Shown here one piece after another: positions 1-64,000 of a DNA stretch of 64,000 nucleotides; position 1 is the stretch's first letter, and every line of letters begins with the position of its first letter. The notes under the pieces were generated by a model that had not been told where the DNA came from, made no database searches, and worked only from the letters and a program-made list of their open reading frames with translations. Origin of the DNA: a virus (lineage: Duplodnaviria; Caudoviricetes); the IMG/VR virus record IMGVR_UViG_2687453145_000002, positions 1 through 64,000 of that record; one strand, written 5' to 3'. The position numbers were made by a program, and so were the translations under genes.

Positions 1-1281
1 TTATGCCTTGTTGCTTTGCCTGTGGGTCGTATATGGGTCATCTTGTCCCAGTTTTTCCGCCAACTCGTTCCGGTAATCCGGATTGTCGTTGCTGACCCAT
101 TGGGCATAGATGGTACGGATCATCCCCCAGTCTTTGTGTCCAAGTTGCTTGGCCAGATAGGCTGGGTGTGCTCCCGCCATCAAGAGTAATGAGGCATAGC
201 TGTGGCGCAGCTGATACGGTTCTCGATGTGTCAGCTGCGCTTTTCTTAGCAGGCCTGCCCAGTATCCTGGGGCACTAAATAGCTCAGGCCTTACGTAAGG
301 CATATTCTCCCTTCCTAGAAATACTCTCCTTCGCATTTCCTCTCGTTGTTTGTTATGGCGCATGTATAGGGTTTCTGCTCTGGCCGGCAGCATGAAGGTC
401 AACTCGCGCTGACGTTTTAGCACTGCCATCGCCGACGGCAACAGTTCGATAGTTCTGTAACCCGCGAGCGTTTTGGGTGGTTTGAGATGCCCCAGGCGAT
501 TGATGTTGTATCGTACCTTGATCAAGCCCTCAGTCATGTCGATGTCTTCCCAAGCAAGGGCTTTCATCTCGCCCGGCCGCATCCCTGTCCAGAAGAGGAA
601 CTCGATCATCAAGCGGTGGTTCTCGATGTTGGTAACGGCCAGCAGGCGTGAAAGCTCCTCTCGTGAGAATGGCTCAACTCGCTGCTCGGGCGCTTCGTCA
701 CTTTGCCGTAGACGGCGTAGTCGCATGAAGGGCGACTCGTCGATCACCTCATCTTTCAGCGCCTCTTCAAAAACTGCACGTATGACCCTGAAATATTCCT
801 GTACTGTGCCGACTTTTCTTGTCTGCAAGGCGTCGTTCCGAAGGCGCTCTAAATCTCGGTGAGTAATCGTTGAGATGTCATTTTTTAAAATACGGGACTC
901 GGCCACGAATCTTTCCGCACTCCTTATTTTTTGCAGTGATGAGTAGGATAAATCCATCTGTCGGCTATCACGGTAGATGGAAAAATAGTCTTGGAGGGTG
1001 AACTGCTTGATGGGTTCGGTTGCCGGCACTGATTCTGGAAAGTGCTTGACCCAAAATGCGGATTCGTTGGTGCTGTAGAACCCGCATTGGATGTCGATCT
1101 TGATGGCTGCGAGTTTGTTCGAGGCATAGAGAATATTTGCCTCTGTTGGAAGCAAACCGAGAGATTTACGGCAGAGGTTTTTTTGGCCCGGTAGTTTGAA
1201 GGCCAGGCGTAGCCGGCCACCATGAATGTGGACGCCGGGTGATGAGTCCAGCATTTTTTTAACTTTCTGAGATATCACCAT
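1..1281 (-). CDS. int: Tyrosine recombinase (phage integrase) with N-terminal arm-binding domain
   Basis: TGMRPGE (R), YQLRHSYAS (HxxR variant), LGH...IY catalytic motifs; KT in box II. Confidence 0.95.
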   Translation of the reverse strand: MVISQKVKKMLDSSPGVHIHGGRLRLAFKLPGQKNLCRKSLGLLPTEANILYASNKLAAIKIDIQCGFYSTNESAFWVKHFPESVPATEPIKQFTLQDYFSIYRDSRQMDLSYSSLQKIRSAERFVAESRILKNDISTITHRDLERLRNDALQTRKVGTVQEYFRVIRAVFEEALKDEVIDESPFMRLRRLRQSDEAPEQRVEPFSREELSRLLAVTNIENHRLMIEFLFWTGMRPGEMKALAWEDIDMTEGLIKVRYNINRLGHLKPPKTLAGYRTIELLPSAMAVLKRQRELTFMLPARAETLYMRHNKQREEMRRRVFLGRENMPYVRPELFSAPGYWAGLLRKAQLTHREPYQLRHSYASLLLMAGAHPAYLAKQLGHKDWGMIRTIYAQWVSNDNPDYRNELAEKLGQDDPYTTHRQSNKA

Positions 1282-1284
1282 AGA

Positions 1285-1620
1285 TTAGTTTACCTGGGTG
1301 CTCATGTGTTTTCGGAGGGATGCCAGGTGTACGAGATACCGGCACTTTGGATTGTCAGGGTTGCCTTCTTTGCGCCAAACCACACCCTCCGGGTAGAGCC
1401 CTCTGCGGAACCGCTGAGCCAAAGCATCGGTTGAGAGCCCGATCCTTGTTGCTGCTTGCTTTAGTGCCATCCATCCCTCGTCAGTCCCACCTTGCTTGAG
1501 TTCCGATAGCTCGTGTTTGATTTGGTCGAGCTCGTCCTTCAATCGGTTTAGTTCATCACCCATTCGTTGTCCGTAATCGAGGTGTTCTGCCAGTTGTTTC
1601 AACAAGTCTTGTGCTTGCAT
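1285..1620 (-). CDS. Putative excisionase / winged-HTH protein
   Basis: Directly upstream of int; WMALKQAATRIGLS HTH; RBS GAGGACCAACG before ATG. Confidence 0.6.
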   Translation of the reverse strand: MQAQDLLKQLAEHLDYGQRMGDELNRLKDELDQIKHELSELKQGGTDEGWMALKQAATRIGLSTDALAQRFRRGLYPEGVVWRKEGNPDNPKCRYLVHLASLRKHMSTQVN

Positions 1621-1993
1621 CGTTGGTCCTCATTCGCAGTAGTTCCGTGAGCCGGTGACGCCCACGGTGGTTGTAGTAGAAGGTTTGCACTTGCTTGTGC
1701 GAGTGGGCTGCTTGGTCAAGGCGGTACTCTCCCATCTCGGTGGTTTTCAGGTTGTGCTGGTTGGCCAGCCGGCCAATGGCCTGGGCACTGACCCCTAGCT
1801 CTTTGCCCAGGTCGGTGGCGCTCCAGAGCTGGCCGGCAACCCGGGGCGCTTCGATAGGCAGATCGAAGTGCGCCAGGATGCGGCCGATCTCGGCGAGCTT
1901 GGCCGATCGGGAAAGGGTGGGGGAGCGCACGGTACGAACCAGGTCGCTGAGTAGCAGGCTGTCCTGGTCGATAGTCAGTTGAAGTTGTTGCAT
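1556..1993 (-). CDS. Phage DNA-binding protein (antirepressor-like C-terminal HTH)
   Basis: WSATDLGKELGVSAQAIGRLAN...KQVQTFYYN resembles phage antirepressor C-terminal domains; GGAGG RBS. Confidence 0.55.
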   Translation of the reverse strand: MQQLQLTIDQDSLLLSDLVRTVRSPTLSRSAKLAEIGRILAHFDLPIEAPRVAGQLWSATDLGKELGVSAQAIGRLANQHNLKTTEMGEYRLDQAAHSHKQVQTFYYNHRGRHRLTELLRMRTNDASTRLVETTGRTPRLRTTNG

Positions 1994-2083
1994 GGCGTGG
2001 CCCTCCTGTCCTAGAGGATGGGGCGCTGGTTGAGTTGAAGGAAGGGCCGTGATTACTTATCACCCAAAATCATGGCTGGGGTA

Positions 2084-2662
2084 TCAGGCGGCCGCGCTGA
2101 TGGGTTCTGTACCCGCCAGCAGCAACGTTATCTTGCTGACATCGCGGATCCGGCAGTTGCCGCGCCATCCTGGGGCGAAGATGAGGAGCATGGATCCCTT
2201 GGGATTTCCCTTCATCTCCTCGCCGGTGGCCTTGTTGATGAAGCTCACTCGACCGTTGCGCCATTTGCCATTGGCATCGCGGTAACCGGTGATGTGTCGC
2301 ACTTCGCTGGCACGCTCGCCGGGGTACCATTCTGTGCTGGTGTCCTGGGGGACCAGCATAACGGTGCCAATGCCTTTAGCTTGGTGCTCAATGGCCTTCT
2401 CCACCCAGGGGCCAATGTTGGAGTAGGGCGGGTTGAGCCAGGCCCAGGGGGCCCGTACTGACGGGCTGATGAAGTCGCTCCAATCCACATCCAGAGCGTC
2501 AATGTCCGGCGTCAGATACTTCTTGCACAAAGCCGTTTCCGGTAGCGCGGCTGCGTCGAGGATGAAGTTGAACTCCCGATCCAGTGCCCGGAACAACCAG
2601 AGGGGAGTTTGGGTCATGTCCCGTGTTTCAGTGTGGGTGGAGGAGCCACGGTAGTCAGCCAT
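2084..2662 (-). CDS. Phage DNA N6-adenine methyltransferase (Dam-phage family)
   Basis: QTP..LF..LD.EF.F.LDAAA and WLNPPYS motifs; start moved to MADYRG. Confidence 0.85.
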   Translation of the reverse strand: MADYRGSSTHTETRDMTQTPLWLFRALDREFNFILDAAALPETALCKKYLTPDIDALDVDWSDFISPSVRAPWAWLNPPYSNIGPWVEKAIEHQAKGIGTVMLVPQDTSTEWYPGERASEVRHITGYRDANGKWRNGRVSFINKATGEEMKGNPKGSMLLIFAPGWRGNCRIRDVSKITLLLAGTEPISAAA

Positions 2663-2744
2663 GACACTTCTCCATTTCTTGATGGGGCATAGTGGGTCCT
2701 TGGGAATAGAAAGCCCCATTGGTCGCGGGGCATTGTTTGGTCGT

Positions 2745-3797
2745 TTATGCAGCTTTCTTGGTTGTGAGGCCGAGTCGGTCAATATTCTTCTGGTAGATCC
2801 CCGATGCAGTTTTTTTCTGCACGTCCGTGAGACGTGGTCCTAGCTTGGTGACATCAGTAACCAGGCTTTTCATCTCGGAACCAGACTGAGCGAGATCCAT
2901 CTTGAACAGGATATCGGCGAGGAGATCTTCTGCTTCGAGGTCCTTTGGCTCATGTTGCTCATTGGTATCTGAGATGGGCTCTGCCGCGGGCTCATGTCCA
3001 ACGCTGACGACCTGGGCTTCACCTTCGATAACTTGTCCTTTTTGCTGTTGGGCGCGGCGTTCGGCCGCTTTGCGGGTGAGTTCTGCTTTTGCATCAGCTC
3101 CGCTTTGCGGGCTGGCACTTGGGGGCGTTACGTCTATCTCCTCCAACTCATCGACGGAGTAAACCCCGAGGATCACGTCCGGGGTGTAGAGTCGGGCCCA
3201 CCGCTTTACCCCGAGATAGGCCAACTGCTGCTTGGGATCGTCTGCCCAAAGGGTGGAGTTTCGGGTACGAGCTTGCTGTAGTAACAGGGTCACATCACGA
3301 GTCTGACCGCTGGCAAGGTGCGCAATGACCTTGACGCCGCACCCCGTCTCATCTGCAAAGGTCCAGTCAGGTACGCGATACTCGACGGGTTTCCCTTCTT
3401 TCTCTTTGCGTATCACCTTGAACTTGCCGATCACCCGTTCCCAGGGGCCGAAGAACTCATAGTCAAAGCGCCCCTTGATCGCACCGGAGTTGACCACCAC
3501 GGCGTTGACCAACTGCGCCTCATAACCGAGGGTTCCATTGACCAGGTGTGTCTTCTGGGCCACGGGGAAGGGGTTCATCCCCCATTGGATCGCCTGAAGG
3601 CAGATGGCGAAGCAGTCAGCCTGGTTGCCTCGCAGATGCTGAGGAACAGTTGTCTTACCGCTGGCCATCATGGATGCCATCTTGTCGATGCTCGCCATGA
3701 AATCGACGTTCATCATCAGGCTGAGCATGTTGGCTTGGCCACGCTCATTGGCCAGGACAGGGCTGGCCTCTTGGGTTGCTACTTGATTGTTCATCAT
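2745..3797 (-). CDS. recT: RecT-family ssDNA annealing protein
   Basis: ADCFAICLQAIQWGMNPF.VAQKTH...LGYEAQLVNAV and WADDPKQQLAYL motifs; adjacent to a RecE-like gene. Confidence 0.8.
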   Translation of the reverse strand: MMNNQVATQEASPVLANERGQANMLSLMMNVDFMASIDKMASMMASGKTTVPQHLRGNQADCFAICLQAIQWGMNPFPVAQKTHLVNGTLGYEAQLVNAVVVNSGAIKGRFDYEFFGPWERVIGKFKVIRKEKEGKPVEYRVPDWTFADETGCGVKVIAHLASGQTRDVTLLLQQARTRNSTLWADDPKQQLAYLGVKRWARLYTPDVILGVYSVDELEEIDVTPPSASPQSGADAKAELTRKAAERRAQQQKGQVIEGEAQVVSVGHEPAAEPISDTNEQHEPKDLEAEDLLADILFKMDLAQSGSEMKSLVTDVTKLGPRLTDVQKKTASGIYQKNIDRLGLTTKKAA

Positions 3798-5227
3798 GCG
3801 GCCTCGCTGCCAAAGAGGTTGTCGGGAAGGGCGTCAAGCGGCTGCTCAACATCAGTGACTTGAGTGAGCGTTATGCCACTCTCATCTTCATTGAGGGTAC
3901 TGCGCTCGGCATTGGCTTGGTATGTGGGGACGATGATCTCTCCCATACCATCGTGACCGGGCCAGTAGTTGTCCTGGCTCCAGCGCACCACGTTTCGTAC
4001 AGCCATGTTGCGCAACTCCAGCGCCCGGCGCTGGTCGTCCTGACCGTAGTAGTAGACGCCAACCAGAATGGGCTTGAACACGTCTCGGCCCAGGGGGCCG
4101 TCCTTCTCGACTGCGACAAATACAAAGCTCGGCTTGTGGCCAGTCAGGGTTTCATAGCCATCGCAGTAGTGGGCGTCCTGAATATGGTAGTTGTGGGCGC
4201 TGCCATCCCGGGCGAAACCGCTAGGGCTGGCGTTACGCACGAACTTCAGATCTACCAGGACGTGATCGGGACGCATCCAGTCAGGCCGGCATTTGAGCAG
4301 AGCTTTGGTTTCGGGGTGATGCCAGTAGAGGCTTGATTCGGCGACCCCATCATCAAGCAACACAGCCGCTTCGGGATGAGCCATCACGGCCTCCCGATAG
4401 CGAAGGGCATGCTGATACTCGTTGGCCGTCAACACCTCGCGTCCGCCGGCTTCTTGCATGAACTGTTCTTTGAGTTCATCAAGGAACACTGCATCAGGGT
4501 TGAAAGTGCGGATCCGCTCGGCCATTTCCGCTTTAGTACCATTCAGCGGGAGTGTGCAGGGCAGGGCGCTGATATGTGCTGCCTGCTCTGCCTGCTGGAT
4601 GCCCAGTAGGGCGTAATTCTCGAGCACGGCTTGATAGCTGCCAGATGCTTTGACAGGCTTGGGTAGGCTGTCGTTGTAGGCCTTGATACAGGCTTTGAGC
4701 ACTGTGGCTGTTCGCTTGTCATCTTCACCCAGAGTTTGGAATGCTTCGGGCAGCAGTTCATAAGCTGCCTCGTGTTCCCCCACGCTTTTGCCTGCGTCAA
4801 TTGGCTTCGGCAGCTTAGCGTTGTGGATCTCGATCGCCTGGACGAGTTCCTCGACAGCTGGTTTCTGCTCGAGGTTTTCGTTGTAGGCCTGGATGATGGT
4901 CTTCATCTGCTCGGCACCGTTGATGGCATCTTCTGGCCATTCAGGCTCAACAACGAATTCGCTGTTGAAGTCCTCAAACTCCAGCACGACTTTGTGCAGG
5001 ATCCGGCCTTCTCGCAGTGCTGCAGTTTGCTTCTGGTCGTTACCTTCTACTTGGTAGTAGTGATAGTGCTGGCCAGACACCAAAGCCCAATCCAAGCCAC
5101 TTTTGGATAAACCTGGTCCACCGTGGTAGGCCTCGCCGGGGATCCCGGGGTAAATGCCAGGGGCTGCAGGCTCGAACTTAGTGACAATGGCGTCGGCAAT
5201 CTGGGTTTTCTGGTTGGAGTTATCCAT
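3794..5227 (-). CDS. recE: RecE/exonuclease VIII-like PD-(D/E)XK nuclease
   Basis: YHGGPGLSKSGL, G..LH..VLE, KCRPD, VDLK, YHIQDAHY motifs. Start at RBS GAGGACCAACC-ATG; the frame stays open upstream to 5461. Confidence 0.8.
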   Translation of the reverse strand: MDNSNQKTQIADAIVTKFEPAAPGIYPGIPGEAYHGGPGLSKSGLDWALVSGQHYHYYQVEGNDQKQTAALREGRILHKVVLEFEDFNSEFVVEPEWPEDAINGAEQMKTIIQAYNENLEQKPAVEELVQAIEIHNAKLPKPIDAGKSVGEHEAAYELLPEAFQTLGEDDKRTATVLKACIKAYNDSLPKPVKASGSYQAVLENYALLGIQQAEQAAHISALPCTLPLNGTKAEMAERIRTFNPDAVFLDELKEQFMQEAGGREVLTANEYQHALRYREAVMAHPEAAVLLDDGVAESSLYWHHPETKALLKCRPDWMRPDHVLVDLKFVRNASPSGFARDGSAHNYHIQDAHYCDGYETLTGHKPSFVFVAVEKDGPLGRDVFKPILVGVYYYGQDDQRRALELRNMAVRNVVRWSQDNYWPGHDGMGEIIVPTYQANAERSTLNEDESGITLTQVTDVEQPLDALPDNLFGSEAA

Positions 5228-5463
5228 GGTTGGTCCTCGTTTGTTAAATAGTGCGTCCATGGCAGCCAGCGCCTTATCCAGAGCGATGGATTTGGCTTTG
5301 TCCATGCGAGCCCTGGATTCGGTGATGATGCGGAATTGACGTTGGTTGGTGATGTGGCGCGGGATAGGTGGGCCAATAAGCACAGGCTCAGGGGTGTTGT
5401 CGGATACTGGTTCTGGCTCTGGCCCTCGTTCGGAATAGCGATATTCGATGCCAAGAGACATGG

Positions 5464-5655
5464 CTAGATCCCCATTTCAAGGCGGAGAGCACGCTCCTCG
5501 TGGTATTCCTCGATAGCGCGGCGGGTGGCAGTGCGTTTATGGGCAACCCGGCGTTCTTCGGTACCGGGCTCGACGTTAACGCTGTAGTGGTGCTCAGTGC
5601 GGGGCGGCATTGAGCCGCGAAAGCCCATCAACTGGGCCTCGGTCAGTGGCTTCAT
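5464..5655 (-). CDS. Hypothetical early protein
   Basis: ORF with AGGACCCAGACC-ATG RBS in the early-left operon. Confidence 0.6.
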   Translation of the reverse strand: MKPLTEAQLMGFRGSMPPRTEHHYSVNVEPGTEERRVAHKRTATRRAIEEYHEERALRLEMGI

Positions 5656-5732
5656 GGTCTGGGTCCTGGTGGTAATCAGCAGCAAGAAACGTTAATTTGG
5701 AATCATTTGACGCTTCGTTTGCTGGAGGGGTT

Positions 5733-6011
5733 ATGGCGTGGTTTAAGGTGGTTACGGACAGCACAAGCAGTGCTGAATACAAACGAATTACTGAGTGGGA
5801 CAGTGTGTTAATTGCTCAGGGCACTGTTGGGCACAAGGTGTTTTCGGTTCTCAGTGATGACCATAAGCAGGTGACTTACTTTCTGTCTGATGAGTTCGAA
5901 CCTATAGCGTTGGCGCTGAAGGCGGAGCCTTGCGAGATGCCGTCAAAAGCCAGCGAAAATTCGCTTAAGCTCGTCATCGGGGATCCCTCTGTCCTTCACT
6001 CGAGCGAGTAA
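5733..6011 (+). CDS. Hypothetical protein (moron-like, opposite strand)
   Basis: GGAGG RBS before ATG 5733; lower GC. Confidence 0.45.
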   Translation: MAWFKVVTDSTSSAEYKRITEWDSVLIAQGTVGHKVFSVLSDDHKQVTYFLSDEFEPIALALKAEPCEMPSKASENSLKLVIGDPSVLHSSE

Positions 6012-6179
6012 GCCTCTGATCGCATCGAACCGAGGGGTGAAGTAGTTCCTGACGAAGTTGAACTCCGCAGCCCCATCGCCATCGATAAAGCCATCGCTGT
6101 AGATGTTGATGACTCTCCCGTCACGATTTGTGAGCTGGAAGATAAGCAGTGGTTCGTCTCTATCCGTCTGAAGTGGCAT
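5943..6179 (-). CDS. Hypothetical protein
   Basis: GAGGAG RBS; co-oriented with the early operon. Confidence 0.5.
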   Translation of the reverse strand: MPLQTDRDEPLLIFQLTNRDGRVINIYSDGFIDGDGAAEFNFVRNYFTPRFDAIRGLLARVKDRGIPDDELKRIFAGF

Positions 6180-6199
6180 TGCGAGCTCCTCTTGCGGGT

Positions 6200-6475
6200 T
6201 TAGCCTTGTGTCACGGGTCCTTCACCCTGGCCGGTGGTCAGCCAGGCGAAGTGGGCCGAAAGCTCGGGGTGCTGTGCTATCAACAGCAGGGTGCCGCCGC
6301 TGATTTCCCGGTAGTTCAACTCGTAGTTCTTGAGCGTGGTTGCCGGGATGCCCAACTTGTCGGCGAACTTCGGCCGGCTCAGGCCGAGGCGTTCACGCAA
6401 CTGACGCAGGCGCTTGCGGCAAGCATCATTGAGCGGAGGGATGGTCAGGTTGCTTTGGTCGGTACGCTTTTTCAT
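6200..6475 (-). CDS. XRE/Cro-type HTH regulator
   Basis: LRQLRERLGLSRPKFADKLGIPATTLKNYE HTH. Confidence 0.8.
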   Translation of the reverse strand: MKKRTDQSNLTIPPLNDACRKRLRQLRERLGLSRPKFADKLGIPATTLKNYELNYREISGGTLLLIAQHPELSAHFAWLTTGQGEGPVTQG

Positions 6476-6551
6476 GATCGGGTCCTTTGGTTAATACGAT
6501 AGTTGTAAGTATTGAAATGATTGTTCTCGTAAATGTTTATATTTAATATGA

Positions 6552-7118
6552 TTGGGAGTGTCTGAGTTGGATAAGGTAAAAGTTGCTGTTATTGTTTTTT
6601 TCATAGGGTTTGGACTGTATCAAATTATTAATGTGGGCATCTTGGCATCTATTCCTATATTCATAGCTGCTGCCATATTGTTTTTAGTGTTCTACCGTGG
6701 TAGTGATTACTTTGGTGAAAGTACTGCGCTGCTCGGTGCGATAGCATTATTTGTTTCATTCGTTGATATAACTAGCTCAAGCAATGCCTTTAATGTGAGA
6801 AATATGACAAGGCAGAATGAAATATTTATGCGTTCATTTGAGGTTAAGTACTGCCCCAGTAGTTATCAACCGAATGAAAGCAAGCGGGATGCTTTCAACG
6901 AGTTAAGTGAAAGATTAAGTATGTCATGTTTGCAGCAAGGCTCTCGTGATATATTGAAACTGCATGCCGATCTTTCTAAAGCAGCATATTTAGACCCAGT
7001 GGTAGGGACTGTTGATAGTTTCTACAATGAATTTTTCAGCAAGAAAGATACTCCTATAACATGCTTAGAACTTGCACAAAAAATGGATCAGCTATGTCCA
7101 GGGCTACTTGAGCTTTAA
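6552..7118 (+). CDS. Low-GC membrane protein (3 N-terminal TM segments + Cys-containing domain)
   Basis: Hydrophobic N-terminus, AT-rich, opposite orientation to flanking genes. Confidence 0.6.
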   Translation: MGVSELDKVKVAVIVFFIGFGLYQIINVGILASIPIFIAAAILFLVFYRGSDYFGESTALLGAIALFVSFVDITSSSNAFNVRNMTRQNEIFMRSFEVKYCPSSYQPNESKRDAFNELSERLSMSCLQQGSRDILKLHADLSKAAYLDPVVGTVDSFYNEFFSKKDTPITCLELAQKMDQLCPGLLEL

Positions 7119-7170
7119 ATTTTTTTCGTAAAAGTAATCAAACTACAGCTGAGCAGCTTTTATCTAATAA

Positions 7171-7204
7171 CACATCCAAGCACCACTCGTGACGCTTGGA
7201 TGTG
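7171..7204. terminator. Hairpin between convergent genes
   Basis: CACATCCAAGC-N12-GCTTGGATGTG perfect 11-bp inverted repeat. Confidence 0.5.
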
Positions 7205-7651
7205 GCGTCTACTACAGACGCCTATCACCTCTTCCAGCCACCCAATTTCTGGTTTCACAGGTCAGGGCGGATCCATCGGGAAAATGGATTTCGTGTGAGG
7301 TTTCCCAATCCAGGTTGTTAAAGAGCAGCCCCAGCCGAATTTGGCGTGAGCGAAGCCAAAGCATCCTTGTGGTGCTTGAGAAAGAGGCTTTGGCTACGGC
7401 GCTATAAGGGAAGCGCCAGACCCGGATTCGGTGAGTGAGCCTATGTGTAGGCTGCACCTGGGATGGGGTATTGCTGTTCAAGCTCATTTTCTTTGGGATC
7501 AACGTTGCAAAGCTCGCCTTCCCAAGTAGCAATTTTTTCCAGACGGTTTAGTAATGTTAGCCTTATCTCATTTAGGTCTGATGTGCCTTCTATTTTGTTT
7601 TTAACCGCATTCAGACCCATGAATACACGCTGTTTGGGAGTGTAAAACACG

Positions 7652-7918
7652 ATGAAAGAACGTCCTTCAGTTGGCCCTGGTGACTGGATTACTGTCATGC
7701 CTGGCTCGATCGATTGTGTTGTTTGTTCTGTCTTTGCCACCGGAACGTCCCCTTATGATTGTGAAGTCGTAAAGAACCCTAATAAGCCTGGAAATGTGGA
7801 GGTCGTTTGGAAAGATGGCGCCTGGTATTTCCATGACCCTGATGATTTCGGTGGCTATGCAGAGCGATATTCACGCCTGGCTCCTTTTGTTGCGCAATTG
7901 AGGTCCGGCCGTCGCTGA
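7652..7918 (+). CDS. Hypothetical protein
   Basis: 88-aa ORF with GGAG RBS and globular composition. Confidence 0.55.
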   Translation: MKERPSVGPGDWITVMPGSIDCVVCSVFATGTSPYDCEVVKNPNKPGNVEVVWKDGAWYFHDPDDFGGYAERYSRLAPFVAQLRSGRR

Positions 7919-7919
7919 A

Positions 7920-8165
7920 TTAGACGGCGTTGCGGTGGAACTCGGCGCGCCAGTGGAGGAGGGCGCCGTGCTTGGTGATGCCGGCGGTGCGCTTCTGGGC
8001 GGCGCGTGCGGCAACGATGTGGTGTTGCTCGGCGGCCATCATGGCCAAGTGCAGGCGCTGTTTGATGGCTCGGCGGCGAGCAGCGTTGCCGTTCAGGCGG
8101 TCAGTGATGGCGGCTACCACCTGGTCGGCACGTTTTGCGGCCCTGGAAAAAATGTGCTTGGTCAT
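7920..8165 (-). CDS. Basic hypothetical early protein
   Basis: AGGAG RBS before MTKHIFSR; Arg/Ala-rich. Confidence 0.55.
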   Translation of the reverse strand: MTKHIFSRAAKRADQVVAAITDRLNGNAARRRAIKQRLHLAMMAAEQHHIVAARAAQKRTAGITKHGALLHWRAEFHRNAV

Positions 8166-8463
8166 GGTACATTTGCTCCTGTTGACGAGTTGGTCCTCGT
8201 TAACTCCCTTCCTAGCTTTTGGCTGGATGGGTCCTGTTGCTGGGGTTGGTCCCCTGGTGACATCTGATTGGGGTGGTACCCCAGTCCTTCGAAGCCCGCC
8301 TTGTGCGGGCTTTGTCGTTCTTACGCGCTGGTCAGGCGCATTTCTTCTGCCCTGGTTAGGGGCTGGGTCCTGTTGCTGGTTGTCGATGATGCTGCTCAAC
8401 CGGTTGAACACTGAGCCAATGCTCATGCGGTTGAGTGCTCCCGCGCTCGACGGGAGCAACTCG

Positions 8464-8643
8464 TTACGCAGCCGCCTGCAGGCTTGCTGCACGTGCCCGG
8501 TGTTCCTTACCCGCCTCGGTCTTGACGGTGTAGAAGAGGCCACCTCCGCGGCGTTTGCCGAGGTCGGTGATGTCGGTGATCACCGCCGGCACGGTGACGC
8601 GTGTGCGGGGGTTGGTGTACTGCACTTGGTCATTCACTTTCAT
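8464..8643 (-). CDS. 59-aa SH3/KOW-like first gene of the leftward early operon (not in ORF track)
   Basis: Hand-translated MKVNDQVQYTNPRTRVTVPAVITDITDLGKRRGGGLFYTVKTEAGKEHRARAASLQAAA; RBS GAGGACCAACTC. Confidence 0.7.
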   Translation of the reverse strand: MKVNDQVQYTNPRTRVTVPAVITDITDLGKRRGGGLFYTVKTEAGKEHRARAASLQAAA

Positions 8644-8714
8644 GAGTTGGTCCTCTGGTTAGGTTCAAATTGGCTTTCAGCTGTTTTGTATCGCGTCTAT
8701 CAAACCGTCATCAT

Positions 8715-8770
8715 GTCGTTCTCGATAGTTGACGAAAATGATTGTTATCGATCGGGAACGATTGGTCAAT
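8715..8770 (-). promoter_or_regulatory. PL/OL region with candidate operators
   Basis: ATCG-N4-CGAT-like boxes at 8715-8726, 8741-8752 and 8751-8762; TTGACC -35 on the minus strand. Confidence 0.5.
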
Positions 8771-8793
8771 ACACGATCGTGAATTTTTCAAAT

Positions 8794-8826
8794 AAAAAAA
8801 GCCCCGCTTGGTAGCGGGGCTTTTTG
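8794..8826. terminator. Bidirectional intrinsic terminator downstream of the repressor
   Basis: A7-GCCCCGCT-TGGT-AGCGGGGC-T5. Confidence 0.85.
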
Positions 8827-8881
8827 AGCGGGGCTAGCAGGTAGCCATTGGCCGTGGGTTAGCCGGTCGTAGGGCGATGGA

Positions 8882-9493
8882 TTAGCCTCTACGTTCTACC
8901 ATCCTCCCAAGGAGGATTACATCTTTAGCTGAGATGACCGGAAGGCGTTCATCATCAACTCCAAAGGCCCATCCCTCTATGGCAGGTATAGCCCTCAGAA
9001 GCTTTGCTTGGTTAGCCCGACTTAACTGCACTAGTAGCACTGCATCAGCTTCAATCGTATTGACCCCGAGATCGATCACACAAACATCACCTTGCACTAT
9101 CCCTTGTTTGGATAGCTGGTCGTTGGGAGCTTCAACCCCAATAAGCGCACCAGGCATATCAGTGAGAAGCATGCGGTCTGAGCTGACAAGAGGAAGTGAG
9201 TCAGTTGGATGTTGCAGCACCTCATCAATGGTGAATACAGGAATCCGATAAACGCTATTCACCAAGTCACTAACCACCTCAATAGAGGGGCGGCCGGTGT
9301 ACAGCTCAATAGGATCTACTGACAGAGCCTTTGCAAGACCGAATAGGGTGGAAACCCGAACGTCTTTCAGAGGGTTACTTAGAAGGTTCGATACCAGAGA
9401 TTTGGATATCCCAGCCCTTCTGGCTATCTCGGAGACGCCAAGACCTTGCTCTTCCATTCTCGCTCTGACTCGTTCGTTAAATGAAGGTTTCAT
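8882..9493 (-). CDS. cI: CI-like repressor (HTH + degenerate S24-like domain)
   Basis: N-terminal XRE HTH, divergent from cro; C-terminal GDVCVID...ILLGRMVE pattern. Confidence 0.8.
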   Translation of the reverse strand: MKPSFNERVRARMEEQGLGVSEIARRAGISKSLVSNLLSNPLKDVRVSTLFGLAKALSVDPIELYTGRPSIEVVSDLVNSVYRIPVFTIDEVLQHPTDSLPLVSSDRMLLTDMPGALIGVEAPNDQLSKQGIVQGDVCVIDLGVNTIEADAVLLVQLSRANQAKLLRAIPAIEGWAFGVDDERLPVISAKDVILLGRMVERRG

Positions 9494-9556
9494 GTCGCCT
9501 GCTGCAAGTTATCGATTATGAACAAATTCTATGACGCACGTTGTTCTCATTGGTTG

Positions 9557-9595
9557 TTGAATGTGGAAATGTTAGTGGTTACGATAGTGAACGAT
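9557..9595 (+). promoter_or_regulatory. PR promoter and operator
   Basis: TTGAAT-17-TACGAT; ATAGTGAACGAT (9584-9595) resembles the OL boxes. Confidence 0.65.
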
Positions 9596-9625
9596 CGCCA
9601 ATGACCTCTATCAAGGACCCGACCA

Positions 9626-9844
9626 ATGAAGAAACGCGAAGTGATTGAGTATTTCGGCAACATGGCCCGAGCTATGAAAGCCATCGGCATCTCCCGCAGC
9701 CTAGCTGTGAAGTGGGGGGACGTGATCCCTGCCCAGCATGCAGTCAGCTTCGTCATCGCTAGCAACGGTGATCTGCGTTTGGGCCTGGAGGATTACCCCC
9801 TTCTGAGCAAAGAACAAGAACAGCCTACCCAGCAGGCCGCCTAA
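9626..9844 (+). CDS. cro: Cro-like repressor
   Basis: MKKREVIEYFG...A.AIGIS...KWGDVIP, P22-Cro-like. Confidence 0.85.
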   Translation: MKKREVIEYFGNMARAMKAIGISRSLAVKWGDVIPAQHAVSFVIASNGDLRLGLEDYPLLSKEQEQPTQQAA

Positions 9845-9885
9845 CCACCGGCCCGCTTTCCCACCCAACACAGAGGACCAACTAC

Positions 9886-10275
9886 ATGGGAAGAATATCG
9901 CTCCCCGATCATGAAAAACTCGACACGCTGTCACCGCTGAAGGTGCGTGGCACCCCGGGCCAGCGCCAGGTGTGGCAGGAAGTGGGTGCAGAACTGCGCA
10001 TGACCGAAACCGCATTTGCCCGAACCTCGCTGCTGATCCTGCTCAAGGCCATATCCCAACATGAGCCGCAAATCCTGGCTAGGGCCGTGAAACGGGCCAA
10101 TCGGAGCTTGCTCGACCAGGGATATCCGCCAGTGACCGTCGAGGAGATCCTGGATGGCTCCGGCCTTCCCGAGCGCGGCTTGCTTCAGTTCAGCCCGGAA
10201 GACGAGGCCGCCTACAACGAGGAGCGCCCCCTACGACCCCTGCAAAAACTCATCAACTTCGTCCTCGGGAGGTAA
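9886..10275 (+). CDS. Hypothetical regulator (CII position)
   Basis: Position after cro; GAGGACCAACTAC RBS. Confidence 0.55.
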   Translation: MGRISLPDHEKLDTLSPLKVRGTPGQRQVWQEVGAELRMTETAFARTSLLILLKAISQHEPQILARAVKRANRSLLDQGYPPVTVEEILDGSGLPERGLLQFSPEDEAAYNEERPLRPLQKLINFVLGR

Positions 10276-10278
10276 CCC

Positions 10279-10497
10279 ATGACCACGCAACTCCGCCCGC
10301 CGCGCCCGGCATCCCAGCATGTCAGCGATCGGGACAACATCATCCTGAAATCGGTCATGCATGAGTTGGCCCTGGCCCTCGATGAGCCGCTGATTTCGAC
10401 TGCCCACGCCGCCGGCACCGACCGCCAAGCTGTCCGCCTGGCTCGGGAGCTTGAAGCTCGCACCCTGGCACGCACCGAGAAGCAGCCAAGCGCCTAA
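10279..10497 (+). CDS. Hypothetical protein
   Basis: GGAGG RBS, operon context. Confidence 0.6.
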   Translation: MTTQLRPPRPASQHVSDRDNIILKSVMHELALALDEPLISTAHAAGTDRQAVRLARELEARTLARTEKQPSA

Positions 10498-10545
10498 TTT
10501 ATCCAGGCCCGCTTAACCACCGGGCTTTTTACCAGGACCCATCCA

Positions 10546-10704
10546 ATGACCAATTCATCCATGGCCCATGGGGGCCACCCATTGCCTCATGATCTCAACC
10601 ACTGCCCGCGATGCGGCAGTGAACTGCGATCCAGTACCGATGACCACGCATTTGAGTGCCCGGCCTGTGCCTACACCGAGCAGGAGGTACGCCATGCATC
10701 CTAA
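10546..10704 (+). CDS. 52-aa zinc-ribbon protein (not in ORF track)
   Basis: Hand-translated ...HCPRCGSELRSSTDDHAFECPACAY...; AGGACCCATCCA RBS; stop overlaps next gene. Confidence 0.65.
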   Translation: MTNSSMAHGGHPLPHDLNHCPRCGSELRSSTDDHAFECPACAYTEQEVRHAS

Positions 10705-10939
10705 GGAGTTCATCGAGCGCCATGTTCGCAAACTTCTGCTCGCTGACGGTTTCTCTGCCGAAGCTACCCACCTGGCCTGTAAGGAGGCTGTCAGCCACTA
10801 CGAGAAAACATCGGGTTTCCGGAAGGGGGCCGTGTTCTCGGAGTGTCTGCGGGTCGCCAAGCGCATGGCCAAGCTGGTCCAGAAGAAACAGCGCCAGCAG
10901 GCGAGAGAAGATAAGAAGAAAGGGAAGGTGGCGGCATGA
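10694..10939 (+). CDS. Hypothetical protein
   Basis: GGAGG RBS before MHPKEF; ATGA-coupled to the initiator. Confidence 0.6.
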   Translation: MHPKEFIERHVRKLLLADGFSAEATHLACKEAVSHYEKTSGFRKGAVFSECLRVAKRMAKLVQKKQRQQAREDKKKGKVAA

Positions 10940-11697
10940 GTATGCTACTGATGGCCAAGGCCATGAGCATCAAGGTGGGCAATCCACTTCGGAAGTTGGT
11001 GCTGATCAAGCTGGCGGACAACGCCAGCGATACCGGTGAGTGCTGGCCTTCTCATCAGCATATTGCCGATCAGTGTGAGATATCCAGGCGCTCAGTCATT
11101 ACCCATATTGATGCGCTTTGTGAGACAGGGTTGCTGCAAAAAAGCTCTCGTATTGGGCCTGCAGGTAAGCGATCCAACGTGTATATCCTGACACTTGATA
11201 GTGCAGGAGTTGCACATCCAAATGTGCAGGAGATTCACATGGTATGTGCAGGAGATGCACAGGCCCCTAGTGCAGGAGCTGCACATAGAATCAGTCACTC
11301 TTTAGATCCAGTCATTGAACCAAAGATCCCCCCTGTATCCCCCCAAGGGGACAAACGCCCAGACAGTGGGCCGCCACGACGAGGTACACGCTTGCCGAAC
11401 GACTGGGTGCTTCCAGGCGAGTGGGGGAGGTGGGCTATCCAGGAGACAGGCCTCCCCAGGGAGCGGATCTTGCTGGAGGCGGCCACGTTCGCGGATTACT
11501 GGCAGGCGCTGCCCGGCGCCAAGGCGGTCAAGCTGGACTGGGAGAAGACCTGGCGAAACTGGATACGCCGGGCAGCCAGCTCGTTCCGAACAGCGGCACA
11601 GCGCAAGCCACTGGAAAACCTACAGGCGGCCCAGCAGGCTGCTAAGGAACTCAGGGAGTCGGGGAGGGGGGATTATGACGACAGCACTCCGCTCTGA
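10936..11697 (+). CDS. Phage replication initiator (N-terminal wHTH, DnaT-like C-terminus)
   Basis: KLVLIKLADNA...CWPS...IA..CEIS; RLPNDW...FADYW...DWEKTWRNW; internal iterons. Confidence 0.85.
   Translation: MSMLLMAKAMSIKVGNPLRKLVLIKLADNASDTGECWPSHQHIADQCEISRRSVITHIDALCETGLLQKSSRIGPAGKRSNVYILTLDSAGVAHPNVQEIHMVCAGDAQAPSAGAAHRISHSLDPVIEPKIPPVSPQGDKRPDSGPPRRGTRLPNDWVLPGEWGRWAIQETGLPRERILLEAATFADYWQALPGAKAVKLDWEKTWRNWIRRAASSFRTAAQRKPLENLQAAQQAAKELRESGRGDYDDSTPL
11201..11284 (+). repeat. Four iterons (replication origin)
   Basis: GTGCAGGAGNT(G/T)CAC at 11201, 11224, 11246 and 11270, inside the initiator gene. Confidence 0.85.
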
Positions 11698-12166
11698 CGA
11701 GGCGACGGCCCTGAGCGCATCAGTGGATGTTCTGCAGGTCAGTGCTCGCATGTCGGTATTCTTGGCCGAGGAGCTGCTGCCGCTGATGGCCGGGCTATGG
11801 CCTGCAAGTGCCAACCAGCTGGACAGCAATGCCCGCGGCGTGGCGCTGGCCTGGGGAAGCATGCTAAGGGGTTTCAATGCGCAGCAGATCCGCGAGGCGG
11901 TGCTGCAGCTTGGGGAGGATGCCGATCGGCAGTTTGCGCCGCGGCCGGCGGAGGTGAGGGCCGTGATTGTGAAAGCTACCCCTGCTGCCACGGTTGCCCA
12001 GGGAGGCCCCTGTCTATCGATTAGGGCTTGCGAGGTGATTGCCGAAGCGCGGGTATTTCAGAGGGATCGATTAGTGCCTGTCGATGCAGTGGCCAAGGAG
12101 CTGCAGCAGGTGCTAGCCGAGAAAGCTCACCAAGGAGTGAGTGTAACGGGAGGAGTATCGAGATAG
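11675..12166 (+). CDS. Replication protein P-like (helicase loader position)
   Basis: Follows the initiator; AW..ML.G....QI...F.PRPAEV pattern. Confidence 0.6.
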   Translation: MTTALRSDEATALSASVDVLQVSARMSVFLAEELLPLMAGLWPASANQLDSNARGVALAWGSMLRGFNAQQIREAVLQLGEDADRQFAPRPAEVRAVIVKATPAATVAQGGPCLSIRACEVIAEARVFQRDRLVPVDAVAKELQQVLAEKAHQGVSVTGGVSR

Positions 12167-12184
12167 GACTAAGGGATGCCAAAT

Positions 12185-12216
12185 ACAGCCCACTGTATTG
12201 CTACAGATTGGGCTGT
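12185..12216. terminator. Hairpin between convergent genes
   Basis: ACAGCCCA-CTGTA-TTGC-TACAG-AT-TGGGCTGT. Confidence 0.5.
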
Positions 12217-12299
12217 GTGATAGCAAGACTAAGGTGTAATTCAAACAAAAAAATATAATTTTAATGTAAGAGATTGCTAAATCTATCTGGGACGATTTG

Positions 12300-12968
12300 T
12301 TAGGTGCTTTTCTCTGGTGATAAATAAGATCTTAATTGACTCTCTAATTTATTTTTCAGCGCATTAGACGTACTTACAGTAAACTTATAAAAATTATCTT
12401 GTTTATCATAAGCCTGAGCAATCTGAGATTCATTTAGGTTTTTTAATCCAGCGATGAATGTTGCGCCTTGGAACAATTTAACCTGTTTGTCTATCTCTAT
12501 AGCAAACTCTTCTATTTCATTACTAATCGATGCATCTAACCAAAGTTTTTCAATTTCAAAATTTTCGCGAAATGCTGTTACGGCACTGTTGAAATTTTCA
12601 TCTGCGCCATCATCTTTCATTAGAATTATTTTTTTGGAAGACATAAACAAAATAGCTAATTTTTCATATATTTTCTCTATCGCATTTATTTGTTTTTCAT
12701 GATATCGAGATAGTCTGATTTGATATTCTATAGTACCTTTGCTTAATTGGTTCTTTATCAATTCTGTATCAGTGGTTATAGCTCTATTTTGATCGGCAAT
12801 GTCTTGGAAGTTTTTATTTATTGCCTCTAATTCAGCCTTTTTTTTAATAAAGGCGGCGCAATAAATGCCCGCAATTGAAAACAGAAGTATTATCAGATTG
12901 AGCAATATCAATCTATCGTTTGAATCGATGATTGCATTTGCAATAGCTTGTAATTCATCGTACTTCAT
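12300..12968 (-). CDS. Low-GC single-TM coiled-coil protein (accessory)
   Basis: One hydrophobic helix followed by a helical domain; AT-rich. Confidence 0.7.
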   Translation of the reverse strand: MKYDELQAIANAIIDSNDRLILLNLIILLFSIAGIYCAAFIKKKAELEAINKNFQDIADQNRAITTDTELIKNQLSKGTIEYQIRLSRYHEKQINAIEKIYEKLAILFMSSKKIILMKDDGADENFNSAVTAFRENFEIEKLWLDASISNEIEEFAIEIDKQVKLFQGATFIAGLKNLNESQIAQAYDKQDNFYKFTVSTSNALKNKLESQLRSYLSPEKST

Positions 12969-13120
12969 TATGTTCCCTTACTATGATGTGGAGAGCATTA
13001 ATAATTAGAAAAAAATTTTGGTTTTGAATAGCAGAAACAGAATATAATAGGTCCTCTTTGAAGTGTTTAAATCAGTGCAGTTTGACTTATATCAGAAGCT
13101 GTCAGTGCTGCGCAATATCA

Positions 13121-13348
13121 CTAAACCACATATAGGGGGTTCCATTCAGCAGTGTTCTGGCTTGTCTGAATATCTACAGCTCGCCCTATCAAGGAAAAGC
13201 AGTTGTGGTACACAGCCTCCGCGCTTTCTTTATACTTCTCAATGCTCATCTTGCGTGTTGAGCCAGATTCATTGGTGATGGTGACCATTCGACCGTCTGC
13301 GCTGACCTTCGTCAGGACTCCATCGTGAATCCAAACATAACCACTCAT
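13121..13348 (-). CDS. Small hypothetical protein, possibly frameshifted at the 3' end
   Basis: MSGYVWIHDG...; removing one C from a C5 run gives WNPYMWFSDIAQH*. Confidence 0.4.
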   Translation of the reverse strand: MSGYVWIHDGVLTKVSADGRMVTITNESGSTRKMSIEKYKESAEAVYHNCFSLIGRAVDIQTSQNTAEWNPLYVV

Positions 13349-13499
13349 TTCTACCACTCTCCCCGGTGTGCTGTGTGCTTCCGCCAACAGCATTGGTGCA
13401 AACCGCAAACCATACTCCAAATGAGGCTTATTATTAATCAATTAAGCGGTAAATCAAGATGTGATCACAGTTTGGCTGGTTTGAGGTGGAAACTCTTGG

Positions 13500-13789
13500 G
13501 TCTACGTAAGAGCAAGGGGGAGTAGGTGTGAGAGCTGCTCTGTTGCTTGGGGAAGGAGGAGATCGGCAGTTCGCGCGGCCGGCGGAGAGGACCGCCATCC
13601 TGCGGAATAATCCCGTTCCCCGCGCCAGTTGGCCGCCTGGTGTCTCTGCGAGTATGTGAGATGGAGGCGGAGGTGAAGGTGTACCTGCGGGATCGCAGTG
13701 TGCCTGCCAGCACCGTGGCCATGGAATTGCAGCTGGTGCTGGCTGAGAAGTCACGCGAAGGAGTGACTGTGACGGGGAAGGTTGTATGA
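13500..13789 (+). pseudogene. Degenerate second copy of the 3' half of the P-like gene
   Basis: VSLRVCEMEAEVKVYLRDRSVP...ELQLVLAEKSREGVTVTG matches LSIRACEVIAEARVFQRDRLVP...ELQQVLAEKAHQGVSVTG; DNA similarity with indels. Confidence 0.75.
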
Positions 13790-14058
13790 GTGAAATGGAA
13801 CCAAGAGGGGTTGTGCTGCTAACGGTTTGGGAAGATATCGGGGAGGAGTTCTGGCCATCTCCAACAGACCAAAGAGAGTACGTCAATGTGTGCGGCTGGG
13901 TATGGACAGTCACATACACAGGGCAATCCAGTCAGATGATCTTGGCTGATTTCCCCGGTTATAAGCTGGGGGAGGAGAGAGCTCCGATCACGTTGTCAGA
14001 TATGGCTGTGTTTGAATCGCTGGTGCTCGGCAGTCGAGTATTGGTTGAATTGATGTAG
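13786..14058 (+). CDS. Hypothetical protein
   Basis: ATGA-coupled to the P remnant. Confidence 0.5.
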   Translation: MSEMEPRGVVLLTVWEDIGEEFWPSPTDQREYVNVCGWVWTVTYTGQSSQMILADFPGYKLGEERAPITLSDMAVFESLVLGSRVLVELM

Positions 14059-14166
14059 TTGTGGAGAGAACCTCAAGAGATATCGACCCGAGAGCACAGA
14101 GTCCTACCAAGAGACGGGGCGACGGTGGGGCAAGCCTCAAGGCGTTGTTCAGGAGGGGGAAGGATA

Positions 14167-14185
14167 CACCGGCCTGAGGCCGGTG
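14167..14185 (-). terminator. Hairpin closing cassette (copy 1)
   Basis: CACCGGCC-TGA-GGCCGGTG; near-identical copy at 17041. Confidence 0.6.
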
Positions 14186-14189
14186 ATAT

Positions 14190-15053
14190 TTATACACATA
14201 AATAATTGTTGTGAAAATCACTGGAAAATTTAATATCATGAGAAAAAATTATTATTTCTGTGCCAACTCTTTTTGTTGCTGCTGAATAATTTAATTTGAA
14301 TTCATGAACGAGATGGTCTTTATAAAGACGTCTAATTTCATCTGCATTATCGTATGTTGTTATCCATGGTAAATTCAGGGATTTTATTTTTTTGCAGAGT
14401 TCTACATGTTGATCTTTATTGTAGAAATTTGTATAGAGGGTGGACCCCTTTTCGTAATAAGGAGGGTCGATTAAAACCAATCCACGAGAACTGTTGTCAT
14501 TCCCAATTGTATCAAAAAAGCATTGGGCATCCATATTATACAATGTAATTCTATCTCGTAAATTGGCAATAACTCTTATCTTTCTTATAATATCTTTTTT
14601 GTTGAATCGGCAATCCAGTTTATATTTTCCTTTCTGCTCAAAGCCACCAATTACTCCAGCCTTAAGAATTATTCCAGAGCGATTGGTCCTATTCATGAAT
14701 AGTGTTGAGAATGCAAGTTCTATAGGTAAAGAGTGCTCTTTATTTTCTTGAACTATCCGCTGTTTATACCACTCGCTGATAGTTATTTCAGTTGACTCAA
14801 TCTTTGAAATAAGCTCTTCAGTTCTATGTAATACTGCATCCCAAAACGACCAGATTGAACGGTCTAAATCATTAATATGTATGTGAGATACTCTCCCCTT
14901 AATCAGAAGGGCAAGGGCTAAGCCGCAACCACCTGCATATGGCTCATAATAATGAGAGCCACAGAGGTTGTTGCTGACTAGTAAATTATCAATCATCTTA
15001 TATATAGATGATTTTCCACCAGGATATCTAAGGGGAGAATGAGTTACAGGCAT
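14190..15053 (-). CDS. DNA adenine methyltransferase (D12/Dam class)
   Basis: SPLRYPGGKS, YEPYAGG, IND, DPPYY motifs. Confidence 0.92.
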   Translation of the reverse strand: MPVTHSPLRYPGGKSSIYKMIDNLLVSNNLCGSHYYEPYAGGCGLALALLIKGRVSHIHINDLDRSIWSFWDAVLHRTEELISKIESTEITISEWYKQRIVQENKEHSLPIELAFSTLFMNRTNRSGIILKAGVIGGFEQKGKYKLDCRFNKKDIIRKIRVIANLRDRITLYNMDAQCFFDTIGNDNSSRGLVLIDPPYYEKGSTLYTNFYNKDQHVELCKKIKSLNLPWITTYDNADEIRRLYKDHLVHEFKLNYSAATKRVGTEIIIFSHDIKFSSDFHNNYLCV

Positions 15054-15085
15054 CGAATAAAAGAAATATCAAAAAACGTATAGTA

Positions 15086-16511
15086 TTATACAACAGCTGA
15101 CACTTGTTTTAAAGTTGATTTTTCAATCATGTCAACTAATGGTTTGGTTATAATCCATACACTTCTCAGCATTTCTCTATCAGGGAGTATGAATTCACCA
15201 TGAGCATATCTATTTAGAGACTCCAGAGAGACCCATGACTGGCTGTTTGCATCGATAAACCTTTGCAAATCACTGCGATATACCTTGTCATCAAACCAAT
15301 TTTCTCTTTTGCAAAGAGCGGCTAAGTTATCTGATAAGTTTTTTACTCGACCATTTGGGTTTATACATTGATTTTTATTGTTGTTTACTTCAAATACTCT
15401 GACGACAGATAATTCCAGGATGGTTCTAAGTAGTAATGCCCCAGCCGTTTTGTGGGTATCAATCCACATGCCTTGAGCTTCCTCAATTAAAACATCTAGT
15501 TTTTTACATCCAGTTTCATAGCTAATATTTTTGGGGATAAGAGTTTCTTTGTTTTTTCTTCTGCTTTTTTCTTTTGGTTCTGGTTGTGGTCTGGTTGTAT
15601 CTATTGAGGGGGGGGGAATATTCTACTGGAGGTGAGTCAGTTGGTCCGGAATAATTTTTTATTGCAGTGTCAATATATTTTTTTATGGTTTCACTGTCAT
15701 TGTGTGTTCTTGAATCTATCCTTTTTTCGATAATGTCAATAATGATCTTTGAGAGTAGGTAGTTAAAAACATCCCTCGACGCAGTAGTTATTATTTTATT
15801 GTTGTTGACAGCAAAGCCTGTTTTCTCGATAAAATGTGAGTTGTTTATGAACCTCGAGAGCGTTGATATATTTAATTTTTGTTTTAGTGCTAGTGATTCT
15901 ATATCTGTAGGGAGGGATAACTCAGGGATATAGCGTTCAATTAAGTATTCCGTCACCGCTTGTGATATTTCTGATGGTGCGACGTTGAACCTTTTTGCTA
16001 TATCATCAACAGACTCACCATTATTTATTCCTACACCTGCAATAAATTTATTCTTTTGCTGTCTATTCCATTGTAGTTTCCCTTCCGCATGTAGTTCAAA
16101 TAAAACGTTTTCGACGTCATGTCTTGATGGTGCAACGTACACCTCAATCTTCTCTATTAGATCGACACCTAAACTATTTTTATGTTTACTCAATCTATTT
16201 CTTGCTTGCACTGTTGGCGCTAGATCTGGGTCTATTAAACACTTAAGTGCAGTTACTCTTCGATTACCCTCAACAACAGTATAATAATCCCCTTCCTTAA
16301 CCACATAAATAGGATCATGACAAATAAAGCCTTTGTCCGTTATCTTTGCGGCTAGTCGGAGTATTTTTTCATTTTCAAACATATAACTTATGATATCAGT
16401 TTGGTTCCTTATCGCTGAATATGAAGGTATCCTTGGATTATCCCTGTCTAGTCTAATATTAGATACTGATAGATTTATTCTTGCCCATTCTTGATAATTT
16501 ATTCGAGCCAT
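15086..16511 (-). pseudogene. ParB-like N-terminal + HEPN-like C-terminal protein, frameshifted at a C9 tract
   Basis: LDRDNPR and VVEGNRRVTALK (ParB-like); LLLRTILE...LNRYAH (HEPN-like). The two track ORFs join into 474 aa if G9 at 15608-15616 becomes G8. Confidence 0.75.
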
Positions 16512-16768
16512 GATCCCTCTCTTGTTTTAGTGGATATTAATAAAATTTGTAATCGTAGCCCGTACGACTCACCTAATTGGTTTTTCCATGTCGATTCGGA
16601 CATAGAGTCTATATTGTGCCTTTGTAAGTGGGGGTACGTTATGCATTACGTTAGCTACCGCCCTTGGGTTACAGCCCCCAGATTGCTGCTTTCGACCTGT
16701 GATCAGATGACAATTCCTTGTCATGGGTAGGCCTTGCATGGAGCTTGGGTACCGTGCGGAAATCGTAT

Positions 16769-16827
16769 CTCAAACGGTGCTGGTTGTGGAGTGTAATGAG
16801 CTCTGAATCAGGAGGGGATCACAGATT
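16769..16827. repeat. Cassette upstream repeat, copy A
   Basis: 48/59 identical to 18891-18949; core 34/39. Confidence 0.8.
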
Positions 16828-17040
16828 GGAGGGGTTGCTGTAGGGGGGGAGGGGCGCAAGCAGTGACGACAGAGAAGTGAGCTATAGCAGGAGTAGGCTA
16901 AGAAGGCACGCCAAGGCGTGACTTTGATTGGTAAAGCACAGTGAAGGTTCTGCGAGGAGGCCCAGCATAGTGCGGAGTTCTATCAGGAGATGGGGAAGAG
17001 GAGGGGGTGGAACGTTTAAAAGCGCTCTATAGAAGGAAGG

Positions 17041-17059
17041 CACCGGCCTGAGGCCAGTG
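17041..17059 (-). terminator. Hairpin closing cassette (copy 2)
   Basis: CACCGGCCTGAGGCCAGTG, 18/19 identical to 14167-14185. Confidence 0.55.
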
Positions 17060-17133
17060 CGACAGAATAAAGAGACATATAAATTCTGTTTAATGTACTA
17101 CTCAGTCAAGTGTAGTGCGTAAATATAAGGTTT

Positions 17134-18849
17134 TTATCTTGAAATTTCATCTCTACCTTTAAGTTCGCTGAATTTAGCCCATGGCTTTTCATATTCACCA
17201 ATTAGATTTGCACCGTAATAGCTATAATAAGCAGAGTAATGGTTTTGTTTCGTAATCGCATCTATGCAGCTTCTTATTATTATTTGTCTCTCTATATTTT
17301 TAAAATCCTCTCCATATAGATTCATCATTGGAATCCAGTCATACAGTGCTCGACATCTATCGAATACAAAAAGATCTAAATACATAGTGCGTTCTTTAGC
17401 TGTATACATGGCGCGCCAATGGGCATCAGAGTTCATGTGATATGGACTCCCCAACTGATTTAATGCAAGCTCAATCCAAAGATGTGACATAGGAACATCA
17501 CAGAATTTCCCACCAATTTTATCTGGCAAAGCATTTGTAATTTTTTCTATGGAGTTTGATAAGTCAGTTGAAAGAGTGTTCTGATAGTTATAGCTAGCAT
17601 TTCTCAATAGGTCGTAAAACTGAACAGCGTTGTAATATGAATAGGTAGGACTTTTGGTTGTGAATTGTTGAAACCAATAGTTTTCAATTCTCGTTTCTGA
17701 TTCTTCTAATGACTTTATGAAGTGCCAGATAGGGAAGTTTTCATGCTCTTGATATAACTCCGATCCTGAATAGTCTACATCAGGGTCTAAATAAACATCT
17801 AAATCAAGTTCTAAACCAAGTTCTAAATCAAGATCAAAATTAAGTTCAAGAGGCTCAATCTCCTCATCTAAAGAAGGACTGTCATCAATTGGATAGCTAG
17901 AATAGGTTAACGGAATGTCCTCGTGGTGCATTTCAGAATCATCAATTCTCGACATTTTATTTATTGATTCAATAATTACATCATCTTTCCCCATAAAAAT
18001 ATTTTTTAACGTGGCGTTATTGGAAATTCGGTGTATGGGCTGAATGTAACCTGCAAACATTGATGGGTAGTGGGTTGAGAACGCACTATATGCACATTCA
18101 AAATTTTTCTCTATGAGAATCTCAAAATCTTCTTGTTCACTATATCCATTACAATCAGCACTTTCATAGTATCCTTCACTACTAATATCGCCGGTATAAA
18201 TAGATTCTTCAATGTGAGGTTGGTGTTTAAAATATTTTGATAAGAATTTTATGTTCTCTGGGTTTTTGTCAGGTAACGTACTATTTATAATTAGTACCCC
18301 TAGATCGGACAACGACTGGTGTTCAAAAACTGCATTGATGGTCAGCAATGGTGGGCTTGATCTACTAAATAATGGCCCAGTGAAGTCAAGATATATAATG
18401 TCAAACTTCATTGGTGTAACCTTCATCATTTCACTAATTGTTCCGTGAAAAACCTTTAATGTTGGATATTTTTCCCTAGCAGAATGTAGCGCTGAGTTAT
18501 ACATTTTTTTATTGGATTCAATTGCCCAAACATTCTCTACTTTAACGCCGTGACGGAGCATGATATCCAGATCGTTCTCTGGTTCTGGTCCGCAAAAATA
18601 TGCAATTTTTAAATTTCCTGCTATTTTGTCTTGGTATGATGATTCTGCAAAATCACACCAAGAATCTAAATATCGTTTTTCATAAGGAGTGCCGGATAAA
18701 ATGTCATTAAAAGAATGATTCCAAAGATTGATTATATAATCACTTTTCAATACTCTATTAAGAGCGCGCTTGGTTGTTAGTTTCGTTATAGCTTGTGACC
18801 AAATTTTGTTTCTGCTTTTCTCTTTTACTTCTTGTTTGTAGTTGCTCAT
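17134..18849 (-). CDS. Low-GC 571-aa protein with N-terminal SAM-methyltransferase-like fold
   Basis: IAYFCGPE, VWAIE, FDIIYLDF Rossmann-like strand pattern; remainder not recognised. Confidence 0.6.
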   Translation of the reverse strand: MSNYKQEVKEKSRNKIWSQAITKLTTKRALNRVLKSDYIINLWNHSFNDILSGTPYEKRYLDSWCDFAESSYQDKIAGNLKIAYFCGPEPENDLDIMLRHGVKVENVWAIESNKKMYNSALHSAREKYPTLKVFHGTISEMMKVTPMKFDIIYLDFTGPLFSRSSPPLLTINAVFEHQSLSDLGVLIINSTLPDKNPENIKFLSKYFKHQPHIEESIYTGDISSEGYYESADCNGYSEQEDFEILIEKNFECAYSAFSTHYPSMFAGYIQPIHRISNNATLKNIFMGKDDVIIESINKMSRIDDSEMHHEDIPLTYSSYPIDDSPSLDEEIEPLELNFDLDLELGLELDLDVYLDPDVDYSGSELYQEHENFPIWHFIKSLEESETRIENYWFQQFTTKSPTYSYYNAVQFYDLLRNASYNYQNTLSTDLSNSIEKITNALPDKIGGKFCDVPMSHLWIELALNQLGSPYHMNSDAHWRAMYTAKERTMYLDLFVFDRCRALYDWIPMMNLYGEDFKNIERQIIIRSCIDAITKQNHYSAYYSYYGANLIGEYEKPWAKFSELKGRDEISR

Positions 18850-18890
18850 TATTAATTTGTCTATGACAGTAACAGTGACTTGGATGGTAA

Positions 18891-18949
18891 CTCATATGGT
18901 TCCGATTGTTGAGTGTAATGAGCACTAAGCCAGGATGGGATCACAGATT
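18891..18949. repeat. Cassette upstream repeat, copy B
   Basis: GAGTGTAATGAGC...CAGGA.GGGATCACAGATT shared with 16789-16827. Confidence 0.8.
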
Positions 18950-19012
18950 TTGTGTGGGCACTGATGGAGGGAGATAGAGCGGGAGAGAGGCGCCCGCTCA
19001 GGATAGGAGGAA

Positions 19013-19252
19013 TCAGGCTGCAGCGATGGGCTCGGTTCTGAAAATCTCGTTTCGGTGATAGGCGAGGTATACGGCTTGCTTTGGTTCGAAGCGGCCGACG
19101 TTCAGAGGTAACTCAACCCCCCACTGTTGCAGTGCCTGCTCGATGCTGGGTTCGGCACACAGCAGGTCGCCGGCGTCAGTGAAGGTGATCCAGCCTTGAT
19201 CGAACAGCTTATCGATGTGAGGCGAGAGCAGCAGGCCGTTGTTCCCATCCGG
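19013..19252 (-). pseudogene. C-terminal remnant of an HNH endonuclease
   Basis: DGNNGLLLSPHIDKLFDQGWITF...YLAYHR; N-terminus missing. Confidence 0.7.
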
Positions 19253-19458
19253 ACGCTTTTCTCGCGTCAAGGCTCGATATAGCTGGCAATCAGCAGAGCC
19301 TTGTTGGTGACGCAATCCTTTACTCATACCAGCTACATTTCAATTCAATCGCAAAACCAGAACGGTTTAATCGTTTTTAATCGTTTTTTTTAGAATTAAA
19401 CAATGACTTAGTCTAGGAGGTGCAGGCAGGGATAAATCTAGAAGAAATAAGGGAAGAA

Positions 19459-20973
19459 ATGAAAACAATGACAAAATTGACAATAGCTCTTATGTCGGGC
19501 CTCGCATTACACGTTCAAGCTGATGTCCTCACCCGCGATAACGGTGCGCCTGTAGGTGATAATCAGCATTCAACTACCGCCGGTGCGAATGGCTCTGTCT
19601 TGCTGCAGGATGTGCATCTCATCCAGAAATTGCAGCGTTTTGCCAGAGAGCGGATCCCCGAGCGGGTTGTTCATGCTCGTGGCACTGGCGCCCATGGCGA
19701 GTTCGAAGTGACCCAGGCTATTCCAGAGCTCACCTCTGCCAGCCTATTCTCAGCCGTAAACAAGAAAACACCTGTTTTTGTCCGCTTCTCCACTGTTATT
19801 CATGGTCAACACAGCCCAGAGACCCTCCGGGACCCGCGGGGCTTTGCTACCAAGTTTTATACCGACCAGGGCAACTGGGATTTGGTAGGCAATAACCTAC
19901 CGGTGTTCTTCATCCGGGACGCCATCAAGTTTCCCGATATGGTCCACTCTCTCAAGCCTTCACCGGTCGACAATATTCAAGATCCGAACCGTGTGTTTGA
20001 CTTCATGAGCCAGGATCCTGCATCTACCCATATGCTGACTCAGGTCTACTCCGACCTCGGTACCCCAGCCAGCTATCGCAAAATGGATGGCTTCGGCGTG
20101 CATGCCTACAAGTTCGTCAACGCCAAGGGCGATGTGCATTACGTCAAATTCAACTGGCGCAGCCGGCAGGGGGTGAGCAGTCTGGATCTAGATCAGGTCG
20201 CTAAGGTGCAGGGTCAGGATTTCAACCATCTGACCCGGGATCTGTACAGTGCCATCAAGGCCGGCGACTACCCGAAATGGGATCTAGCCATTCAGGTGTT
20301 AAAGCCCTCTCAGCTGAACGACTTTAGCTACAACCCGTTGGATGCAACCAAGGTGTGGGAGGGAGTTCCTGAGCAGAAGATTGGGACCATGACCCTCAAT
20401 CGAATGCCTGACAATTTCTTCCAGGAAACCGAACAGTCGGCCTTTGCTCCGGCCAACCTAGTATCGGGTATCGAACCTTCTGAAGATCGTCTGCTGCAGG
20501 GACGTCTGTTCGCCTACAGCGATACCCAGTTCTATCGCCTCGGAGCGAACCATCAGCAGTTGCCTATCAACCGCCCACTGGTTCCGGTTGTGAGTAACAA
20601 CCAGGACGGTGCCATGAACATCGGCAAGACAATCAGCAACGTGAACTACGAACCGAGCAGCCAGGCACCTAAGACCATGGTGGCAGAAGCTCGTGCAGTC
20701 ACGACTGCGTTAGAAGGGACTGTTCAGCAGAAGCAGATCGAGAAGACTGATAACTTCAGCCAGGCCGGCAATTTCTATCGCTCTCTCGATGCCAAAGGAA
20801 AGACCAATCTCGTGCGCAACTTGGCTGCCGATCTGGGTGCTGTGCGTGACAGTGCAGTGAAGCACAAGATGCTCGCGCACTTTTACAAAGCAGACAGTGA
20901 GTATGGTATGGCCCTGATTCGCGCCGTTAAGGGGGATGAGCAACGGGTCAAACAGCTCGCGACCAAACTGTAA
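19459..20973 (+). CDS. katB: Monofunctional heme catalase with signal peptide (KatB-like)
   Basis: FARERIPERVVHARG, RDPRGFATKFYT, RLFAYSDTQ; signal peptide ...LHVQA|DVLT. Confidence 0.95.
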   Translation: MKTMTKLTIALMSGLALHVQADVLTRDNGAPVGDNQHSTTAGANGSVLLQDVHLIQKLQRFARERIPERVVHARGTGAHGEFEVTQAIPELTSASLFSAVNKKTPVFVRFSTVIHGQHSPETLRDPRGFATKFYTDQGNWDLVGNNLPVFFIRDAIKFPDMVHSLKPSPVDNIQDPNRVFDFMSQDPASTHMLTQVYSDLGTPASYRKMDGFGVHAYKFVNAKGDVHYVKFNWRSRQGVSSLDLDQVAKVQGQDFNHLTRDLYSAIKAGDYPKWDLAIQVLKPSQLNDFSYNPLDATKVWEGVPEQKIGTMTLNRMPDNFFQETEQSAFAPANLVSGIEPSEDRLLQGRLFAYSDTQFYRLGANHQQLPINRPLVPVVSNNQDGAMNIGKTISNVNYEPSSQAPKTMVAEARAVTTALEGTVQQKQIEKTDNFSQAGNFYRSLDAKGKTNLVRNLAADLGAVRDSAVKHKMLAHFYKADSEYGMALIRAVKGDEQRVKQLATKL

Positions 20974-21088
20974 TTTTGCCCCCGCCAGGCAGGCGGCGGG
21001 GGTAACTCGGTAAGTCCTGCAGGGCCCACTTGTTCCTGCCTGCAATCATGAACCGGGCCTTGCAGGCATTATGTTGGAGGAGTGCAGG

Positions 21089-21634
21089 ATGGTACCTAGC
21101 CGTTTGCTGCTGAGTCTGCTTGTTGCGCTGATGGGGTTGTCTGAACCCGCCTGGGGTAGCGAGCCGACAGAGGCGGAGCAATTGCCGCAAGTCAGCTTGC
21201 AAGACTATTTCTTTGCAGCTGCTCGTAGCGGAGAGGTGAGTGTACTGAATGAATTTATTAACGCTGGCTTCCCGATTGATGAGCGTAACGTGCAGAGCTA
21301 TACGGCACTGATGATTGCTGCTTATCAGGGGCAATCCGAAGCTGTTCACTCCCTACTCAAAGCCGGTGCCGATGCCTGTTTGCGTGACAAACGGGGTCAT
21401 ACTGCTCTGATGGGCGCGGTTATCAAGGGTGAGTGGCGCATTGCTAAAACCCTTTATGCTATCGACTGTGACATGAACAGCAATCGTCGACCCGATGAGC
21501 CTGTTACCGACAAAAACACCATGACGGCAGCTCAGTTTGCCGAGCGTTTCGGGCAGGGCGAGCGGTTTCGAGCTCTGGCCACAGGTGCAGGGAAAGGCAA
21601 TTCCACCGAGGGGAACTCACCCTCGATGCAATAA
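21089..21634 (+). CDS. ankB: Periplasmic ankyrin-repeat protein (AnkB-like)
   Basis: [11 protein letters not shown] and [12 protein letters not shown] ankyrin repeats; signal peptide; directly after catalase. Confidence 0.85.
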
Positions 21635-21650
21635 AGTAAGGAGAAGAAAG

Positions 21651-22166
21651 ATGAATAACCGATTGAGTAAAGTGATGCTTGCAGCAGTACTGGTAACCAG
21701 CGTCAATGCCACCGCAGCTACAGTGACGATGAAGGATCTGGCCAGTGGGGCTGTTGTTGGGCATGTCGAGTTGAGTGAAAGTCCTTATGGCGCAGTCTTT
21801 ACTCCGGCGCTGTCTTCTTTACCTGCCGGTCTGCATGGATTCCATGTTCACGCCAACGGGAGCTGCGACAGTAGTATGAAGGATGGGCAAAGCGTTGCGG
21901 GTGGCGCGGCCGGTGGTCACTATGACCCCCAACAAACCGGGCGCCATGGTGCCCCCTGGCAAGATGATGCCCACAAGGGGGATTTACCACCTCTATATGT
22001 CGACGATGCAGGTAAAGCTGTCCAGCCGGTGCTGGCACCGCGCCTTACCCTGGCGGAGCTGAGTGGTAAGGCCTTGATGGTCCATGCCGGCGGTGATAAC
22101 CACTCCGATCATCCTGCTCCCCTGGGTGGCGGTGGTGCGAGAGTTGTCTGCGGTCTAATACCCTAA
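21651..22166 (+). CDS. sodC: Cu/Zn superoxide dismutase
   Basis: HGFHVH, AGGHYDP, H.GDLP, HAGGDN, GGGGAR..CG; signal peptide. Confidence 0.95.
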
Positions 22167-22256
22167 CTTAAGAAAGTTGGACTTACTTTGCCTAATATTT
22201 ACTGATCCACTAAAAGGAGGTTGTTCAACAACCTCTTTTACTGTTATTTTTTGAAC

Positions 22257-22955
22257 TTATGTAGGATTGTTATCTCTGGGTAGATAAATGTAATTATCTT
22301 CAGTGTAGTTATAAGTGAAACCACATCCATCTAGAATCCCAATTTTCATTATTCCAAGATATAATAAACAGGTTAGAATGAACTTTATGTTCTCGATGGG
22401 GCTCATGTCGTTCATGTTGGTTATGGAAGTCACTGTTATAATAAGTGATTCGGCTTCTTCTGAACTTGAAAATAAATTTATAATGCTGGCTATTAAGAAA
22501 GCGAGACAGTATTGCTCTAATTTATTGTTGGAGTCTTTTTTTTGCTGCTTTTCCTTAAATGCTTCATAAGCTACTGCATTATTATTTTTTATTGCCATAG
22601 CTCTGAGTTCCCAGATGTTCTTTAGGTCTTTTCTTGGCTCCACAGCTGATGAGTTGGATTTGAAGAAATTTATAATGCCAAATGGTATAAAACTGACTAT
22701 TGCGATAATTGAAATTCTTGCAGTTGCCACAATAAATGTAATGTAGAAACTAAAAAAACAAATAAATGCAAGCGCACTACCCATGGTAAATGCTTTATCT
22801 ACTTCATTCCAGCTCAGTCTGAGCAGTGAAGCGTTGCTATGTGTTATTAGTGTGCTGTCTAGCATCAGGACAAATGTTCCAAGCAAGACAAAATACTTAA
22901 AGTCATCTACTTTGTTTAGAACTTGATTAGCTTCCGAAGCTACTTTCCCAAGCAT
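22257..22955 (-). CDS. Low-GC multi-TM membrane protein
   Basis: Several hydrophobic helices; AT-rich. Confidence 0.65.
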   Translation of the reverse strand: MLGKVASEANQVLNKVDDFKYFVLLGTFVLMLDSTLITHSNASLLRLSWNEVDKAFTMGSALAFICFFSFYITFIVATARISIIAIVSFIPFGIINFFKSNSSAVEPRKDLKNIWELRAMAIKNNNAVAYEAFKEKQQKKDSNNKLEQYCLAFLIASIINLFSSSEEAESLIITVTSITNMNDMSPIENIKFILTCLLYLGIMKIGILDGCGFTYNYTEDNYIYLPRDNNPT

Positions 22956-23266
22956 GTCTACCTGCCTATCTATAATAGTGACGATTCATTTACCATGTGC
23001 TGGTGTATCATTTCGAACCGGGCCATGAAGAGGCGTGCTCGATTTATATCACCAGAAAACTAAGTGTTTCAGCCTACTAAACAGCAATGCAAGAAATATC
23101 CACCGATTCTTAATGTCTAGGCCCTGTTTGGGGCAAATTTATTTGAGTGTGGATACCTAGCTGGTTCCGCTCACTTCTGGTGCGTGACAGAAATTCTCAA
23201 GAGTGGGTACCATTGCCAATGCCGGACTTAGACCACCCGGCTTTGAGTAACCAAAGGACCCAGACC

Positions 23267-24028
23267 ATGACCAAAGCACATACCCGAGATCTATCTCAAG
23301 AAGTCCATTTTCCCCTGTCGCCACTCTCCGTACTCAAGAGAAACGGAAGGATAGTGGGTGTCAACTTTGAGGAGGAGATTGTCTATTCCGACTCCGAAAC
23401 TGCTGCATTTGTGCTTGGTATCCCTCATCACACGGTACTCCAAGCCTGTAAGACGTTAGAGGCGTCAGCTGCGTTTTTCAGTGATTTTTGCCCAATTGAT
23501 GATGTCAGTGGGGGCGATCTCTACGAGTTTACGAGGTGTGGCTTCAATGCGCTTATCGACACCCTTGCGGTACCGATGAGTAGCTTTGCTGTTTGGCATT
23601 ACCTAAATGAATTTACGCATAGTGCACAGGATTTAGCTGAGTTCATGGAAATAACCCACAAACTCGAGCAGCTAAACAGTGTGATCATGTTTGGGATGTT
23701 GGAGATTGGCAGACAATTTGAGCAGCTAAAGAGAGAGCAAGAACACGACCGGCGGAGCCAGAGCTCGTTTGTCTATTTGATGGAGTGTTTATCTACAGGT
23801 CTATTCAAGATTGGTAGGACCACGGATCTAGTAAGCAGGCTCAAGCAAATCCAGTCCATGTCCGCTGGGAGACTGCGAATTGTACAGTATGCAAGGGGTG
23901 GTTCTGAGCTTGAGAGTCGTCTGCATAGAGAATTCTCAGGTAAGCGGCAGCATGGCGAGTGGTTTTCCTTCGATGACCTTGATTTGCAGCGAATTAAGCT
24001 GTCTCTTTCGAAGGAAGATGCGGCATGA
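23267..24028 (+). CDS. Rha-like N-terminus + GIY-YIG/T5orf172-like C-terminus protein
   Basis: FVYLM...KIGRT...RL...LE..LH..F...R..GEWF motif; AGGACCCAGACC RBS. Confidence 0.7.
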   Translation: MTKAHTRDLSQEVHFPLSPLSVLKRNGRIVGVNFEEEIVYSDSETAAFVLGIPHHTVLQACKTLEASAAFFSDFCPIDDVSGGDLYEFTRCGFNALIDTLAVPMSSFAVWHYLNEFTHSAQDLAEFMEITHKLEQLNSVIMFGMLEIGRQFEQLKREQEHDRRSQSSFVYLMECLSTGLFKIGRTTDLVSRLKQIQSMSAGRLRIVQYARGGSELESRLHREFSGKRQHGEWFSFDDLDLQRIKLSLSKEDAA

Positions 24029-24465
24029 GCTCCTATCCCAAATATTTCCTCCGCAGCCCTGAAATCCGGTCCCGTGCTTGCCAGATGGTCGCTGGCCTGC
24101 CGGTTGACCAAGACAAGCCTCTGGTCATCGAAATCAAGGAGATGACCCGCTCCCTAGCTCAGAATGCCCTGTTCTGGGCTGTCATGACCGATATCGCCGA
24201 GCAGGTGAACTGGCACGGCCGCAAGCTCGCCAAGGAGGACTGGAAGCATGTGCTCAGCGCAGCGCTGTACCAGCAGGACGTGGTACCGAACATCGACGGC
24301 AATGGGTTCGTGGTGTTGGGCAAGTCCACCTCCAAGATGACCGTGCGCGAGATGCGCGACCTCATCGAACTGGCCCAATCCTTCGGCGCTCAGCAGGGCG
24401 TGAAGTTCGGGGATGAATCCCGCCGAGGCTTCGACTGGGTAGCCGCCTACGGGAGGGCTGCATGA
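24025..24465 (+). CDS. ninB: NinB-family recombination protein
   Basis: RSLAQNALFWAVMTDIAEQV.WHG...STSKM. Confidence 0.9.
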   Translation: MSSYPKYFLRSPEIRSRACQMVAGLPVDQDKPLVIEIKEMTRSLAQNALFWAVMTDIAEQVNWHGRKLAKEDWKHVLSAALYQQDVVPNIDGNGFVVLGKSTSKMTVREMRDLIELAQSFGAQQGVKFGDESRRGFDWVAAYGRAA

Positions 24466-24779
24466 GCAAGACCAAGGCTGATAAGCAGCATCTATCCGAC
24501 GTCGCCTCCCTGGGTTGTGTTGCATGTCGCAATGCTGGCCTGGGGCCGAGCCTCGCGGAAATTCACCATGTGCGCTCTGGCGCCGGGATGGCCCAGCGCG
24601 CCGAGTACACCCGAGTGCTGCCCCTTTGCCCCCGGCACCACCGCGCCTGCTACCCCACCGGCTTCCACGCCGCCCCGAGCACCTGGCAGCAGGAACACGG
24701 CAGCGAGGAGGCCCTGCTCACCCAGGTGGCCCAGGAAGTCGCCGAATTGCGCAAGAACACTATCGGGAGGGCGGCGTGA
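24462..24779 (+). CDS. Ref/DUF968-like HNH zinc protein
   Basis: GCVAC...EIHH...LPLCPRHH. Confidence 0.75.
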   Translation: MSKTKADKQHLSDVASLGCVACRNAGLGPSLAEIHHVRSGAGMAQRAEYTRVLPLCPRHHRACYPTGFHAAPSTWQQEHGSEEALLTQVAQEVAELRKNTIGRAA

Positions 24780-25198
24780 TCCACCTCACCGCCCTTGATG
24801 CGACCCGGTTGCTGGGTAGCAGTCCCAAGGCCAGAAGCGCATCCAACCAAGTGCGCAAGGCTCAACAAGTCACCAGCCTGCACGGCAAGGTGCTGGCCCA
24901 GCTGGTTGGCTTCCCTGACCCGGACACTGAGCTGCTGTTCCACCCGCGCCGCAAGTGGCGACTCGATTACGCCTGGCCCACCCACATGATCGCCGTCGAG
25001 ATCCACGGCGGGATCCACTCCGGCGGCCGGCATACTCGGGGCCGTGGGTTTGTAGAGGACCGCGCCAAGATGAACGAGGCCGCCCTGCTGGGGTGGACTG
25101 TCATCGAAGCCACGCCCGAGCACATCAAATCCGGCCAGTTGCGCGCCTGGCTGCTCGCCGCCTTCAACCAGGACCCAGACCAGAGGACCAACCCATGA
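24776..25198 (+). CDS. PD-(D/E)XK (Vsr/DUF559-like) endonuclease
   Basis: FHPRRKWRLDYAWP...AVEIHGG...H.RG...D..K.N.A..LGW. Confidence 0.75.
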   Translation: MIHLTALDATRLLGSSPKARSASNQVRKAQQVTSLHGKVLAQLVGFPDPDTELLFHPRRKWRLDYAWPTHMIAVEIHGGIHSGGRHTRGRGFVEDRAKMNEAALLGWTVIEATPEHIKSGQLRAWLLAAFNQDPDQRTNP

Positions 25199-25896
25199 CC
25201 AACTCTATTGAAATAGCTCTGCGCCTATTCTCGCCGAAAGGGGCGCTCCACGAACCCGCCGGCAGCAGGCAGTTCAATGCTCTGGGCCGGGACGAGTTTA
25301 TCGGCGCCCTGCAGGTTGCTGCGAAGAACAACCCCCAGGGGCTCCAGTTCCTGATGGCCGATCACCTAAGTGATGAGGGGGCGATTCAGGGGCTGCTGGC
25401 TCACTTCTGCACCACTCTTGGCTGCAGTGATGCCGGCGGCATGGCCATGGCTATCCTACTGCGCCGTCCTTTGCCTGAGCAGTTGGAGCGCCTGGTGCTG
25501 TCACATCCGCACTATGACAAGGAACGCCGCCGGGCGGCCGTGGTGATGGAGAAGGCCAAGCGGGCTCACCGGGCTGGCAATGACCATGAGTACCAGCGCC
25601 TGCTGGCCGAGCGGAACGAGATCTTGCAGTTGGCCCGTCACCACTGTGTGGCCGAAATGATGCAGTCAGGGCGCTGCCCTCACTGCAGGGGAACCGGATT
25701 GCGGCCACGCCGCGGGGACGAGTGCCCGAAGTGCCATGGCACCGGGCGAGTAGTGCCCGATGCTGAATTGGTGTCGCGCCAGTTCGGCCAGGAGATGCGC
25801 CTGCGTGTCGAGCGGTTGGTTGATGAGGTGATCCATCAGGCGTCAGATCTGGTCAAGGTCATGGATCGGCAGGTGCGGGAGATGAGAGCCGCTTGA
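25195..25896 (+). CDS. Q-like late antiterminator with zinc finger
   Basis: End of the nin region; CPHCRGTG...CPKCHGTG; FSPKG N-terminal motif. Confidence 0.65.
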   Translation: MTNSIEIALRLFSPKGALHEPAGSRQFNALGRDEFIGALQVAAKNNPQGLQFLMADHLSDEGAIQGLLAHFCTTLGCSDAGGMAMAILLRRPLPEQLERLVLSHPHYDKERRRAAVVMEKAKRAHRAGNDHEYQRLLAERNEILQLARHHCVAEMMQSGRCPHCRGTGLRPRRGDECPKCHGTGRVVPDAELVSRQFGQEMRLRVERLVDEVIHQASDLVKVMDRQVREMRAA

Positions 25897-25957
25897 GTAA
25901 AACGTTGTTCAGGTGCTATTTGTTTATCTTGTTCTAATCGGTTGTTAGGTGAGGTAA

Positions 25958-26311
25958 ATGGATAGCAAGCTGAAACCGATGGCCTTACAAGTTGCCGGCT
26001 GGGGTCTCCTCTATGGCGATTTCTTCGACCTTTACGATGTCTCAGAGGCTTTTGACATTCCAAGCGCGCAGGCGGTCCAGCTGATGAACTACCTGCGCAC
26101 CTCCGATTGGGTGGATAAGGCCGTGAAGGTGCGCCGTGGATTGAGAGAAGAAGGGAAGGCGCCAAAACGCATTTTTATCAAGGTACTCTGTATTCACCAA
26201 GAGCCGGCCCCCAGGTTAGAGAAGGTGCCACCAGATCCAAAGTGGAAGCCGATTCAGCAGCAGCTGACAAAGTTGGCGAAGTTTATGCCTTCGCCGCGCG
26301 GAGCTGGCTGA
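25958..26311 (+). CDS. CaiF/GrlA-family-like transcriptional regulator
   Basis: KPMALQVAGW...VSEAFDI...AVQLMNYL...IKVLCI resembles the CaiF pattern from memory. Confidence 0.55.
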   Translation: MDSKLKPMALQVAGWGLLYGDFFDLYDVSEAFDIPSAQAVQLMNYLRTSDWVDKAVKVRRGLREEGKAPKRIFIKVLCIHQEPAPRLEKVPPDPKWKPIQQQLTKLAKFMPSPRGAG

Positions 26312-26324
26312 CCGATTGTTTTGT

Positions 26325-26353
26325 AAAAAAGCCAAGGCATTGCCTTGGCTTTG
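26325..26353. terminator. Bidirectional terminator
   Basis: AAAAAAGCCAAGGCA-T-TGCCTTGGCTTT. Confidence 0.8.
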
Positions 26354-26375
26354 TTGGACAATATGAATTGCAATT

Positions 26376-28379
26376 CTACTTTACAATTTCATATGGTTTA
26401 GCTTCATATTCTTTGTTGAGCGTACCATCGTATAGTGGGTCATCGTCACATCCGAACCAACCATATACATCGCCGGTTGAACTGAATGCAGAATAGCCAC
26501 ATTCATGTGGGATTATATTTGTTATATCACCTTTAATATCTCTAAAGTTCCCTCTTAATATTCTTCCTCCAATTTCTTTTCGGCCAACAGCAAAGAACTC
26601 GCTTGTGTTTTTGTTACTAATTGAGAACGCAAACGACGCTGAATTTGAAGTGAAGTTTTTGTATGCCCCTTTTCCAATAGCATTGTATAGGTTGCTCTGC
26701 CAATCTGGGTTTTCTCCAGCATCATAATTAACTAGATTTTCATCAGTTATCCACCAATAACCCCAAGTGGTCATATTACCGTTGCTATCAATACCAATAA
26801 AACCACCTTCATTACCATGAATGTCAGTTATAGTTTTATTTTGAATTTCATTGTCGGGCTCTACAGAGTACGTATTGCCCCCAGAGAAGCCTTCTCCCCA
26901 GGTGACTGCTTTTCCATCTTTTTGTAGGGCAGCAAATGCACCATCGCTTGCAACTACCTTTGTCACATTCTTCGGGGGCTGAATTGCAGTCCAGGTTGTA
27001 TCTTTGGTAAATCTGCCATTAATATATTCTCTTTTATGAAGACTATATTTGAATTCACCACCATGTGCAGGATCACCCCATACCACTACGTCACCATTTT
27101 TTTTCAGTGCAGCATAGGCCTCATTGTTTGAGGTGAGGTCTACAACACTATCCAACTCAGGAAGGTTATCTGCATAGCTTCCCCATACGTAGACATTCCC
27201 TGTGTTGTTCAAGACTGCCATGCTGTACTTATGATAGATACTCCCATGAGATACCTGTGTAGATATAGCTTTCTTAATACTTCCAACTGCCTTTGATGTC
27301 AGAGGGATATCTACACCGAAGCCATAGGCATTGCCATCATCTGTTAATGCTATGAATCCCTTACTGAGACCATATAGTGTAGTCACATGCCCTGATATAG
27401 CGATTTTTTCTCCTGGTTTGAATTCGCTTAAATTGCCCCAGAGATATACTTTGCCATCCTCGGACAGCGCCGTGAAAGCATAATCAGATGCTGCAATCTG
27501 TTTGATTTTCTTGCTGGTGACGAAATCAGGAGCATCTCCACCTTGCTTACGATTACCCCATGTTACGATCTTCCCATCTTTATCTAGAGCAACGAACGCT
27601 GATTTATTTGCCGATAGGGAAACAAATCTTCGGCTATCTACAGCATCGGCTGGTAGTAGTTTGGTTCGTGCTTCATTCAAATTTGACCCACTTGGAGCAT
27701 TCCAACTAATGATCCTCCCATCTGTCATGAGCATTGCATCACCAGATAGTGTTTTACGGTGAGTAACCGGAAAAGCTTTTTGGATAATTGTGTCGGATGA
27801 CTCTGTTTTCTGGCCTTTTGTGTTCTGCAAATAAGCTGTAATTTTTATTGGATGTAGGTGGTCGTCACCAGTAAGCTGGTAGTTACATGAATCACTTACC
27901 TTTTGTTCCTTGATCATCCATGAACATTTCAGTACTAGATCAGCAGTATCTTGTAGGCTTATCTTAGTTTTTTTGAAATCTATACTTTCGTAAGCCTTGA
28001 GGTATGAATTAGCTTCATAATTTTTGGGAGATACAAATAGATCAAATGCCGCATCTATTTTCTCGGCTGTGCCAGCTGAAACTTGGGTATCTGTATTACT
28101 AGGTTGTGGCACTACAGGCGTACTAGGTTGTGGCTGGCTATCATTATTGGTTTCAGAAGGAGCTGGATGATGTCCGTTCGGTACGAGAGAAGCTCCAGGT
28201 GTTGAAACACTAGGTGTATTTTCATTTAAATTTGTGTTGTCGGATTGTTCGTTATTTTGTGTGTTTTGGGCGGTAGTGGTATTGGTGTCTTTGTCATTTA
28301 ATTGCTTGTTATCATCGCCACCGCCACCACCACAGCCAAACATGATGGATGTAACTAGAACTGGTAATAACAATCTCAT
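26376..28379 (-). CDS. Lipoprotein with RCC1/BLIP-II-like beta-propeller repeats
   Basis: Lipobox MFGC + poly-Gly; repeats AF.AL..DG.V.TWG...GG. Confidence 0.8.
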   Translation of the reverse strand: MRLLLPVLVTSIMFGCGGGGGDDNKQLNDKDTNTTTAQNTQNNEQSDNTNLNENTPSVSTPGASLVPNGHHPAPSETNNDSQPQPSTPVVPQPSNTDTQVSAGTAEKIDAAFDLFVSPKNYEANSYLKAYESIDFKKTKISLQDTADLVLKCSWMIKEQKVSDSCNYQLTGDDHLHPIKITAYLQNTKGQKTESSDTIIQKAFPVTHRKTLSGDAMLMTDGRIISWNAPSGSNLNEARTKLLPADAVDSRRFVSLSANKSAFVALDKDGKIVTWGNRKQGGDAPDFVTSKKIKQIAASDYAFTALSEDGKVYLWGNLSEFKPGEKIAISGHVTTLYGLSKGFIALTDDGNAYGFGVDIPLTSKAVGSIKKAISTQVSHGSIYHKYSMAVLNNTGNVYVWGSYADNLPELDSVVDLTSNNEAYAALKKNGDVVVWGDPAHGGEFKYSLHKREYINGRFTKDTTWTAIQPPKNVTKVVASDGAFAALQKDGKAVTWGEGFSGGNTYSVEPDNEIQNKTITDIHGNEGGFIGIDSNGNMTTWGYWWITDENLVNYDAGENPDWQSNLYNAIGKGAYKNFTSNSASFAFSISNKNTSEFFAVGRKEIGGRILRGNFRDIKGDITNIIPHECGYSAFSSTGDVYGWFGCDDDPLYDGTLNKEYEAKPYEIVK

Positions 28380-28538
28380 TAATTATCCTCCATAGCTAAG
28401 GGATGGATAATTTAATCTTAAGATTAAATTGTGTAAAATATCATAAAACTAGGCGTTTCAAACTGTTTGCGGTTGATTAGAGAACTATTATTGAGGCTTA
28501 TATCCGTAGGCTTTCGGATAAGGATTTCTCTATCTGCC

Positions 28539-29816
28539 TCATTTCACAATAGGGAGCTCACCAAGCGCTGTTGTATATCTGGGGCTAAGGTTTTCTCGTT
28601 TCATCATCCATTCTCTGGAGTCCCGACCGCGGGCCGCGAAGTAGACCTTGCCCAGCCGACCATGATTGATCTTGTCGATAACTTGCATCAGCGCCTCGCT
28701 GCGCGGTGATTGCTGCTCCGCAGCGAATAGGTCTCCCTGCTGCATGTGGGTCGGTGTGAAGTCGGCCAGCATGACTCCGCCCTTCTGATAACGTTGCTCA
28801 TCGCGCCAGATCCGGGGAAGTAGTTGGGGGATCAGGGCCAGCAGCGCCCGGGTGTCATTCGTTGGCATGGCCAGCTTGGTGCTCACCTGGTTGCCGTAGT
28901 AGGGAGCCTTGTCGCTGAACGGGCTCGTGCGGATGAACAGGGTGACGTGACGGCAGCACATCCCTTCCCCCCGGAGCTTCTCAGCCGCCCGCTCCATGTA
29001 GCCGGCCAGTGCCTGGTGCATAGGGCCGATCTGGGTGATGCGCTCCCCAAAGCTGCGCGAGCAGATGATCTGCTGCTTGGCTTGGGCTTCTTGCTCCAGC
29101 TCGGCGCAGGGGATCCCCCGCAGCTCCTGCACAGTGCGTTCGACCACCACGCCATACCGGCGCTGAAGTGCCTTTGGGTCAGCGGCTACCAGATCGGCCA
29201 CCATCTTGATCCCCTGGGCTTCCAGCTTGGTGGTTAGCCGCCGGCCAATGCCCCATACCTCCTCGATCGGGGTTATGGCCATCAGCCTGGCGCGCCGCCC
29301 TTCATCCCGTAGATCCACCACGCAACCAGTGGCCGGCCACTTCTTGGCGGCGTAGTTCGCCAGTTTGGCCAGGGTCTTTGTAGGGCCAATACCCACCCCG
29401 ACGGTGAGCCCCGTCCACTGCAGCACCCGCTCGCGGACTTGGCGGCCATACTTCACCAGATCACCCGCCCATCTCTCGCTCAGCTCGATGAACGCTTCAT
29501 CGATACTGTATACCTCCACCGCCGGGGCCATCCCCTCCAGAATGCTCATCACCCGCTGGCTCATGTCACCGTAGAGCGCGTAGTTGCTGGAGAACCAGAT
29601 CCCGCCCATGGCCTCAAAGAACTGGCGGATCTGGAAGTAGGGGACCCCCATCTTGATGCCGAGCGCCTTGGCCTCCGCAGAACGGGCCACCACACAACCG
29701 TCGTTGTTGGAGAGCACGACGATGGGCCGCCCCTTCAAATCAGGCCGAAACAGCCGCTCGCAGGAGGCATAGAAGTTGTTCACATCGACCAGGGCAACAG
29801 CACTGTGTTTGTTCAT
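28539..29816 (-). CDS. umuC: DNA polymerase V subunit UmuC
   Basis: [35 protein letters not shown]. Confidence 0.97.
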
Positions 29817-30235
29817 GGGGTTGGCATCAGGTGCACGACACCGGTCACCACTCCGAAGATTTCCAGCTCCTGTCCCTCACTGAAATGGATGGGCCGATAT
29901 GCCCGGTTGCCAGGCAGTAGCGCTATCGAGGGCTCAAGCTGCAGCTCCTTCACTGTGAATTCGCCATCGACCGCGGCGACCACCACGCTGCCATGGCGCG
30001 CCTTGCGGCTGCGGTCCACTATCAGCAGGTCACCATCACGGATCCCGTGATCCACCATGCTGTCACCGGCCGCCCGAACGAAGTAGGTTGCCGCCGGGTG
30101 TGCGATGCAGAGCTGGTTCAGGTCGATGGTCTGCTCCACATAGTCCTGGGCGGGAGACGGGAAGCCGCAGGCGGCCGGGGAGAGGAACAGGGGGATTTCC
30201 AACGCCGGGGCGTCAAGGTCGGGAACTGCGTACAT
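29813..30235 (-). CDS. umuD: DNA polymerase V subunit UmuD
   Basis: CGFPSPA cleavage site, GDSM, FTVK. Confidence 0.97.
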
Positions 30236-30253
30236 GTTTGGAACTCTATTGTG

Positions 30254-30269
30254 CTGTATATAAATACAG
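30254..30269. promoter_or_regulatory. LexA (SOS) box
   Basis: CTGTATATAAATACAG upstream of umuD. Confidence 0.92.
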
Positions 30270-30422
30270 TATAGCGATGCCCGTGGCGAAGATCACCGTG
30301 GAGCGATTGGCTCTGGATATGTTGGTCTTGCAGGTAGCGTCACAACCTCATGCTATGGTTTTGCAACAAGGTTCCAAATGGTGTTTAAATAGTGCGACTC
30401 TGATGTATATGTAAGGAAAAAC

Positions 30423-30581
30423 ATGATCTTGCTGAAAATCGTGGTGGCTTTACTGATGCTTGCCATCATTGCTGTCGGTTCTTATATGTGGGGTATCGTT
30501 GGATTTTTGGTCACTTTGGGCATGGCCATCGTTTTGAACGGGATGTTTAATCGCTGGGATGCGAAAATGTCAGCGAAGTAG
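30423..30581 (+). CDS. 52-aa two-TM membrane protein (not in ORF track)
   Basis: Hand-translated MILLKIVVALLMLAIIAVGSYMWGIVGFLVTLGMAIVLNGMFNRWDAKMSAK; TAAGGA RBS. Confidence 0.65.
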   Translation: MILLKIVVALLMLAIIAVGSYMWGIVGFLVTLGMAIVLNGMFNRWDAKMSAK

Positions 30582-30624
30582 CCATATCATCCTCATGAAC
30601 AATGCCGGGGTGCCGGAAGCCGAA

Positions 30625-31035
30625 ATGACTGAAGAAAAAACACTTTTATTGCTGCCCAGTTGGTTTTTCAAAAGGCAGCTCATTGTATCGATTTGCCTCT
30701 TCGTGGCATTCCCTGTTGCAATGACCATCATTCGACCACCAACAAATGATGTACCAATGGTTAACTGGCTGATCATTGTGGTGGAATTTCTAGTGCTAGG
30801 AATGCTGTACCCATACAGCCGGTATGCTGTTCAGCGAATCATTGACTACTGGCATGGGGATGAACATGTCGTCTATAACGCGTCAATAAAGAGCTCGTTC
30901 GATCGGAAAGTTGCAAAACTGATGGTGAGCTTGGTTTGCCTGCTGGTACTGGGACCGATGTGCCTCATCGTGCTTTTGGTGAAGCGCAGGAAAAAACGAA
31001 GGGGCCAAATATCTAGGGAGCCTGCTTCTGGTTGA
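30625..31035 (+). CDS. Three-TM protein resembling pore-forming colicin/pyocin immunity proteins
   Basis: 3 TM segments with LYPYSR motif. Confidence 0.5.
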   Translation: MTEEKTLLLLPSWFFKRQLIVSICLFVAFPVAMTIIRPPTNDVPMVNWLIIVVEFLVLGMLYPYSRYAVQRIIDYWHGDEHVVYNASIKSSFDRKVAKLMVSLVCLLVLGPMCLIVLLVKRRKKRRGQISREPASG

Positions 31036-31101
31036 ATCCCCGCCGCCCCAGCGTTAGTATTGCTCAAAGATGGCCAGAGTCCTTGTGACCCTGGCCTTTT
31101 T
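31032..31101 (+). promoter_or_regulatory. Late promoter/terminator unit 1 (before holin)
   Basis: TTGAAT-17-TAGTAT, CAGCGT before -10, GGCCAG..CTGGCC-T5. Confidence 0.75.
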
Positions 31102-31151
31102 CATTTCTGGCCCGCCTCGTGCGGGCTTTGTCGTTTCTGGAGGGGCGATGC

Positions 31152-31364
31152 ATGGGGAAAGAAGAAGATCTTGCGACGGCTGCGGCTGCCGCTGGGGTGG
31201 CAAAGAGCGCACCGCCGGTGGTGGTGTCCGGCATGACGCTGGCCGGGTATTCGCTCAATGACTGGGTGCTGGCCGCCACGTTGATGTGGATAGCTGTTCA
31301 GATGGGCTGGTTTATCTGGTCGAACATCATCAAGCCGCGCCGCCAGCAGGGAGGTGCAAAATGA
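31152..31364 (+). CDS. Holin
   Basis: Small TM protein directly before the endolysin. Confidence 0.75.
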   Translation: MGKEEDLATAAAAAGVAKSAPPVVVSGMTLAGYSLNDWVLAATLMWIAVQMGWFIWSNIIKPRRQQGGAK

Positions 31365-31852
31365 ACAAGGTCCGGATTGCCATTGCCGCGCTCAGCCTGA
31401 GTGCTGCGGGCTTTGTGGGGCTCCTGAATCGGGAGGGGTTTGAGCCGACGGCTTACCCCGACCCGGTACACGGCACCAAACTCCCCACGCTCGGCTTTGG
31501 GAGCACCGAAGGGGTCAAGATGGGTGACACCATCACGCCCGTTGCTGCGGTGAACAGGAGCCTTCGGGAGGTGCGGGTGTTCGAGGACGCCCTCAAGGCA
31601 TGCATCAAGGTGCCACTCCACCAGTATGAGTTCGACGCCTATGTCGAGCTCTCCCACAACATCGGCCCCGGCGCCTTTTGCCGTTCCACCATCGTGCAGC
31701 GTCTGAATGCTGGCGACTACCCGGGCGCCTGCGAGGCGATCCTGCTGTTCAAGCGTGCTGGCAAGCAGGACTGCTCGGCGCCAGGGAACCGGGTATGCCC
31801 CGGGCTCTGGAAAGACCGGCTGCGTCTCAATGCGAAGTGCAAGGGGGCGTGA
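31361..31852 (+). CDS. SAR-type lysozyme endolysin (GH24)
   Basis: N-terminal hydrophobic SAR segment; EG...YPD...T.G.G catalytic triad; NIG.GAFC.ST. Confidence 0.9.
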   Translation: MNKVRIAIAALSLSAAGFVGLLNREGFEPTAYPDPVHGTKLPTLGFGSTEGVKMGDTITPVAAVNRSLREVRVFEDALKACIKVPLHQYEFDAYVELSHNIGPGAFCRSTIVQRLNAGDYPGACEAILLFKRAGKQDCSAPGNRVCPGLWKDRLRLNAKCKGA

Positions 31853-32406
31853 TGGAAGTGACTCCGCAGAGCAAGGTGCTGCCGTTCCTGGCTGGTGCCT
31901 TGGTGATAGCCGCCCTGGCTGGCGGTGGTGCGGCGCTCTACTGGTCCGGTCATGCTGCTGGGGAGGAGGGGGAGCGCAATACCTGGCAGGCGAAGTGGAA
32001 TGACGAGGCCGCCCGCCTCGCTACTGCCAGGACCAAGGCCGAACAGGAAGCGCGCGAGGAAGAGCAGCGCCGGCAGGCTGAAATCGATGAGGTGAGAGAC
32101 CATGCACAAGAACAGATCGCCCAAGCACAAGCTGATGCCGCTGCTGCTGGCGTTGAGTCTGGCCGGCTGCGCGAGCAAGCCCGCCGCCTGGCAGCCCGAG
32201 CAAGTCAGTGCGCCAGCCATTCCAGCACTCCCCAAGGAAGCCCGGCAGCCGAACAGCCTGCCGTGGTGCTCGCCGACCTGCTCAGCCGGGCTGACGAAAG
32301 AGCGGGTGAGCTGGCAGCAGCATATGACCGAGCTCGAGTATCAGGACTAGCTTGCGAGCTGGCCTATGACTCCCTGCGTACCGCAACCATGACACCCCGC
32401 CCATAA
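31852..32406 (+). CDS. Rz: Rz-like inner-membrane spanin (DUF2514-like)
   Basis: N-terminal TM, coiled coil, DRARVSGLACE. Confidence 0.85.
   Translation: MEVTPQSKVLPFLAGALVIAALAGGGAALYWSGHAAGEEGERNTWQAKWNDEAARLATARTKAEQEAREEEQRRQAEIDEVRDHAQEQIAQAQADAAAAGVESGRLREQARRLAARASQCASHSSTPQGSPAAEQPAVVLADLLSRADERAGELAAAYDRARVSGLACELAYDSLRTATMTPRP
32102..32350 (+). CDS. Rz1: Rz1-like outer-membrane spanin embedded in Rz
   Basis: Lipobox LAGC, Pro-rich, in an alternative frame inside Rz. Confidence 0.8.
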   Translation: MHKNRSPKHKLMPLLLALSLAGCASKPAAWQPEQVSAPAIPALPKEARQPNSLPWCSPTCSAGLTKERVSWQQHMTELEYQD

Positions 32407-32440
32407 CGGCGGGGTTTGTTTTTCTGGGGAAGGGGAGGAG

Positions 32441-32629
32441 GTGATGCAGATGAATTGGAACAGTGAAGTGGTAAGCGGTATCGATGTGACTGGGGTTATC
32501 ACCCGTGTGGAGCACTACGATGGAGCCGAGGCAGTGGTTGTCCTTTCCTCTGGAGTATCTGTGGTGGTAGCTGCAGCCCACAAGCCGGTACCCGGCGATA
32601 TCATCGTTGAAGGTGAGCTATCTATCTAA
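32441..32629 (+). CDS. Small hypothetical protein
   Basis: GGAGG RBS; abuts terS. Confidence 0.6.
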   Translation: MMQMNWNSEVVSGIDVTGVITRVEHYDGAEAVVVLSSGVSVVVAAAHKPVPGDIIVEGELSI

Positions 32630-33505
32630 ATGGCAAAGACCGACTGGGCACAGCTCAATGCAGAGTTCCTGCAGGAGCATGAAGCGACAGGCATCAGTGC
32701 GAAAGACTGGTGCGACAGCCGCGGCCTGAACTACAACTCGGCGCGTCGCTATTTGAAATCTCGGGGGCAATCCGCTGCGCAACCTGACAAATCTCGCGTA
32801 GCTGCGCAATCTGCGCATTCCGAAGTGCGCAAAACTGCGCAGTCTGCGCAAAGTGCGCAAGCCAAAGGGAATGAGGGCAAGGCCAAAGGGGGAGAGGGAA
32901 GAGGTGGAAGGTCCTCCGCATCCCCACACACCTCGGCAGACTCAGCCCAGAACCCGAAAACAAACGGCCGGGACAGCAGCGGGCGTTTCACCGAGGGCAA
33001 CCCTGGCAACCCCAACCCGGTCACGAAGTGGAAGCCAGGCGACCGGCCGGCACTGACCCACGGTGGTTACGCCAAGTTCCTCGATGCGGAGGAGCTGTTC
33101 GACCAGGCCCGCGAGCTGCAGCTGCGTGATGAGCTGGAGTTCACTCGGGCGCGCGTTATCTCCGTCACCCAATTGCTCAAGGGGCTGCAGCAGGACCTAG
33201 TCACGGCCACCGAGATGACCGACCGGATAGCGCTCTACGACAAGATCCTGAAAGCCGAACAGGCCCTCGACCGCAACATCCAGCGGATCGAGTCTATCGA
33301 GCGCACCCTGAGCGCCCTGATGGTTGATGCCGTTAACGTTCCCAAGATAGAGGAGGACACCCGCCGCATCCGGGCGGCAACTCGCAAGCTGACTGCTGAG
33401 GCCGACCGACTCGAGAAAGATGGCGGCAGCGAGGCTACGCCGGTGAGCGAGATGGTTTCCGAGCTCCACGACATGGGTACAGGGGGACTGATGAGTGGCA
33501 GCTGA
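32630..33505 (+). CDS. terS: Terminase small subunit
   Basis: N-terminal DW...HTH, GRF..GN and ALTHGGYA motifs; position. Confidence 0.8.
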   Translation: MAKTDWAQLNAEFLQEHEATGISAKDWCDSRGLNYNSARRYLKSRGQSAAQPDKSRVAAQSAHSEVRKTAQSAQSAQAKGNEGKAKGGEGRGGRSSASPHTSADSAQNPKTNGRDSSGRFTEGNPGNPNPVTKWKPGDRPALTHGGYAKFLDAEELFDQARELQLRDELEFTRARVISVTQLLKGLQQDLVTATEMTDRIALYDKILKAEQALDRNIQRIESIERTLSALMVDAVNVPKIEEDTRRIRAATRKLTAEADRLEKDGGSEATPVSEMVSELHDMGTGGLMSGS

Positions 33506-33544
33506 ATCTGGTAGCATGATGAATCCAATGCTTGGGAGCATCTT

Positions 33545-34210
33545 ATGGAAGCGGATAAAGATTTAGAGCAGCAATATCGAAAGAATCTGATGATTGTAGC
33601 TAGTGTGGTTTTTGTTTATTCCATAGCTGGCGGACAGATGGGAAATGAACTAAGTCTATTAAGCGCAAAACTTACCTTCAGTCACCCAGTATTGCTTGAA
33701 TATGCAATGGTGATAATAATGTGCTTTTTCTGGTGGCGCCATAGACAAGTTTCATACAATATTAGGCGTGATTTTGTAAAGAAAGTATATGGCAATCTTA
33801 TTATACCTAAATGGGTTTACAGGAGATTGATGCGTGAAGGGACTAAGCATATCGAACCTATATATTACGAAGGCCCTGATAGGGTGGAGATACATGCGCC
33901 TTTAAGGCCATTTTGGGATGTTCCTGAGGAGGTGGGTATCTTGTGGTTGTCAGGAGGGGTGCGTTCTGCTGATATTATTGCATATTCTTTGTATGAAAAT
34001 GAATCGACAGACAACCTGCTTAGTGATATAAAAATTAAGATGTCTTGGTTGATGAGATTCTGCTTATGTATGGCATATACACGCTCATTTATCATGATTA
34101 GTTATAAAAAGACTGAGTTTGGCGATGGCGTATTACCTACGATATTTTTTGCTATTGCCTTGGGTGGCTGGGTTATAAATCATTTTCAGCTTATTCATAT
34201 AGCTATGTAG
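33545..34210 (+). CDS. Low-GC membrane protein moron between terS and terL
   Basis: TM segments, AT-rich, own terminator at 34232-34253. Confidence 0.7.
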   Translation: MEADKDLEQQYRKNLMIVASVVFVYSIAGGQMGNELSLLSAKLTFSHPVLLEYAMVIIMCFFWWRHRQVSYNIRRDFVKKVYGNLIIPKWVYRRLMREGTKHIEPIYYEGPDRVEIHAPLRPFWDVPEEVGILWLSGGVRSADIIAYSLYENESTDNLLSDIKIKMSWLMRFCLCMAYTRSFIMISYKKTEFGDGVLPTIFFAIALGGWVINHFQLIHIAM

Positions 34211-34231
34211 CTTGGCCATATTCATATAACT

Positions 34232-34253
34232 AACCCGCTTCGGCGGGTTTTTT
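34232..34253 (+). terminator. Intrinsic terminator
   Basis: AACCCGC-TTCG-GCGGGTT followed by T run. Confidence 0.85.
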
Positions 34254-34270
34254 ATTGCCTAAGATCCCCC

Positions 34271-35968
34271 ATGACCGAATTCGACATCTCCGCAATGACT
34301 GAGCAGGAGCAGATGGCTTACATCCGCTCGAAGCTCAGCGATAAGTGGTGGCGGATGAACAACCTCTACATGATCGAGAACGAACAGGGCCAGCTGGTGC
34401 GCTTTCGGTTGCGCCCGGCGCAGGATCTGCTGTTCAAGACCATGTGGTGGCTGAACATCATCCTCAAGGCACGACAGCTTGGGTTCTCCACCGCCATCGA
34501 CATCTATCTGCTGGACGAGGCGCTGTTCAACAAGAACATCAAGTGCGGGATCATCGCCCAGGACCTGACGGCTGCCGGCGAGATCTACCGCACCAAGATT
34601 GAAGTCCCGTTCGATAACCTGCCGGGCTGGCTCAAGGCCCAGTTCAAGGTGGTGACCCGGCGGGGCGGGGCGAATGGCGGACACATCCTGTTCCGGCATG
34701 GCTCCAGCATCCAGGTGGCTACCTCGTTCCGGTCCGGTACCGTCCAGCGCCTGCATGTCTCCGAGCACGGGAAGATCTGCGCCAAGTATCCCGAGAAGGC
34801 CAAGGAGGTGCGTACCGGTACCCTGCAGGCAATCCACCCGGGCGCCGTGGCCTTCATCGAATCAACAGCGGAAGGCGTGGGCGGCGACTTCCATGCCATG
34901 AGCATGAAGTCCCTCGAGCTGGCCCGGGCCTCCGGTGAGCTCAGCCAGCTCGACTGGAAGTTCCACTTCTTCGCCTGGTGGCAGGACCCCAAGTATCGTG
35001 CCGACGTGCCGGCATCCGGCGTGGTGATGAGCAAGACCCAGGCGGAGTATTTCGCCGCGGTCGAGAAGGCGATGGGTTGCACCATTACCGACGAGCAGCG
35101 GCAGTGGTACGTGCTGAAAGAGTCCACTCTGGGCGCCGAGATGAAGCAAGAGTTCCCCAGCACGCCGCTGGAGGCCTTCCTGACCTCTGGGCGCCGGGTG
35201 TTCGACCCCATCCATACCATGGATGCAGAGGGCGATTGCATGGCCCCGCTCATCGTCTACGACATCGACCCGGTCACTGGCAGGCGTGAGAAGGCCCGCA
35301 AGCCAGAGAAGCTGGACGAGCGTGGCCAGCGCTCCCTCGAGAACATGTTGCTGGTCTGGGAGTTGCCAGACCCCGACGAGGATTACGCCATCGGCGCCGA
35401 CGTGGCGGAAGGGCTGGAGCACGGTGACCGTTCAAGCCTCGATGTGACTGCCAAGAGCGACGGACGGCAGGTGGCCCACTGGTTCGGGCACCTCGATCCC
35501 GGGTTGTTTGCCCAGCTGCTGGCCCACGTCGGCCGCTTCTATGGTACTGCAGAGCATGGCCCGGCCTACATCGGCCCGGAGCGCAACAACCACGGTCACG
35601 CCGTGCTGCTCAAGCTCCGTGAAATCTACCCGACCCGGCGGATCTACACCCAGGAGCACCTCGACCGGGACCGCGACGACGAGACGCCACGCCTCGGCTG
35701 GCTCACCACCCGGCAGTCCAAGCCGATCTTGGTTGATGGCCTCAAGGCCCTGCTGCGTGCTGGGCAGTCCGGGATCCGCTGGATAGGCACCATTCACGAG
35801 GCAACCACCTACGTCTACGACAAGAGCGGCAGCATGAACGCCCAGGACGGCTGCTACGACGACCAGCTGATGAGCTACATGATTGCCCAAGAGATGCGCG
35901 CCCGGATGCCGGCCCGCATCGTCAAATCCGAAACCTCCCGCAAACCCAAGCACTGGATGGCCAACTGA
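34271..35968 (+). CDS. terL: Terminase large subunit
   Basis: ILKARQLGFST Walker A, LHVSE Walker B, ESTAEG, IGADVAEG, DD nuclease motifs. Confidence 0.93.
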   Translation: MTEFDISAMTEQEQMAYIRSKLSDKWWRMNNLYMIENEQGQLVRFRLRPAQDLLFKTMWWLNIILKARQLGFSTAIDIYLLDEALFNKNIKCGIIAQDLTAAGEIYRTKIEVPFDNLPGWLKAQFKVVTRRGGANGGHILFRHGSSIQVATSFRSGTVQRLHVSEHGKICAKYPEKAKEVRTGTLQAIHPGAVAFIESTAEGVGGDFHAMSMKSLELARASGELSQLDWKFHFFAWWQDPKYRADVPASGVVMSKTQAEYFAAVEKAMGCTITDEQRQWYVLKESTLGAEMKQEFPSTPLEAFLTSGRRVFDPIHTMDAEGDCMAPLIVYDIDPVTGRREKARKPEKLDERGQRSLENMLLVWELPDPDEDYAIGADVAEGLEHGDRSSLDVTAKSDGRQVAHWFGHLDPGLFAQLLAHVGRFYGTAEHGPAYIGPERNNHGHAVLLKLREIYPTRRIYTQEHLDRDRDDETPRLGWLTTRQSKPILVDGLKALLRAGQSGIRWIGTIHEATTYVYDKSGSMNAQDGCYDDQLMSYMIAQEMRARMPARIVKSETSRKPKHWMAN

Positions 35969-38094
35969 TGATCAACGCCCAACCCAAGGCCCCTGAGAAA
36001 GGTGGCCTCGATACCCCGCGCCTGCTCAAACTGATGAGCGATATCAACGGCCAGCCTGACTGGCGCTCACTTGCCAATCGCGCCTGCGCCTACTACGACA
36101 ACGATCAACTGCCACCTGAGGTGGTCAAGGTGCTCAAGGAGCGGGGCCAACCCATCACTATCCACAACCTCATTGCCCCGACTATTGATGGCGTGCTGGG
36201 GATGGAGGCCAAGAGCCGCACCGATCTGATGGTGATCGCCGATGACCATGACGATGAGCTCGAGCAGCTGGCCGAGGCCGTCAATGCCGAATACGCCGAC
36301 ATGTGCCGCCTGGGCGGACTGGACCGCGCCCGGGGCGAGGCTTACGGCGGCCAGATCAAGACCGGTGTGGGCTGGGTGGAGGTGTGCCGGCGCGATGACC
36401 CGTTCGGCCCGCGCTACAAATTCAGCAACGTCCATCGTGATGAGGTCTATTGGGACTGGCACAGCCGAGAGCCGGACCTGAGCGACTGCCGCTGGCTGAT
36501 GCGTCGCCGCTGGGTCGATCTGGATGAGGCCAAGACCATGTTCCCGAGCAAGGCTCAAGCGTTGGAGTGGGGCGTGAATGACTGGGCGGGGGTTGTCAGC
36601 TTGAGCGCCGTAGAGGGGCTCGACCCCAACCTGGTCAGCGCTTACGACGAATGGAGCCAGTTCAGTGGTAAGGAGGTGGAGTGGTGCAGCCGTGAGCGGG
36701 ATCGGGTGTTGCTGCAGGTGGTCTACTACCGCACCTATACCATGCGGCAGGTGCTGATGCTCGATTCTGGCCGGGCGCTGGAGTACGACAAGACCAATCA
36801 GTTGCACCTGGCCGCGCTCGCCATGGGCCGGGCCAGGCTGGAACGCCGCCCGGTGGCCGTGATCCGGGAGTCCTGGTTTGTCGGCCCCCATCATCTGGTT
36901 GATCGCCCCTGTACAGCTCCTCACAACATGTATCCGCTGGTGCCGTTCTGGGGATACCGGAAAGACCGCACCGGTGAGCCATACGGGCTGATTGCTCGGG
37001 CCATGCCGGCGCAAGACGAGGTGAACCTGCGGCGAATCAAGCTGACGTTCCTGCTGCAGGCCAAGCGCGTCATCATGGACAAGGACGCCACCAACATGAG
37101 CCGGGATCAGGTTCTTGAGCAGGTGGAGCGCCCGGATGGATATATCGAGCTCAACCCTGACCGCGCCAACAAGACCAGCGTGAGCGATGCCTTCAAGGTG
37201 GAGCAGGACTTCAACGTGGCGGCCCAGCAGTTCCAGGTGATGCAGGACTCGGTGAAGCTGATCCAGGACACCATGGGGGTTTATGCCGCCTTCCTGGGCC
37301 AGGGCTCCACCGGGCAGTCCGGCGTGGCTATCAGCAACCTGGTGGAGCAGGGGGCGACCACGCTTTCGGAGATCAACGACAACTACCGGATGGGCTGTCA
37401 GCAGGTGGGTCAGCTGGCGTTGGCCTACCTGCTGGAAGACATGGCCGGCAAGCGCAACTACAAGGTGACCGTGAACCGCGATGACCCCCGCCGCCGCAAG
37501 GCCGTGGTGATCAACGTGGAGCAGGAGGATGGCAAGCTGACCAATGATGTGACCCGGCTGCGGGCTCATATCGCCCTAGCGCCGATCCAGCAGACAGCCG
37601 CCTACAAACAGCAACTGGCCGAGCGGATGACCCAGGCCATGTCGCAACTTCCGCCAGAGGCGGCAGGTGCCTGCTTTGACCTGCTGGTCGAGCTGATGGA
37701 TGTACCGCGTAAGGCTGAGTTCGTGGAGCGGATCCGCAATGCCCTGAACATCCCGAAAGACCCGGACGAGATGAGCGACGAGGAACGCGCAGCCGCCGAG
37801 CAGCAAGCCCAGCAGGCCCAGATGCAGCAGGAGCTGGCCATGCGCGAGATGCAGGCCAAGCTGGCCGAGCTGGAGGGCAAAGCCGCCAAGTGGCAGGCAG
37901 AGGCTCAGCGCATCGCCAAGCTGACGGACTCCATCCGGTTCGAGGATGCCCTCAAGCAGGCCCAGACAGGCAAGACATTGCAGGAGATGGAGCAGTTGGC
38001 AGCCCAGCAGCAGGCGATGCAGACAGAGCAGGCAGCCCTGCAGGCGCAGCTGTTGGACACCATCCAGCAGCAGATCGACGCCATCGCGCTCTGA
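35968..38094 (+). CDS. Portal protein (P22/933W-like with C-terminal coiled-coil barrel)
   Basis: Follows terL; N.I.P.ID.VLG, YG....A...QDE.N, SGVAI; Gln-rich C-terminus. Confidence 0.88.
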   Translation: MINAQPKAPEKGGLDTPRLLKLMSDINGQPDWRSLANRACAYYDNDQLPPEVVKVLKERGQPITIHNLIAPTIDGVLGMEAKSRTDLMVIADDHDDELEQLAEAVNAEYADMCRLGGLDRARGEAYGGQIKTGVGWVEVCRRDDPFGPRYKFSNVHRDEVYWDWHSREPDLSDCRWLMRRRWVDLDEAKTMFPSKAQALEWGVNDWAGVVSLSAVEGLDPNLVSAYDEWSQFSGKEVEWCSRERDRVLLQVVYYRTYTMRQVLMLDSGRALEYDKTNQLHLAALAMGRARLERRPVAVIRESWFVGPHHLVDRPCTAPHNMYPLVPFWGYRKDRTGEPYGLIARAMPAQDEVNLRRIKLTFLLQAKRVIMDKDATNMSRDQVLEQVERPDGYIELNPDRANKTSVSDAFKVEQDFNVAAQQFQVMQDSVKLIQDTMGVYAAFLGQGSTGQSGVAISNLVEQGATTLSEINDNYRMGCQQVGQLALAYLLEDMAGKRNYKVTVNRDDPRRRKAVVINVEQEDGKLTNDVTRLRAHIALAPIQQTAAYKQQLAERMTQAMSQLPPEAAGACFDLLVELMDVPRKAEFVERIRNALNIPKDPDEMSDEERAAAEQQAQQAQMQQELAMREMQAKLAELEGKAAKWQAEAQRIAKLTDSIRFEDALKQAQTGKTLQEMEQLAAQQQAMQTEQAALQAQLLDTIQQQIDAIAL

Positions 38095-38097
38095 TAG

Positions 38098-38165
38098 TTG
38101 CTTTCCTGACCTGCCAGCGTTACGATTTCCCCAACATGGCCCAGTCTGTCGAGATTGGGCCTTTT
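38098..38165 (+). promoter_or_regulatory. Late promoter/terminator unit 2 (before scaffold/capsid)
   Basis: TTGCTT-17-TACGAT, CAGCGT before -10, GGCCCAGTCT..AGATTGGGCC-T4. Confidence 0.75.
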
Positions 38166-38250
38166 CTTTGGTTGAGTTGTCAATCAGTAGCGTAACTGAC
38201 TCCCTTTGAGTATGATTTGTGGTGAGTCTAATGACTCCCGAACTTGTTTT

Positions 38251-38304
38251 AAGCCCGCCCTCCCGCGGGCTTTTTTTATGGACCAGCCTCGAGCTGGTTT
38301 TTTT
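38251..38304 (+). terminator. Two tandem intrinsic terminators
   Basis: AAGCCCGC..GCGGGC-T7 and ACCAGC..GCTGG-T7. Confidence 0.75.
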
Positions 38305-38394
38305 GTGCCCAGCTCCAGCCGGAGAGGGCTTTCACCGAGAGCCTTCCCCCGCTTGGGCAGCGATACCACCCACTGAAAACCCACGAGGACAACC

Positions 38395-39321
38395 ATGGAT
38401 AAGAACATCGACAACCTGAACGGCACTGAGAGCCTGGACGAACTGGAAGCCATGCTGGAAGCGATCGAGCGTGAGCCCGATAGCGAGCTGGATGATGGCA
38501 CTGGCACCGAGCAAACGGACGTACAACCCGCGCCGTCGGCGGGCGAGGTGGCAGCCGGTAACGAACAGGGCAGCACCGAGCAGGGCGGTGAAGGGGCCAC
38601 GGAACCTGAGAAGGTGATCCTGGCCAAGAGCGGTCAACACACCATCCCGTATGAAGTGCTGGAGCAGGCGCGCAATGAAGCCAAGCAACTGCGTGAGCAG
38701 CTGGCTCAGTCGCAGCAGGCCCAAGCCGAGCGGGACAAGCTGCAGGCGCTGATGGAGAAGCACGGGATCAACCCCGACGTGGACCCCGACGATATCAGCC
38801 AGGAGGAGCTCGAGCAGTTGGCGCAGGACTACCCGGATCTCGGCAAGTCCATCGCCGCCATTGCCCGCAAGCTCCAAAAGCTGGAGCCCCAGGTCGCCCC
38901 GCAGCAGGTTCAACCCACCCTCAACCCGGTACAGGCCGCACTGCAGGCGGTACCTGATCTGGTGAGCTGGCGGGAAAAGGACCAGGACCGTTTCGACTTC
39001 GCCATCATCGTCGATGAGAAGCTCCAGGCTGATCCCGCGTGGCAAGGCAAGTCGCTGGATGAGCGATTCGCAGAGGCGGCGCGCCGCACCAAGCTGGCCT
39101 TTGGTGATGAGGTCATCCCTCCCGCCAAGGTACCCGGCAAGGGTGCAGAAAAGCCCGCTGATTTCATCCCGTCCAGCCCTTCGGCACTCGGTCAGACCCA
39201 TCATGCCGCTCCCACTGGAGTGGAGCGCTTTGGCGCCATGTCTCAGACCGAGCTTATCGGCGAGATGGGCGCCATGACGGACGCCCAAATGGAGGCGCTG
39301 CTGGAGCAGGCCGGGTACTAA
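38395..39321 (+). CDS. Scaffolding protein
   Basis: Acidic, coiled coil, IPY..L motif; between portal and capsid. Confidence 0.75.
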   Translation: MDKNIDNLNGTESLDELEAMLEAIEREPDSELDDGTGTEQTDVQPAPSAGEVAAGNEQGSTEQGGEGATEPEKVILAKSGQHTIPYEVLEQARNEAKQLREQLAQSQQAQAERDKLQALMEKHGINPDVDPDDISQEELEQLAQDYPDLGKSIAAIARKLQKLEPQVAPQQVQPTLNPVQAALQAVPDLVSWREKDQDRFDFAIIVDEKLQADPAWQGKSLDERFAEAARRTKLAFGDEVIPPAKVPGKGAEKPADFIPSSPSALGQTHHAAPTGVERFGAMSQTELIGEMGAMTDAQMEALLEQAGY

Positions 39322-39392
39322 CCCACCACCCATTTCAATAAGCCAACCCCGACCACTGTGTCGGGGTTTTTGTTTTCATGTAGGAGAGGACC

Positions 39393-40610
39393 ATGACCCA
39401 AGTCACCTCGGCGCAAGCCAACAAGATTTTGCAGGCCGCACTGTTTACGGCGGCCAACCGTTCTCACTCGCTGGTGAACATGCTGACCGAAGAGGCCCCC
39501 AAGGGTGCCAAGGTCAACGGCGGCAAACAGACCAGCGCCGGCGCCCCCGTGGTGCGCATCACCGACCTCGGTAAAGGCGCCGGGGATGAAGTGGACATGC
39601 AGCTGTTCCACCAACTGTCTGGCCGCCCGACCATGGGTGACAAGAAGCTGGCAGGGCGCCTCGAGAGCATGTCCTTCGCGGACTTCTCGCTGAAGATCAA
39701 CCAGACCCGCCATGGTGTGGACGCGGGCGGCAAGATGAGCCAGAAGCGCACCAAGCACGACCTGATCAAGACCGCACGTGTGCTGTTGGGTGATGGCTAC
39801 TACGGTCGCCTGGTTGACCAGCGTGGCTTCGTTCAGCTGGCCGGTGCTCGCGGGGATTACTCTGCCACCGATATCATCCTGCCGCTGGCGGATGATCCCG
39901 AGTTTGCCGACATCATGATCAACGAGCTGACCGCGCCGACCTACGAGCGCCACTTCTTCGGTGGTGATGCGACCAGCTTCGAAGCCCTCGATGCGGCGGA
40001 TCGCTTCAACCTCGGCTGTGTGGACAACATGGCGCTCTACCTGGCCGAGATGGCCAACCCCATCCAGCCGATCCGCATGGTGGCTGACCCGTCCGGTGGT
40101 GAGCCGCTCTACGTGCTCTACGTGACCCCGCGCCAGTGGCACGACTTCTACACCTCCAGCTCCGGCAAGGACTGGAACGCCATGCTGGCGGCGGTGGCGG
40201 AACGAGCCAAAGGCTGGAATCACCCCATCTTCCGCGGGGAAGGCGCCATGTGGCGCGGCATTCTGGTCAAGCCCTACAAGGGCATGCCGATCCGCTTCAA
40301 CCAGGGCAGCACCGTCAAGGTGTGTGCGGCCAACTCCGCGACCGGTGCGGAAGTGGACAAGGTTGCTGGCACTCTGATCGACCGCGCCGTGCTGCTGGGT
40401 GGCCAGGCGCTGGCCAATGCCTTTGGCTCTGGCGAGCAGGGGGGCTCCTTTGGCATGCACCAAGAGCCAACTGACCACGGCAACAGCACCGAGATCTCCA
40501 TCAGCTGGGTGTCCGGTCTGCAGAAGATCCGCTTCAAGCAGCGCAACGGCAACATTCAGGACCATGGCTGCATGGTGCTGGATACCGCGGTGAGCGCCAT
40601 CGCCCGCTAA
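39393..40610 (+). CDS. Major capsid protein (N4-gp56/DUF4043-like)
   Basis: ITDL.KGAGD.V...L...P.MGD...G, INQTRH.V, A.LLG.QA motifs. Confidence 0.88.
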   Translation: MTQVTSAQANKILQAALFTAANRSHSLVNMLTEEAPKGAKVNGGKQTSAGAPVVRITDLGKGAGDEVDMQLFHQLSGRPTMGDKKLAGRLESMSFADFSLKINQTRHGVDAGGKMSQKRTKHDLIKTARVLLGDGYYGRLVDQRGFVQLAGARGDYSATDIILPLADDPEFADIMINELTAPTYERHFFGGDATSFEALDAADRFNLGCVDNMALYLAEMANPIQPIRMVADPSGGEPLYVLYVTPRQWHDFYTSSSGKDWNAMLAAVAERAKGWNHPIFRGEGAMWRGILVKPYKGMPIRFNQGSTVKVCAANSATGAEVDKVAGTLIDRAVLLGGQALANAFGSGEQGGSFGMHQEPTDHGNSTEISISWVSGLQKIRFKQRNGNIQDHGCMVLDTAVSAIAR

Positions 40611-40675
40611 GCCGCTGACCCATGGGGCTTCACGGCCCCATCACATCACTATCTGACCAGACAAGGAGCCATATC

Positions 40676-41065
40676 ATGGCCAAGACTACTCTACTCGCCC
40701 GAGCGTACCGCTGGTTTGTCGGCGCGTTCGGCAACCTCTCTATCTCCCCGACCCTGGTGGCCAAGCTGGCTGCCGTACCCGCTGGCGATGTTGTCGCATA
40801 CGGCGACAAGGTGGAGCCCAACCTGAAAGTGGTGGGTGTGACGATGTTCAGCACTGCGCTGGGCGCGAGTACCACCATCACCGCCAAGATCGGCACGACC
40901 ACCATCATCAACGCCGAGAGTACGGTGGGGGCGGTGGCAAAGTATTACCCGGTCGATGACTTGCTGACCGAGCCTGACCAGGAGCTCACCCTCACGGTTG
41001 GCGGCGGCGCTGCGACGGGCACGGTCAAGCTCAAACTGCATTACGAGGTAGTCGGCAACCTGTAA
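40676..41065 (+). CDS. Probable capsid decoration protein
   Basis: Beta-rich, directly after the capsid gene. Confidence 0.55.
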   Translation: MAKTTLLARAYRWFVGAFGNLSISPTLVAKLAAVPAGDVVAYGDKVEPNLKVVGVTMFSTALGASTTITAKIGTTTIINAESTVGAVAKYYPVDDLLTEPDQELTLTVGGGAATGTVKLKLHYEVVGNL

Positions 41066-41131
41066 GGCTGCCGATCACTGTCCGCCCGGCCCTGTGCCGG
41101 GCTTTTTCGTTTCTGAATAGGAGTCATCGCC

Positions 41132-41569
41132 ATGAGCGACAAGATTGCCGTGGTTTACATCGGCGACAAGCCGAGCAAGAAAGACACGGTCACCGGCAGC
41201 CGCCTGGTCTTCCCGCGCCATACCGCAGTGGATGTGGAGAGTCACATCGCCATGCAATTGCTGGAGTTCCCGACCGTCTGGATCCGCCATGAGGCACTGG
41301 CAGGCGAACTGGAGCGGCAGGAGACAGCTGCCCAGGCTACCGCCGACGAGCAGGCGCGCCTCGCCGCCGAGCAGGCCCGCCTGGCGGAAGAGCAGAGCAT
41401 GGTGGTCGGTGAGCGCGACCTGGCCAAGATGACCTCTGCCCAACTGGCCACCCTGGTGGAAGGGGAAGATCTGGATATCGAGCCGCAGGGCCCGCAAGAG
41501 AAGGTGCCCGAATACCGGGTGCGCGTGCGTGATGCCCTGAAGGCCAAGCTGGCAGAGCAGGGGGAATAG
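41132..41569 (+). CDS. Hypothetical virion-cluster protein
   Basis: AGGAG RBS; operon context. Confidence 0.7.
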   Translation: MSDKIAVVYIGDKPSKKDTVTGSRLVFPRHTAVDVESHIAMQLLEFPTVWIRHEALAGELERQETAAQATADEQARLAAEQARLAEEQSMVVGERDLAKMTSAQLATLVEGEDLDIEPQGPQEKVPEYRVRVRDALKAKLAEQGE

Positions 41570-41570
41570 C

Positions 41571-42152
41571 ATGCAGATGGTGTCGCGTGAGCAGTTCCTG
41601 CCCACCGTCAGGCTGCACATCACCGGCCCGCTCGAAGTCATGCTGAGTGAGGCCGTCACAGAGGCGGCCATCACCTTCTGCCGGGAGTCGGCCTTGCTGA
41701 CCCTTGACCGACTGCTGCCCAGCGCGTCAGCCGGCAGCCTGGTGGAGGTCTGCAACATCAGCGGGATGACATCGTGCAATGTGCTGCACCTGACCGGAGA
41801 AGGGGGCGCACCATTTGTCAGCGGGCGAGACTTCTTCGCCATGTCTGCCAATGAACTGAGCATCCTGACAGATCTCTGCAATGTGCGGATCTGGTATGTG
41901 GCTGCCCCGGTAAAAGGCGCCAAAGAGCTCCCCGCGCAGCTTTACCACGAGCACGCCGAGGCCATCGCTCATGGTGTTGCCGCGTTGCTCTATGCCCAGC
42001 CTGATCGCCCTTGGTCTGACCCCAAGCGCGCCAGCTACCACCGTTCCGAGTTTGTCGAGGGATGGCGTCGTGCCGGGCGGTTCCGCAAGCAGCATAGCGC
42101 CCCGACTCAAGTCGAGTTCTACAACCCGCCCCGTAAGCACTGCTTTTTCTGA
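41571..42152 (+). CDS. Head-tail adaptor-like protein
   Basis: AAITFC..S and A.L...P..PWS.P patterns; position. Confidence 0.55.
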   Translation: MQMVSREQFLPTVRLHITGPLEVMLSEAVTEAAITFCRESALLTLDRLLPSASAGSLVEVCNISGMTSCNVLHLTGEGGAPFVSGRDFFAMSANELSILTDLCNVRIWYVAAPVKGAKELPAQLYHEHAEAIAHGVAALLYAQPDRPWSDPKRASYHRSEFVEGWRRAGRFRKQHSAPTQVEFYNPPRKHCFF

Positions 42153-42167
42153 TCCCAAGGACACATC

Positions 42168-42845
42168 ATGGCTACCGTGACCGTTGCAACCATCCTCAAG
42201 CGGGTAAACACCTTGCTTGTCGATCCTACTTTTACCCGCTGGCCCAAGCAGGAGCTGCTGGACTACTACAACGACGCGACCAAGGCGATCGTGCTGGTGC
42301 GCCCTGACGCACACACCAAGAACACCGAGTTCACCTGTGCGGCTGGTACCAAGCAGACTCTGCCGGCCGACGCTCTTCGCCTCATTGAGGTGCTGCGGAA
42401 TGCTAACGGCAAGGTGATCCGCTACGTGGTGCGCAAGGCGCTGGATGACAGCTACCCCGACTGGCACTCCAGCAACACCGCGACCACGGTGGACAACTAC
42501 ACCTACGAGGAGCGGGATCCGAAGACCTTCTATCTGCATCCAGGCCCGGCCGCGGCGGTGAAAGTGGATGTGATCTATTCGGTTGCCCCTCAGTCCAAGG
42601 CGTTGGCCGAAGTGGAGAGTGCTCAGAGCCCGGCGCTGGCTGACCTGGATGACATCTACATCAACCCGATCATCGACTTTATGCTCTACCGCTGCTTCTC
42701 CAAGGATGCGGAGTATTCGGCCAACTCCAATCGGGCTGCTGGTCACTACAACGCCTTCTTGCAACAGCTCGGAGAGAAAACCCAAGTAGACGCGAGCATG
42801 GAAGCGCGCCAGCAGGCCAGTTTTGGCCGGGTAACCGGTCAGTAA
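42168..42845 (+). CDS. Adaptor/tail tubular protein (DUF6682-like)
   Basis: RW...ELL.Y.N.A...RPDA, LYR.FSKDAE. Confidence 0.65.
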   Translation: MATVTVATILKRVNTLLVDPTFTRWPKQELLDYYNDATKAIVLVRPDAHTKNTEFTCAAGTKQTLPADALRLIEVLRNANGKVIRYVVRKALDDSYPDWHSSNTATTVDNYTYEERDPKTFYLHPGPAAAVKVDVIYSVAPQSKALAEVESAQSPALADLDDIYINPIIDFMLYRCFSKDAEYSANSNRAAGHYNAFLQQLGEKTQVDASMEARQQASFGRVTGQ

Positions 42846-42855
42846 GGGGGCGTAG

Positions 42856-44490
42856 ATGGCTGGTATTTGGTATCGAGCTGGCACCGTCGCTGTCACCGCT
42901 GGCAGCACCAAGGTTGTTGGCACAGGCACCACTTGGAGGAGTGGTGTTTACAAGCCTGACAAGGGGCACATCTTCTGGGGGCCTGATGGTCGGGCGTATG
43001 AGGTGGACTACGTGGAGAGCGATACCGTTCTCTATCTGGTTACAGCCTATGTTGGTGGGTCTGCCACTGGACAGGCATACTCGATAGTCATCTCCATCAC
43101 GGGGCAGGTTCCGGCATTTAGTCGAGAGCTATCGGCCTTTGTGGCGTACCACCAGAGTCAGATGGATGGCTGGCAGAAGCTGCTCACCGGCACCGGCGAT
43201 GTGACGCTTACCGCGCCGGATGGCACCAAGATAACCACCCCGAGTTGGGATAAGGTGATGAACGCCGGTTATGGCGTGGTGGCACAGGCGACAGCGCAGG
43301 CAGGTATTGCCACGGCAGAGGCTGCCAAGGCTGCCGCCAGCGCCGGTGTGGCGGCAAATATCGTGGCCGCTGCTGCGCTGCCCATCCCGGATTTGTGGGC
43401 GCCGCTCACAGATGATCTGCGCCTCATCACCGGCCATGGCCGTGAGGTGAAAGTGGGCGAGGATGTGGTGGCAAAGATGGTGAACTTTAGCCGGGCCACG
43501 GCAGCGACATACACAGGAAAGGATGGAAAGCTGCGTGCAGCGGCAGTTAATGAGCCGCGCTTTGAGAAGAGCGGATTGCTGATTGAGGGTGACAGCACAA
43601 ACCTAATCTTAAACTCTAACATCCCATCCCAGCTTATAGGTTTTAAATCCGCAGGCTCTACCGTAGACCCTTTTGGCCAAGCAGATGCCGTTCTGCTTGA
43701 GGTTGAGGCTGTATCTGGTGGCTTGGCGGCTGTAAAATTCAATGACGGCTCGCCGGGATCTGCAAGCGGAATAAAGACAAGCTCTGTTTTTGTTAAAAGT
43801 ATTGGTAAGCCTGCAACTGTAAAAATTGAATGTGAGGACTCGGCGCCGAAGCAGGTTGTCATTCCTTCCGATAAATGGGTGCGGATATCAACAACAAGAG
43901 AAACACCATCTCCGTCCTATCAGGGGCACTTTTATGTGACCATGATGAATCATCAGGCTGGAGATAAAATTTCGTTTTATGGTGCGCAGTTAGAGTCATT
44001 GCCATTTGCCAGCTCATATATCCCGACATCTGGCGCGGCTGTGACGAGAGCTCGTGACGTGGTGTCACTGCCCAAATCCAATATCCCAGCACGGGAGCAC
44101 ACAATTGCCGTTCAGCTATCAATCCGCGATACAAGATATCGCCATTCATGGGTTGTACAAGGTGGATATATCTGCCTGAGTATTCCTCCAGACGGGTCAG
44201 TGAGAGGGTGGGATTATGATGCTACGGTTGTTACGCCTAGCTTTGGTGATTCACTCCATAACATTGTCGTTGGATGTAGATTAAGGGCTGACGATCGATC
44301 CGTATTTGCTAACGGGGTGATAACAACAAAGCCGAATGCTGGTGTGGCTGAGCCAAGCAGAATGTTTCCGGGTGAGGATAATACTCTGTCAATAGGTTCG
44401 TATTCTGGTGCCCACTACTTATATGGACATATAAAAAATATTCGTGTTTTTAGTGTTCTTAGTGATGAGCAAATAAAGGGGCTTGGTTGA
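42856..44490 (+). CDS. Tail fibre/spike with carbohydrate-binding-like C-terminus
   Basis: WYRAGTVAVT N-terminus; FSRAT.ATY...NEPRF...GLLIE, SSYIPT...TRA; lower-GC variable C-terminus. Confidence 0.8.
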   Translation: MAGIWYRAGTVAVTAGSTKVVGTGTTWRSGVYKPDKGHIFWGPDGRAYEVDYVESDTVLYLVTAYVGGSATGQAYSIVISITGQVPAFSRELSAFVAYHQSQMDGWQKLLTGTGDVTLTAPDGTKITTPSWDKVMNAGYGVVAQATAQAGIATAEAAKAAASAGVAANIVAAAALPIPDLWAPLTDDLRLITGHGREVKVGEDVVAKMVNFSRATAATYTGKDGKLRAAAVNEPRFEKSGLLIEGDSTNLILNSNIPSQLIGFKSAGSTVDPFGQADAVLLEVEAVSGGLAAVKFNDGSPGSASGIKTSSVFVKSIGKPATVKIECEDSAPKQVVIPSDKWVRISTTRETPSPSYQGHFYVTMMNHQAGDKISFYGAQLESLPFASSYIPTSGAAVTRARDVVSLPKSNIPAREHTIAVQLSIRDTRYRHSWVVQGGYICLSIPPDGSVRGWDYDATVVTPSFGDSLHNIVVGCRLRADDRSVFANGVITTKPNAGVAEPSRMFPGEDNTLSIGSYSGAHYLYGHIKNIRVFSVLSDEQIKGLG

Positions 44491-44798
44491 TGTTTATAGA
44501 CCTCAATTTGAAATCACCAGATCATGAAACAATGTTTTCCGCATTGGTTGCGGCAGGCTTTATAAACGGCGAGCCTGGGCATTTGTACCATCCAGCTGCA
44601 TCGCTTGTGCTGCTTCCTTTTGGCATGGTGACAAGAAAAACAGGAATGATGATAGATGGCCCGCTAGGAATCCAGATCGAGGAGGTGCAGCCGGTGCCAG
44701 GATATCATGCCAACGTGCGAACCACTGACGCCGCCCTTGCCGCCGCGCTGGCTCCGGTGACGGTGGTGGTCGAATCGCCCCAGTATGTCTGGGCATAG
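44490..44798 (+). CDS. Tail fibre-associated protein
   Basis: Coupled to the fibre gene; GYHANVR motif. Confidence 0.6.
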   Translation: MFIDLNLKSPDHETMFSALVAAGFINGEPGHLYHPAASLVLLPFGMVTRKTGMMIDGPLGIQIEEVQPVPGYHANVRTTDAALAAALAPVTVVVESPQYVWA

Positions 44799-44818
44799 TT
44801 GTGGCTTGGTAACATCGC

Positions 44819-44887
44819 TTGCCTCCTAACGCTGCTGGCGTTAGGATTTACCCATCATGGCCCGCTCTATTCTGAGTGGGCCTTTTT
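44819..44887 (+). promoter_or_regulatory. Late promoter/terminator unit 3 (before tail/ejection genes)
   Basis: TTGCCT-17-TAGGAT, TGGCGT before -10, GGCCCGCTC..GAGTGGGCC-T5. Confidence 0.75.
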
Positions 44888-44911
44888 GTTTTCTGCCTGC
44901 CGAGATCTCCC

Positions 44912-46516
44912 ATGTCAGTCATCGATATCGTCACCATGCGAGGTGTTACGCCGCGCGTGGAACCTCACCTTTTGCCTGATGAAGTAGCAGTGTTTGCCCG
45001 CGATTGTCATTTCGATCACGGCGTTATCTCACCGCTAGAGGAAGATGTCAGCGCTGGCATCACCTTGCCAATCACCCCGCAAACTCTGTTCAAGTACGGC
45101 CTGAACTGGTTTGCATGGAACAAGATCGTCGAGGCAATCAACTCCCCGATCGCCCAAGATGCCTATGGCCGCGTCTATTACACAGATGGGGAATATCCGA
45201 AGGTAACTCACTTCCAGATCGCAACTGGCGGTGTCAACAAGCCTACGGCGTGGTACCGACTTGGTGTGCCTGCTCCAGGCGTTCCAGTTGGGGTTGGCGC
45301 AGTAACTCCCCCAGCTGGCGGCAAGGATGACTTGCTGACAGACGACGAGACCCGCTTCTATGTGGATACCTATGTAACAGCCATGGGCGAGGAGGGGCCG
45401 CCTGGTCCGGTAAGTGGCAAGGTGACCATCACAATCCCCAACTCTACGGTGGCACTATCTCTCACGCCGCCACAGTCACAGGACAACAATATCACCAAGC
45501 GTCGCGTCTACCGCTCTGTTTCTGGTGGCGGCTTGGCTGATTACCTGCTGGTTGCTGAGTTGCCTATCGCGCAAGCATCGTTTGTAGACAATCGCGCTGA
45601 CGGTGAGCTGGGGCCTGTGCTGGAGACCTACGGATATACGCCACCCCCAGCCTCTATGCGAGGTCTGTGCCAGATGGCCAACGGTATGTGTGCCGGGTTC
45701 GCGGGTAACTCGCTCTATCTGTGCGAGCCGTATTTGCCATATGCATGGCCAGAAAAGTACCGGCTTACCACTGAGCACGACATCGTGGCGATCGCTGCCA
45801 TCGATACCGCGCTGGTGATTGGCACCAAGGGTTACCCCTATCTTGCCCAAGGTGTCAGCCCGGCATCAGTGACCAACCAGAAGCTGAGTCAACTGCCGCA
45901 AGCGTGCATCAGTGCCAGATCCATGGTGGCTATGGATGGTGTGGTGCTGTACGCCTCACCAGATGGTTTGGTCGGGATTGGCGCCAGCGGTGGGCAGGTG
46001 GTGACAGAGCAGATCATCACTCGCAAGCAGTGGCAGGCCATGAAGCCTGAGACCATGCGAGCCTGGCACCACGAAGGTAAGTATGTGGCGATGACCGATA
46101 CCAGCGCCTTTATCTTTGACCCAAAGAGTGGTGACCTGCGCGAGCTGACAAACCGCTGGGATGCGGCCGTTTCGGATATGGAGAGCGATCGCCTATTTGT
46201 TGCCAAGGGTGCAGATCTGCAGGTATGGCGCGGCGGATCTGCCGGCAATGGTCAGTTCATTTGGAAATCAAAGTTGTTCATGATGCCTGACGGCACGTCG
46301 CTAGGCTGCTGCCGGCTGCTGGCTGACGATATCACCAAGGTCGGCATCAAGCTGACAGTGGATGGTGAGCAGGTAATGGAGATGCCTCCGGGCAACTTGG
46401 CATCCGGCACGTTCAGGCTGCCACCGGTGCGTGGTCGGTGGTGGCAGGTTGAGGTATCCGGCACCACTGTGGTTAAGCGAATCACCCTGGCTGGCTCAAT
46501 GGCGGAGTTGATGTAA
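44912..46516 (+). CDS. Tail nozzle/stabilisation protein
   Basis: Beta-propeller-like; YV.T.VT..GEEG.P, EPY.PYAWP, YASPDGLV. Confidence 0.65.
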   Translation: MSVIDIVTMRGVTPRVEPHLLPDEVAVFARDCHFDHGVISPLEEDVSAGITLPITPQTLFKYGLNWFAWNKIVEAINSPIAQDAYGRVYYTDGEYPKVTHFQIATGGVNKPTAWYRLGVPAPGVPVGVGAVTPPAGGKDDLLTDDETRFYVDTYVTAMGEEGPPGPVSGKVTITIPNSTVALSLTPPQSQDNNITKRRVYRSVSGGGLADYLLVAELPIAQASFVDNRADGELGPVLETYGYTPPPASMRGLCQMANGMCAGFAGNSLYLCEPYLPYAWPEKYRLTTEHDIVAIAAIDTALVIGTKGYPYLAQGVSPASVTNQKLSQLPQACISARSMVAMDGVVLYASPDGLVGIGASGGQVVTEQIITRKQWQAMKPETMRAWHHEGKYVAMTDTSAFIFDPKSGDLRELTNRWDAAVSDMESDRLFVAKGADLQVWRGGSAGNGQFIWKSKLFMMPDGTSLGCCRLLADDITKVGIKLTVDGEQVMEMPPGNLASGTFRLPPVRGRWWQVEVSGTTVVKRITLAGSMAELM

Positions 46517-49317
46517 TGGCAAAACCAGCATATCGAGCAGGGCGTGACCAGACCGCTACTTCTGAAAACGTTGAACTGCTGACCGGCCAGCGCGGCGACA
46601 AGCTGGATAAGGCAGTTACCTTTCGAGAGCTGAACGCGCTTGGTTTGGCCACGCTGCGTCAAGGCCCTGGCGGTATCTATATTCCCGGCAAAAATCCAGA
46701 CCTCGTTGAGACTGGCGTGTACGACAAGCCGCACGCGCCGGTCAACGTGCAGGCCAGCGGGGCGTTTCATACCGTGCTGGTTGATTGGGATGGGCCGACG
46801 TACCGCGGGCATTCCCATGCAGAGGTGTGGCGTGCAGAGACCGATAGCCTGCCTGCCGCAACGCTGGTTGGCACCACTATCGCCAATATGTTCTCTGACG
46901 CCATCGGCAAGGGGGCCAAGTTTTATTATTGGGTCAGGTTCGTCAATGGCAAGGATGACCGAGGCCCGTTCCATGGCGAGCGTGGCGTTGTTGCAGAGAC
47001 CAGCCGTGATGTGCAGGATATCCTTGACGAGCTGCAGGGGAAAATTGAAAGCAGCCACCTGGCGCAGGAGTTGCTCAAACCTATCCTAGATGTTCCGCAA
47101 CTGTCAGTTATTGTCAACGAGACCAAGGCCAATCTGGCCGCGCTGGATGCGCGAGAGAAGCAGATTAATGATCTGCTGAATCATGCCCAGGGTGCGCTAG
47201 GCGATAACTATATCAACGTCACGCTGATTCAGGAGCAGCTGCGCCAGCTGATCAATGGTTACCAAACTGACTTCGAGGACTTCCGCGACGCTGTGTTTGC
47301 TGTTGATCCGAGCACGGGCGAGATCAACATGGAGGCGGTTAATGCCGTCAGATCAGAGCTTGGCGCGCTGATCACTCAAGTCAGCCAGCACCTCGATGCA
47401 GTCGAGGCCATCGTCAAGACCTGTGTCACCAGAGCCGAGATCAGCGCCGACCTGGAGAAAATCACCTCCATCGAGCAGCAGATCGACGGCATTAATGGGA
47501 AGCTGACCCAGACGGCCACCAAGTCTGAGGTTACCGCCGTTGGCTCGCAGGTGACGCAAGTCGGTCAGGAGCTTGATGTTGTAAAGGGGGCGTTGACGCA
47601 GAAGGCGGCCAAGACAGAAGTGGATGCCCAAGGCCAGCGCCTTACCGTCGCCGAGCAGCAGATCAGCGCCAACACCACTGCAAATTCCGCTACCGCCCAG
47701 CGCATCGCTCAACTCAAGAGCGAGCTGCAGCTGGCAGATCAGACCATCAAGAGCTCCATCACCGAATTGGCCCAGAGCGTAGCCAGCGATACGCAAGCAC
47801 TGGCTCAGAAAATGAGTTCCATGGAAGTCGCCATGGACGGCAACACCGCGGCCATCAGCGAGCTGCAACAGGCCATCAGCGGAGACGGGCAGTCGCTGGC
47901 CAGCAAGTTTGAAAACATGAGCGCCAGCGTTGACCTGGCTGGCGACGCCGCGATCGGTGCCACCTTGGCTGGAGCTGACGAGAGTGACCGCCAGCGCAAG
48001 GCCACAGGCAAGATCCGCCGTGAGCAGAAGGTACTGAGCGACCAGCAGCAGGCGATGGCAACCACCATTGAGCAGCTGGATGCAGAGTTTCAGGCTGAGT
48101 CTGCCGTTCTGCGCGGGCAGATCATCAATGAACAGACGGTACGAGCTACAGAAACAGGCGCATTGGCGCAGCGGGTAGGCACGGTAGAAGCCGAGTTCAA
48201 AGCTGCCGACAAAGCATTGGGTGCCAGTATCTCCGAGGTGGCAAAGACTAGCGCTGATGCTGATGGTGCTCTGGCAAATCAGATCCAGCAGGTGACCGCA
48301 GAGTTCAAGGAGGGGGATACCGCTCTATCAGGGCAGATCACCAGCGAGTCAGAGGCGAGGGCTAACGCTGATGGGGCGCTTGGCAAGCGTATCGACACTG
48401 TGACCGCCAAGACTGGCGAGCTGGAGTCAGCAGTGCAGACCCAAAGCCAAGCCATCGCAGACCTGGAAAATGGTGCTCAGGCCATGTGGGCCACCAAGGT
48501 GCAGGCTGGTGACATCACAGCCGGCATTGGCTTGGTGGCAAAGGATGACGGCACCAGCCAGGTGGCAATCTCTGCCAGTCAGGTTTTTGTATTCAACCCG
48601 AACAGCTCAACACCGATGGCACCACTATTCGCTATCGACAATGGCCAGGCCGTCATTGCCGAGGCCATCATCCGCAAGGCAACCATCCAGATCATCCAGT
48701 CCGAGAAGATCACGGCGGACTACATCAAAGCAGGGGTCAGCATGTCGGCGCCTGCGATCTCGGGCGGTTCCATCGATATGGGCAATGCCTTCCTGTCTGG
48801 TGGGGCAGCAGGGTTCGGTAAAGGCGGGCCTTATGCCAGTTGGGGATTCGGCTGGTACACGATGATCTATGCGGACGGCAGCATCTATACCAACCGACTT
48901 CGTGCAGAAGGCGGTTATGTGAAGAACATGACCATGAACAACTGCACGATTGAGCAGGATTGTGAAGTGAAGGGGACTGTCTATGCACAGAAAATTGTGG
49001 GTGACATTGTCAGGACGTATGCCTTGAATCCAGCCTCCCCAGTACAGTTACCTGCGATGCCATTTGCCAGAAAATGTACTTTTATGCTGACCGTTTCAAG
49101 TGGGTCATCAACTACGACAGCGCGAGTTTACATCAATGGCGTAGAAAGGGGGTCCTTGACCGCGAGAGATTACGGTATCGGCCAGGGATCGACAATGAAC
49201 AAGAATTTTGAGTTTTTGCTGGCAGCCAACCAAGCGTACACGATCAGCTATGACCGAGATAATAAAGATTACGCCTATGCTTCGAGCTCCTGTTTATCGA
49301 TCGTGTGTTTGGCATGA
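46516..49317 (+). CDS. Tail/host-specificity protein (FnIII + long coiled coil + DUF1983-like)
   Basis: YYWVRFVN FnIII-like; heptad repeats; AGIGL...F.I..GQ..I..A.I. Confidence 0.75.
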   Translation: MAKPAYRAGRDQTATSENVELLTGQRGDKLDKAVTFRELNALGLATLRQGPGGIYIPGKNPDLVETGVYDKPHAPVNVQASGAFHTVLVDWDGPTYRGHSHAEVWRAETDSLPAATLVGTTIANMFSDAIGKGAKFYYWVRFVNGKDDRGPFHGERGVVAETSRDVQDILDELQGKIESSHLAQELLKPILDVPQLSVIVNETKANLAALDAREKQINDLLNHAQGALGDNYINVTLIQEQLRQLINGYQTDFEDFRDAVFAVDPSTGEINMEAVNAVRSELGALITQVSQHLDAVEAIVKTCVTRAEISADLEKITSIEQQIDGINGKLTQTATKSEVTAVGSQVTQVGQELDVVKGALTQKAAKTEVDAQGQRLTVAEQQISANTTANSATAQRIAQLKSELQLADQTIKSSITELAQSVASDTQALAQKMSSMEVAMDGNTAAISELQQAISGDGQSLASKFENMSASVDLAGDAAIGATLAGADESDRQRKATGKIRREQKVLSDQQQAMATTIEQLDAEFQAESAVLRGQIINEQTVRATETGALAQRVGTVEAEFKAADKALGASISEVAKTSADADGALANQIQQVTAEFKEGDTALSGQITSESEARANADGALGKRIDTVTAKTGELESAVQTQSQAIADLENGAQAMWATKVQAGDITAGIGLVAKDDGTSQVAISASQVFVFNPNSSTPMAPLFAIDNGQAVIAEAIIRKATIQIIQSEKITADYIKAGVSMSAPAISGGSIDMGNAFLSGGAAGFGKGGPYASWGFGWYTMIYADGSIYTNRLRAEGGYVKNMTMNNCTIEQDCEVKGTVYAQKIVGDIVRTYALNPASPVQLPAMPFARKCTFMLTVSSGSSTTTARVYINGVERGSLTARDYGIGQGSTMNKNFEFLLAANQAYTISYDRDNKDYAYASSSCLSIVCLA

Positions 49318-49685
49318 TGAGCATGGTTCGAAACCCTATCACCCGTATTTCAACGGACACAGGTAACCCTGGCCTATCTGTCGAACTGCAAGACGCCATC
49401 CGAAACCGGATGGCGTTTTTGTTTGTGCGTGGCGATGACGGGTTTGTGCTCAAGCCACAGGCAGAAGATGGCGTGATCGGTGTCCTGGTCTGGGTGGGGT
49501 GGGGAGATGGCAGGGCGCCTGAGCGGCACTTGCCGGAAGTGAAGCGCCTGGCGCGCCTGATAGGGGCACGCTGGCTGCGCTTCCACTCGGCGCGTAAGGG
49601 GTGGCTCAAGGTTGCGCCAAGAATGGGATGGGTCCGTCAGCCGGATGATGCTGATGGGCTCTATGTGTTTCAGATCAACCTATGA
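49314..49685 (+). CDS. Hypothetical protein (GNAT-like fold possible)
   Basis: LAR.IGA..LRF.S.RKGW motif. Confidence 0.6.
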   Translation: MMSMVRNPITRISTDTGNPGLSVELQDAIRNRMAFLFVRGDDGFVLKPQAEDGVIGVLVWVGWGDGRAPERHLPEVKRLARLIGARWLRFHSARKGWLKVAPRMGWVRQPDDADGLYVFQINL

Positions 49686-49695
49686 GGTGTAGGTG

Positions 49696-50373
49696 ATGGG
49701 GAAGGGTGGCTCGAACGAAATTCAGGAGACCGAGGCTCAGAAGGCTGCGGCCAGTGTGGCCATGGAGCAGTGGGATCTCTACAAGAACGACCTGCAGCAG
49801 TACGAGGACTATTTCATCGAGAAGGTGGATGACCTCAACGGTGAGGGGAAGTACGACAAACTGGCAGGCACGGCAGCGCTTGGCGCGGCAAAAACCTTTG
49901 GCGACGCCAGAAAGGGGCAGGCCGATGCCATGGCTGCCAGCGGCATCGACCCGACCAGCGGGCGGTACCAGGAGACGATGGTCGGGCTTGAGACGGATCA
50001 GGCCCTGAGCCAGACGGACACGGCCAATCGAGCGCAGTCCAGCCAGCAAGACAGGCATGTGGCTGGCCTCAAGGATGTGGTGAGCATTGGCGCCGGGCAG
50101 AAAGCGGAGTCCCTGGCGGGTATGGGGGATGTGGCCACGACCAGCCTGCGCAAGTCGGTGAGTGATGCGCAGATCTCGTTCCAGAATCGACAGGCCACGG
50201 CTGGCATGGTGGGTACCGTGCTGGGGGCGGGGGCGTCGTATGGACTGGCCAGCCTGAAAGCGCCGACGGTTACCAGCAACAGTGATGTTGCATCACATCT
50301 CGATAGCACTAAGACGCTCGCTGATAACCGCGTCTATAACCCCAACGCAAAAACGTATTTGGGAGGTAGGTAA
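49696..50373 (+). CDS. Probable internal virion/ejection protein
   Basis: MGKGGS start, Ala/Gln-rich, Gly-rich hydrophobic segment. Confidence 0.6.
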   Translation: MGKGGSNEIQETEAQKAAASVAMEQWDLYKNDLQQYEDYFIEKVDDLNGEGKYDKLAGTAALGAAKTFGDARKGQADAMAASGIDPTSGRYQETMVGLETDQALSQTDTANRAQSSQQDRHVAGLKDVVSIGAGQKAESLAGMGDVATTSLRKSVSDAQISFQNRQATAGMVGTVLGAGASYGLASLKAPTVTSNSDVASHLDSTKTLADNRVYNPNAKTYLGGR

Positions 50374-50375
50374 CC

Positions 50376-50756
50376 ATGGGTTACGCCGCAGACACTTACG
50401 CCAAAATCACCCGCGAGCAATACCAGGACTGGAAGACTCGCTTCTATCCCAAGCAGCAGGAGCTGATGGATCTGGCCACCAACGGCGAGCTGCTCAGGGA
50501 ACAACTGGGCCGGGTGGGCGAGAACAACACCAACGCCTTGCGCTCTGCTCAGCAGGCCACGGCCAATCGCAATGCACGCATGGGGGTCAACACTGACAGC
50601 AACGCCGGCGACAACAGCCAGGGTCTGCGCATGGCCCTGATGACGGCGGGGACCGAGAACGGGCTGCGTGAGCAGGAGCAAGCTCGTCAGATGGGGATCC
50701 TGACGGGGGCTGATGCTGGACTGCGTGAAGCAATCAAGACAGGGGGTAAGGTCTGA
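50376..50756 (+). CDS. Probable internal virion protein
   Basis: GGAGG RBS; operon context. Confidence 0.6.
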   Translation: MGYAADTYAKITREQYQDWKTRFYPKQQELMDLATNGELLREQLGRVGENNTNALRSAQQATANRNARMGVNTDSNAGDNSQGLRMALMTAGTENGLREQEQARQMGILTGADAGLREAIKTGGKV

Positions 50757-50995
50757 TGGGGTACGGGATTCTGGATATTGGCGCCCAAACGCGCCAGCAG
50801 GGTATGGCTGGCCTGCGTGATGCGGCTAACCGTGAAAACGAAATAGAGATGGGGAACAAGCAACTCAAGGCGCAGAAGAAGCAGGGCACCATGAGCGCAA
50901 TCGGCACCGGGGCGGCAGTCGGCTTTTCGGTCGGTGGCCCGGTCGGGGCGGCAGTGGGCGCGGGTGTGGGCTTTCTGGCAAGCAGCTTATTTTGA
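50756..50995 (+). CDS. Glycine-zipper ejection protein
   Basis: GTGAAVG..VGGPVGAAVGAGVG. Confidence 0.65.
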   Translation: MGYGILDIGAQTRQQGMAGLRDAANRENEIEMGNKQLKAQKKQGTMSAIGTGAAVGFSVGGPVGAAVGAGVGFLASSLF

Positions 50996-51006
50996 GGAGA
51001 GTGGGG

Positions 51007-52518
51007 ATGAGCGTATCGGGATTGGCGGAAGGTTTTCTGGCTGGCTTCAACACCATGGACCGTTATCAACGTGGCCAGAAAGAAGATGAGCGGATGGATA
51101 AGGCCATGGGCCTGCGAGATGCCATGTGGCAGAACGAGCAGGAGCGGCAGAAAGTGGCAGATGAGCGCTACCAGAGCGAGCTGGCGTACCGCGAGGGGCG
51201 CGATAAGCTGGCGGATGCCAGGTATGACAAGCAGGTCACCCTCACCGAGCGGCAGATGAAGGAGTCAGAGGCGCGAGCCGGTGCTGCTGAGCGGCGAGCG
51301 GCGGCACAGGAAGCTCGGCAGCAGCAGGAGTATGAGTGGCAAAAGACACTGCGGGACAAGCAGCTTTTCCAGCAGGAGAACCTGCCGATTATCCAGTCTG
51401 GCTGGCAGGCGGTGGCCGAGGGCAAAGACCCTGGCCAGCAGTTCTGGAACGTGGTGCGGGATCCGCGGGCTGGCTCCTTTAACCCGGAGCGCTACCTGCA
51501 GCAGGATTATGCCGAGGCTGGCAAGACCTTTGTTACCCATGCTGGCAATCTGATGCGCCAGGCTCAGGAAGGAAAGCTCGACCCGACCACACCCGAGGGG
51601 CACGCTGCCGTCAATAACCCTGACTTCATCAAGGCGGCCGGCACCCTCTATCAGGATGAGGTCAACAAAGGCGTGGGCGACATCGATCCGGAAAGCGGCA
51701 AGACCATCACCGGCAAGCAGTTGAACAACATCATGATCACCCCGGACGGGCGTGGCGTGGTATTGGGAGTGGAAGTCACCTATGACGACGGCAGCAAGGC
51801 CGTGCGTCCGGTCACCAACAACCGCACTTCTGCGCCCGATGATCACCCCAAGGTCATCCCCATCAACGACTTCTTGAAGCCTGCCTACCAGCGGGCGGCC
51901 CTGGCCAAGCACATGATCGGTAACGCCGACCAGCTGCGCGCATCGCTTGGCCTGACGGCAGGCCCGGATCAGGCGGGATACAAGAAGGCTGTTGCTGACC
52001 TTGAGAAGCAGCACGGCCAGAACCGCGCCCGGATCTCCTCCAGCAATGCGGAGGATAAAGACCTGCAGCTCGATGCGCTGGATACCCAGCTTGAACAGAG
52101 CAAGGAGGCGCTGGCTGACACCTACGGCCTGACCACAAAAACGGATGAGCCAAAGCAGGAGGCGCCACTCAAGGCGTGGACCGGGGGCGATCCCAAGCGC
52201 CTGCAGTTTATCAAGGAGGCCAACCAACATGGCAAACTGAGCAGTCTGCTGGATTCCCCGGCCAAGATGAACACGGCCTTTGAGCTTTGGCGCCAAGATG
52301 TTGCGAAAGAGGAGGCAGCCAAGCAAGCGGCGGCATCTGCTGAGAAGGTGCGCAACATGGAAGGAGGTAAAGATCAGCCGCATAACTACCGCGCAGCAGA
52401 AGAGGCGGCCGTGAATGCGGTTATTGCATCATTTGCAAATGGACAGCCGACGCTCAACAAGGCACCAGATGGTGCGGCAGCCTATCAGGCGATGAGCCTG
52501 GCCCAGGCTCGCCGATAG
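51007..52518 (+). CDS. Coiled-coil ejection protein
   Basis: GLAEGFLAGF start, charged coiled coil. Confidence 0.65.
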   Translation: MSVSGLAEGFLAGFNTMDRYQRGQKEDERMDKAMGLRDAMWQNEQERQKVADERYQSELAYREGRDKLADARYDKQVTLTERQMKESEARAGAAERRAAAQEARQQQEYEWQKTLRDKQLFQQENLPIIQSGWQAVAEGKDPGQQFWNVVRDPRAGSFNPERYLQQDYAEAGKTFVTHAGNLMRQAQEGKLDPTTPEGHAAVNNPDFIKAAGTLYQDEVNKGVGDIDPESGKTITGKQLNNIMITPDGRGVVLGVEVTYDDGSKAVRPVTNNRTSAPDDHPKVIPINDFLKPAYQRAALAKHMIGNADQLRASLGLTAGPDQAGYKKAVADLEKQHGQNRARISSSNAEDKDLQLDALDTQLEQSKEALADTYGLTTKTDEPKQEAPLKAWTGGDPKRLQFIKEANQHGKLSSLLDSPAKMNTAFELWRQDVAKEEAAKQAAASAEKVRNMEGGKDQPHNYRAAEEAAVNAVIASFANGQPTLNKAPDGAAAYQAMSLAQARR

Positions 52519-52628
52519 TTGCCTTTCACCTACCCCAGCGTTAGCATCTCTCCATCGTCGATCAGTCTGCATGCTGATCGCCCCATCTCAAAAGCCCCAA
52601 ACGGTTCGCCGCTCGGGGCTTTTCTTTT
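52519..52628 (+). promoter_or_regulatory. Late promoter/terminator unit 4 (before giant gene)
   Basis: TTGCCT-17-TAGCAT, CAGCGT before -10, CGATCAG..CTGATCG hairpin, then AAAAGCCCC..GGGGCTTTT. Confidence 0.7.
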
Positions 52629-52648
52629 GCTCGAAATCCGAGGACACC

Positions 52649-55600
52649 ATGGACAAACTTGGACTGCGTGACGCCCTGCCACAGCCGCAACAATCTGACA
52701 CCCGCAATGACCCTTTCTGGGGCAACCTGGATAGCAGCCTGTCTGCTGCCGCGGCTGCACCGCCCCAATCAGCCCAGCCGACTGCCAAGCGCGACCTTGA
52801 TGTCGGTCTGGGTGATGTGGCGCGCGGGGTGGGTGCGGGCGCATTGGAGCTGGTCGGCGGCATTGGCGAGCTGGCAAGACAGGCCAGCAACTTCGGCAAG
52901 GAGAACGCTGGCAAGCAGGGTGGGGATTATCTGGAGCAGGCCCGGGCCAATATGGCCAACAAGCTGAGCCCTGTGCTGGATGCGGTTGCAGGCGCAGGTG
53001 ACCTGGCCCAAGGGGGAGCTGAGTCGCTGACCGAGGGAATGAGCGCGGATGCCAAGGAGGCACTGGGGCGCCGGCTGGTAGATGAAACACCGGAAGGACG
53101 TTTGACCCTGGGGGATGGTGCAGGGGATATCGATGTCTGGGCCATGAAAATGGCGCAGGGGGTTGGCTCCCTGCTGCCGACCCTGGCGGCGGGCGGCGTC
53201 ACAGGATTGGCAGCCAAAGTCTCTATTGGCCGTGCGGTCACCGCATCCATGATCAAGCGTGGCGCGACCCAGGAGGTAGCCGAAGCGGTCGCCGCCAAGG
53301 CAGTATCCAAAATTGCCACCGGCGCCTCTGTGACCACCGGGGTGACCGGATCGGTGGGCAGTGCCGGGGTGAACGCCCGCGACACTGTGCTGGGAATGAG
53401 CTTTGACGAGCTGGCGGGCAGCGACACCTTCCGCCAGGCGTTCACTCGCATCGACCAGGATCAACAGACCGCCCATCTCTCTGATGAGGAAAAGCTGGGG
53501 CTGGCCCGTGAGGAAACGGCCAACTTGGCCAGCCGAGCCACTATGAGCGACGCCAAGGTGTGGGGAGCTGCCGCCATGGGTTCCATGATGGGCGACGCCA
53601 TGCTGTTCAAGATGCTGGCTGGCAAGGCGGCCACCGGTGGAGTGCTGAAAGGTGCTGCCAAGGGGGCGGCAGGTGAGGGTATCAGCGAAACCCTGGAGGA
53701 GGGGGTGCAGCAATACGCCGTCAACGAATCTCTCAACGAGGTGGCCGCCGCTGATATCGACCCGATGAAGGGGGTCATGTCGAGCGCGATCGAGGGCGGC
53801 TTGATAGGGATGGGGGCAGGTGGTGCGGTAGGTGCTGTCGGTGGGGCGCGAGGCGGTAAGCATGCCAGCCAGGAAGATGGCGTTGGGACCGATCCGGTTT
53901 CAGAACCTTCCGCGCCGGTGACGGAGGGCGCTGCTGGTCCGGCAGTGGATCCGAACTTTGCTTCTGTTCCACTGGAAGAAGGCGAGCAGGCGCCCTCCGC
54001 CTCGCTGGCCGAGGGGGAGCTGAATCCGCTCGGCCCCAGCGCAAGCCAGTTTGACGAGCTGCGTGATGTTCCCGCCTATCTGCGTCAAGACGATACCGCC
54101 GATCGCTACAAGGGGATGGCGGCTGATAGCGAGGTGCAGCGCGCCTTGGCGGGTGAGTTCGGCCAGACCGTGCAGGAGCTGGTTGCCTCCCAGATGAAGG
54201 CTGGCGATCAGGGCAAGAGCCTTTATGAGCGAGCTCAGGCTGGCGAGCTCGGGCTTGACCCGTTCGCAGGCAACAAGAGCGCCCAGCAGGTAGCCATGGA
54301 GAACCAGCGCCTAGCCCTGCCGCTCAAGGATGTGATCTTTGCGGGCGATGCCAATGCTAAACCCAAGGGGGAGGCAGTGGCCGCACCTGGGGATCACGAT
54401 GACCAACAGGCTGGCCCCGGCCCGCAATTCCGAGGTGGTGAGCGTACCCGCTGGCAGAGCGGGCAGGAGGGGGATGTGTTGCCGCCAGAGGCATCTTCCA
54501 CCAAGCCCGCTGGCGAGCTGCCGGGCGCGGTGATTGAGGGTGAGGCCCGCGAGGTGGGTAACGAGTTGCCGCACCGCAATGTGGTCTATGGCAATGACTT
54601 GCGCGCCGAGCAGCAACGGGCCGCCGATCTGGCCCGCCGTGAGCGCGAGCTGAACAACCACCCCCTGCAGATCGGTCAGTCAGAGACCATCTTTGCCGGG
54701 GGCACACCGGGCGCTGACCCGCGCAATAGCGCCTATACCCCGCCCAGGCTGTCACGGGATCAGGTCGATACCAGCATGGGCGAGCAGTCCACCCGCGATC
54801 CGCGCAGCCCGGTGGCGCAGTCCATCGAGCAGGCAGGCAGCGCCACCGATTCGGTATTTGGCCCGCTCAAGTCGTTGCGCATCACCCGCAAAGGCAAGCC
54901 GTTCGCAACCGAGAAAGAGGCTGCCATGGCCAGCCGCAAGGGCCAGGAGATGCCGGTGCCGCTCAATGGCGGCGGCTTCGGGGTGGCCGAGATCGCCGAA
55001 GTCGAGCAGGTGAAGGCGGCTGCAACCACGCAATCAAGCGCCCCACAACTCGACGACATCAGTGTCACCAACCCGAATCAACCATCTGATCAGCCAGCTG
55101 CAAGCGTAAGCGCTGAAACAGTTCCGGCGCCGTCTGCCACCGCTGGCGAGGCCAGCCAACTAGCACCAGCCATCGATACCGGATACCGCGAGGTGATTCC
55201 CGTCAAGCAACCCAAGACAGAGGTGAGCAATGAGCCAGTTACCCCAGTACCTGCAATCAGCAGTGAAGGACAACGCGATCAGCCTGGCGCAGGCGAACCG
55301 GCTGCAGCAGGCGCTGGACCAGCCGTTGCCGGACTCACCGACCGAGCTGGATCCGGAGATCGGGCAGATCTCGCTGCGCCTGCACCTGTACCTGACGGAC
55401 AGCAGCAAAATGACCCAACACTGACAGCCCCGGCCACAGATGCCGGGGCTGCTGTTTCTGGCCGTATTGGCGAGGAAGAGTTGCGAGATCGCGACCTGCT
55501 AAAAGAGCATGGCGGGCACTGGAAGTATCGTTCTGCAGTAGGCGCAGGCTGGTTTACTGCCAACACCAAGGAGGCCGCCATTCAGCGTGCCGAGGAGGCA

Positions 55601-58600
55601 TACCGCAAGGCAGTATCCAAAGGCGAGCCTGTGCCCACCAGGGATGAGCGGTTCGCACAGGCAGACGCAGAGCTGTTTAGTGAAATGGATCGCCGCTACG
55701 GAAAGATGTCAACTCCCGAGCTTGAAGCAGAGTACCAGCGACTTGGTGGCGAGGTTGGCGATCTGCAAAAATCAGGCTCTGGCGAGTTCAACGGCAATGG
55801 CGGTCGCCGCACTGGGGCTGCTGTATCCAATGAAGGTGCTCGCCAGGTTGGTGAGGAACGCTTGCGCCTTGGCGTTTACATGAAGATGCGCCGCGACCGC
55901 GATACCGCGTGGTCGGGAGCCAAGTCGCAGCAGATCGAGCCAGCCAACGACTGGCGCGGCGCCAAGAGCGCAACGGATTACCACGCCGCGAAGCGTCGCC
56001 TGTTCTCTGGCGAGATGGAGTTTTCTGAATTTCAAGCGATGAGCCGTTCCGCTCTGGATAACGCCCCCTCCCTGCGGGCTGAGCTGGAAAAGAAAACCAA
56101 GCAGGATTTGCTTGATCAGATGAGCCGCTTCAATGCTGCCCGCTACAAAAATGACAAAAAGGCCGTCGTGGTCGAGGCCGCATACAACCAGCTGATCGGT
56201 GATCTGCGCTGGGCTGCCAATGGTGATGGCAATACCATCAGCGAGACCTATGCCATCGGCGGCGCCAGACAGAGTATCGAAGAGCGAGTCGCCAAGGCGC
56301 TGGATGGCCTCACCCCTGAGCGGTATCAGCAGTTCGTCAACAAGCAGCGGGCGGACGTGGCCAAGCGCGATGCCGAGTTGGCCGCCACCAAGGAGGCGCT
56401 GCGCGACCCGCAGACCCTTGAGCAGTTCAAGACCTTCCTGAAATACCGCTCGCTGGACAAGCTGACCCCTGAGCAGCGCGCCCGCTATGAGGATTTGATC
56501 GCCGCCAGCAATCTGGACAAGCGGGATCAGGCCAACGAGGTGAAGGCTGCCACCGCCGTGACCCCGACCGCCAGCGGCGACATTATCAAAACCAAGCACA
56601 CCAAGAGCGGGGAAGACCTCTTTGTGGTGCAAATGGGCGACCGGGTTGACCGCGACACCTATAACCAGATCAACGCGCACGCCAAAAAGCTGGGCGGCTG
56701 GTATTCCTCTTACAAGGTCGGTGGCGCCGTGCCGGGCTTTCAGTTCAAGGATGAGGCCAAGGCCACCGAGTTTCGTGGTTGGTTGACCGGTCAGGGGGCT
56801 GCCAGTGCCGCCCCGTCTGCCGAGGCAGCCCCCACCGAGGTGACTGAACCTGCCCAGACTGACAGCAAGAGCAAGCAGGTCGAGACCCTGCGCACCCGTG
56901 CCAAGACATTGCGTGACAAGGCCACCGCCGCACTCAATGCCGAGCGCAAGGAGAACACCAACAAGCGCATGACCGAGGCCGCCAACGCCCGCGCCAATGC
57001 TGAAAGTGAGTTGCACTTTGCCGGGTTGCTTGATGCCATTGCCGATGGGATTGAGTCTGGCGAGGTGACTTACCTGCGCAACCTGGCTAACGGCACCCAG
57101 TTGACCGAGCTAAACCACGCGCTAAGCCGCAGCTTGTGGAATTTGCCGCCAGCCCGCCGCGAGGCGCTGACCAGTCAGGGGATGATTGAGCGCGCTGAGG
57201 ATGACCGGGAACGTTGGTCTGCCAAGGCCACCCCGGAGATGATGGCAGAAGGGGCGCAAATGCCCGGCATGGATTACTTCGCCCGCAACCTCAAAGATGT
57301 GGCAACCAAGATGCAAGGGGCAAGCGGCTTCAAGCAGGCCGGGGCCAAGATCATGGCGCTGGTCAATGCGGCGATCAATCGTGACAGCAAGACGGTTTCC
57401 ATTACCGATCCTGAGCTTATCGCCAAACTCAAAGCCTACACCAGCGGGGTGAGCGACTACGACGCCAAGGCGGTCAAGGAGCAGATCAACGGCTACAGCC
57501 GCTTGGAGCGCATGGGCATTACCAATCATACCGAGTTGCGCGCCGCCCTGCGTGAGCTGGCTCGTCTGCAAGCCGTGTTGAAAAAGCAGGCCGTGCCGCG
57601 CGACCCGTTAGCCGAGAAGATGGTCGCGCTAAAGCGCAAGTTGGTCGGCAACCGTAATGCCTTTATCGACTTCTTCCCGACCCCTGAGAGCCACGCCGCC
57701 GATCTGGTGACGCTGGCCGGGATCGAGCCTGGCATGACGGTGCTGGAGCCATCTGCCGGGCATGGCATGTTGGCCGAGGCGGCGCGCGCTGCCGGGGCCA
57801 AGGTCGATGCGGTGGAGCTGGCTGTTGACCTGCGCGAGATATTGCAGGCGAAAGGGTTTGGTCTGGTGGGGGGCGATTTTATGGACACCACCCCGGCCCA
57901 GTCTTATGACGCCGTGGTGATGAACCCGCCGTTCTCCAATGACATGGATATTGACCATGTACGCCATGCTTATGACCACCTCAAGCCGGGCGGGCGATTG
58001 GTGGCGATTGTGTCGGCCACGGCGGGGGATCGCCAAAACAACAAGAACAAAGCCTTCCGTGAGTGGTTTGACGGGCTAGGAGGCAGTGAGCAGGCCATGC
58101 CGGATGGCGCATTCAAGACGTCGCTCAACCCTACCGATGTGCGTACCAAGATATTTGTCATCGACAAGCCCGCCAACGAGGTCAAGCCGCTGCTGTCGCC
58201 AGAGGGCAAGCGGGTGACGGTGGCCACCCCCAAGGGGCAGAGCGTCGAGGTGCAATACCGGGTGATGGAGGCTGCCGATCTGGTGGCGTCCCACGACTTT
58301 GAGGGCAATCTCAACCACGACTACCCGCAGCAATTGCAGCCGCGTGACCGTAGCAAGCAGACCTATCGGGTACAGGTGGGTCAGATTGCTGCCGCGCCGG
58401 ATGGGGCGCGCCTAGCCGCCAGCCCGGAGACCGACCGGGGCGCGCCGATTGTGCGTGACGGCATTGTCGAGAGTGGTAACGGGCGCACCATTGGCTTGAA
58501 GCAAGCCTATCAGCGCGGTGATGCCGGGGCGTATCGCGCTTACCTGCTGACCCATGCCACCGAGTTTGGCCTTGATGCTGCCGCCATTGAGGCGATGAGC

Positions 58601-61600
58601 GCGCCGGTACTGGTCCGCGAGCGGCTGACCGAGATGGACGATCAGCAACTGCGTGACTTCGTGGTGGACTCCAACACCGACGCCAAGATGGCGAACAGTG
58701 CCGCCGAGGATGCCGGCGCCGACGCGGGCAAGCTGACAGACGACATGCTGGATCTGCTCAACATCCCTGAGGGGGGCGACGTACTGGCGAGCCAGAACAA
58801 CCGATTCCTCCAGGCGTTCCTGTCTGCCATCGGCGAGAACCAGAGCAACAGCTATGTGAGCCGGGACGGGCAGTGGAATGATGCCTACCGCAAGCGGGTG
58901 ACGGCGGCCATCTTCGCCTACGGCTACGGCAACCAGCGGCTGCTGGATGCGGCCACCGGCGAAGTGGACGCGGACGGCCGTAACATCACTACCGCCCTGA
59001 TCAACAACGCCGTGGGCATGGCCAAGTTGCGCCAGCACTCGCCGGAGCGGGCCAAGGTTATCTCCAACTACCTCGCCGAGGCAGTGGAGAGCATCGCCCG
59101 CGCCAAGCGCAGCGGGCAGTCCCTGCAAGAAATGGCCGCTCAGTCTGATATGCTGGGAGGCGACACCAGCCCAGAGGGCAGCCTGCTGGCCCAGGCCATC
59201 GCGGCCAGCGCCCGCAGTGCCAAGGCGATCACCGGCATGGTTGGCGACATCCTGACTATGCTCAACAAGACCACTTCCGCCGACATGTTCGGCGCGGCGG
59301 TGGACCCTGCAACCCCGGAGACAGCGATCAATGAAACCCTCAAGGCCATCAGCGCCTACAACCAGCAAAAAGCCAGCCAACCCAAGCCCGGCGGCGATCT
59401 TTTTGGCCTCGCCGGAGCACGGAATAACCACGGCGCAGCGCCAAGCGTTCCGCGATCTGGTGACGCAAGCGCAGCAAAAGGCGCAGGAGGAGTAACCGAG
59501 GGGCGCCTCGAGCTGGACGGGGTAAGTATCCGTATTCCGGCCATCGACGAGGAGCAGCAACGCCTCTACAACCAAGCCACCCACCGGGGCCAGGGCGTGA
59601 ACTTTGCCAGCGGCATCAGCACCGGCGTGGGGCGGATCCTCAATGACCTGAAGGATGCCGGCCTACTGGACACGGTAGAGCAGAGGGCGGCCGCCGAGGC
59701 TGAGGTGCAAGCCTGGGCCAATGAGGAGGCCATCAACGCCCGCAAGCTGATGCGCGACGGCATCAAAAACCCGAGCTGGGCGATCACCGGCCGTTCTGGT
59801 CGCAAGGCCCAGAGCAGCGACGCCCAGGACGCCGAGAACCGCCGCCAAGCCGCCCACCACAAAGACCAGTCAGACCGCATCACGGCCCTGCGCGGAGAGC
59901 TGAAGAAGCTGCGCCCGAAGGAGGTGATCGGGAAAGATTCGTTCAACTACGCATGGGGCAAGGCCAAAGGCATGATCGCCGACTACGCCAGCGCCCAGAG
60001 CAACGGGCAGCCCAATCTGCTGGCCAGTCTGCGCAAGAGCATGAATGCCGAGCTGGCCCGCTACCTGCAATCCATGGGCAAGATCGACGCACCCAACTTC
60101 ATCAAGACCCTGAAGGAGCAGGATCAGCGCCTGAAGGCCGCCGGCCATGACGGCTTGGTGGCCATCGTGGGTGCGCGCTCCAACCCGGGCAAGATCATCT
60201 CCAACGCCATCGATGGCCGGATCCGCTTCTCCAAGCAAGCCATGTCACAAGGGATGCGACCTGCTAAACACCTGACTCGCAAGGAGGCTGAGCTGGTAAC
60301 CAAGGGGTGGTTCAAGCAGTACCGCGGCGCTTCCGGCATAGATGTGCAGATCCACGCAACCCAGGCTGAACTGGAGGAATCCCTCGGGCTGGATGCCAAG
60401 GACGGATTGATCCGTCGCGCGGCGTTTGACGACGATGCAGGCACTCTCCATGTGGCTGCCGACACCATCTCCGACCCCAAGCGGATGCGCGAGATCCTGC
60501 GCCATGAGGTGCTGGCCCACTACGGCCTGGCCAACGTCCTGGGTGATGGGGAATACACCAAGCTGATGAGCCGTCTCATCCAGTCGCAGAAGGACCCCAG
60601 CATGAAGCCGGTGTGGGACTGGGTAAACACCCATTACGCCGACGAGGACATCGGCACCAAGGCCGAAGAGGTGGTGGCTCACCTCGCCGAACTGGAACAG
60701 GGGGCTTGGGGCCGTGGCTGGGATCGGGTTGTTGCTTGGGTTACCCGGGCGCTGCGAGCGGTCGGTTTTGTGCCTGATGGCATTACCGCCGCGGAGACGC
60801 GTTCCCTGATCGAGGGACTGGGCAAGAAGTTGCAGCGTAGCGGCCCAGACGACAGCGGGCCGGATGGCGGCAAGAAGTTCAGCCAGGAAGCCGAGCGGCC
60901 AGCCCTGAAAGGCGGTATCAAGATGAGCCAGGCCAGTACCGCAGCTGATGCGGCCATGGAGAAGCTCAACCTGGGCCCCAAGCCCGACATCATCGACAAG
61001 ACCAAAACCAACCTGAACAAGCTCCGTCAAGTTGACCGTGGCGTGGTCAGCTCATGGGTTGATCGCGTCATCAAAAAAGCCAATACCGAGGTGCTCGACG
61101 CGCTGGCCCCCATCAAGTACGCCGAGGAGGCTGCCGGCATTACCGATGCTGCTGACTCCGGCTATGTGGCTGCACGGATGGCGACGGGGGCCGCCTCCAC
61201 CATGCAGGCGACCATGCTTTACGGTTTGCCGGAGTGGAAGGATGGGGTGATCCAGCGCAAGGCGGGCACCGGCGAGAAGGATGCGCTGCTGGGAATCTTT
61301 GCCGACCTGGGAGCTGACCTGCACAACTGGCTGGGCTGGATGGCCGGCCACCGGGCCGAGCTGTTGCTGGCCCAAGGGCGTGAGAACCTTCTCGACGCCC
61401 AGGACATCGCTGCCCTCAAGGCTCAAGGTAAAGGCAAAGAGGCCAAGTTTCTTGACGCCAAAGCGCGCTGGAATCGGCTCAATGCCGCCACCCTGGACCT
61501 GGGACAAGAAGCTGGGCTCTTCACCAAAGAGGCCCGGGCGGAGTTCGAAAGCGAGTGGTACATCCCGTTCTTCCGCGAATCCGACGACGGCGACGTGATC

Positions 61601-63502
61601 GCCCCATTCAAGACGAAGGGCATTGCCAACCAGAACGCCGGCATCAAGAAGCTCAAGGGCGGGGAGGCCAACACCAACGACCTGCTCGAGAACATCTTCA
61701 CCTCCACCTCCAAGCTGATCGACGCGTCCATGAAGAACATGGCGGCCCAGAAGACGGTTTGGAACCTGGCGGATACCGGCATCATCGAGGTCATTCCGAA
61801 GCCAAACAAGATGGATTACCAGGCCCTTGCCAATGGCAAAGACAGGATCATGGTCAAGCTGGAGGGGGAGGACTACATGATCCGGGTTGAGGATCCGGAC
61901 CTCTATCGCGCTATGACCTTCTTCGACCGCAAGCCGTTCGGCGCCATGGTCAATGTGGCGGCCAAGGCCAAGCGCCTGCTTACTGCTGGGGTCACTGCAT
62001 CTCCCGAATTCATGCTGCGCAACTTCCTGCGCGACTCACTCTCCAGCTGGGCGATCAGCAAAGACGGCTTCAGGCCGGTGATCGACTCCATCAAGGGGGT
62101 GAAAAAGACCCTGGCGATGGACGGCAGTACCATTGATGTGATGTTCAGCGGAGCCTCCTTCCTGGGCGGCTACGTGAATGGCAATGACCCAGAGGCGATG
62201 GCCGATACCGTGCGTAAGTCGCTGCGACGCAAGGGGATGACCCCGGAGCAAATCGCCCGCTACGAAAAGAGCATTATCCGCAACGCCGCTCAGGCAAAGG
62301 GCGTGGTTGCCAATGTGTGGGAGAAGTACAACCGCTATGGCGAGGCTTTCGAGAATGCCAACCGCGAGGCGGTCTATGCCGCAGCCATCAAGGCTGGCAA
62401 GAGCCACGCCCAGGCGGCGTTCGAGTCGAAGGACCTGATGGATTTCTCCATGCTGGGTGCCTCACGCACCATGCAGGTCATGACCCAACTGCTGCCGTTC
62501 TTCAATGCCAGGGTCCAGGGTCTCGGCAAGCTGAGCCGTGAGCTGCGCGACAACCCGCGCGAGATCGCCAAGCGTGCCGGCATGATCACGGCAGCAAGCC
62601 TGGCGCTGCTGGCCCTCAACTGGGATGACGAGCGCTATGAGAAGCTGCCGGACTGGGACAAGGATGCGAACTGGCACTTCTGGATTGGGGATGAGGAGTT
62701 CCGCATCCCCAAGCCGTTCGAGATTGGGGTGTTGTTCGGCACCATCCCGGAGCGCATGGTGCGCGCCATGGGCGGGAAGGACACTGGCGCGCAACTCGGC
62801 AAGGCGATAGCCAGGGCGGTCGGTGAAACGTTCGCGCTCAACCCCACGCCGCAGATCGTCAAGCCGTTGGTGGAATCCTACTTCAACTACGATGCCTTCC
62901 GTGGCATCCCCATCGAGAACGCGCAGGACCTCGCAGTGCAGGCGGAGGCTCGCTACAACGAGCAGACCAGTCTGATGATGCGTGAGCTTGGCGAAACCCT
63001 GGGTATGTCACCCAAAAAGCTGGAGCACCTGCTGATCGGCTACACGGGCACCATCGGCAGTTACGTGATGGCGGCGGCCGATGGCCTGATCCGGGCCGGC
63101 ACGCCCGGGGAGTCTGCAAGCTGGCGCGCCGACGAGATCCCGCTTGTGAAAGCGGTGTACCGCGGCACTGGCCCTGCAAAGTCCACGCAGCACATGGAGG
63201 AGTTCTACCGGATGCTGAACGAGGTGAACCAGCTCAAGCGCACCGTTGACCAGTACCGCAGTGAGGGGCTCACAGATAAGGCCCGCGAGCTGCTGGAGGA
63301 GCAGGGTGGGATCTTGAAGTCGCGCCGCAGCCTGAGCCGCACTCAGCAGCAGGTCCGGGTGGTGCGCAACAAGATCGAGCTGATCCAGCGCGACCGCACA
63401 ATGACCGCAGAAGAGAAGCGCCGGCGCATCGATGAGATGCTGGCCCGCCGTAATGACCTAGTGTATCAGGCAGTCAATAAGAACAAGGCGAACTGGGAGT
63501 AA
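52649..63502 (+). CDS. Giant polyvalent virion protein (N6-adenine MTase, DdrB-like ParB, zincin-like metallopeptidase, LPD38-like C-terminus)
   Basis: FFPTP, LEPSAG.G, NPPF; LQPRDR..GAPIV..VESGNGR; HEVLAHYG; IPKPFEIG; RBS GAGGACACC. Confidence 0.85.
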   Translation: MDKLGLRDALPQPQQSDTRNDPFWGNLDSSLSAAAAAPPQSAQPTAKRDLDVGLGDVARGVGAGALELVGGIGELARQASNFGKENAGKQGGDYLEQARANMANKLSPVLDAVAGAGDLAQGGAESLTEGMSADAKEALGRRLVDETPEGRLTLGDGAGDIDVWAMKMAQGVGSLLPTLAAGGVTGLAAKVSIGRAVTASMIKRGATQEVAEAVAAKAVSKIATGASVTTGVTGSVGSAGVNARDTVLGMSFDELAGSDTFRQAFTRIDQDQQTAHLSDEEKLGLAREETANLASRATMSDAKVWGAAAMGSMMGDAMLFKMLAGKAATGGVLKGAAKGAAGEGISETLEEGVQQYAVNESLNEVAAADIDPMKGVMSSAIEGGLIGMGAGGAVGAVGGARGGKHASQEDGVGTDPVSEPSAPVTEGAAGPAVDPNFASVPLEEGEQAPSASLAEGELNPLGPSASQFDELRDVPAYLRQDDTADRYKGMAADSEVQRALAGEFGQTVQELVASQMKAGDQGKSLYERAQAGELGLDPFAGNKSAQQVAMENQRLALPLKDVIFAGDANAKPKGEAVAAPGDHDDQQAGPGPQFRGGERTRWQSGQEGDVLPPEASSTKPAGELPGAVIEGEAREVGNELPHRNVVYGNDLRAEQQRAADLARRERELNNHPLQIGQSETIFAGGTPGADPRNSAYTPPRLSRDQVDTSMGEQSTRDPRSPVAQSIEQAGSATDSVFGPLKSLRITRKGKPFATEKEAAMASRKGQEMPVPLNGGGFGVAEIAEVEQVKAAATTQSSAPQLDDISVTNPNQPSDQPAASVSAETVPAPSATAGEASQLAPAIDTGYREVIPVKQPKTEVSNEPVTPVPAISSEGQRDQPGAGEPAAAGAGPAVAGLTDRAGSGDRADLAAPAPVPDGQQQNDPTLTAPATDAGAAVSGRIGEEELRDRDLLKEHGGHWKYRSAVGAGWFTANTKEAAIQRAEEAYRKAVSKGEPVPTRDERFAQADAELFSEMDRRYGKMSTPELEAEYQRLGGEVGDLQKSGSGEFNGNGGRRTGAAVSNEGARQVGEERLRLGVYMKMRRDRDTAWSGAKSQQIEPANDWRGAKSATDYHAAKRRLFSGEMEFSEFQAMSRSALDNAPSLRAELEKKTKQDLLDQMSRFNAARYKNDKKAVVVEAAYNQLIGDLRWAANGDGNTISETYAIGGARQSIEERVAKALDGLTPERYQQFVNKQRADVAKRDAELAATKEALRDPQTLEQFKTFLKYRSLDKLTPEQRARYEDLIAASNLDKRDQANEVKAATAVTPTASGDIIKTKHTKSGEDLFVVQMGDRVDRDTYNQINAHAKKLGGWYSSYKVGGAVPGFQFKDEAKATEFRGWLTGQGAASAAPSAEAAPTEVTEPAQTDSKSKQVETLRTRAKTLRDKATAALNAERKENTNKRMTEAANARANAESELHFAGLLDAIADGIESGEVTYLRNLANGTQLTELNHALSRSLWNLPPARREALTSQGMIERAEDDRERWSAKATPEMMAEGAQMPGMDYFARNLKDVATKMQGASGFKQAGAKIMALVNAAINRDSKTVSITDPELIAKLKAYTSGVSDYDAKAVKEQINGYSRLERMGITNHTELRAALRELARLQAVLKKQAVPRDPLAEKMVALKRKLVGNRNAFIDFFPTPESHAADLVTLAGIEPGMTVLEPSAGHGMLAEAARAAGAKVDAVELAVDLREILQAKGFGLVGGDFMDTTPAQSYDAVVMNPPFSNDMDIDHVRHAYDHLKPGGRLVAIVSATAGDRQNNKNKAFREWFDGLGGSEQAMPDGAFKTSLNPTDVRTKIFVIDKPANEVKPLLSPEGKRVTVATPKGQSVEVQYRVMEAADLVASHDFEGNLNHDYPQQLQPRDRSKQTYRVQVGQIAAAPDGARLAASPETDRGAPIVRDGIVESGNGRTIGLKQAYQRGDAGAYRAYLLTHATEFGLDAAAIEAMSAPVLVRERLTEMDDQQLRDFVVDSNTDAKMANSAAEDAGADAGKLTDDMLDLLNIPEGGDVLASQNNRFLQAFLSAIGENQSNSYVSRDGQWNDAYRKRVTAAIFAYGYGNQRLLDAATGEVDADGRNITTALINNAVGMAKLRQHSPERAKVISNYLAEAVESIARAKRSGQSLQEMAAQSDMLGGDTSPEGSLLAQAIAASARSAKAITGMVGDILTMLNKTTSADMFGAAVDPATPETAINETLKAISAYNQQKASQPKPGGDLFGLAGARNNHGAAPSVPRSGDASAAKGAGGVTEGRLELDGVSIRIPAIDEEQQRLYNQATHRGQGVNFASGISTGVGRILNDLKDAGLLDTVEQRAAAEAEVQAWANEEAINARKLMRDGIKNPSWAITGRSGRKAQSSDAQDAENRRQAAHHKDQSDRITALRGELKKLRPKEVIGKDSFNYAWGKAKGMIADYASAQSNGQPNLLASLRKSMNAELARYLQSMGKIDAPNFIKTLKEQDQRLKAAGHDGLVAIVGARSNPGKIISNAIDGRIRFSKQAMSQGMRPAKHLTRKEAELVTKGWFKQYRGASGIDVQIHATQAELEESLGLDAKDGLIRRAAFDDDAGTLHVAADTISDPKRMREILRHEVLAHYGLANVLGDGEYTKLMSRLIQSQKDPSMKPVWDWVNTHYADEDIGTKAEEVVAHLAELEQGAWGRGWDRVVAWVTRALRAVGFVPDGITAAETRSLIEGLGKKLQRSGPDDSGPDGGKKFSQEAERPALKGGIKMSQASTAADAAMEKLNLGPKPDIIDKTKTNLNKLRQVDRGVVSSWVDRVIKKANTEVLDALAPIKYAEEAAGITDAADSGYVAARMATGAASTMQATMLYGLPEWKDGVIQRKAGTGEKDALLGIFADLGADLHNWLGWMAGHRAELLLAQGRENLLDAQDIAALKAQGKGKEAKFLDAKARWNRLNAATLDLGQEAGLFTKEARAEFESEWYIPFFRESDDGDVIAPFKTKGIANQNAGIKKLKGGEANTNDLLENIFTSTSKLIDASMKNMAAQKTVWNLADTGIIEVIPKPNKMDYQALANGKDRIMVKLEGEDYMIRVEDPDLYRAMTFFDRKPFGAMVNVAAKAKRLLTAGVTASPEFMLRNFLRDSLSSWAISKDGFRPVIDSIKGVKKTLAMDGSTIDVMFSGASFLGGYVNGNDPEAMADTVRKSLRRKGMTPEQIARYEKSIIRNAAQAKGVVANVWEKYNRYGEAFENANREAVYAAAIKAGKSHAQAAFESKDLMDFSMLGASRTMQVMTQLLPFFNARVQGLGKLSRELRDNPREIAKRAGMITAASLALLALNWDDERYEKLPDWDKDANWHFWIGDEEFRIPKPFEIGVLFGTIPERMVRAMGGKDTGAQLGKAIARAVGETFALNPTPQIVKPLVESYFNYDAFRGIPIENAQDLAVQAEARYNEQTSLMMRELGETLGMSPKKLEHLLIGYTGTIGSYVMAAADGLIRAGTPGESASWRADEIPLVKAVYRGTGPAKSTQHMEEFYRMLNEVNQLKRTVDQYRSEGLTDKARELLEEQGGILKSRRSLSRTQQQVRVVRNKIELIQRDRTMTAEEKRRRIDEMLARRNDLVYQAVNKNKANWE
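55230..55424 (+). CDS. Candidate nested 64-aa gene in an alternative frame of the giant gene
   Basis: GAGGTG RBS; amphipathic sequence; 10-bp hairpin directly after the stop. Confidence 0.5.
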   Translation: MSQLPQYLQSAVKDNAISLAQANRLQQALDQPLPDSPTELDPEIGQISLRLHLYLTDSSKMTQH

Positions 63503-63575
63503 GGGGTAATAGCGGCCCTAGCTGAGCCTCTGTGATAGGGGTAATCTGGGGCCTTTATCGCAGAGGGCCCTGACC

Positions 63576-63776
63576 ATGTGGATTCTGTTTGCTCTGATAA
63601 TGATGGTGGTGGCGCTGAAAGCATTCAGTGTTAGTTTCACCCTAGCGTTGATACCGATAGCGATAGGGGTCTGGTGTTTCAGTAAATCCAACCGTGAGAG
63701 CCTGGATAACTTCATGGCCTTCACTTTCATCATTGTACTGATTGGTTTTGCTGTGAATGTGTTGGTTTCGCCTTAG
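63576..63776 (+). CDS. Small hydrophobic membrane protein
   Basis: 66 aa, three hydrophobic segments. Confidence 0.6.
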   Translation: MWILFALIMMVVALKAFSVSFTLALIPIAIGVWCFSKSNRESLDNFMAFTFIIVLIGFAVNVLVSP

Positions 63777-63958
63777 TAAGGTGTAAGTTGCGCATCACTC
63801 TCACCAAGTGATGTCTTGAACATACTGGTTTCACGGATCTATGTCACATTGCCGTTGGCTAGTTTTGTTAGGCTCAACTTAACTACCGAAATGGTATTGA
63901 TCTTATTGCTTAGTCATGGGATAAGAGGCAGACCCAACTTATGCACAGGATGTGCGTA

Positions 63959-63987
63959 TTGACAATTGGGTGCGTTTTTGGTATAGT
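63959..63987 (+). promoter_or_regulatory. Strong sigma70 promoter reading out of the window
   Basis: TTGACA-17-TATAGT with extended TG. Confidence 0.75.
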
Positions 63988-64000
63988 ATTGCGACTCGAA

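Follow-up and report, generated by a model that had tools for sequence, protein, structure and literature searches.

The late region of this Aeromonas prophage is probably expressed by lambda-Q-type processive antitermination that is loaded at four cassettes, not one. The region lies in the window, the stretch of 64,000 nucleotides that was analysed (positions 1 to 64,000 of virus record IMGVR_UViG_2687453145_000002). We favour this reading because the protein encoded at 25195 is a remote homologue of lambda Q, because its gene follows ninB and so occupies the Q position (in phiARM81mr, only 53 bp separate it from unit 1), because each unit has a promoter, a spacer motif, a -10-like pause element and a terminator, and because the units accompany members of the protein family even at 31% identity. 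Q antitermination, a textbook system, is described as using a single loading site in each phage and as comprising three families of protein. The initial annotation had proposed that one Q-like protein serves four separate pR'-like units, and homology, gene position, the four-part organisation of the units and their co-occurrence with the family support that proposal computationally.

The gene in question, and the cargo island that follows it, are as follows.

25195..25896, plus strand: Q-like antiterminator gene, 233 aa, family TIGR02642 / PF27659, with a DnaJ-type double CxxCxGxG zinc ribbon
25958..31035, no single strand: cargo island from the Q-like gene to cassette 1, with a 117-aa ORF, an RCC1-repeat protein (minus strand), UmuC/UmuD-like genes (minus strand) and a 158-aa membrane-like ORF

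TIGR02642/PF27659 is an uncharacterised family whose member genes are now annotated as hypothetical; the 25195 protein scores 268 bits against TIGR02642. When the family profile was searched against the PDB with hmmsearch, it matched lambda Q (7UBM_Q at E 2.2e-7, 4MO1 at 4.5e-4 and 7UBJ at 7.3e-4), the 7UBM match falling in two stretches, Q 3-78 and Q 104-203. Alignment to lambda Q (NC_001416) by hhalign gave 95.4% and E 1.7e-8 over 178 columns, pairing family positions 4-231 with Q 2-203; the middle third of the alignment is poor, and the homology is visible to profiles only. Family residues 5-75 align with lambda Q 3-78 and have the motif E..(K/R)(F/L)xSPK in common with it, and residues 1-44 of lambda Q are described as the N-terminal segment that forms the exit-channel torus (PMC9388147). 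The zinc-ribbon cysteines C161, C164, C177 and C180 are invariant in 28 sequences and align with the CxxC pairs of lambda Q. In addition, PF27659 is mixed with PF03589 in the Atlas neighbour clusters. Judged by these profile matches, the 25195 protein is a remote, nearly full-length lambda Q homologue and a divergent member of the lambda-Q lineage.

At E <= 0.01 the protein has no direct match to PF03589 (Antiterm), PF06530 (Q21) or PF06323 (Q82), and membership of the Q21 and Q82 families was rejected on the last two of these results. Membership of the AlpA family was likewise rejected, since neither Phage_AlpA nor a similar Pfam entry matched the protein and the PDB profile search lists no AlpA chain. 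Relative to lambda Q and a 260-aa subfamily, members from Aeromonas are about 12 residues shorter after the zinc ribbon, and DNA recognition by the 25195 protein may therefore differ from that of lambda Q, in which a helix-turn-helix body reads the QBE.

The position of the gene is also that of a Q gene. It closes the early operon and precedes the lysis and late genes, and the order ninB, Q-like gene, cassette 1, lysis genes is kept in phiARM81mr and in a low-GC metagenomic phage (L010). The cargo island is missing from phiARM81mr, with its gap of 53 bp; elsewhere cargo genes often put 1-6 kb between the Q gene and cassette 1.

The four sites named in the initial annotation, at 31032, 38098, 44819 and 52519, are all present. 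They have a common layout in which TTGNNT is followed by a 17-bp spacer ending in (C)CAGCGT and by TA(G/C)NAT; 3' of this -10 come a 5-nt gap, a -10-like NANNNT hexamer and a hairpin that begins at about +6. Each cassette spans about 70 nt from -35 to terminator, and the cassettes are spaced about 6.4-8.9 kb apart at module boundaries.

31032..31137, plus strand: cassette 1, 5' of the holin gene; -35 31032-37; CCAGCGT 31048-54; -10 TAGTAT 31055-60; -35-like TTGCTC 31060-65; -10-like AAAGAT 31066-71; predicted +1 31067; hairpin 31072-96; T-run 31097-101; second terminator 31109-37
38098..38169, plus strand: cassette 2, immediately 3' of the portal stop codon; -35 38098-103; CCAGCGT 38114-20; -10 TACGAT 38121-26; -10-like CAACAT 38132-37; predicted +1 38133; hairpin 38138-61; T-run from 38162
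44819..44892, plus strand: cassette 3, 5' of the internal-virion/tail module; -35 44819-24; CTGGCGT 44835-41; -10 TAGGAT 44842-47; -10-like CATCAT 44853-58; predicted +1 44854; hairpin 44859-82; T-run 44883-87
52519..52628, plus strand: cassette 4, 5' of the giant gene; -35 52519-24; CCAGCGT 52535-41; -10 TAGCAT 52542-47; -10-like CATCGT 52553-58; predicted +1 52554; hairpin without T-run 52559-80; true terminator with stem 52594-619 and T-run 52620-28

The GCGT element said to abut the -10 does so in every unit (CAGCGT in units 1, 2 and 4, TGGCGT in unit 3), the hairpin starts 9 nt 3' of the -10 in all four, and units 1-3 read ATGGCC...GGCC-TTTT(T) as claimed. The view that every unit pairs a promoter with this hairpin as terminator needs one correction. 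It holds for units 1-3; in unit 4 the first hairpin, GTCGATCAG...CTGATCG, has no T-run and is not a terminator. An intrinsic terminator does lie between promoter and late gene in all four units, provided in cassette 4 by the second hairpin at 52594-52628.

The sequence pattern is specific. TTGNNT-N13-GCGTTANNAT has four exact matches in the window and one further match with a single mismatch, at 15841; allowing up to one mismatch, 0.21 matches are expected by chance, and five were reached in none of 100 shuffles. The 10-mer GCGTTANNAT occurs eight times in the 116-kb record and four times in 46 kb of phiARM81mr, every copy being on the plus strand at a cassette and none elsewhere. The full pattern from -35 to 10-mer is matched at seven of the eight sites in the 116-kb record (0 for a reversed-pattern control). 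The promoter element can be written TTG-N16-(A/G)CGTTANNAT with a conserved spacer element; among 34 background matches to CGTTANNAT, none has a TTG at -35 distance.

Conservation was counted over 37 distinct elements, at positions not imposed by the selection of those elements. Within the spacer, the bases C, C, A and G at -19 to -16 are found in 24, 31, 32 and 34 of the 37. In the transcribed part, A(+1) and T(+5) are invariant, A(+4) is present in 33/37 and G(+7) in 36/37. The NANNNT hexamer 5 nt after the -10 has its A (position 2) and its T (position 6) in every element. The Q pause element has been described in just these terms, as NANNNT just 3' of the -10 with A and T conserved (bioRxiv 10.1101/2024.11.20.624540). 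This hexamer was missing from the list of parts in the initial annotation. The hairpin is real: 92.4% of 380 cells are paired, as against 72.7 +/- 1.5% in shuffles (0/500) and 25-55% in slid controls, and 8 of 10 pairs are altered on both sides.

The motif scan of related prophages that had been suggested as a check found cassettes, four each in prophage A, prophage B, phiARM81mr and G008, so that a layout with four loading sites is repeated in at least four phage records, whereas lambda uses one. Cassettes adjoin family members at 100-68% identity in Aeromonas, 45% in L026 and 31% in L010. L010 differs in its terminase and portal families, yet a second full cassette is retained. Among contigs retrieved by the DNA motif only, three of five encode the family, compared with none of five chance-match contigs. 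L023, at 23% identity the remotest member of the family, lacks such a cassette, and G009, which is rated 100% complete, has a cassette but neither a family member nor a PF03589 gene. In one co-resident prophage, a single cassette lies ahead of the anti-repressor gene.

The resemblance to lambda pR' is closest in cassette 1. The sigma-dependent pause element reads TCAAAGATGG in unit 1 and TCAACGATGG in lambda; more fully, lambda has TAAATT-TGACTC-AACGATGG and cassette 1 has TAGTAT-TGCTC-AAAGATGG, with 9 of 10 bases identical across the element. In both, the -10 shares its last T with a -35-like TTG. Ahead of the pause hexamer, this TTG is clear only in cassettes of the site-1 type. Compared with the lambda Q/pR'/tR' system (PF03589; PDB 4MO1, 7UBJ-7UBN), the likeness would extend to a protein homologous over nearly its full length, torus segment and Cys4 zinc ribbon included, to a gene after the nin genes, to a conserved element in the -35/-10 spacer, to a pause hexamer after the -10 (AAAGAT in cassette 1, AACGAT in lambda), and to a terminator downstream of the promoter with more terminators inside the late operon. 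The two differ in that lambda has one loading site and not four cassettes per phage, and a gap of 6 nt rather than 5 between -10 and pause hexamer. The zinc ribbon of the 25195 protein is much shorter and DnaJ-like, and the PF03589 model gives the protein no score. Transcription start and terminator are about 35 nt apart in the cassettes and about 190 nt apart at lambda pR'. Finally, the lambda QBE spans 13 bp (PMC9388147), while the motif in the cassette spacer covers about 7 bp and lies directly against the -10.

Two other systems provide partial parallels. [quoted passage not shown] That account thus resembles the present case in having one antiterminator for more than one promoter, an element in the -35/-10 interval and a nearby terminator; it differs in involving an unrelated small protein and two separate chromosomal operons, as opposed to serial cassettes in one 32-kb late operon. 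The Q21 family and BrrG of the Bartonella gene transfer agent, with a NANNNT pause element reported 5 bp after the -10 (bioRxiv 10.1101/2024.11.20.624540), follow the same four-part logic of antiterminator, promoter with binding site, pause element and terminator, but the protein belongs to the Q21-like fold family and a single target promoter is what that source describes.

The genes behind the four units agree with the four late modules that the initial annotation had assigned.

Module after unit 1: holin, endolysin, Rz, TerS, TerL, portal
Module after unit 2: phrog_479 protein, major head, virion proteins, 544-aa tail protein
Module after unit 3: internal virion protein, 933-aa tail fibre, others
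Module after unit 4: 3.6-kaa protein
52649..63502, plus strand: gene of the giant virion-associated protein; translation probably begins at the ATG at 52649, which follows GAGGA, whereas a start at 52571, as listed for the ORF, would overlap the cassette 4 terminator

Further terminators had been noticed inside the modules, and a terminator scan recovers them on the sense strand, at 32394, 34232, 38251, 38280, 39345 and 41084.

32394..32425, plus strand: internal terminator 3' of the Rz-like gene
34232..34259, plus strand: internal terminator 5' of TerL
38251..38310, plus strand: two intrinsic terminators (stems 38251-72 and 38280-300) between cassette 2 and the start of the following gene at 38395
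39345..39378, plus strand: internal terminator 5' of the major head gene
41084..41112, plus strand: internal terminator 3' of the 147-aa virion protein gene

With at least nine sense-strand terminators within 31-45 kb, late transcription must be terminator-resistant.

From this arrangement we infer promoter activity, a pause, a Q contact site and read-through at the cassettes, in the following order. The 233-aa Q-like protein would be expressed from the end of the early rightward operon, keeping the N-terminal segment that is the torus in lambda Q and a short, DnaJ-like, four-cysteine zinc ribbon. Each cassette would be a sigma70-type promoter that probably fires constantly, with RNA polymerase starting at the invariant A, 7 nt past the -10, and sigma then holding it at the -10-like hexamer (C/A)AWSAT from -1 to +5. 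Without Q, transcription would end at the hairpin and T-run about 35 nt from the start, or, in cassette 4, at the terminator about 70 nt from the start. With Q, the protein would bind the conserved (C)CAGCGT just 5' of the -10 and load onto the paused complex, and the modified polymerase would pass both the cassette terminator and the numerous others within the late operon. The cassettes may thus both halt unmodified polymerases, for example those coming from cargo genes, and launch new Q-modified ones.

A more elaborate version of this scheme, which we hold only tentatively, is that a Q-modified polymerase does not last through the whole 32-kb late region, or that cargo breaks the operon, and that Q is re-loaded about every 7 kb at 70-nt modules with the fixed 5' hairpin as part of loading. 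Being small and portable, such a module could be copied by other elements in order to listen in. The lone cassette before the anti-repressor gene of the co-resident prophage suggests that one phage's late switch could trigger another's induction.

One site could suffice, given that lambda-type Q complexes reportedly carry on past terminators for thousands of base pairs (PMC9388147). Perhaps only cassette 1 loads Q, while cassettes 2-4 are mainly terminator insulators, or copies left by mosaic recombination, whose promoter halves add little. The restriction of a clear -35-like TTG to site-1-type cassettes fits this idea, as does the placement of cassettes exactly at module boundaries, where recombination joints are expected. 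We consider it unlikely, however: copies of the site-2, -3 and -4 types all keep TTG, CGTTA..AT, A(+1) and T(+5) even though their spacers and stems have diverged, a bare terminator would have no use for a promoter, a 17-bp spacer and a pause hexamer, and the second full cassette of L010 has been kept beside different terminase and portal families.

It is more doubtful still that the hairpin at +6 to +30 is the true recognition element, on which a protein or the RNA itself (in the manner of N/boxB or HK022 put) would act in the nascent transcript, the spacer motif being merely a promoter feature. The hairpin does have a fixed position and is retained in cassette 4 without a T-run, and G(+6), G(+7), C(+8) and C(+9) are conserved beyond the needs of pairing. 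However, the stems are wholly different between site types and in L010, and the loops are variable in both size and sequence, which is not what one would expect of an RNA site recognised by its sequence; three of the four site types have an ordinary terminator as their hairpin. There is no match to an Rfam family, two site-4-type copies (L032 and L039) have weak hairpins only, and the adjacent protein is homologous to the DNA-loaded lambda Q.

P2 (Ogr) and Mu (C) have four dispersed late promoters that are controlled by activators and have poor -35 regions. Considering that the present units are likewise four, dispersed and marked by a common upstream or spacer motif, and that the 25195 protein has a Cys4 zinc finger as Ogr is a small zinc-finger regulator, one could suppose that it activates the four promoters, with the terminators bypassed in some other way or attenuating. 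This seems very improbable. With TTG at -35, a 17-bp spacer and TAnnAT, the cassette promoters should need no activator; the protein aligns with lambda Q nearly throughout, torus segment included; a promoter-proximal terminator and a pause hexamer, neither of which is known to be involved in P2 or Mu, would have no role under an activator; and the operon contains many strong terminators. Least probable of all, though compatible with the Q model, is that the main products are four short terminated RNAs that serve the lysogen as regulatory sRNAs, a role reported for the short RNA made from pR' in Stx phages (PMC7547250): constitutive-looking promoters with terminators would give abundant RNAs of about 35 nt with conserved 5' parts, but the hairpin and U tail leave about 5 unpaired nt, scant room for target pairing, and the stems vary freely through compensatory change.

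Four-site Q loading, our preferred reading, would give TIGR02642/PF27659 a likely function as a fourth, lambda-Q-related branch of Q antiterminators. For prophage annotation, the cassettes would mark late transcription units and hypothetical genes would receive a label. The layout also raises the questions of how long a Q-modified polymerase lasts, whether gene dosage can be tuned, or late genes protected from cargo-gene transcription, by loading sites within an operon, and how small a working Q cassette can be. In public sequencing runs, related sequence was found in contig-level wastewater metagenomes only.

The initial annotation had placed four promoter-hairpin units in the window and had assigned them to a single Q-like antiterminator; all four are present exactly as it described them. 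The units (cassettes 1-4) and the gene of the Q-like protein are as follows.

25195-25896 (+), Q-like gene
31032 (+), cassette 1
38098 (+), cassette 2
44819 (+), cassette 3
52519 (+), cassette 4

The pattern TTGNNT-N13-GCGTTANNAT has four exact matches in the window, where 0.21 would be expected even with one mismatch permitted, and none of 100 shuffled windows reaches the five matches observed at up to one mismatch; the fifth, a one-mismatch match, lies at 15841. A motif scan of related prophages, proposed earlier as a check, recovered four elements in each of two relatives. These are prophage B, in the same 116-kb provirus record (core 10-mers at 90283, 96638, 103371 and 112034), and Aeromonas phage phiARM81mr, the nearest of the named phages (92% identity across 71% of an 8.5-kb query). 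A search of the 116-kb record and 46 kb of phiARM81mr for the 10-mer GCGTTANNAT gives 12 occurrences and no others, each a unit core on the plus strand. A consensus promoter scan did not call the four unit promoters, which score 8/12 against a cut-off of 9.

The layout of the unit was derived from an alignment of 26 copies and from position counts in 37 distinct copies. Upstream, TTG(A/C)NT is followed by a 17-bp spacer ending in (C)CAGCGT and then by TA(G/C)NAT; five bases, mostly pyrimidines, separate this -10 from a hexamer (C/A)AWSAT, and at about +6 a GGCC-type sequence opens the hairpin. Selection of the 37 copies required only CGTTANNAT, a hairpin and a TTG spaced as a -35, which does not impose the two invariant positions of the hexamer: position 2, which lies 7 nt past the -10 and is the predicted start, is A in all 37, and position 6 is T in all 37. 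Among the 34 background CGTTANNAT matches in the same loci, none carries such a -35-spaced TTG. A further -10-like hexamer (CAGTCT, +10 to +15) was dropped because the hexamer with invariant A(+1) and T(+5) and the lambda alignment fit better. Units 1-3 have a T-run after the hairpin, and in unit 1 another terminator follows at 31109; the hairpin of unit 4 lacks a T-run and is followed by a separate terminator at 52594-52628. Unit 2 has two further terminators, at 38251 and 38280, which lie with no gene in the gap behind it (38170-38395). In phiARM81mr this variable slot is occupied by the 111-aa gene p50.

The hairpin itself was examined in a stem-anchored alignment of 38 distinct transcripts from the 49 found, omitting five chance matches and six site-4-type copies without a T-run. 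Standard pairs fill 92.4% of the 380 cells, versus 72.7 +/- 1.5% in shuffles (0/500 reaching the observed value), and both members are altered in 8 of the 10 pairs. An offset of 1-3 columns between partners lowers pairing to 25-55%, and the stems are wholly different between site types and distant phages (GGCCCAGTCT/AGATTGGGCC, GGCGATC/GGTCGCC, GGCCGAA/TTCGGCC). This pattern of pairing indicates that the unit hairpin is under selection. Rfam at gathering thresholds matched no family in 22000-64000.

The product of the Q-like gene, 233 aa long, belongs to the uncharacterised family TIGR02642/PF27659 and has four invariant cysteines in a DnaJ-like CxxCxGxG pair. The Q Pfam models gave no direct match to it, and no paper naming the family was found in the open-access literature searched. 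However, a profile of 28 family members searched against the PDB finds lambda Q (7UBM chain Q, E 2.2e-7; 4MO1, 4.5e-4; 7UBJ, 7.3e-4) in two aligned stretches, the family N-terminus with lambda Q 3-78 and the zinc ribbon plus C-terminus with lambda Q 104-203. Comparison by hhalign with lambda Q translated from NC_001416 gives 95.4% probability (E 1.7e-8, 178 columns), spanning family residues 4-231 and Q residues 2-203 of 207. In ESM-Atlas neighbour clusters, PF27659 and PF03589 are mixed, at 12-24% of members. Two points count against a Q assignment: the homology is visible only by profiles, and the middle of the protein aligns poorly. The gene occupies the position of Q in lambdoid phages, downstream of ninB and a small endonuclease-like ORF; its phiARM81mr homologue, p41, ends 53 bp upstream of unit 1. 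In the window this interval is filled by 5.1 kb of cargo genes. Four candidate family loci (L009, L024, L025 and L041) were rejected as spurious zinc-finger or weak matches, and locus searches with the queries P0127, P0129, P0130 and P0126 gave no usable new locus.

Do the cassettes and the protein family travel together? Of 14 Aeromonas-type loci, 12 have cassettes close to the family member, the other two (L013 and L016) being too short to judge, and some loci have two cassettes within 10 kb. At 45% identity, locus L026 still has cassettes, three in its record. The low-GC locus L010 (31% identity), whose terminase and portal best match other PHROG families, has two and keeps the order ninB-ninG-Q-insert-cassette-lysis-terminase-portal-gene-cassette. 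Counted over whole records, the full pattern occurs 3, 2, 2 and 3 times in G001-G004 and 0 times in a spurious record, and a reversed-pattern control gave 0 in every record counted. Scanning the full IMG/VR contig set with 14 specified bases yielded, among the matches listed (80 loci), about 39 true cassettes, the others being generic promoters; at least eight contigs among the matches listed carry 2-3 cassettes. The family is encoded by 3 of 5 cassette contigs found through DNA alone, versus 0 of 5 chance-match contigs. The two cassette contigs without it belong to G008 and G009. Record G008 has four cassettes and lacks the family gene because the record, which starts 2 kb before the first cassette, cuts the gene off.

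Two cases count against the Q reading. Record G009 breaks the co-occurrence, with one cassette and no Q of the TIGR02642/PF27659 or PF03589 family. The family member furthest diverged, from Pectobacterium (L023, 23% identity), has no cassette and differs in its upstream architecture; downstream of its gene (10800-10990) are four direct ATTCGCA-type repeats and then GCGTTACACT, with no promoter-proximal terminator, and that subfamily may have its own target site in these repeats. In the related provirus record L028, no cassette lies within 10 kb of the family gene and three lie elsewhere in the record. At 4544-4663 the same locus repeats a 9-bp unit (ATGTCACTT) about ten times in tandem.

A preprint gives the Q pause element as NANNNT, its A and T being conserved, immediately 3' of the promoter -10, and places that of the Bartonella GTA 5 bp after the -10 (bioRxiv 10.1101/2024.11.20.624540). 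The unit hexamer likewise stands 5 nt after the -10. Lambda reads TTGACT-17-TAAATT-TGACTC-AACGATGG and unit 1 reads TTGAAT-17-TAGTAT-TGCTC-AAAGATGG; MAFFT aligns TCAACGATGG with TCAAAGATGG, identical at 9 of 10 positions. In both, a -35-like TTG starts at the last T of the -10, matching the site occupied by repositioned sigma region 4 in the loading complex of lambda Q. This TTG is clear beside the hexamer only in site-1-type copies, and the conserved unit motif is shorter than lambda's 13-bp QBE, which again counts against the Q reading. Judged from sequence, the system would work like the lambda Q switch, as a distant relative.

The closest multi-target precedent found is AlpA, an unrelated protein that acts on separate operons; it has two promoters, its element lies between -35 and -10, and 26 bp separate one of the starts from a terminator (PMC7969949). 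BrrG, which is Q21-like, is described with one promoter. No report of several Q cassettes within one late operon was found in the open-access literature searched. The protein family likely represents a fourth antiterminator branch, related to lambda Q, which would here act at four candidate loading cassettes in series.

Terminators had also been claimed within the late modules, and they were found at about 32394, 34232, 38251, 38280, 39345 and 41084. The strong ones on the sense strand, beyond those of the units, are:

32394, sense
34232, sense
39345, sense
41084, sense
49390, sense (further strong terminator)

Because such terminators lie inside it, the late operon needs antitermination. The 24 public runs returned, most of them from wastewater metagenomes, all consist of contigs, which do not reveal RNA ends, and hold at most 0.29 of sampled words.

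In the proposed mechanism, the unit promoters would fire constitutively, and polymerase would be retained by sigma at the NANNNT hexamer once the RNA is about 15-16 nt long, when the 3' arm of the hairpin is still untranscribed. Without Q, this complex would terminate transcription about 35 nt downstream of the start. If Q is bound at (C)CAGCGT, it would load, the RNA would thread through the Q torus, and the complex would ignore both the unit terminator and later ones.

Spacing between successive cassettes (bp)
Prophage A (window): 7066, 6721, 7700
Prophage B: 6355, 6733, 8663
phiARM81mr: 6355, 8920, 8726
G008: 6888, 7906, 6625

Every cassette lies directly 3' of the stop codon of the preceding module, and we therefore propose that cassettes can stop unmodified polymerases and start modified ones. 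The polymerases stopped would include those from cargo such as the phiARM81mr retron-type reverse transcriptase. In the phiARM81mr late region (L008 22972-25049), this gene and three small genes lie immediately before cassette 3; the window has no such insert there.

Prophage B (G000, the full record, 64001-116165) lies outside the window, and its Q-like gene (85425-86123) is 84% identical. Since prophage B has its own Q-like gene and four cassettes of the same core, the Q of each prophage could serve the late genes of the other. Prophage G009, with its lone cassette, and the four-cassette record G008 derive from one source genome. The G009 cassette, at 10778-10817 (-) (L165 1501-1540), lies between an integrase gene (L165 1574-2815, -) and Ant (L165 3-683, -); placed before an anti-repressor gene, it may eavesdrop on the neighbour's late switch.

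The window also holds a lambdoid early region (1-12166), a large cargo island inside the early-right operon (12300-22955), which is a prophage-carried oxidative-stress gene set, and an island that separates the Q-like gene from cassette 1 (25958-31035).

2084-5461 (-), Dam-like methylase, RecT, PDDEXK exonuclease; early region
8882-9493 (-), CI-like HTH repressor; early region
10936-11697, O-like replication protein; early region
14190-15053 (-), D12-class adenine methyltransferase; island 12300-22955
19013-19327 (-), HNH protein; island 12300-22955
19420-20973, catalase; island 12300-22955
21071-21634, ankyrin-repeat protein; island 12300-22955
21537-22166, Cu/Zn superoxide dismutase; island 12300-22955
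26376-28379 (-), RCC1-repeat protein; island 25958-31035
28539-30235 (-), UmuC/UmuD-like genes; island 25958-31035

In relatives the Q-like gene and cassette 1 are separated by as little as 53 bp (phiARM81mr) and as much as about 6 kb, so that this interval resembles a hot spot for insertions.
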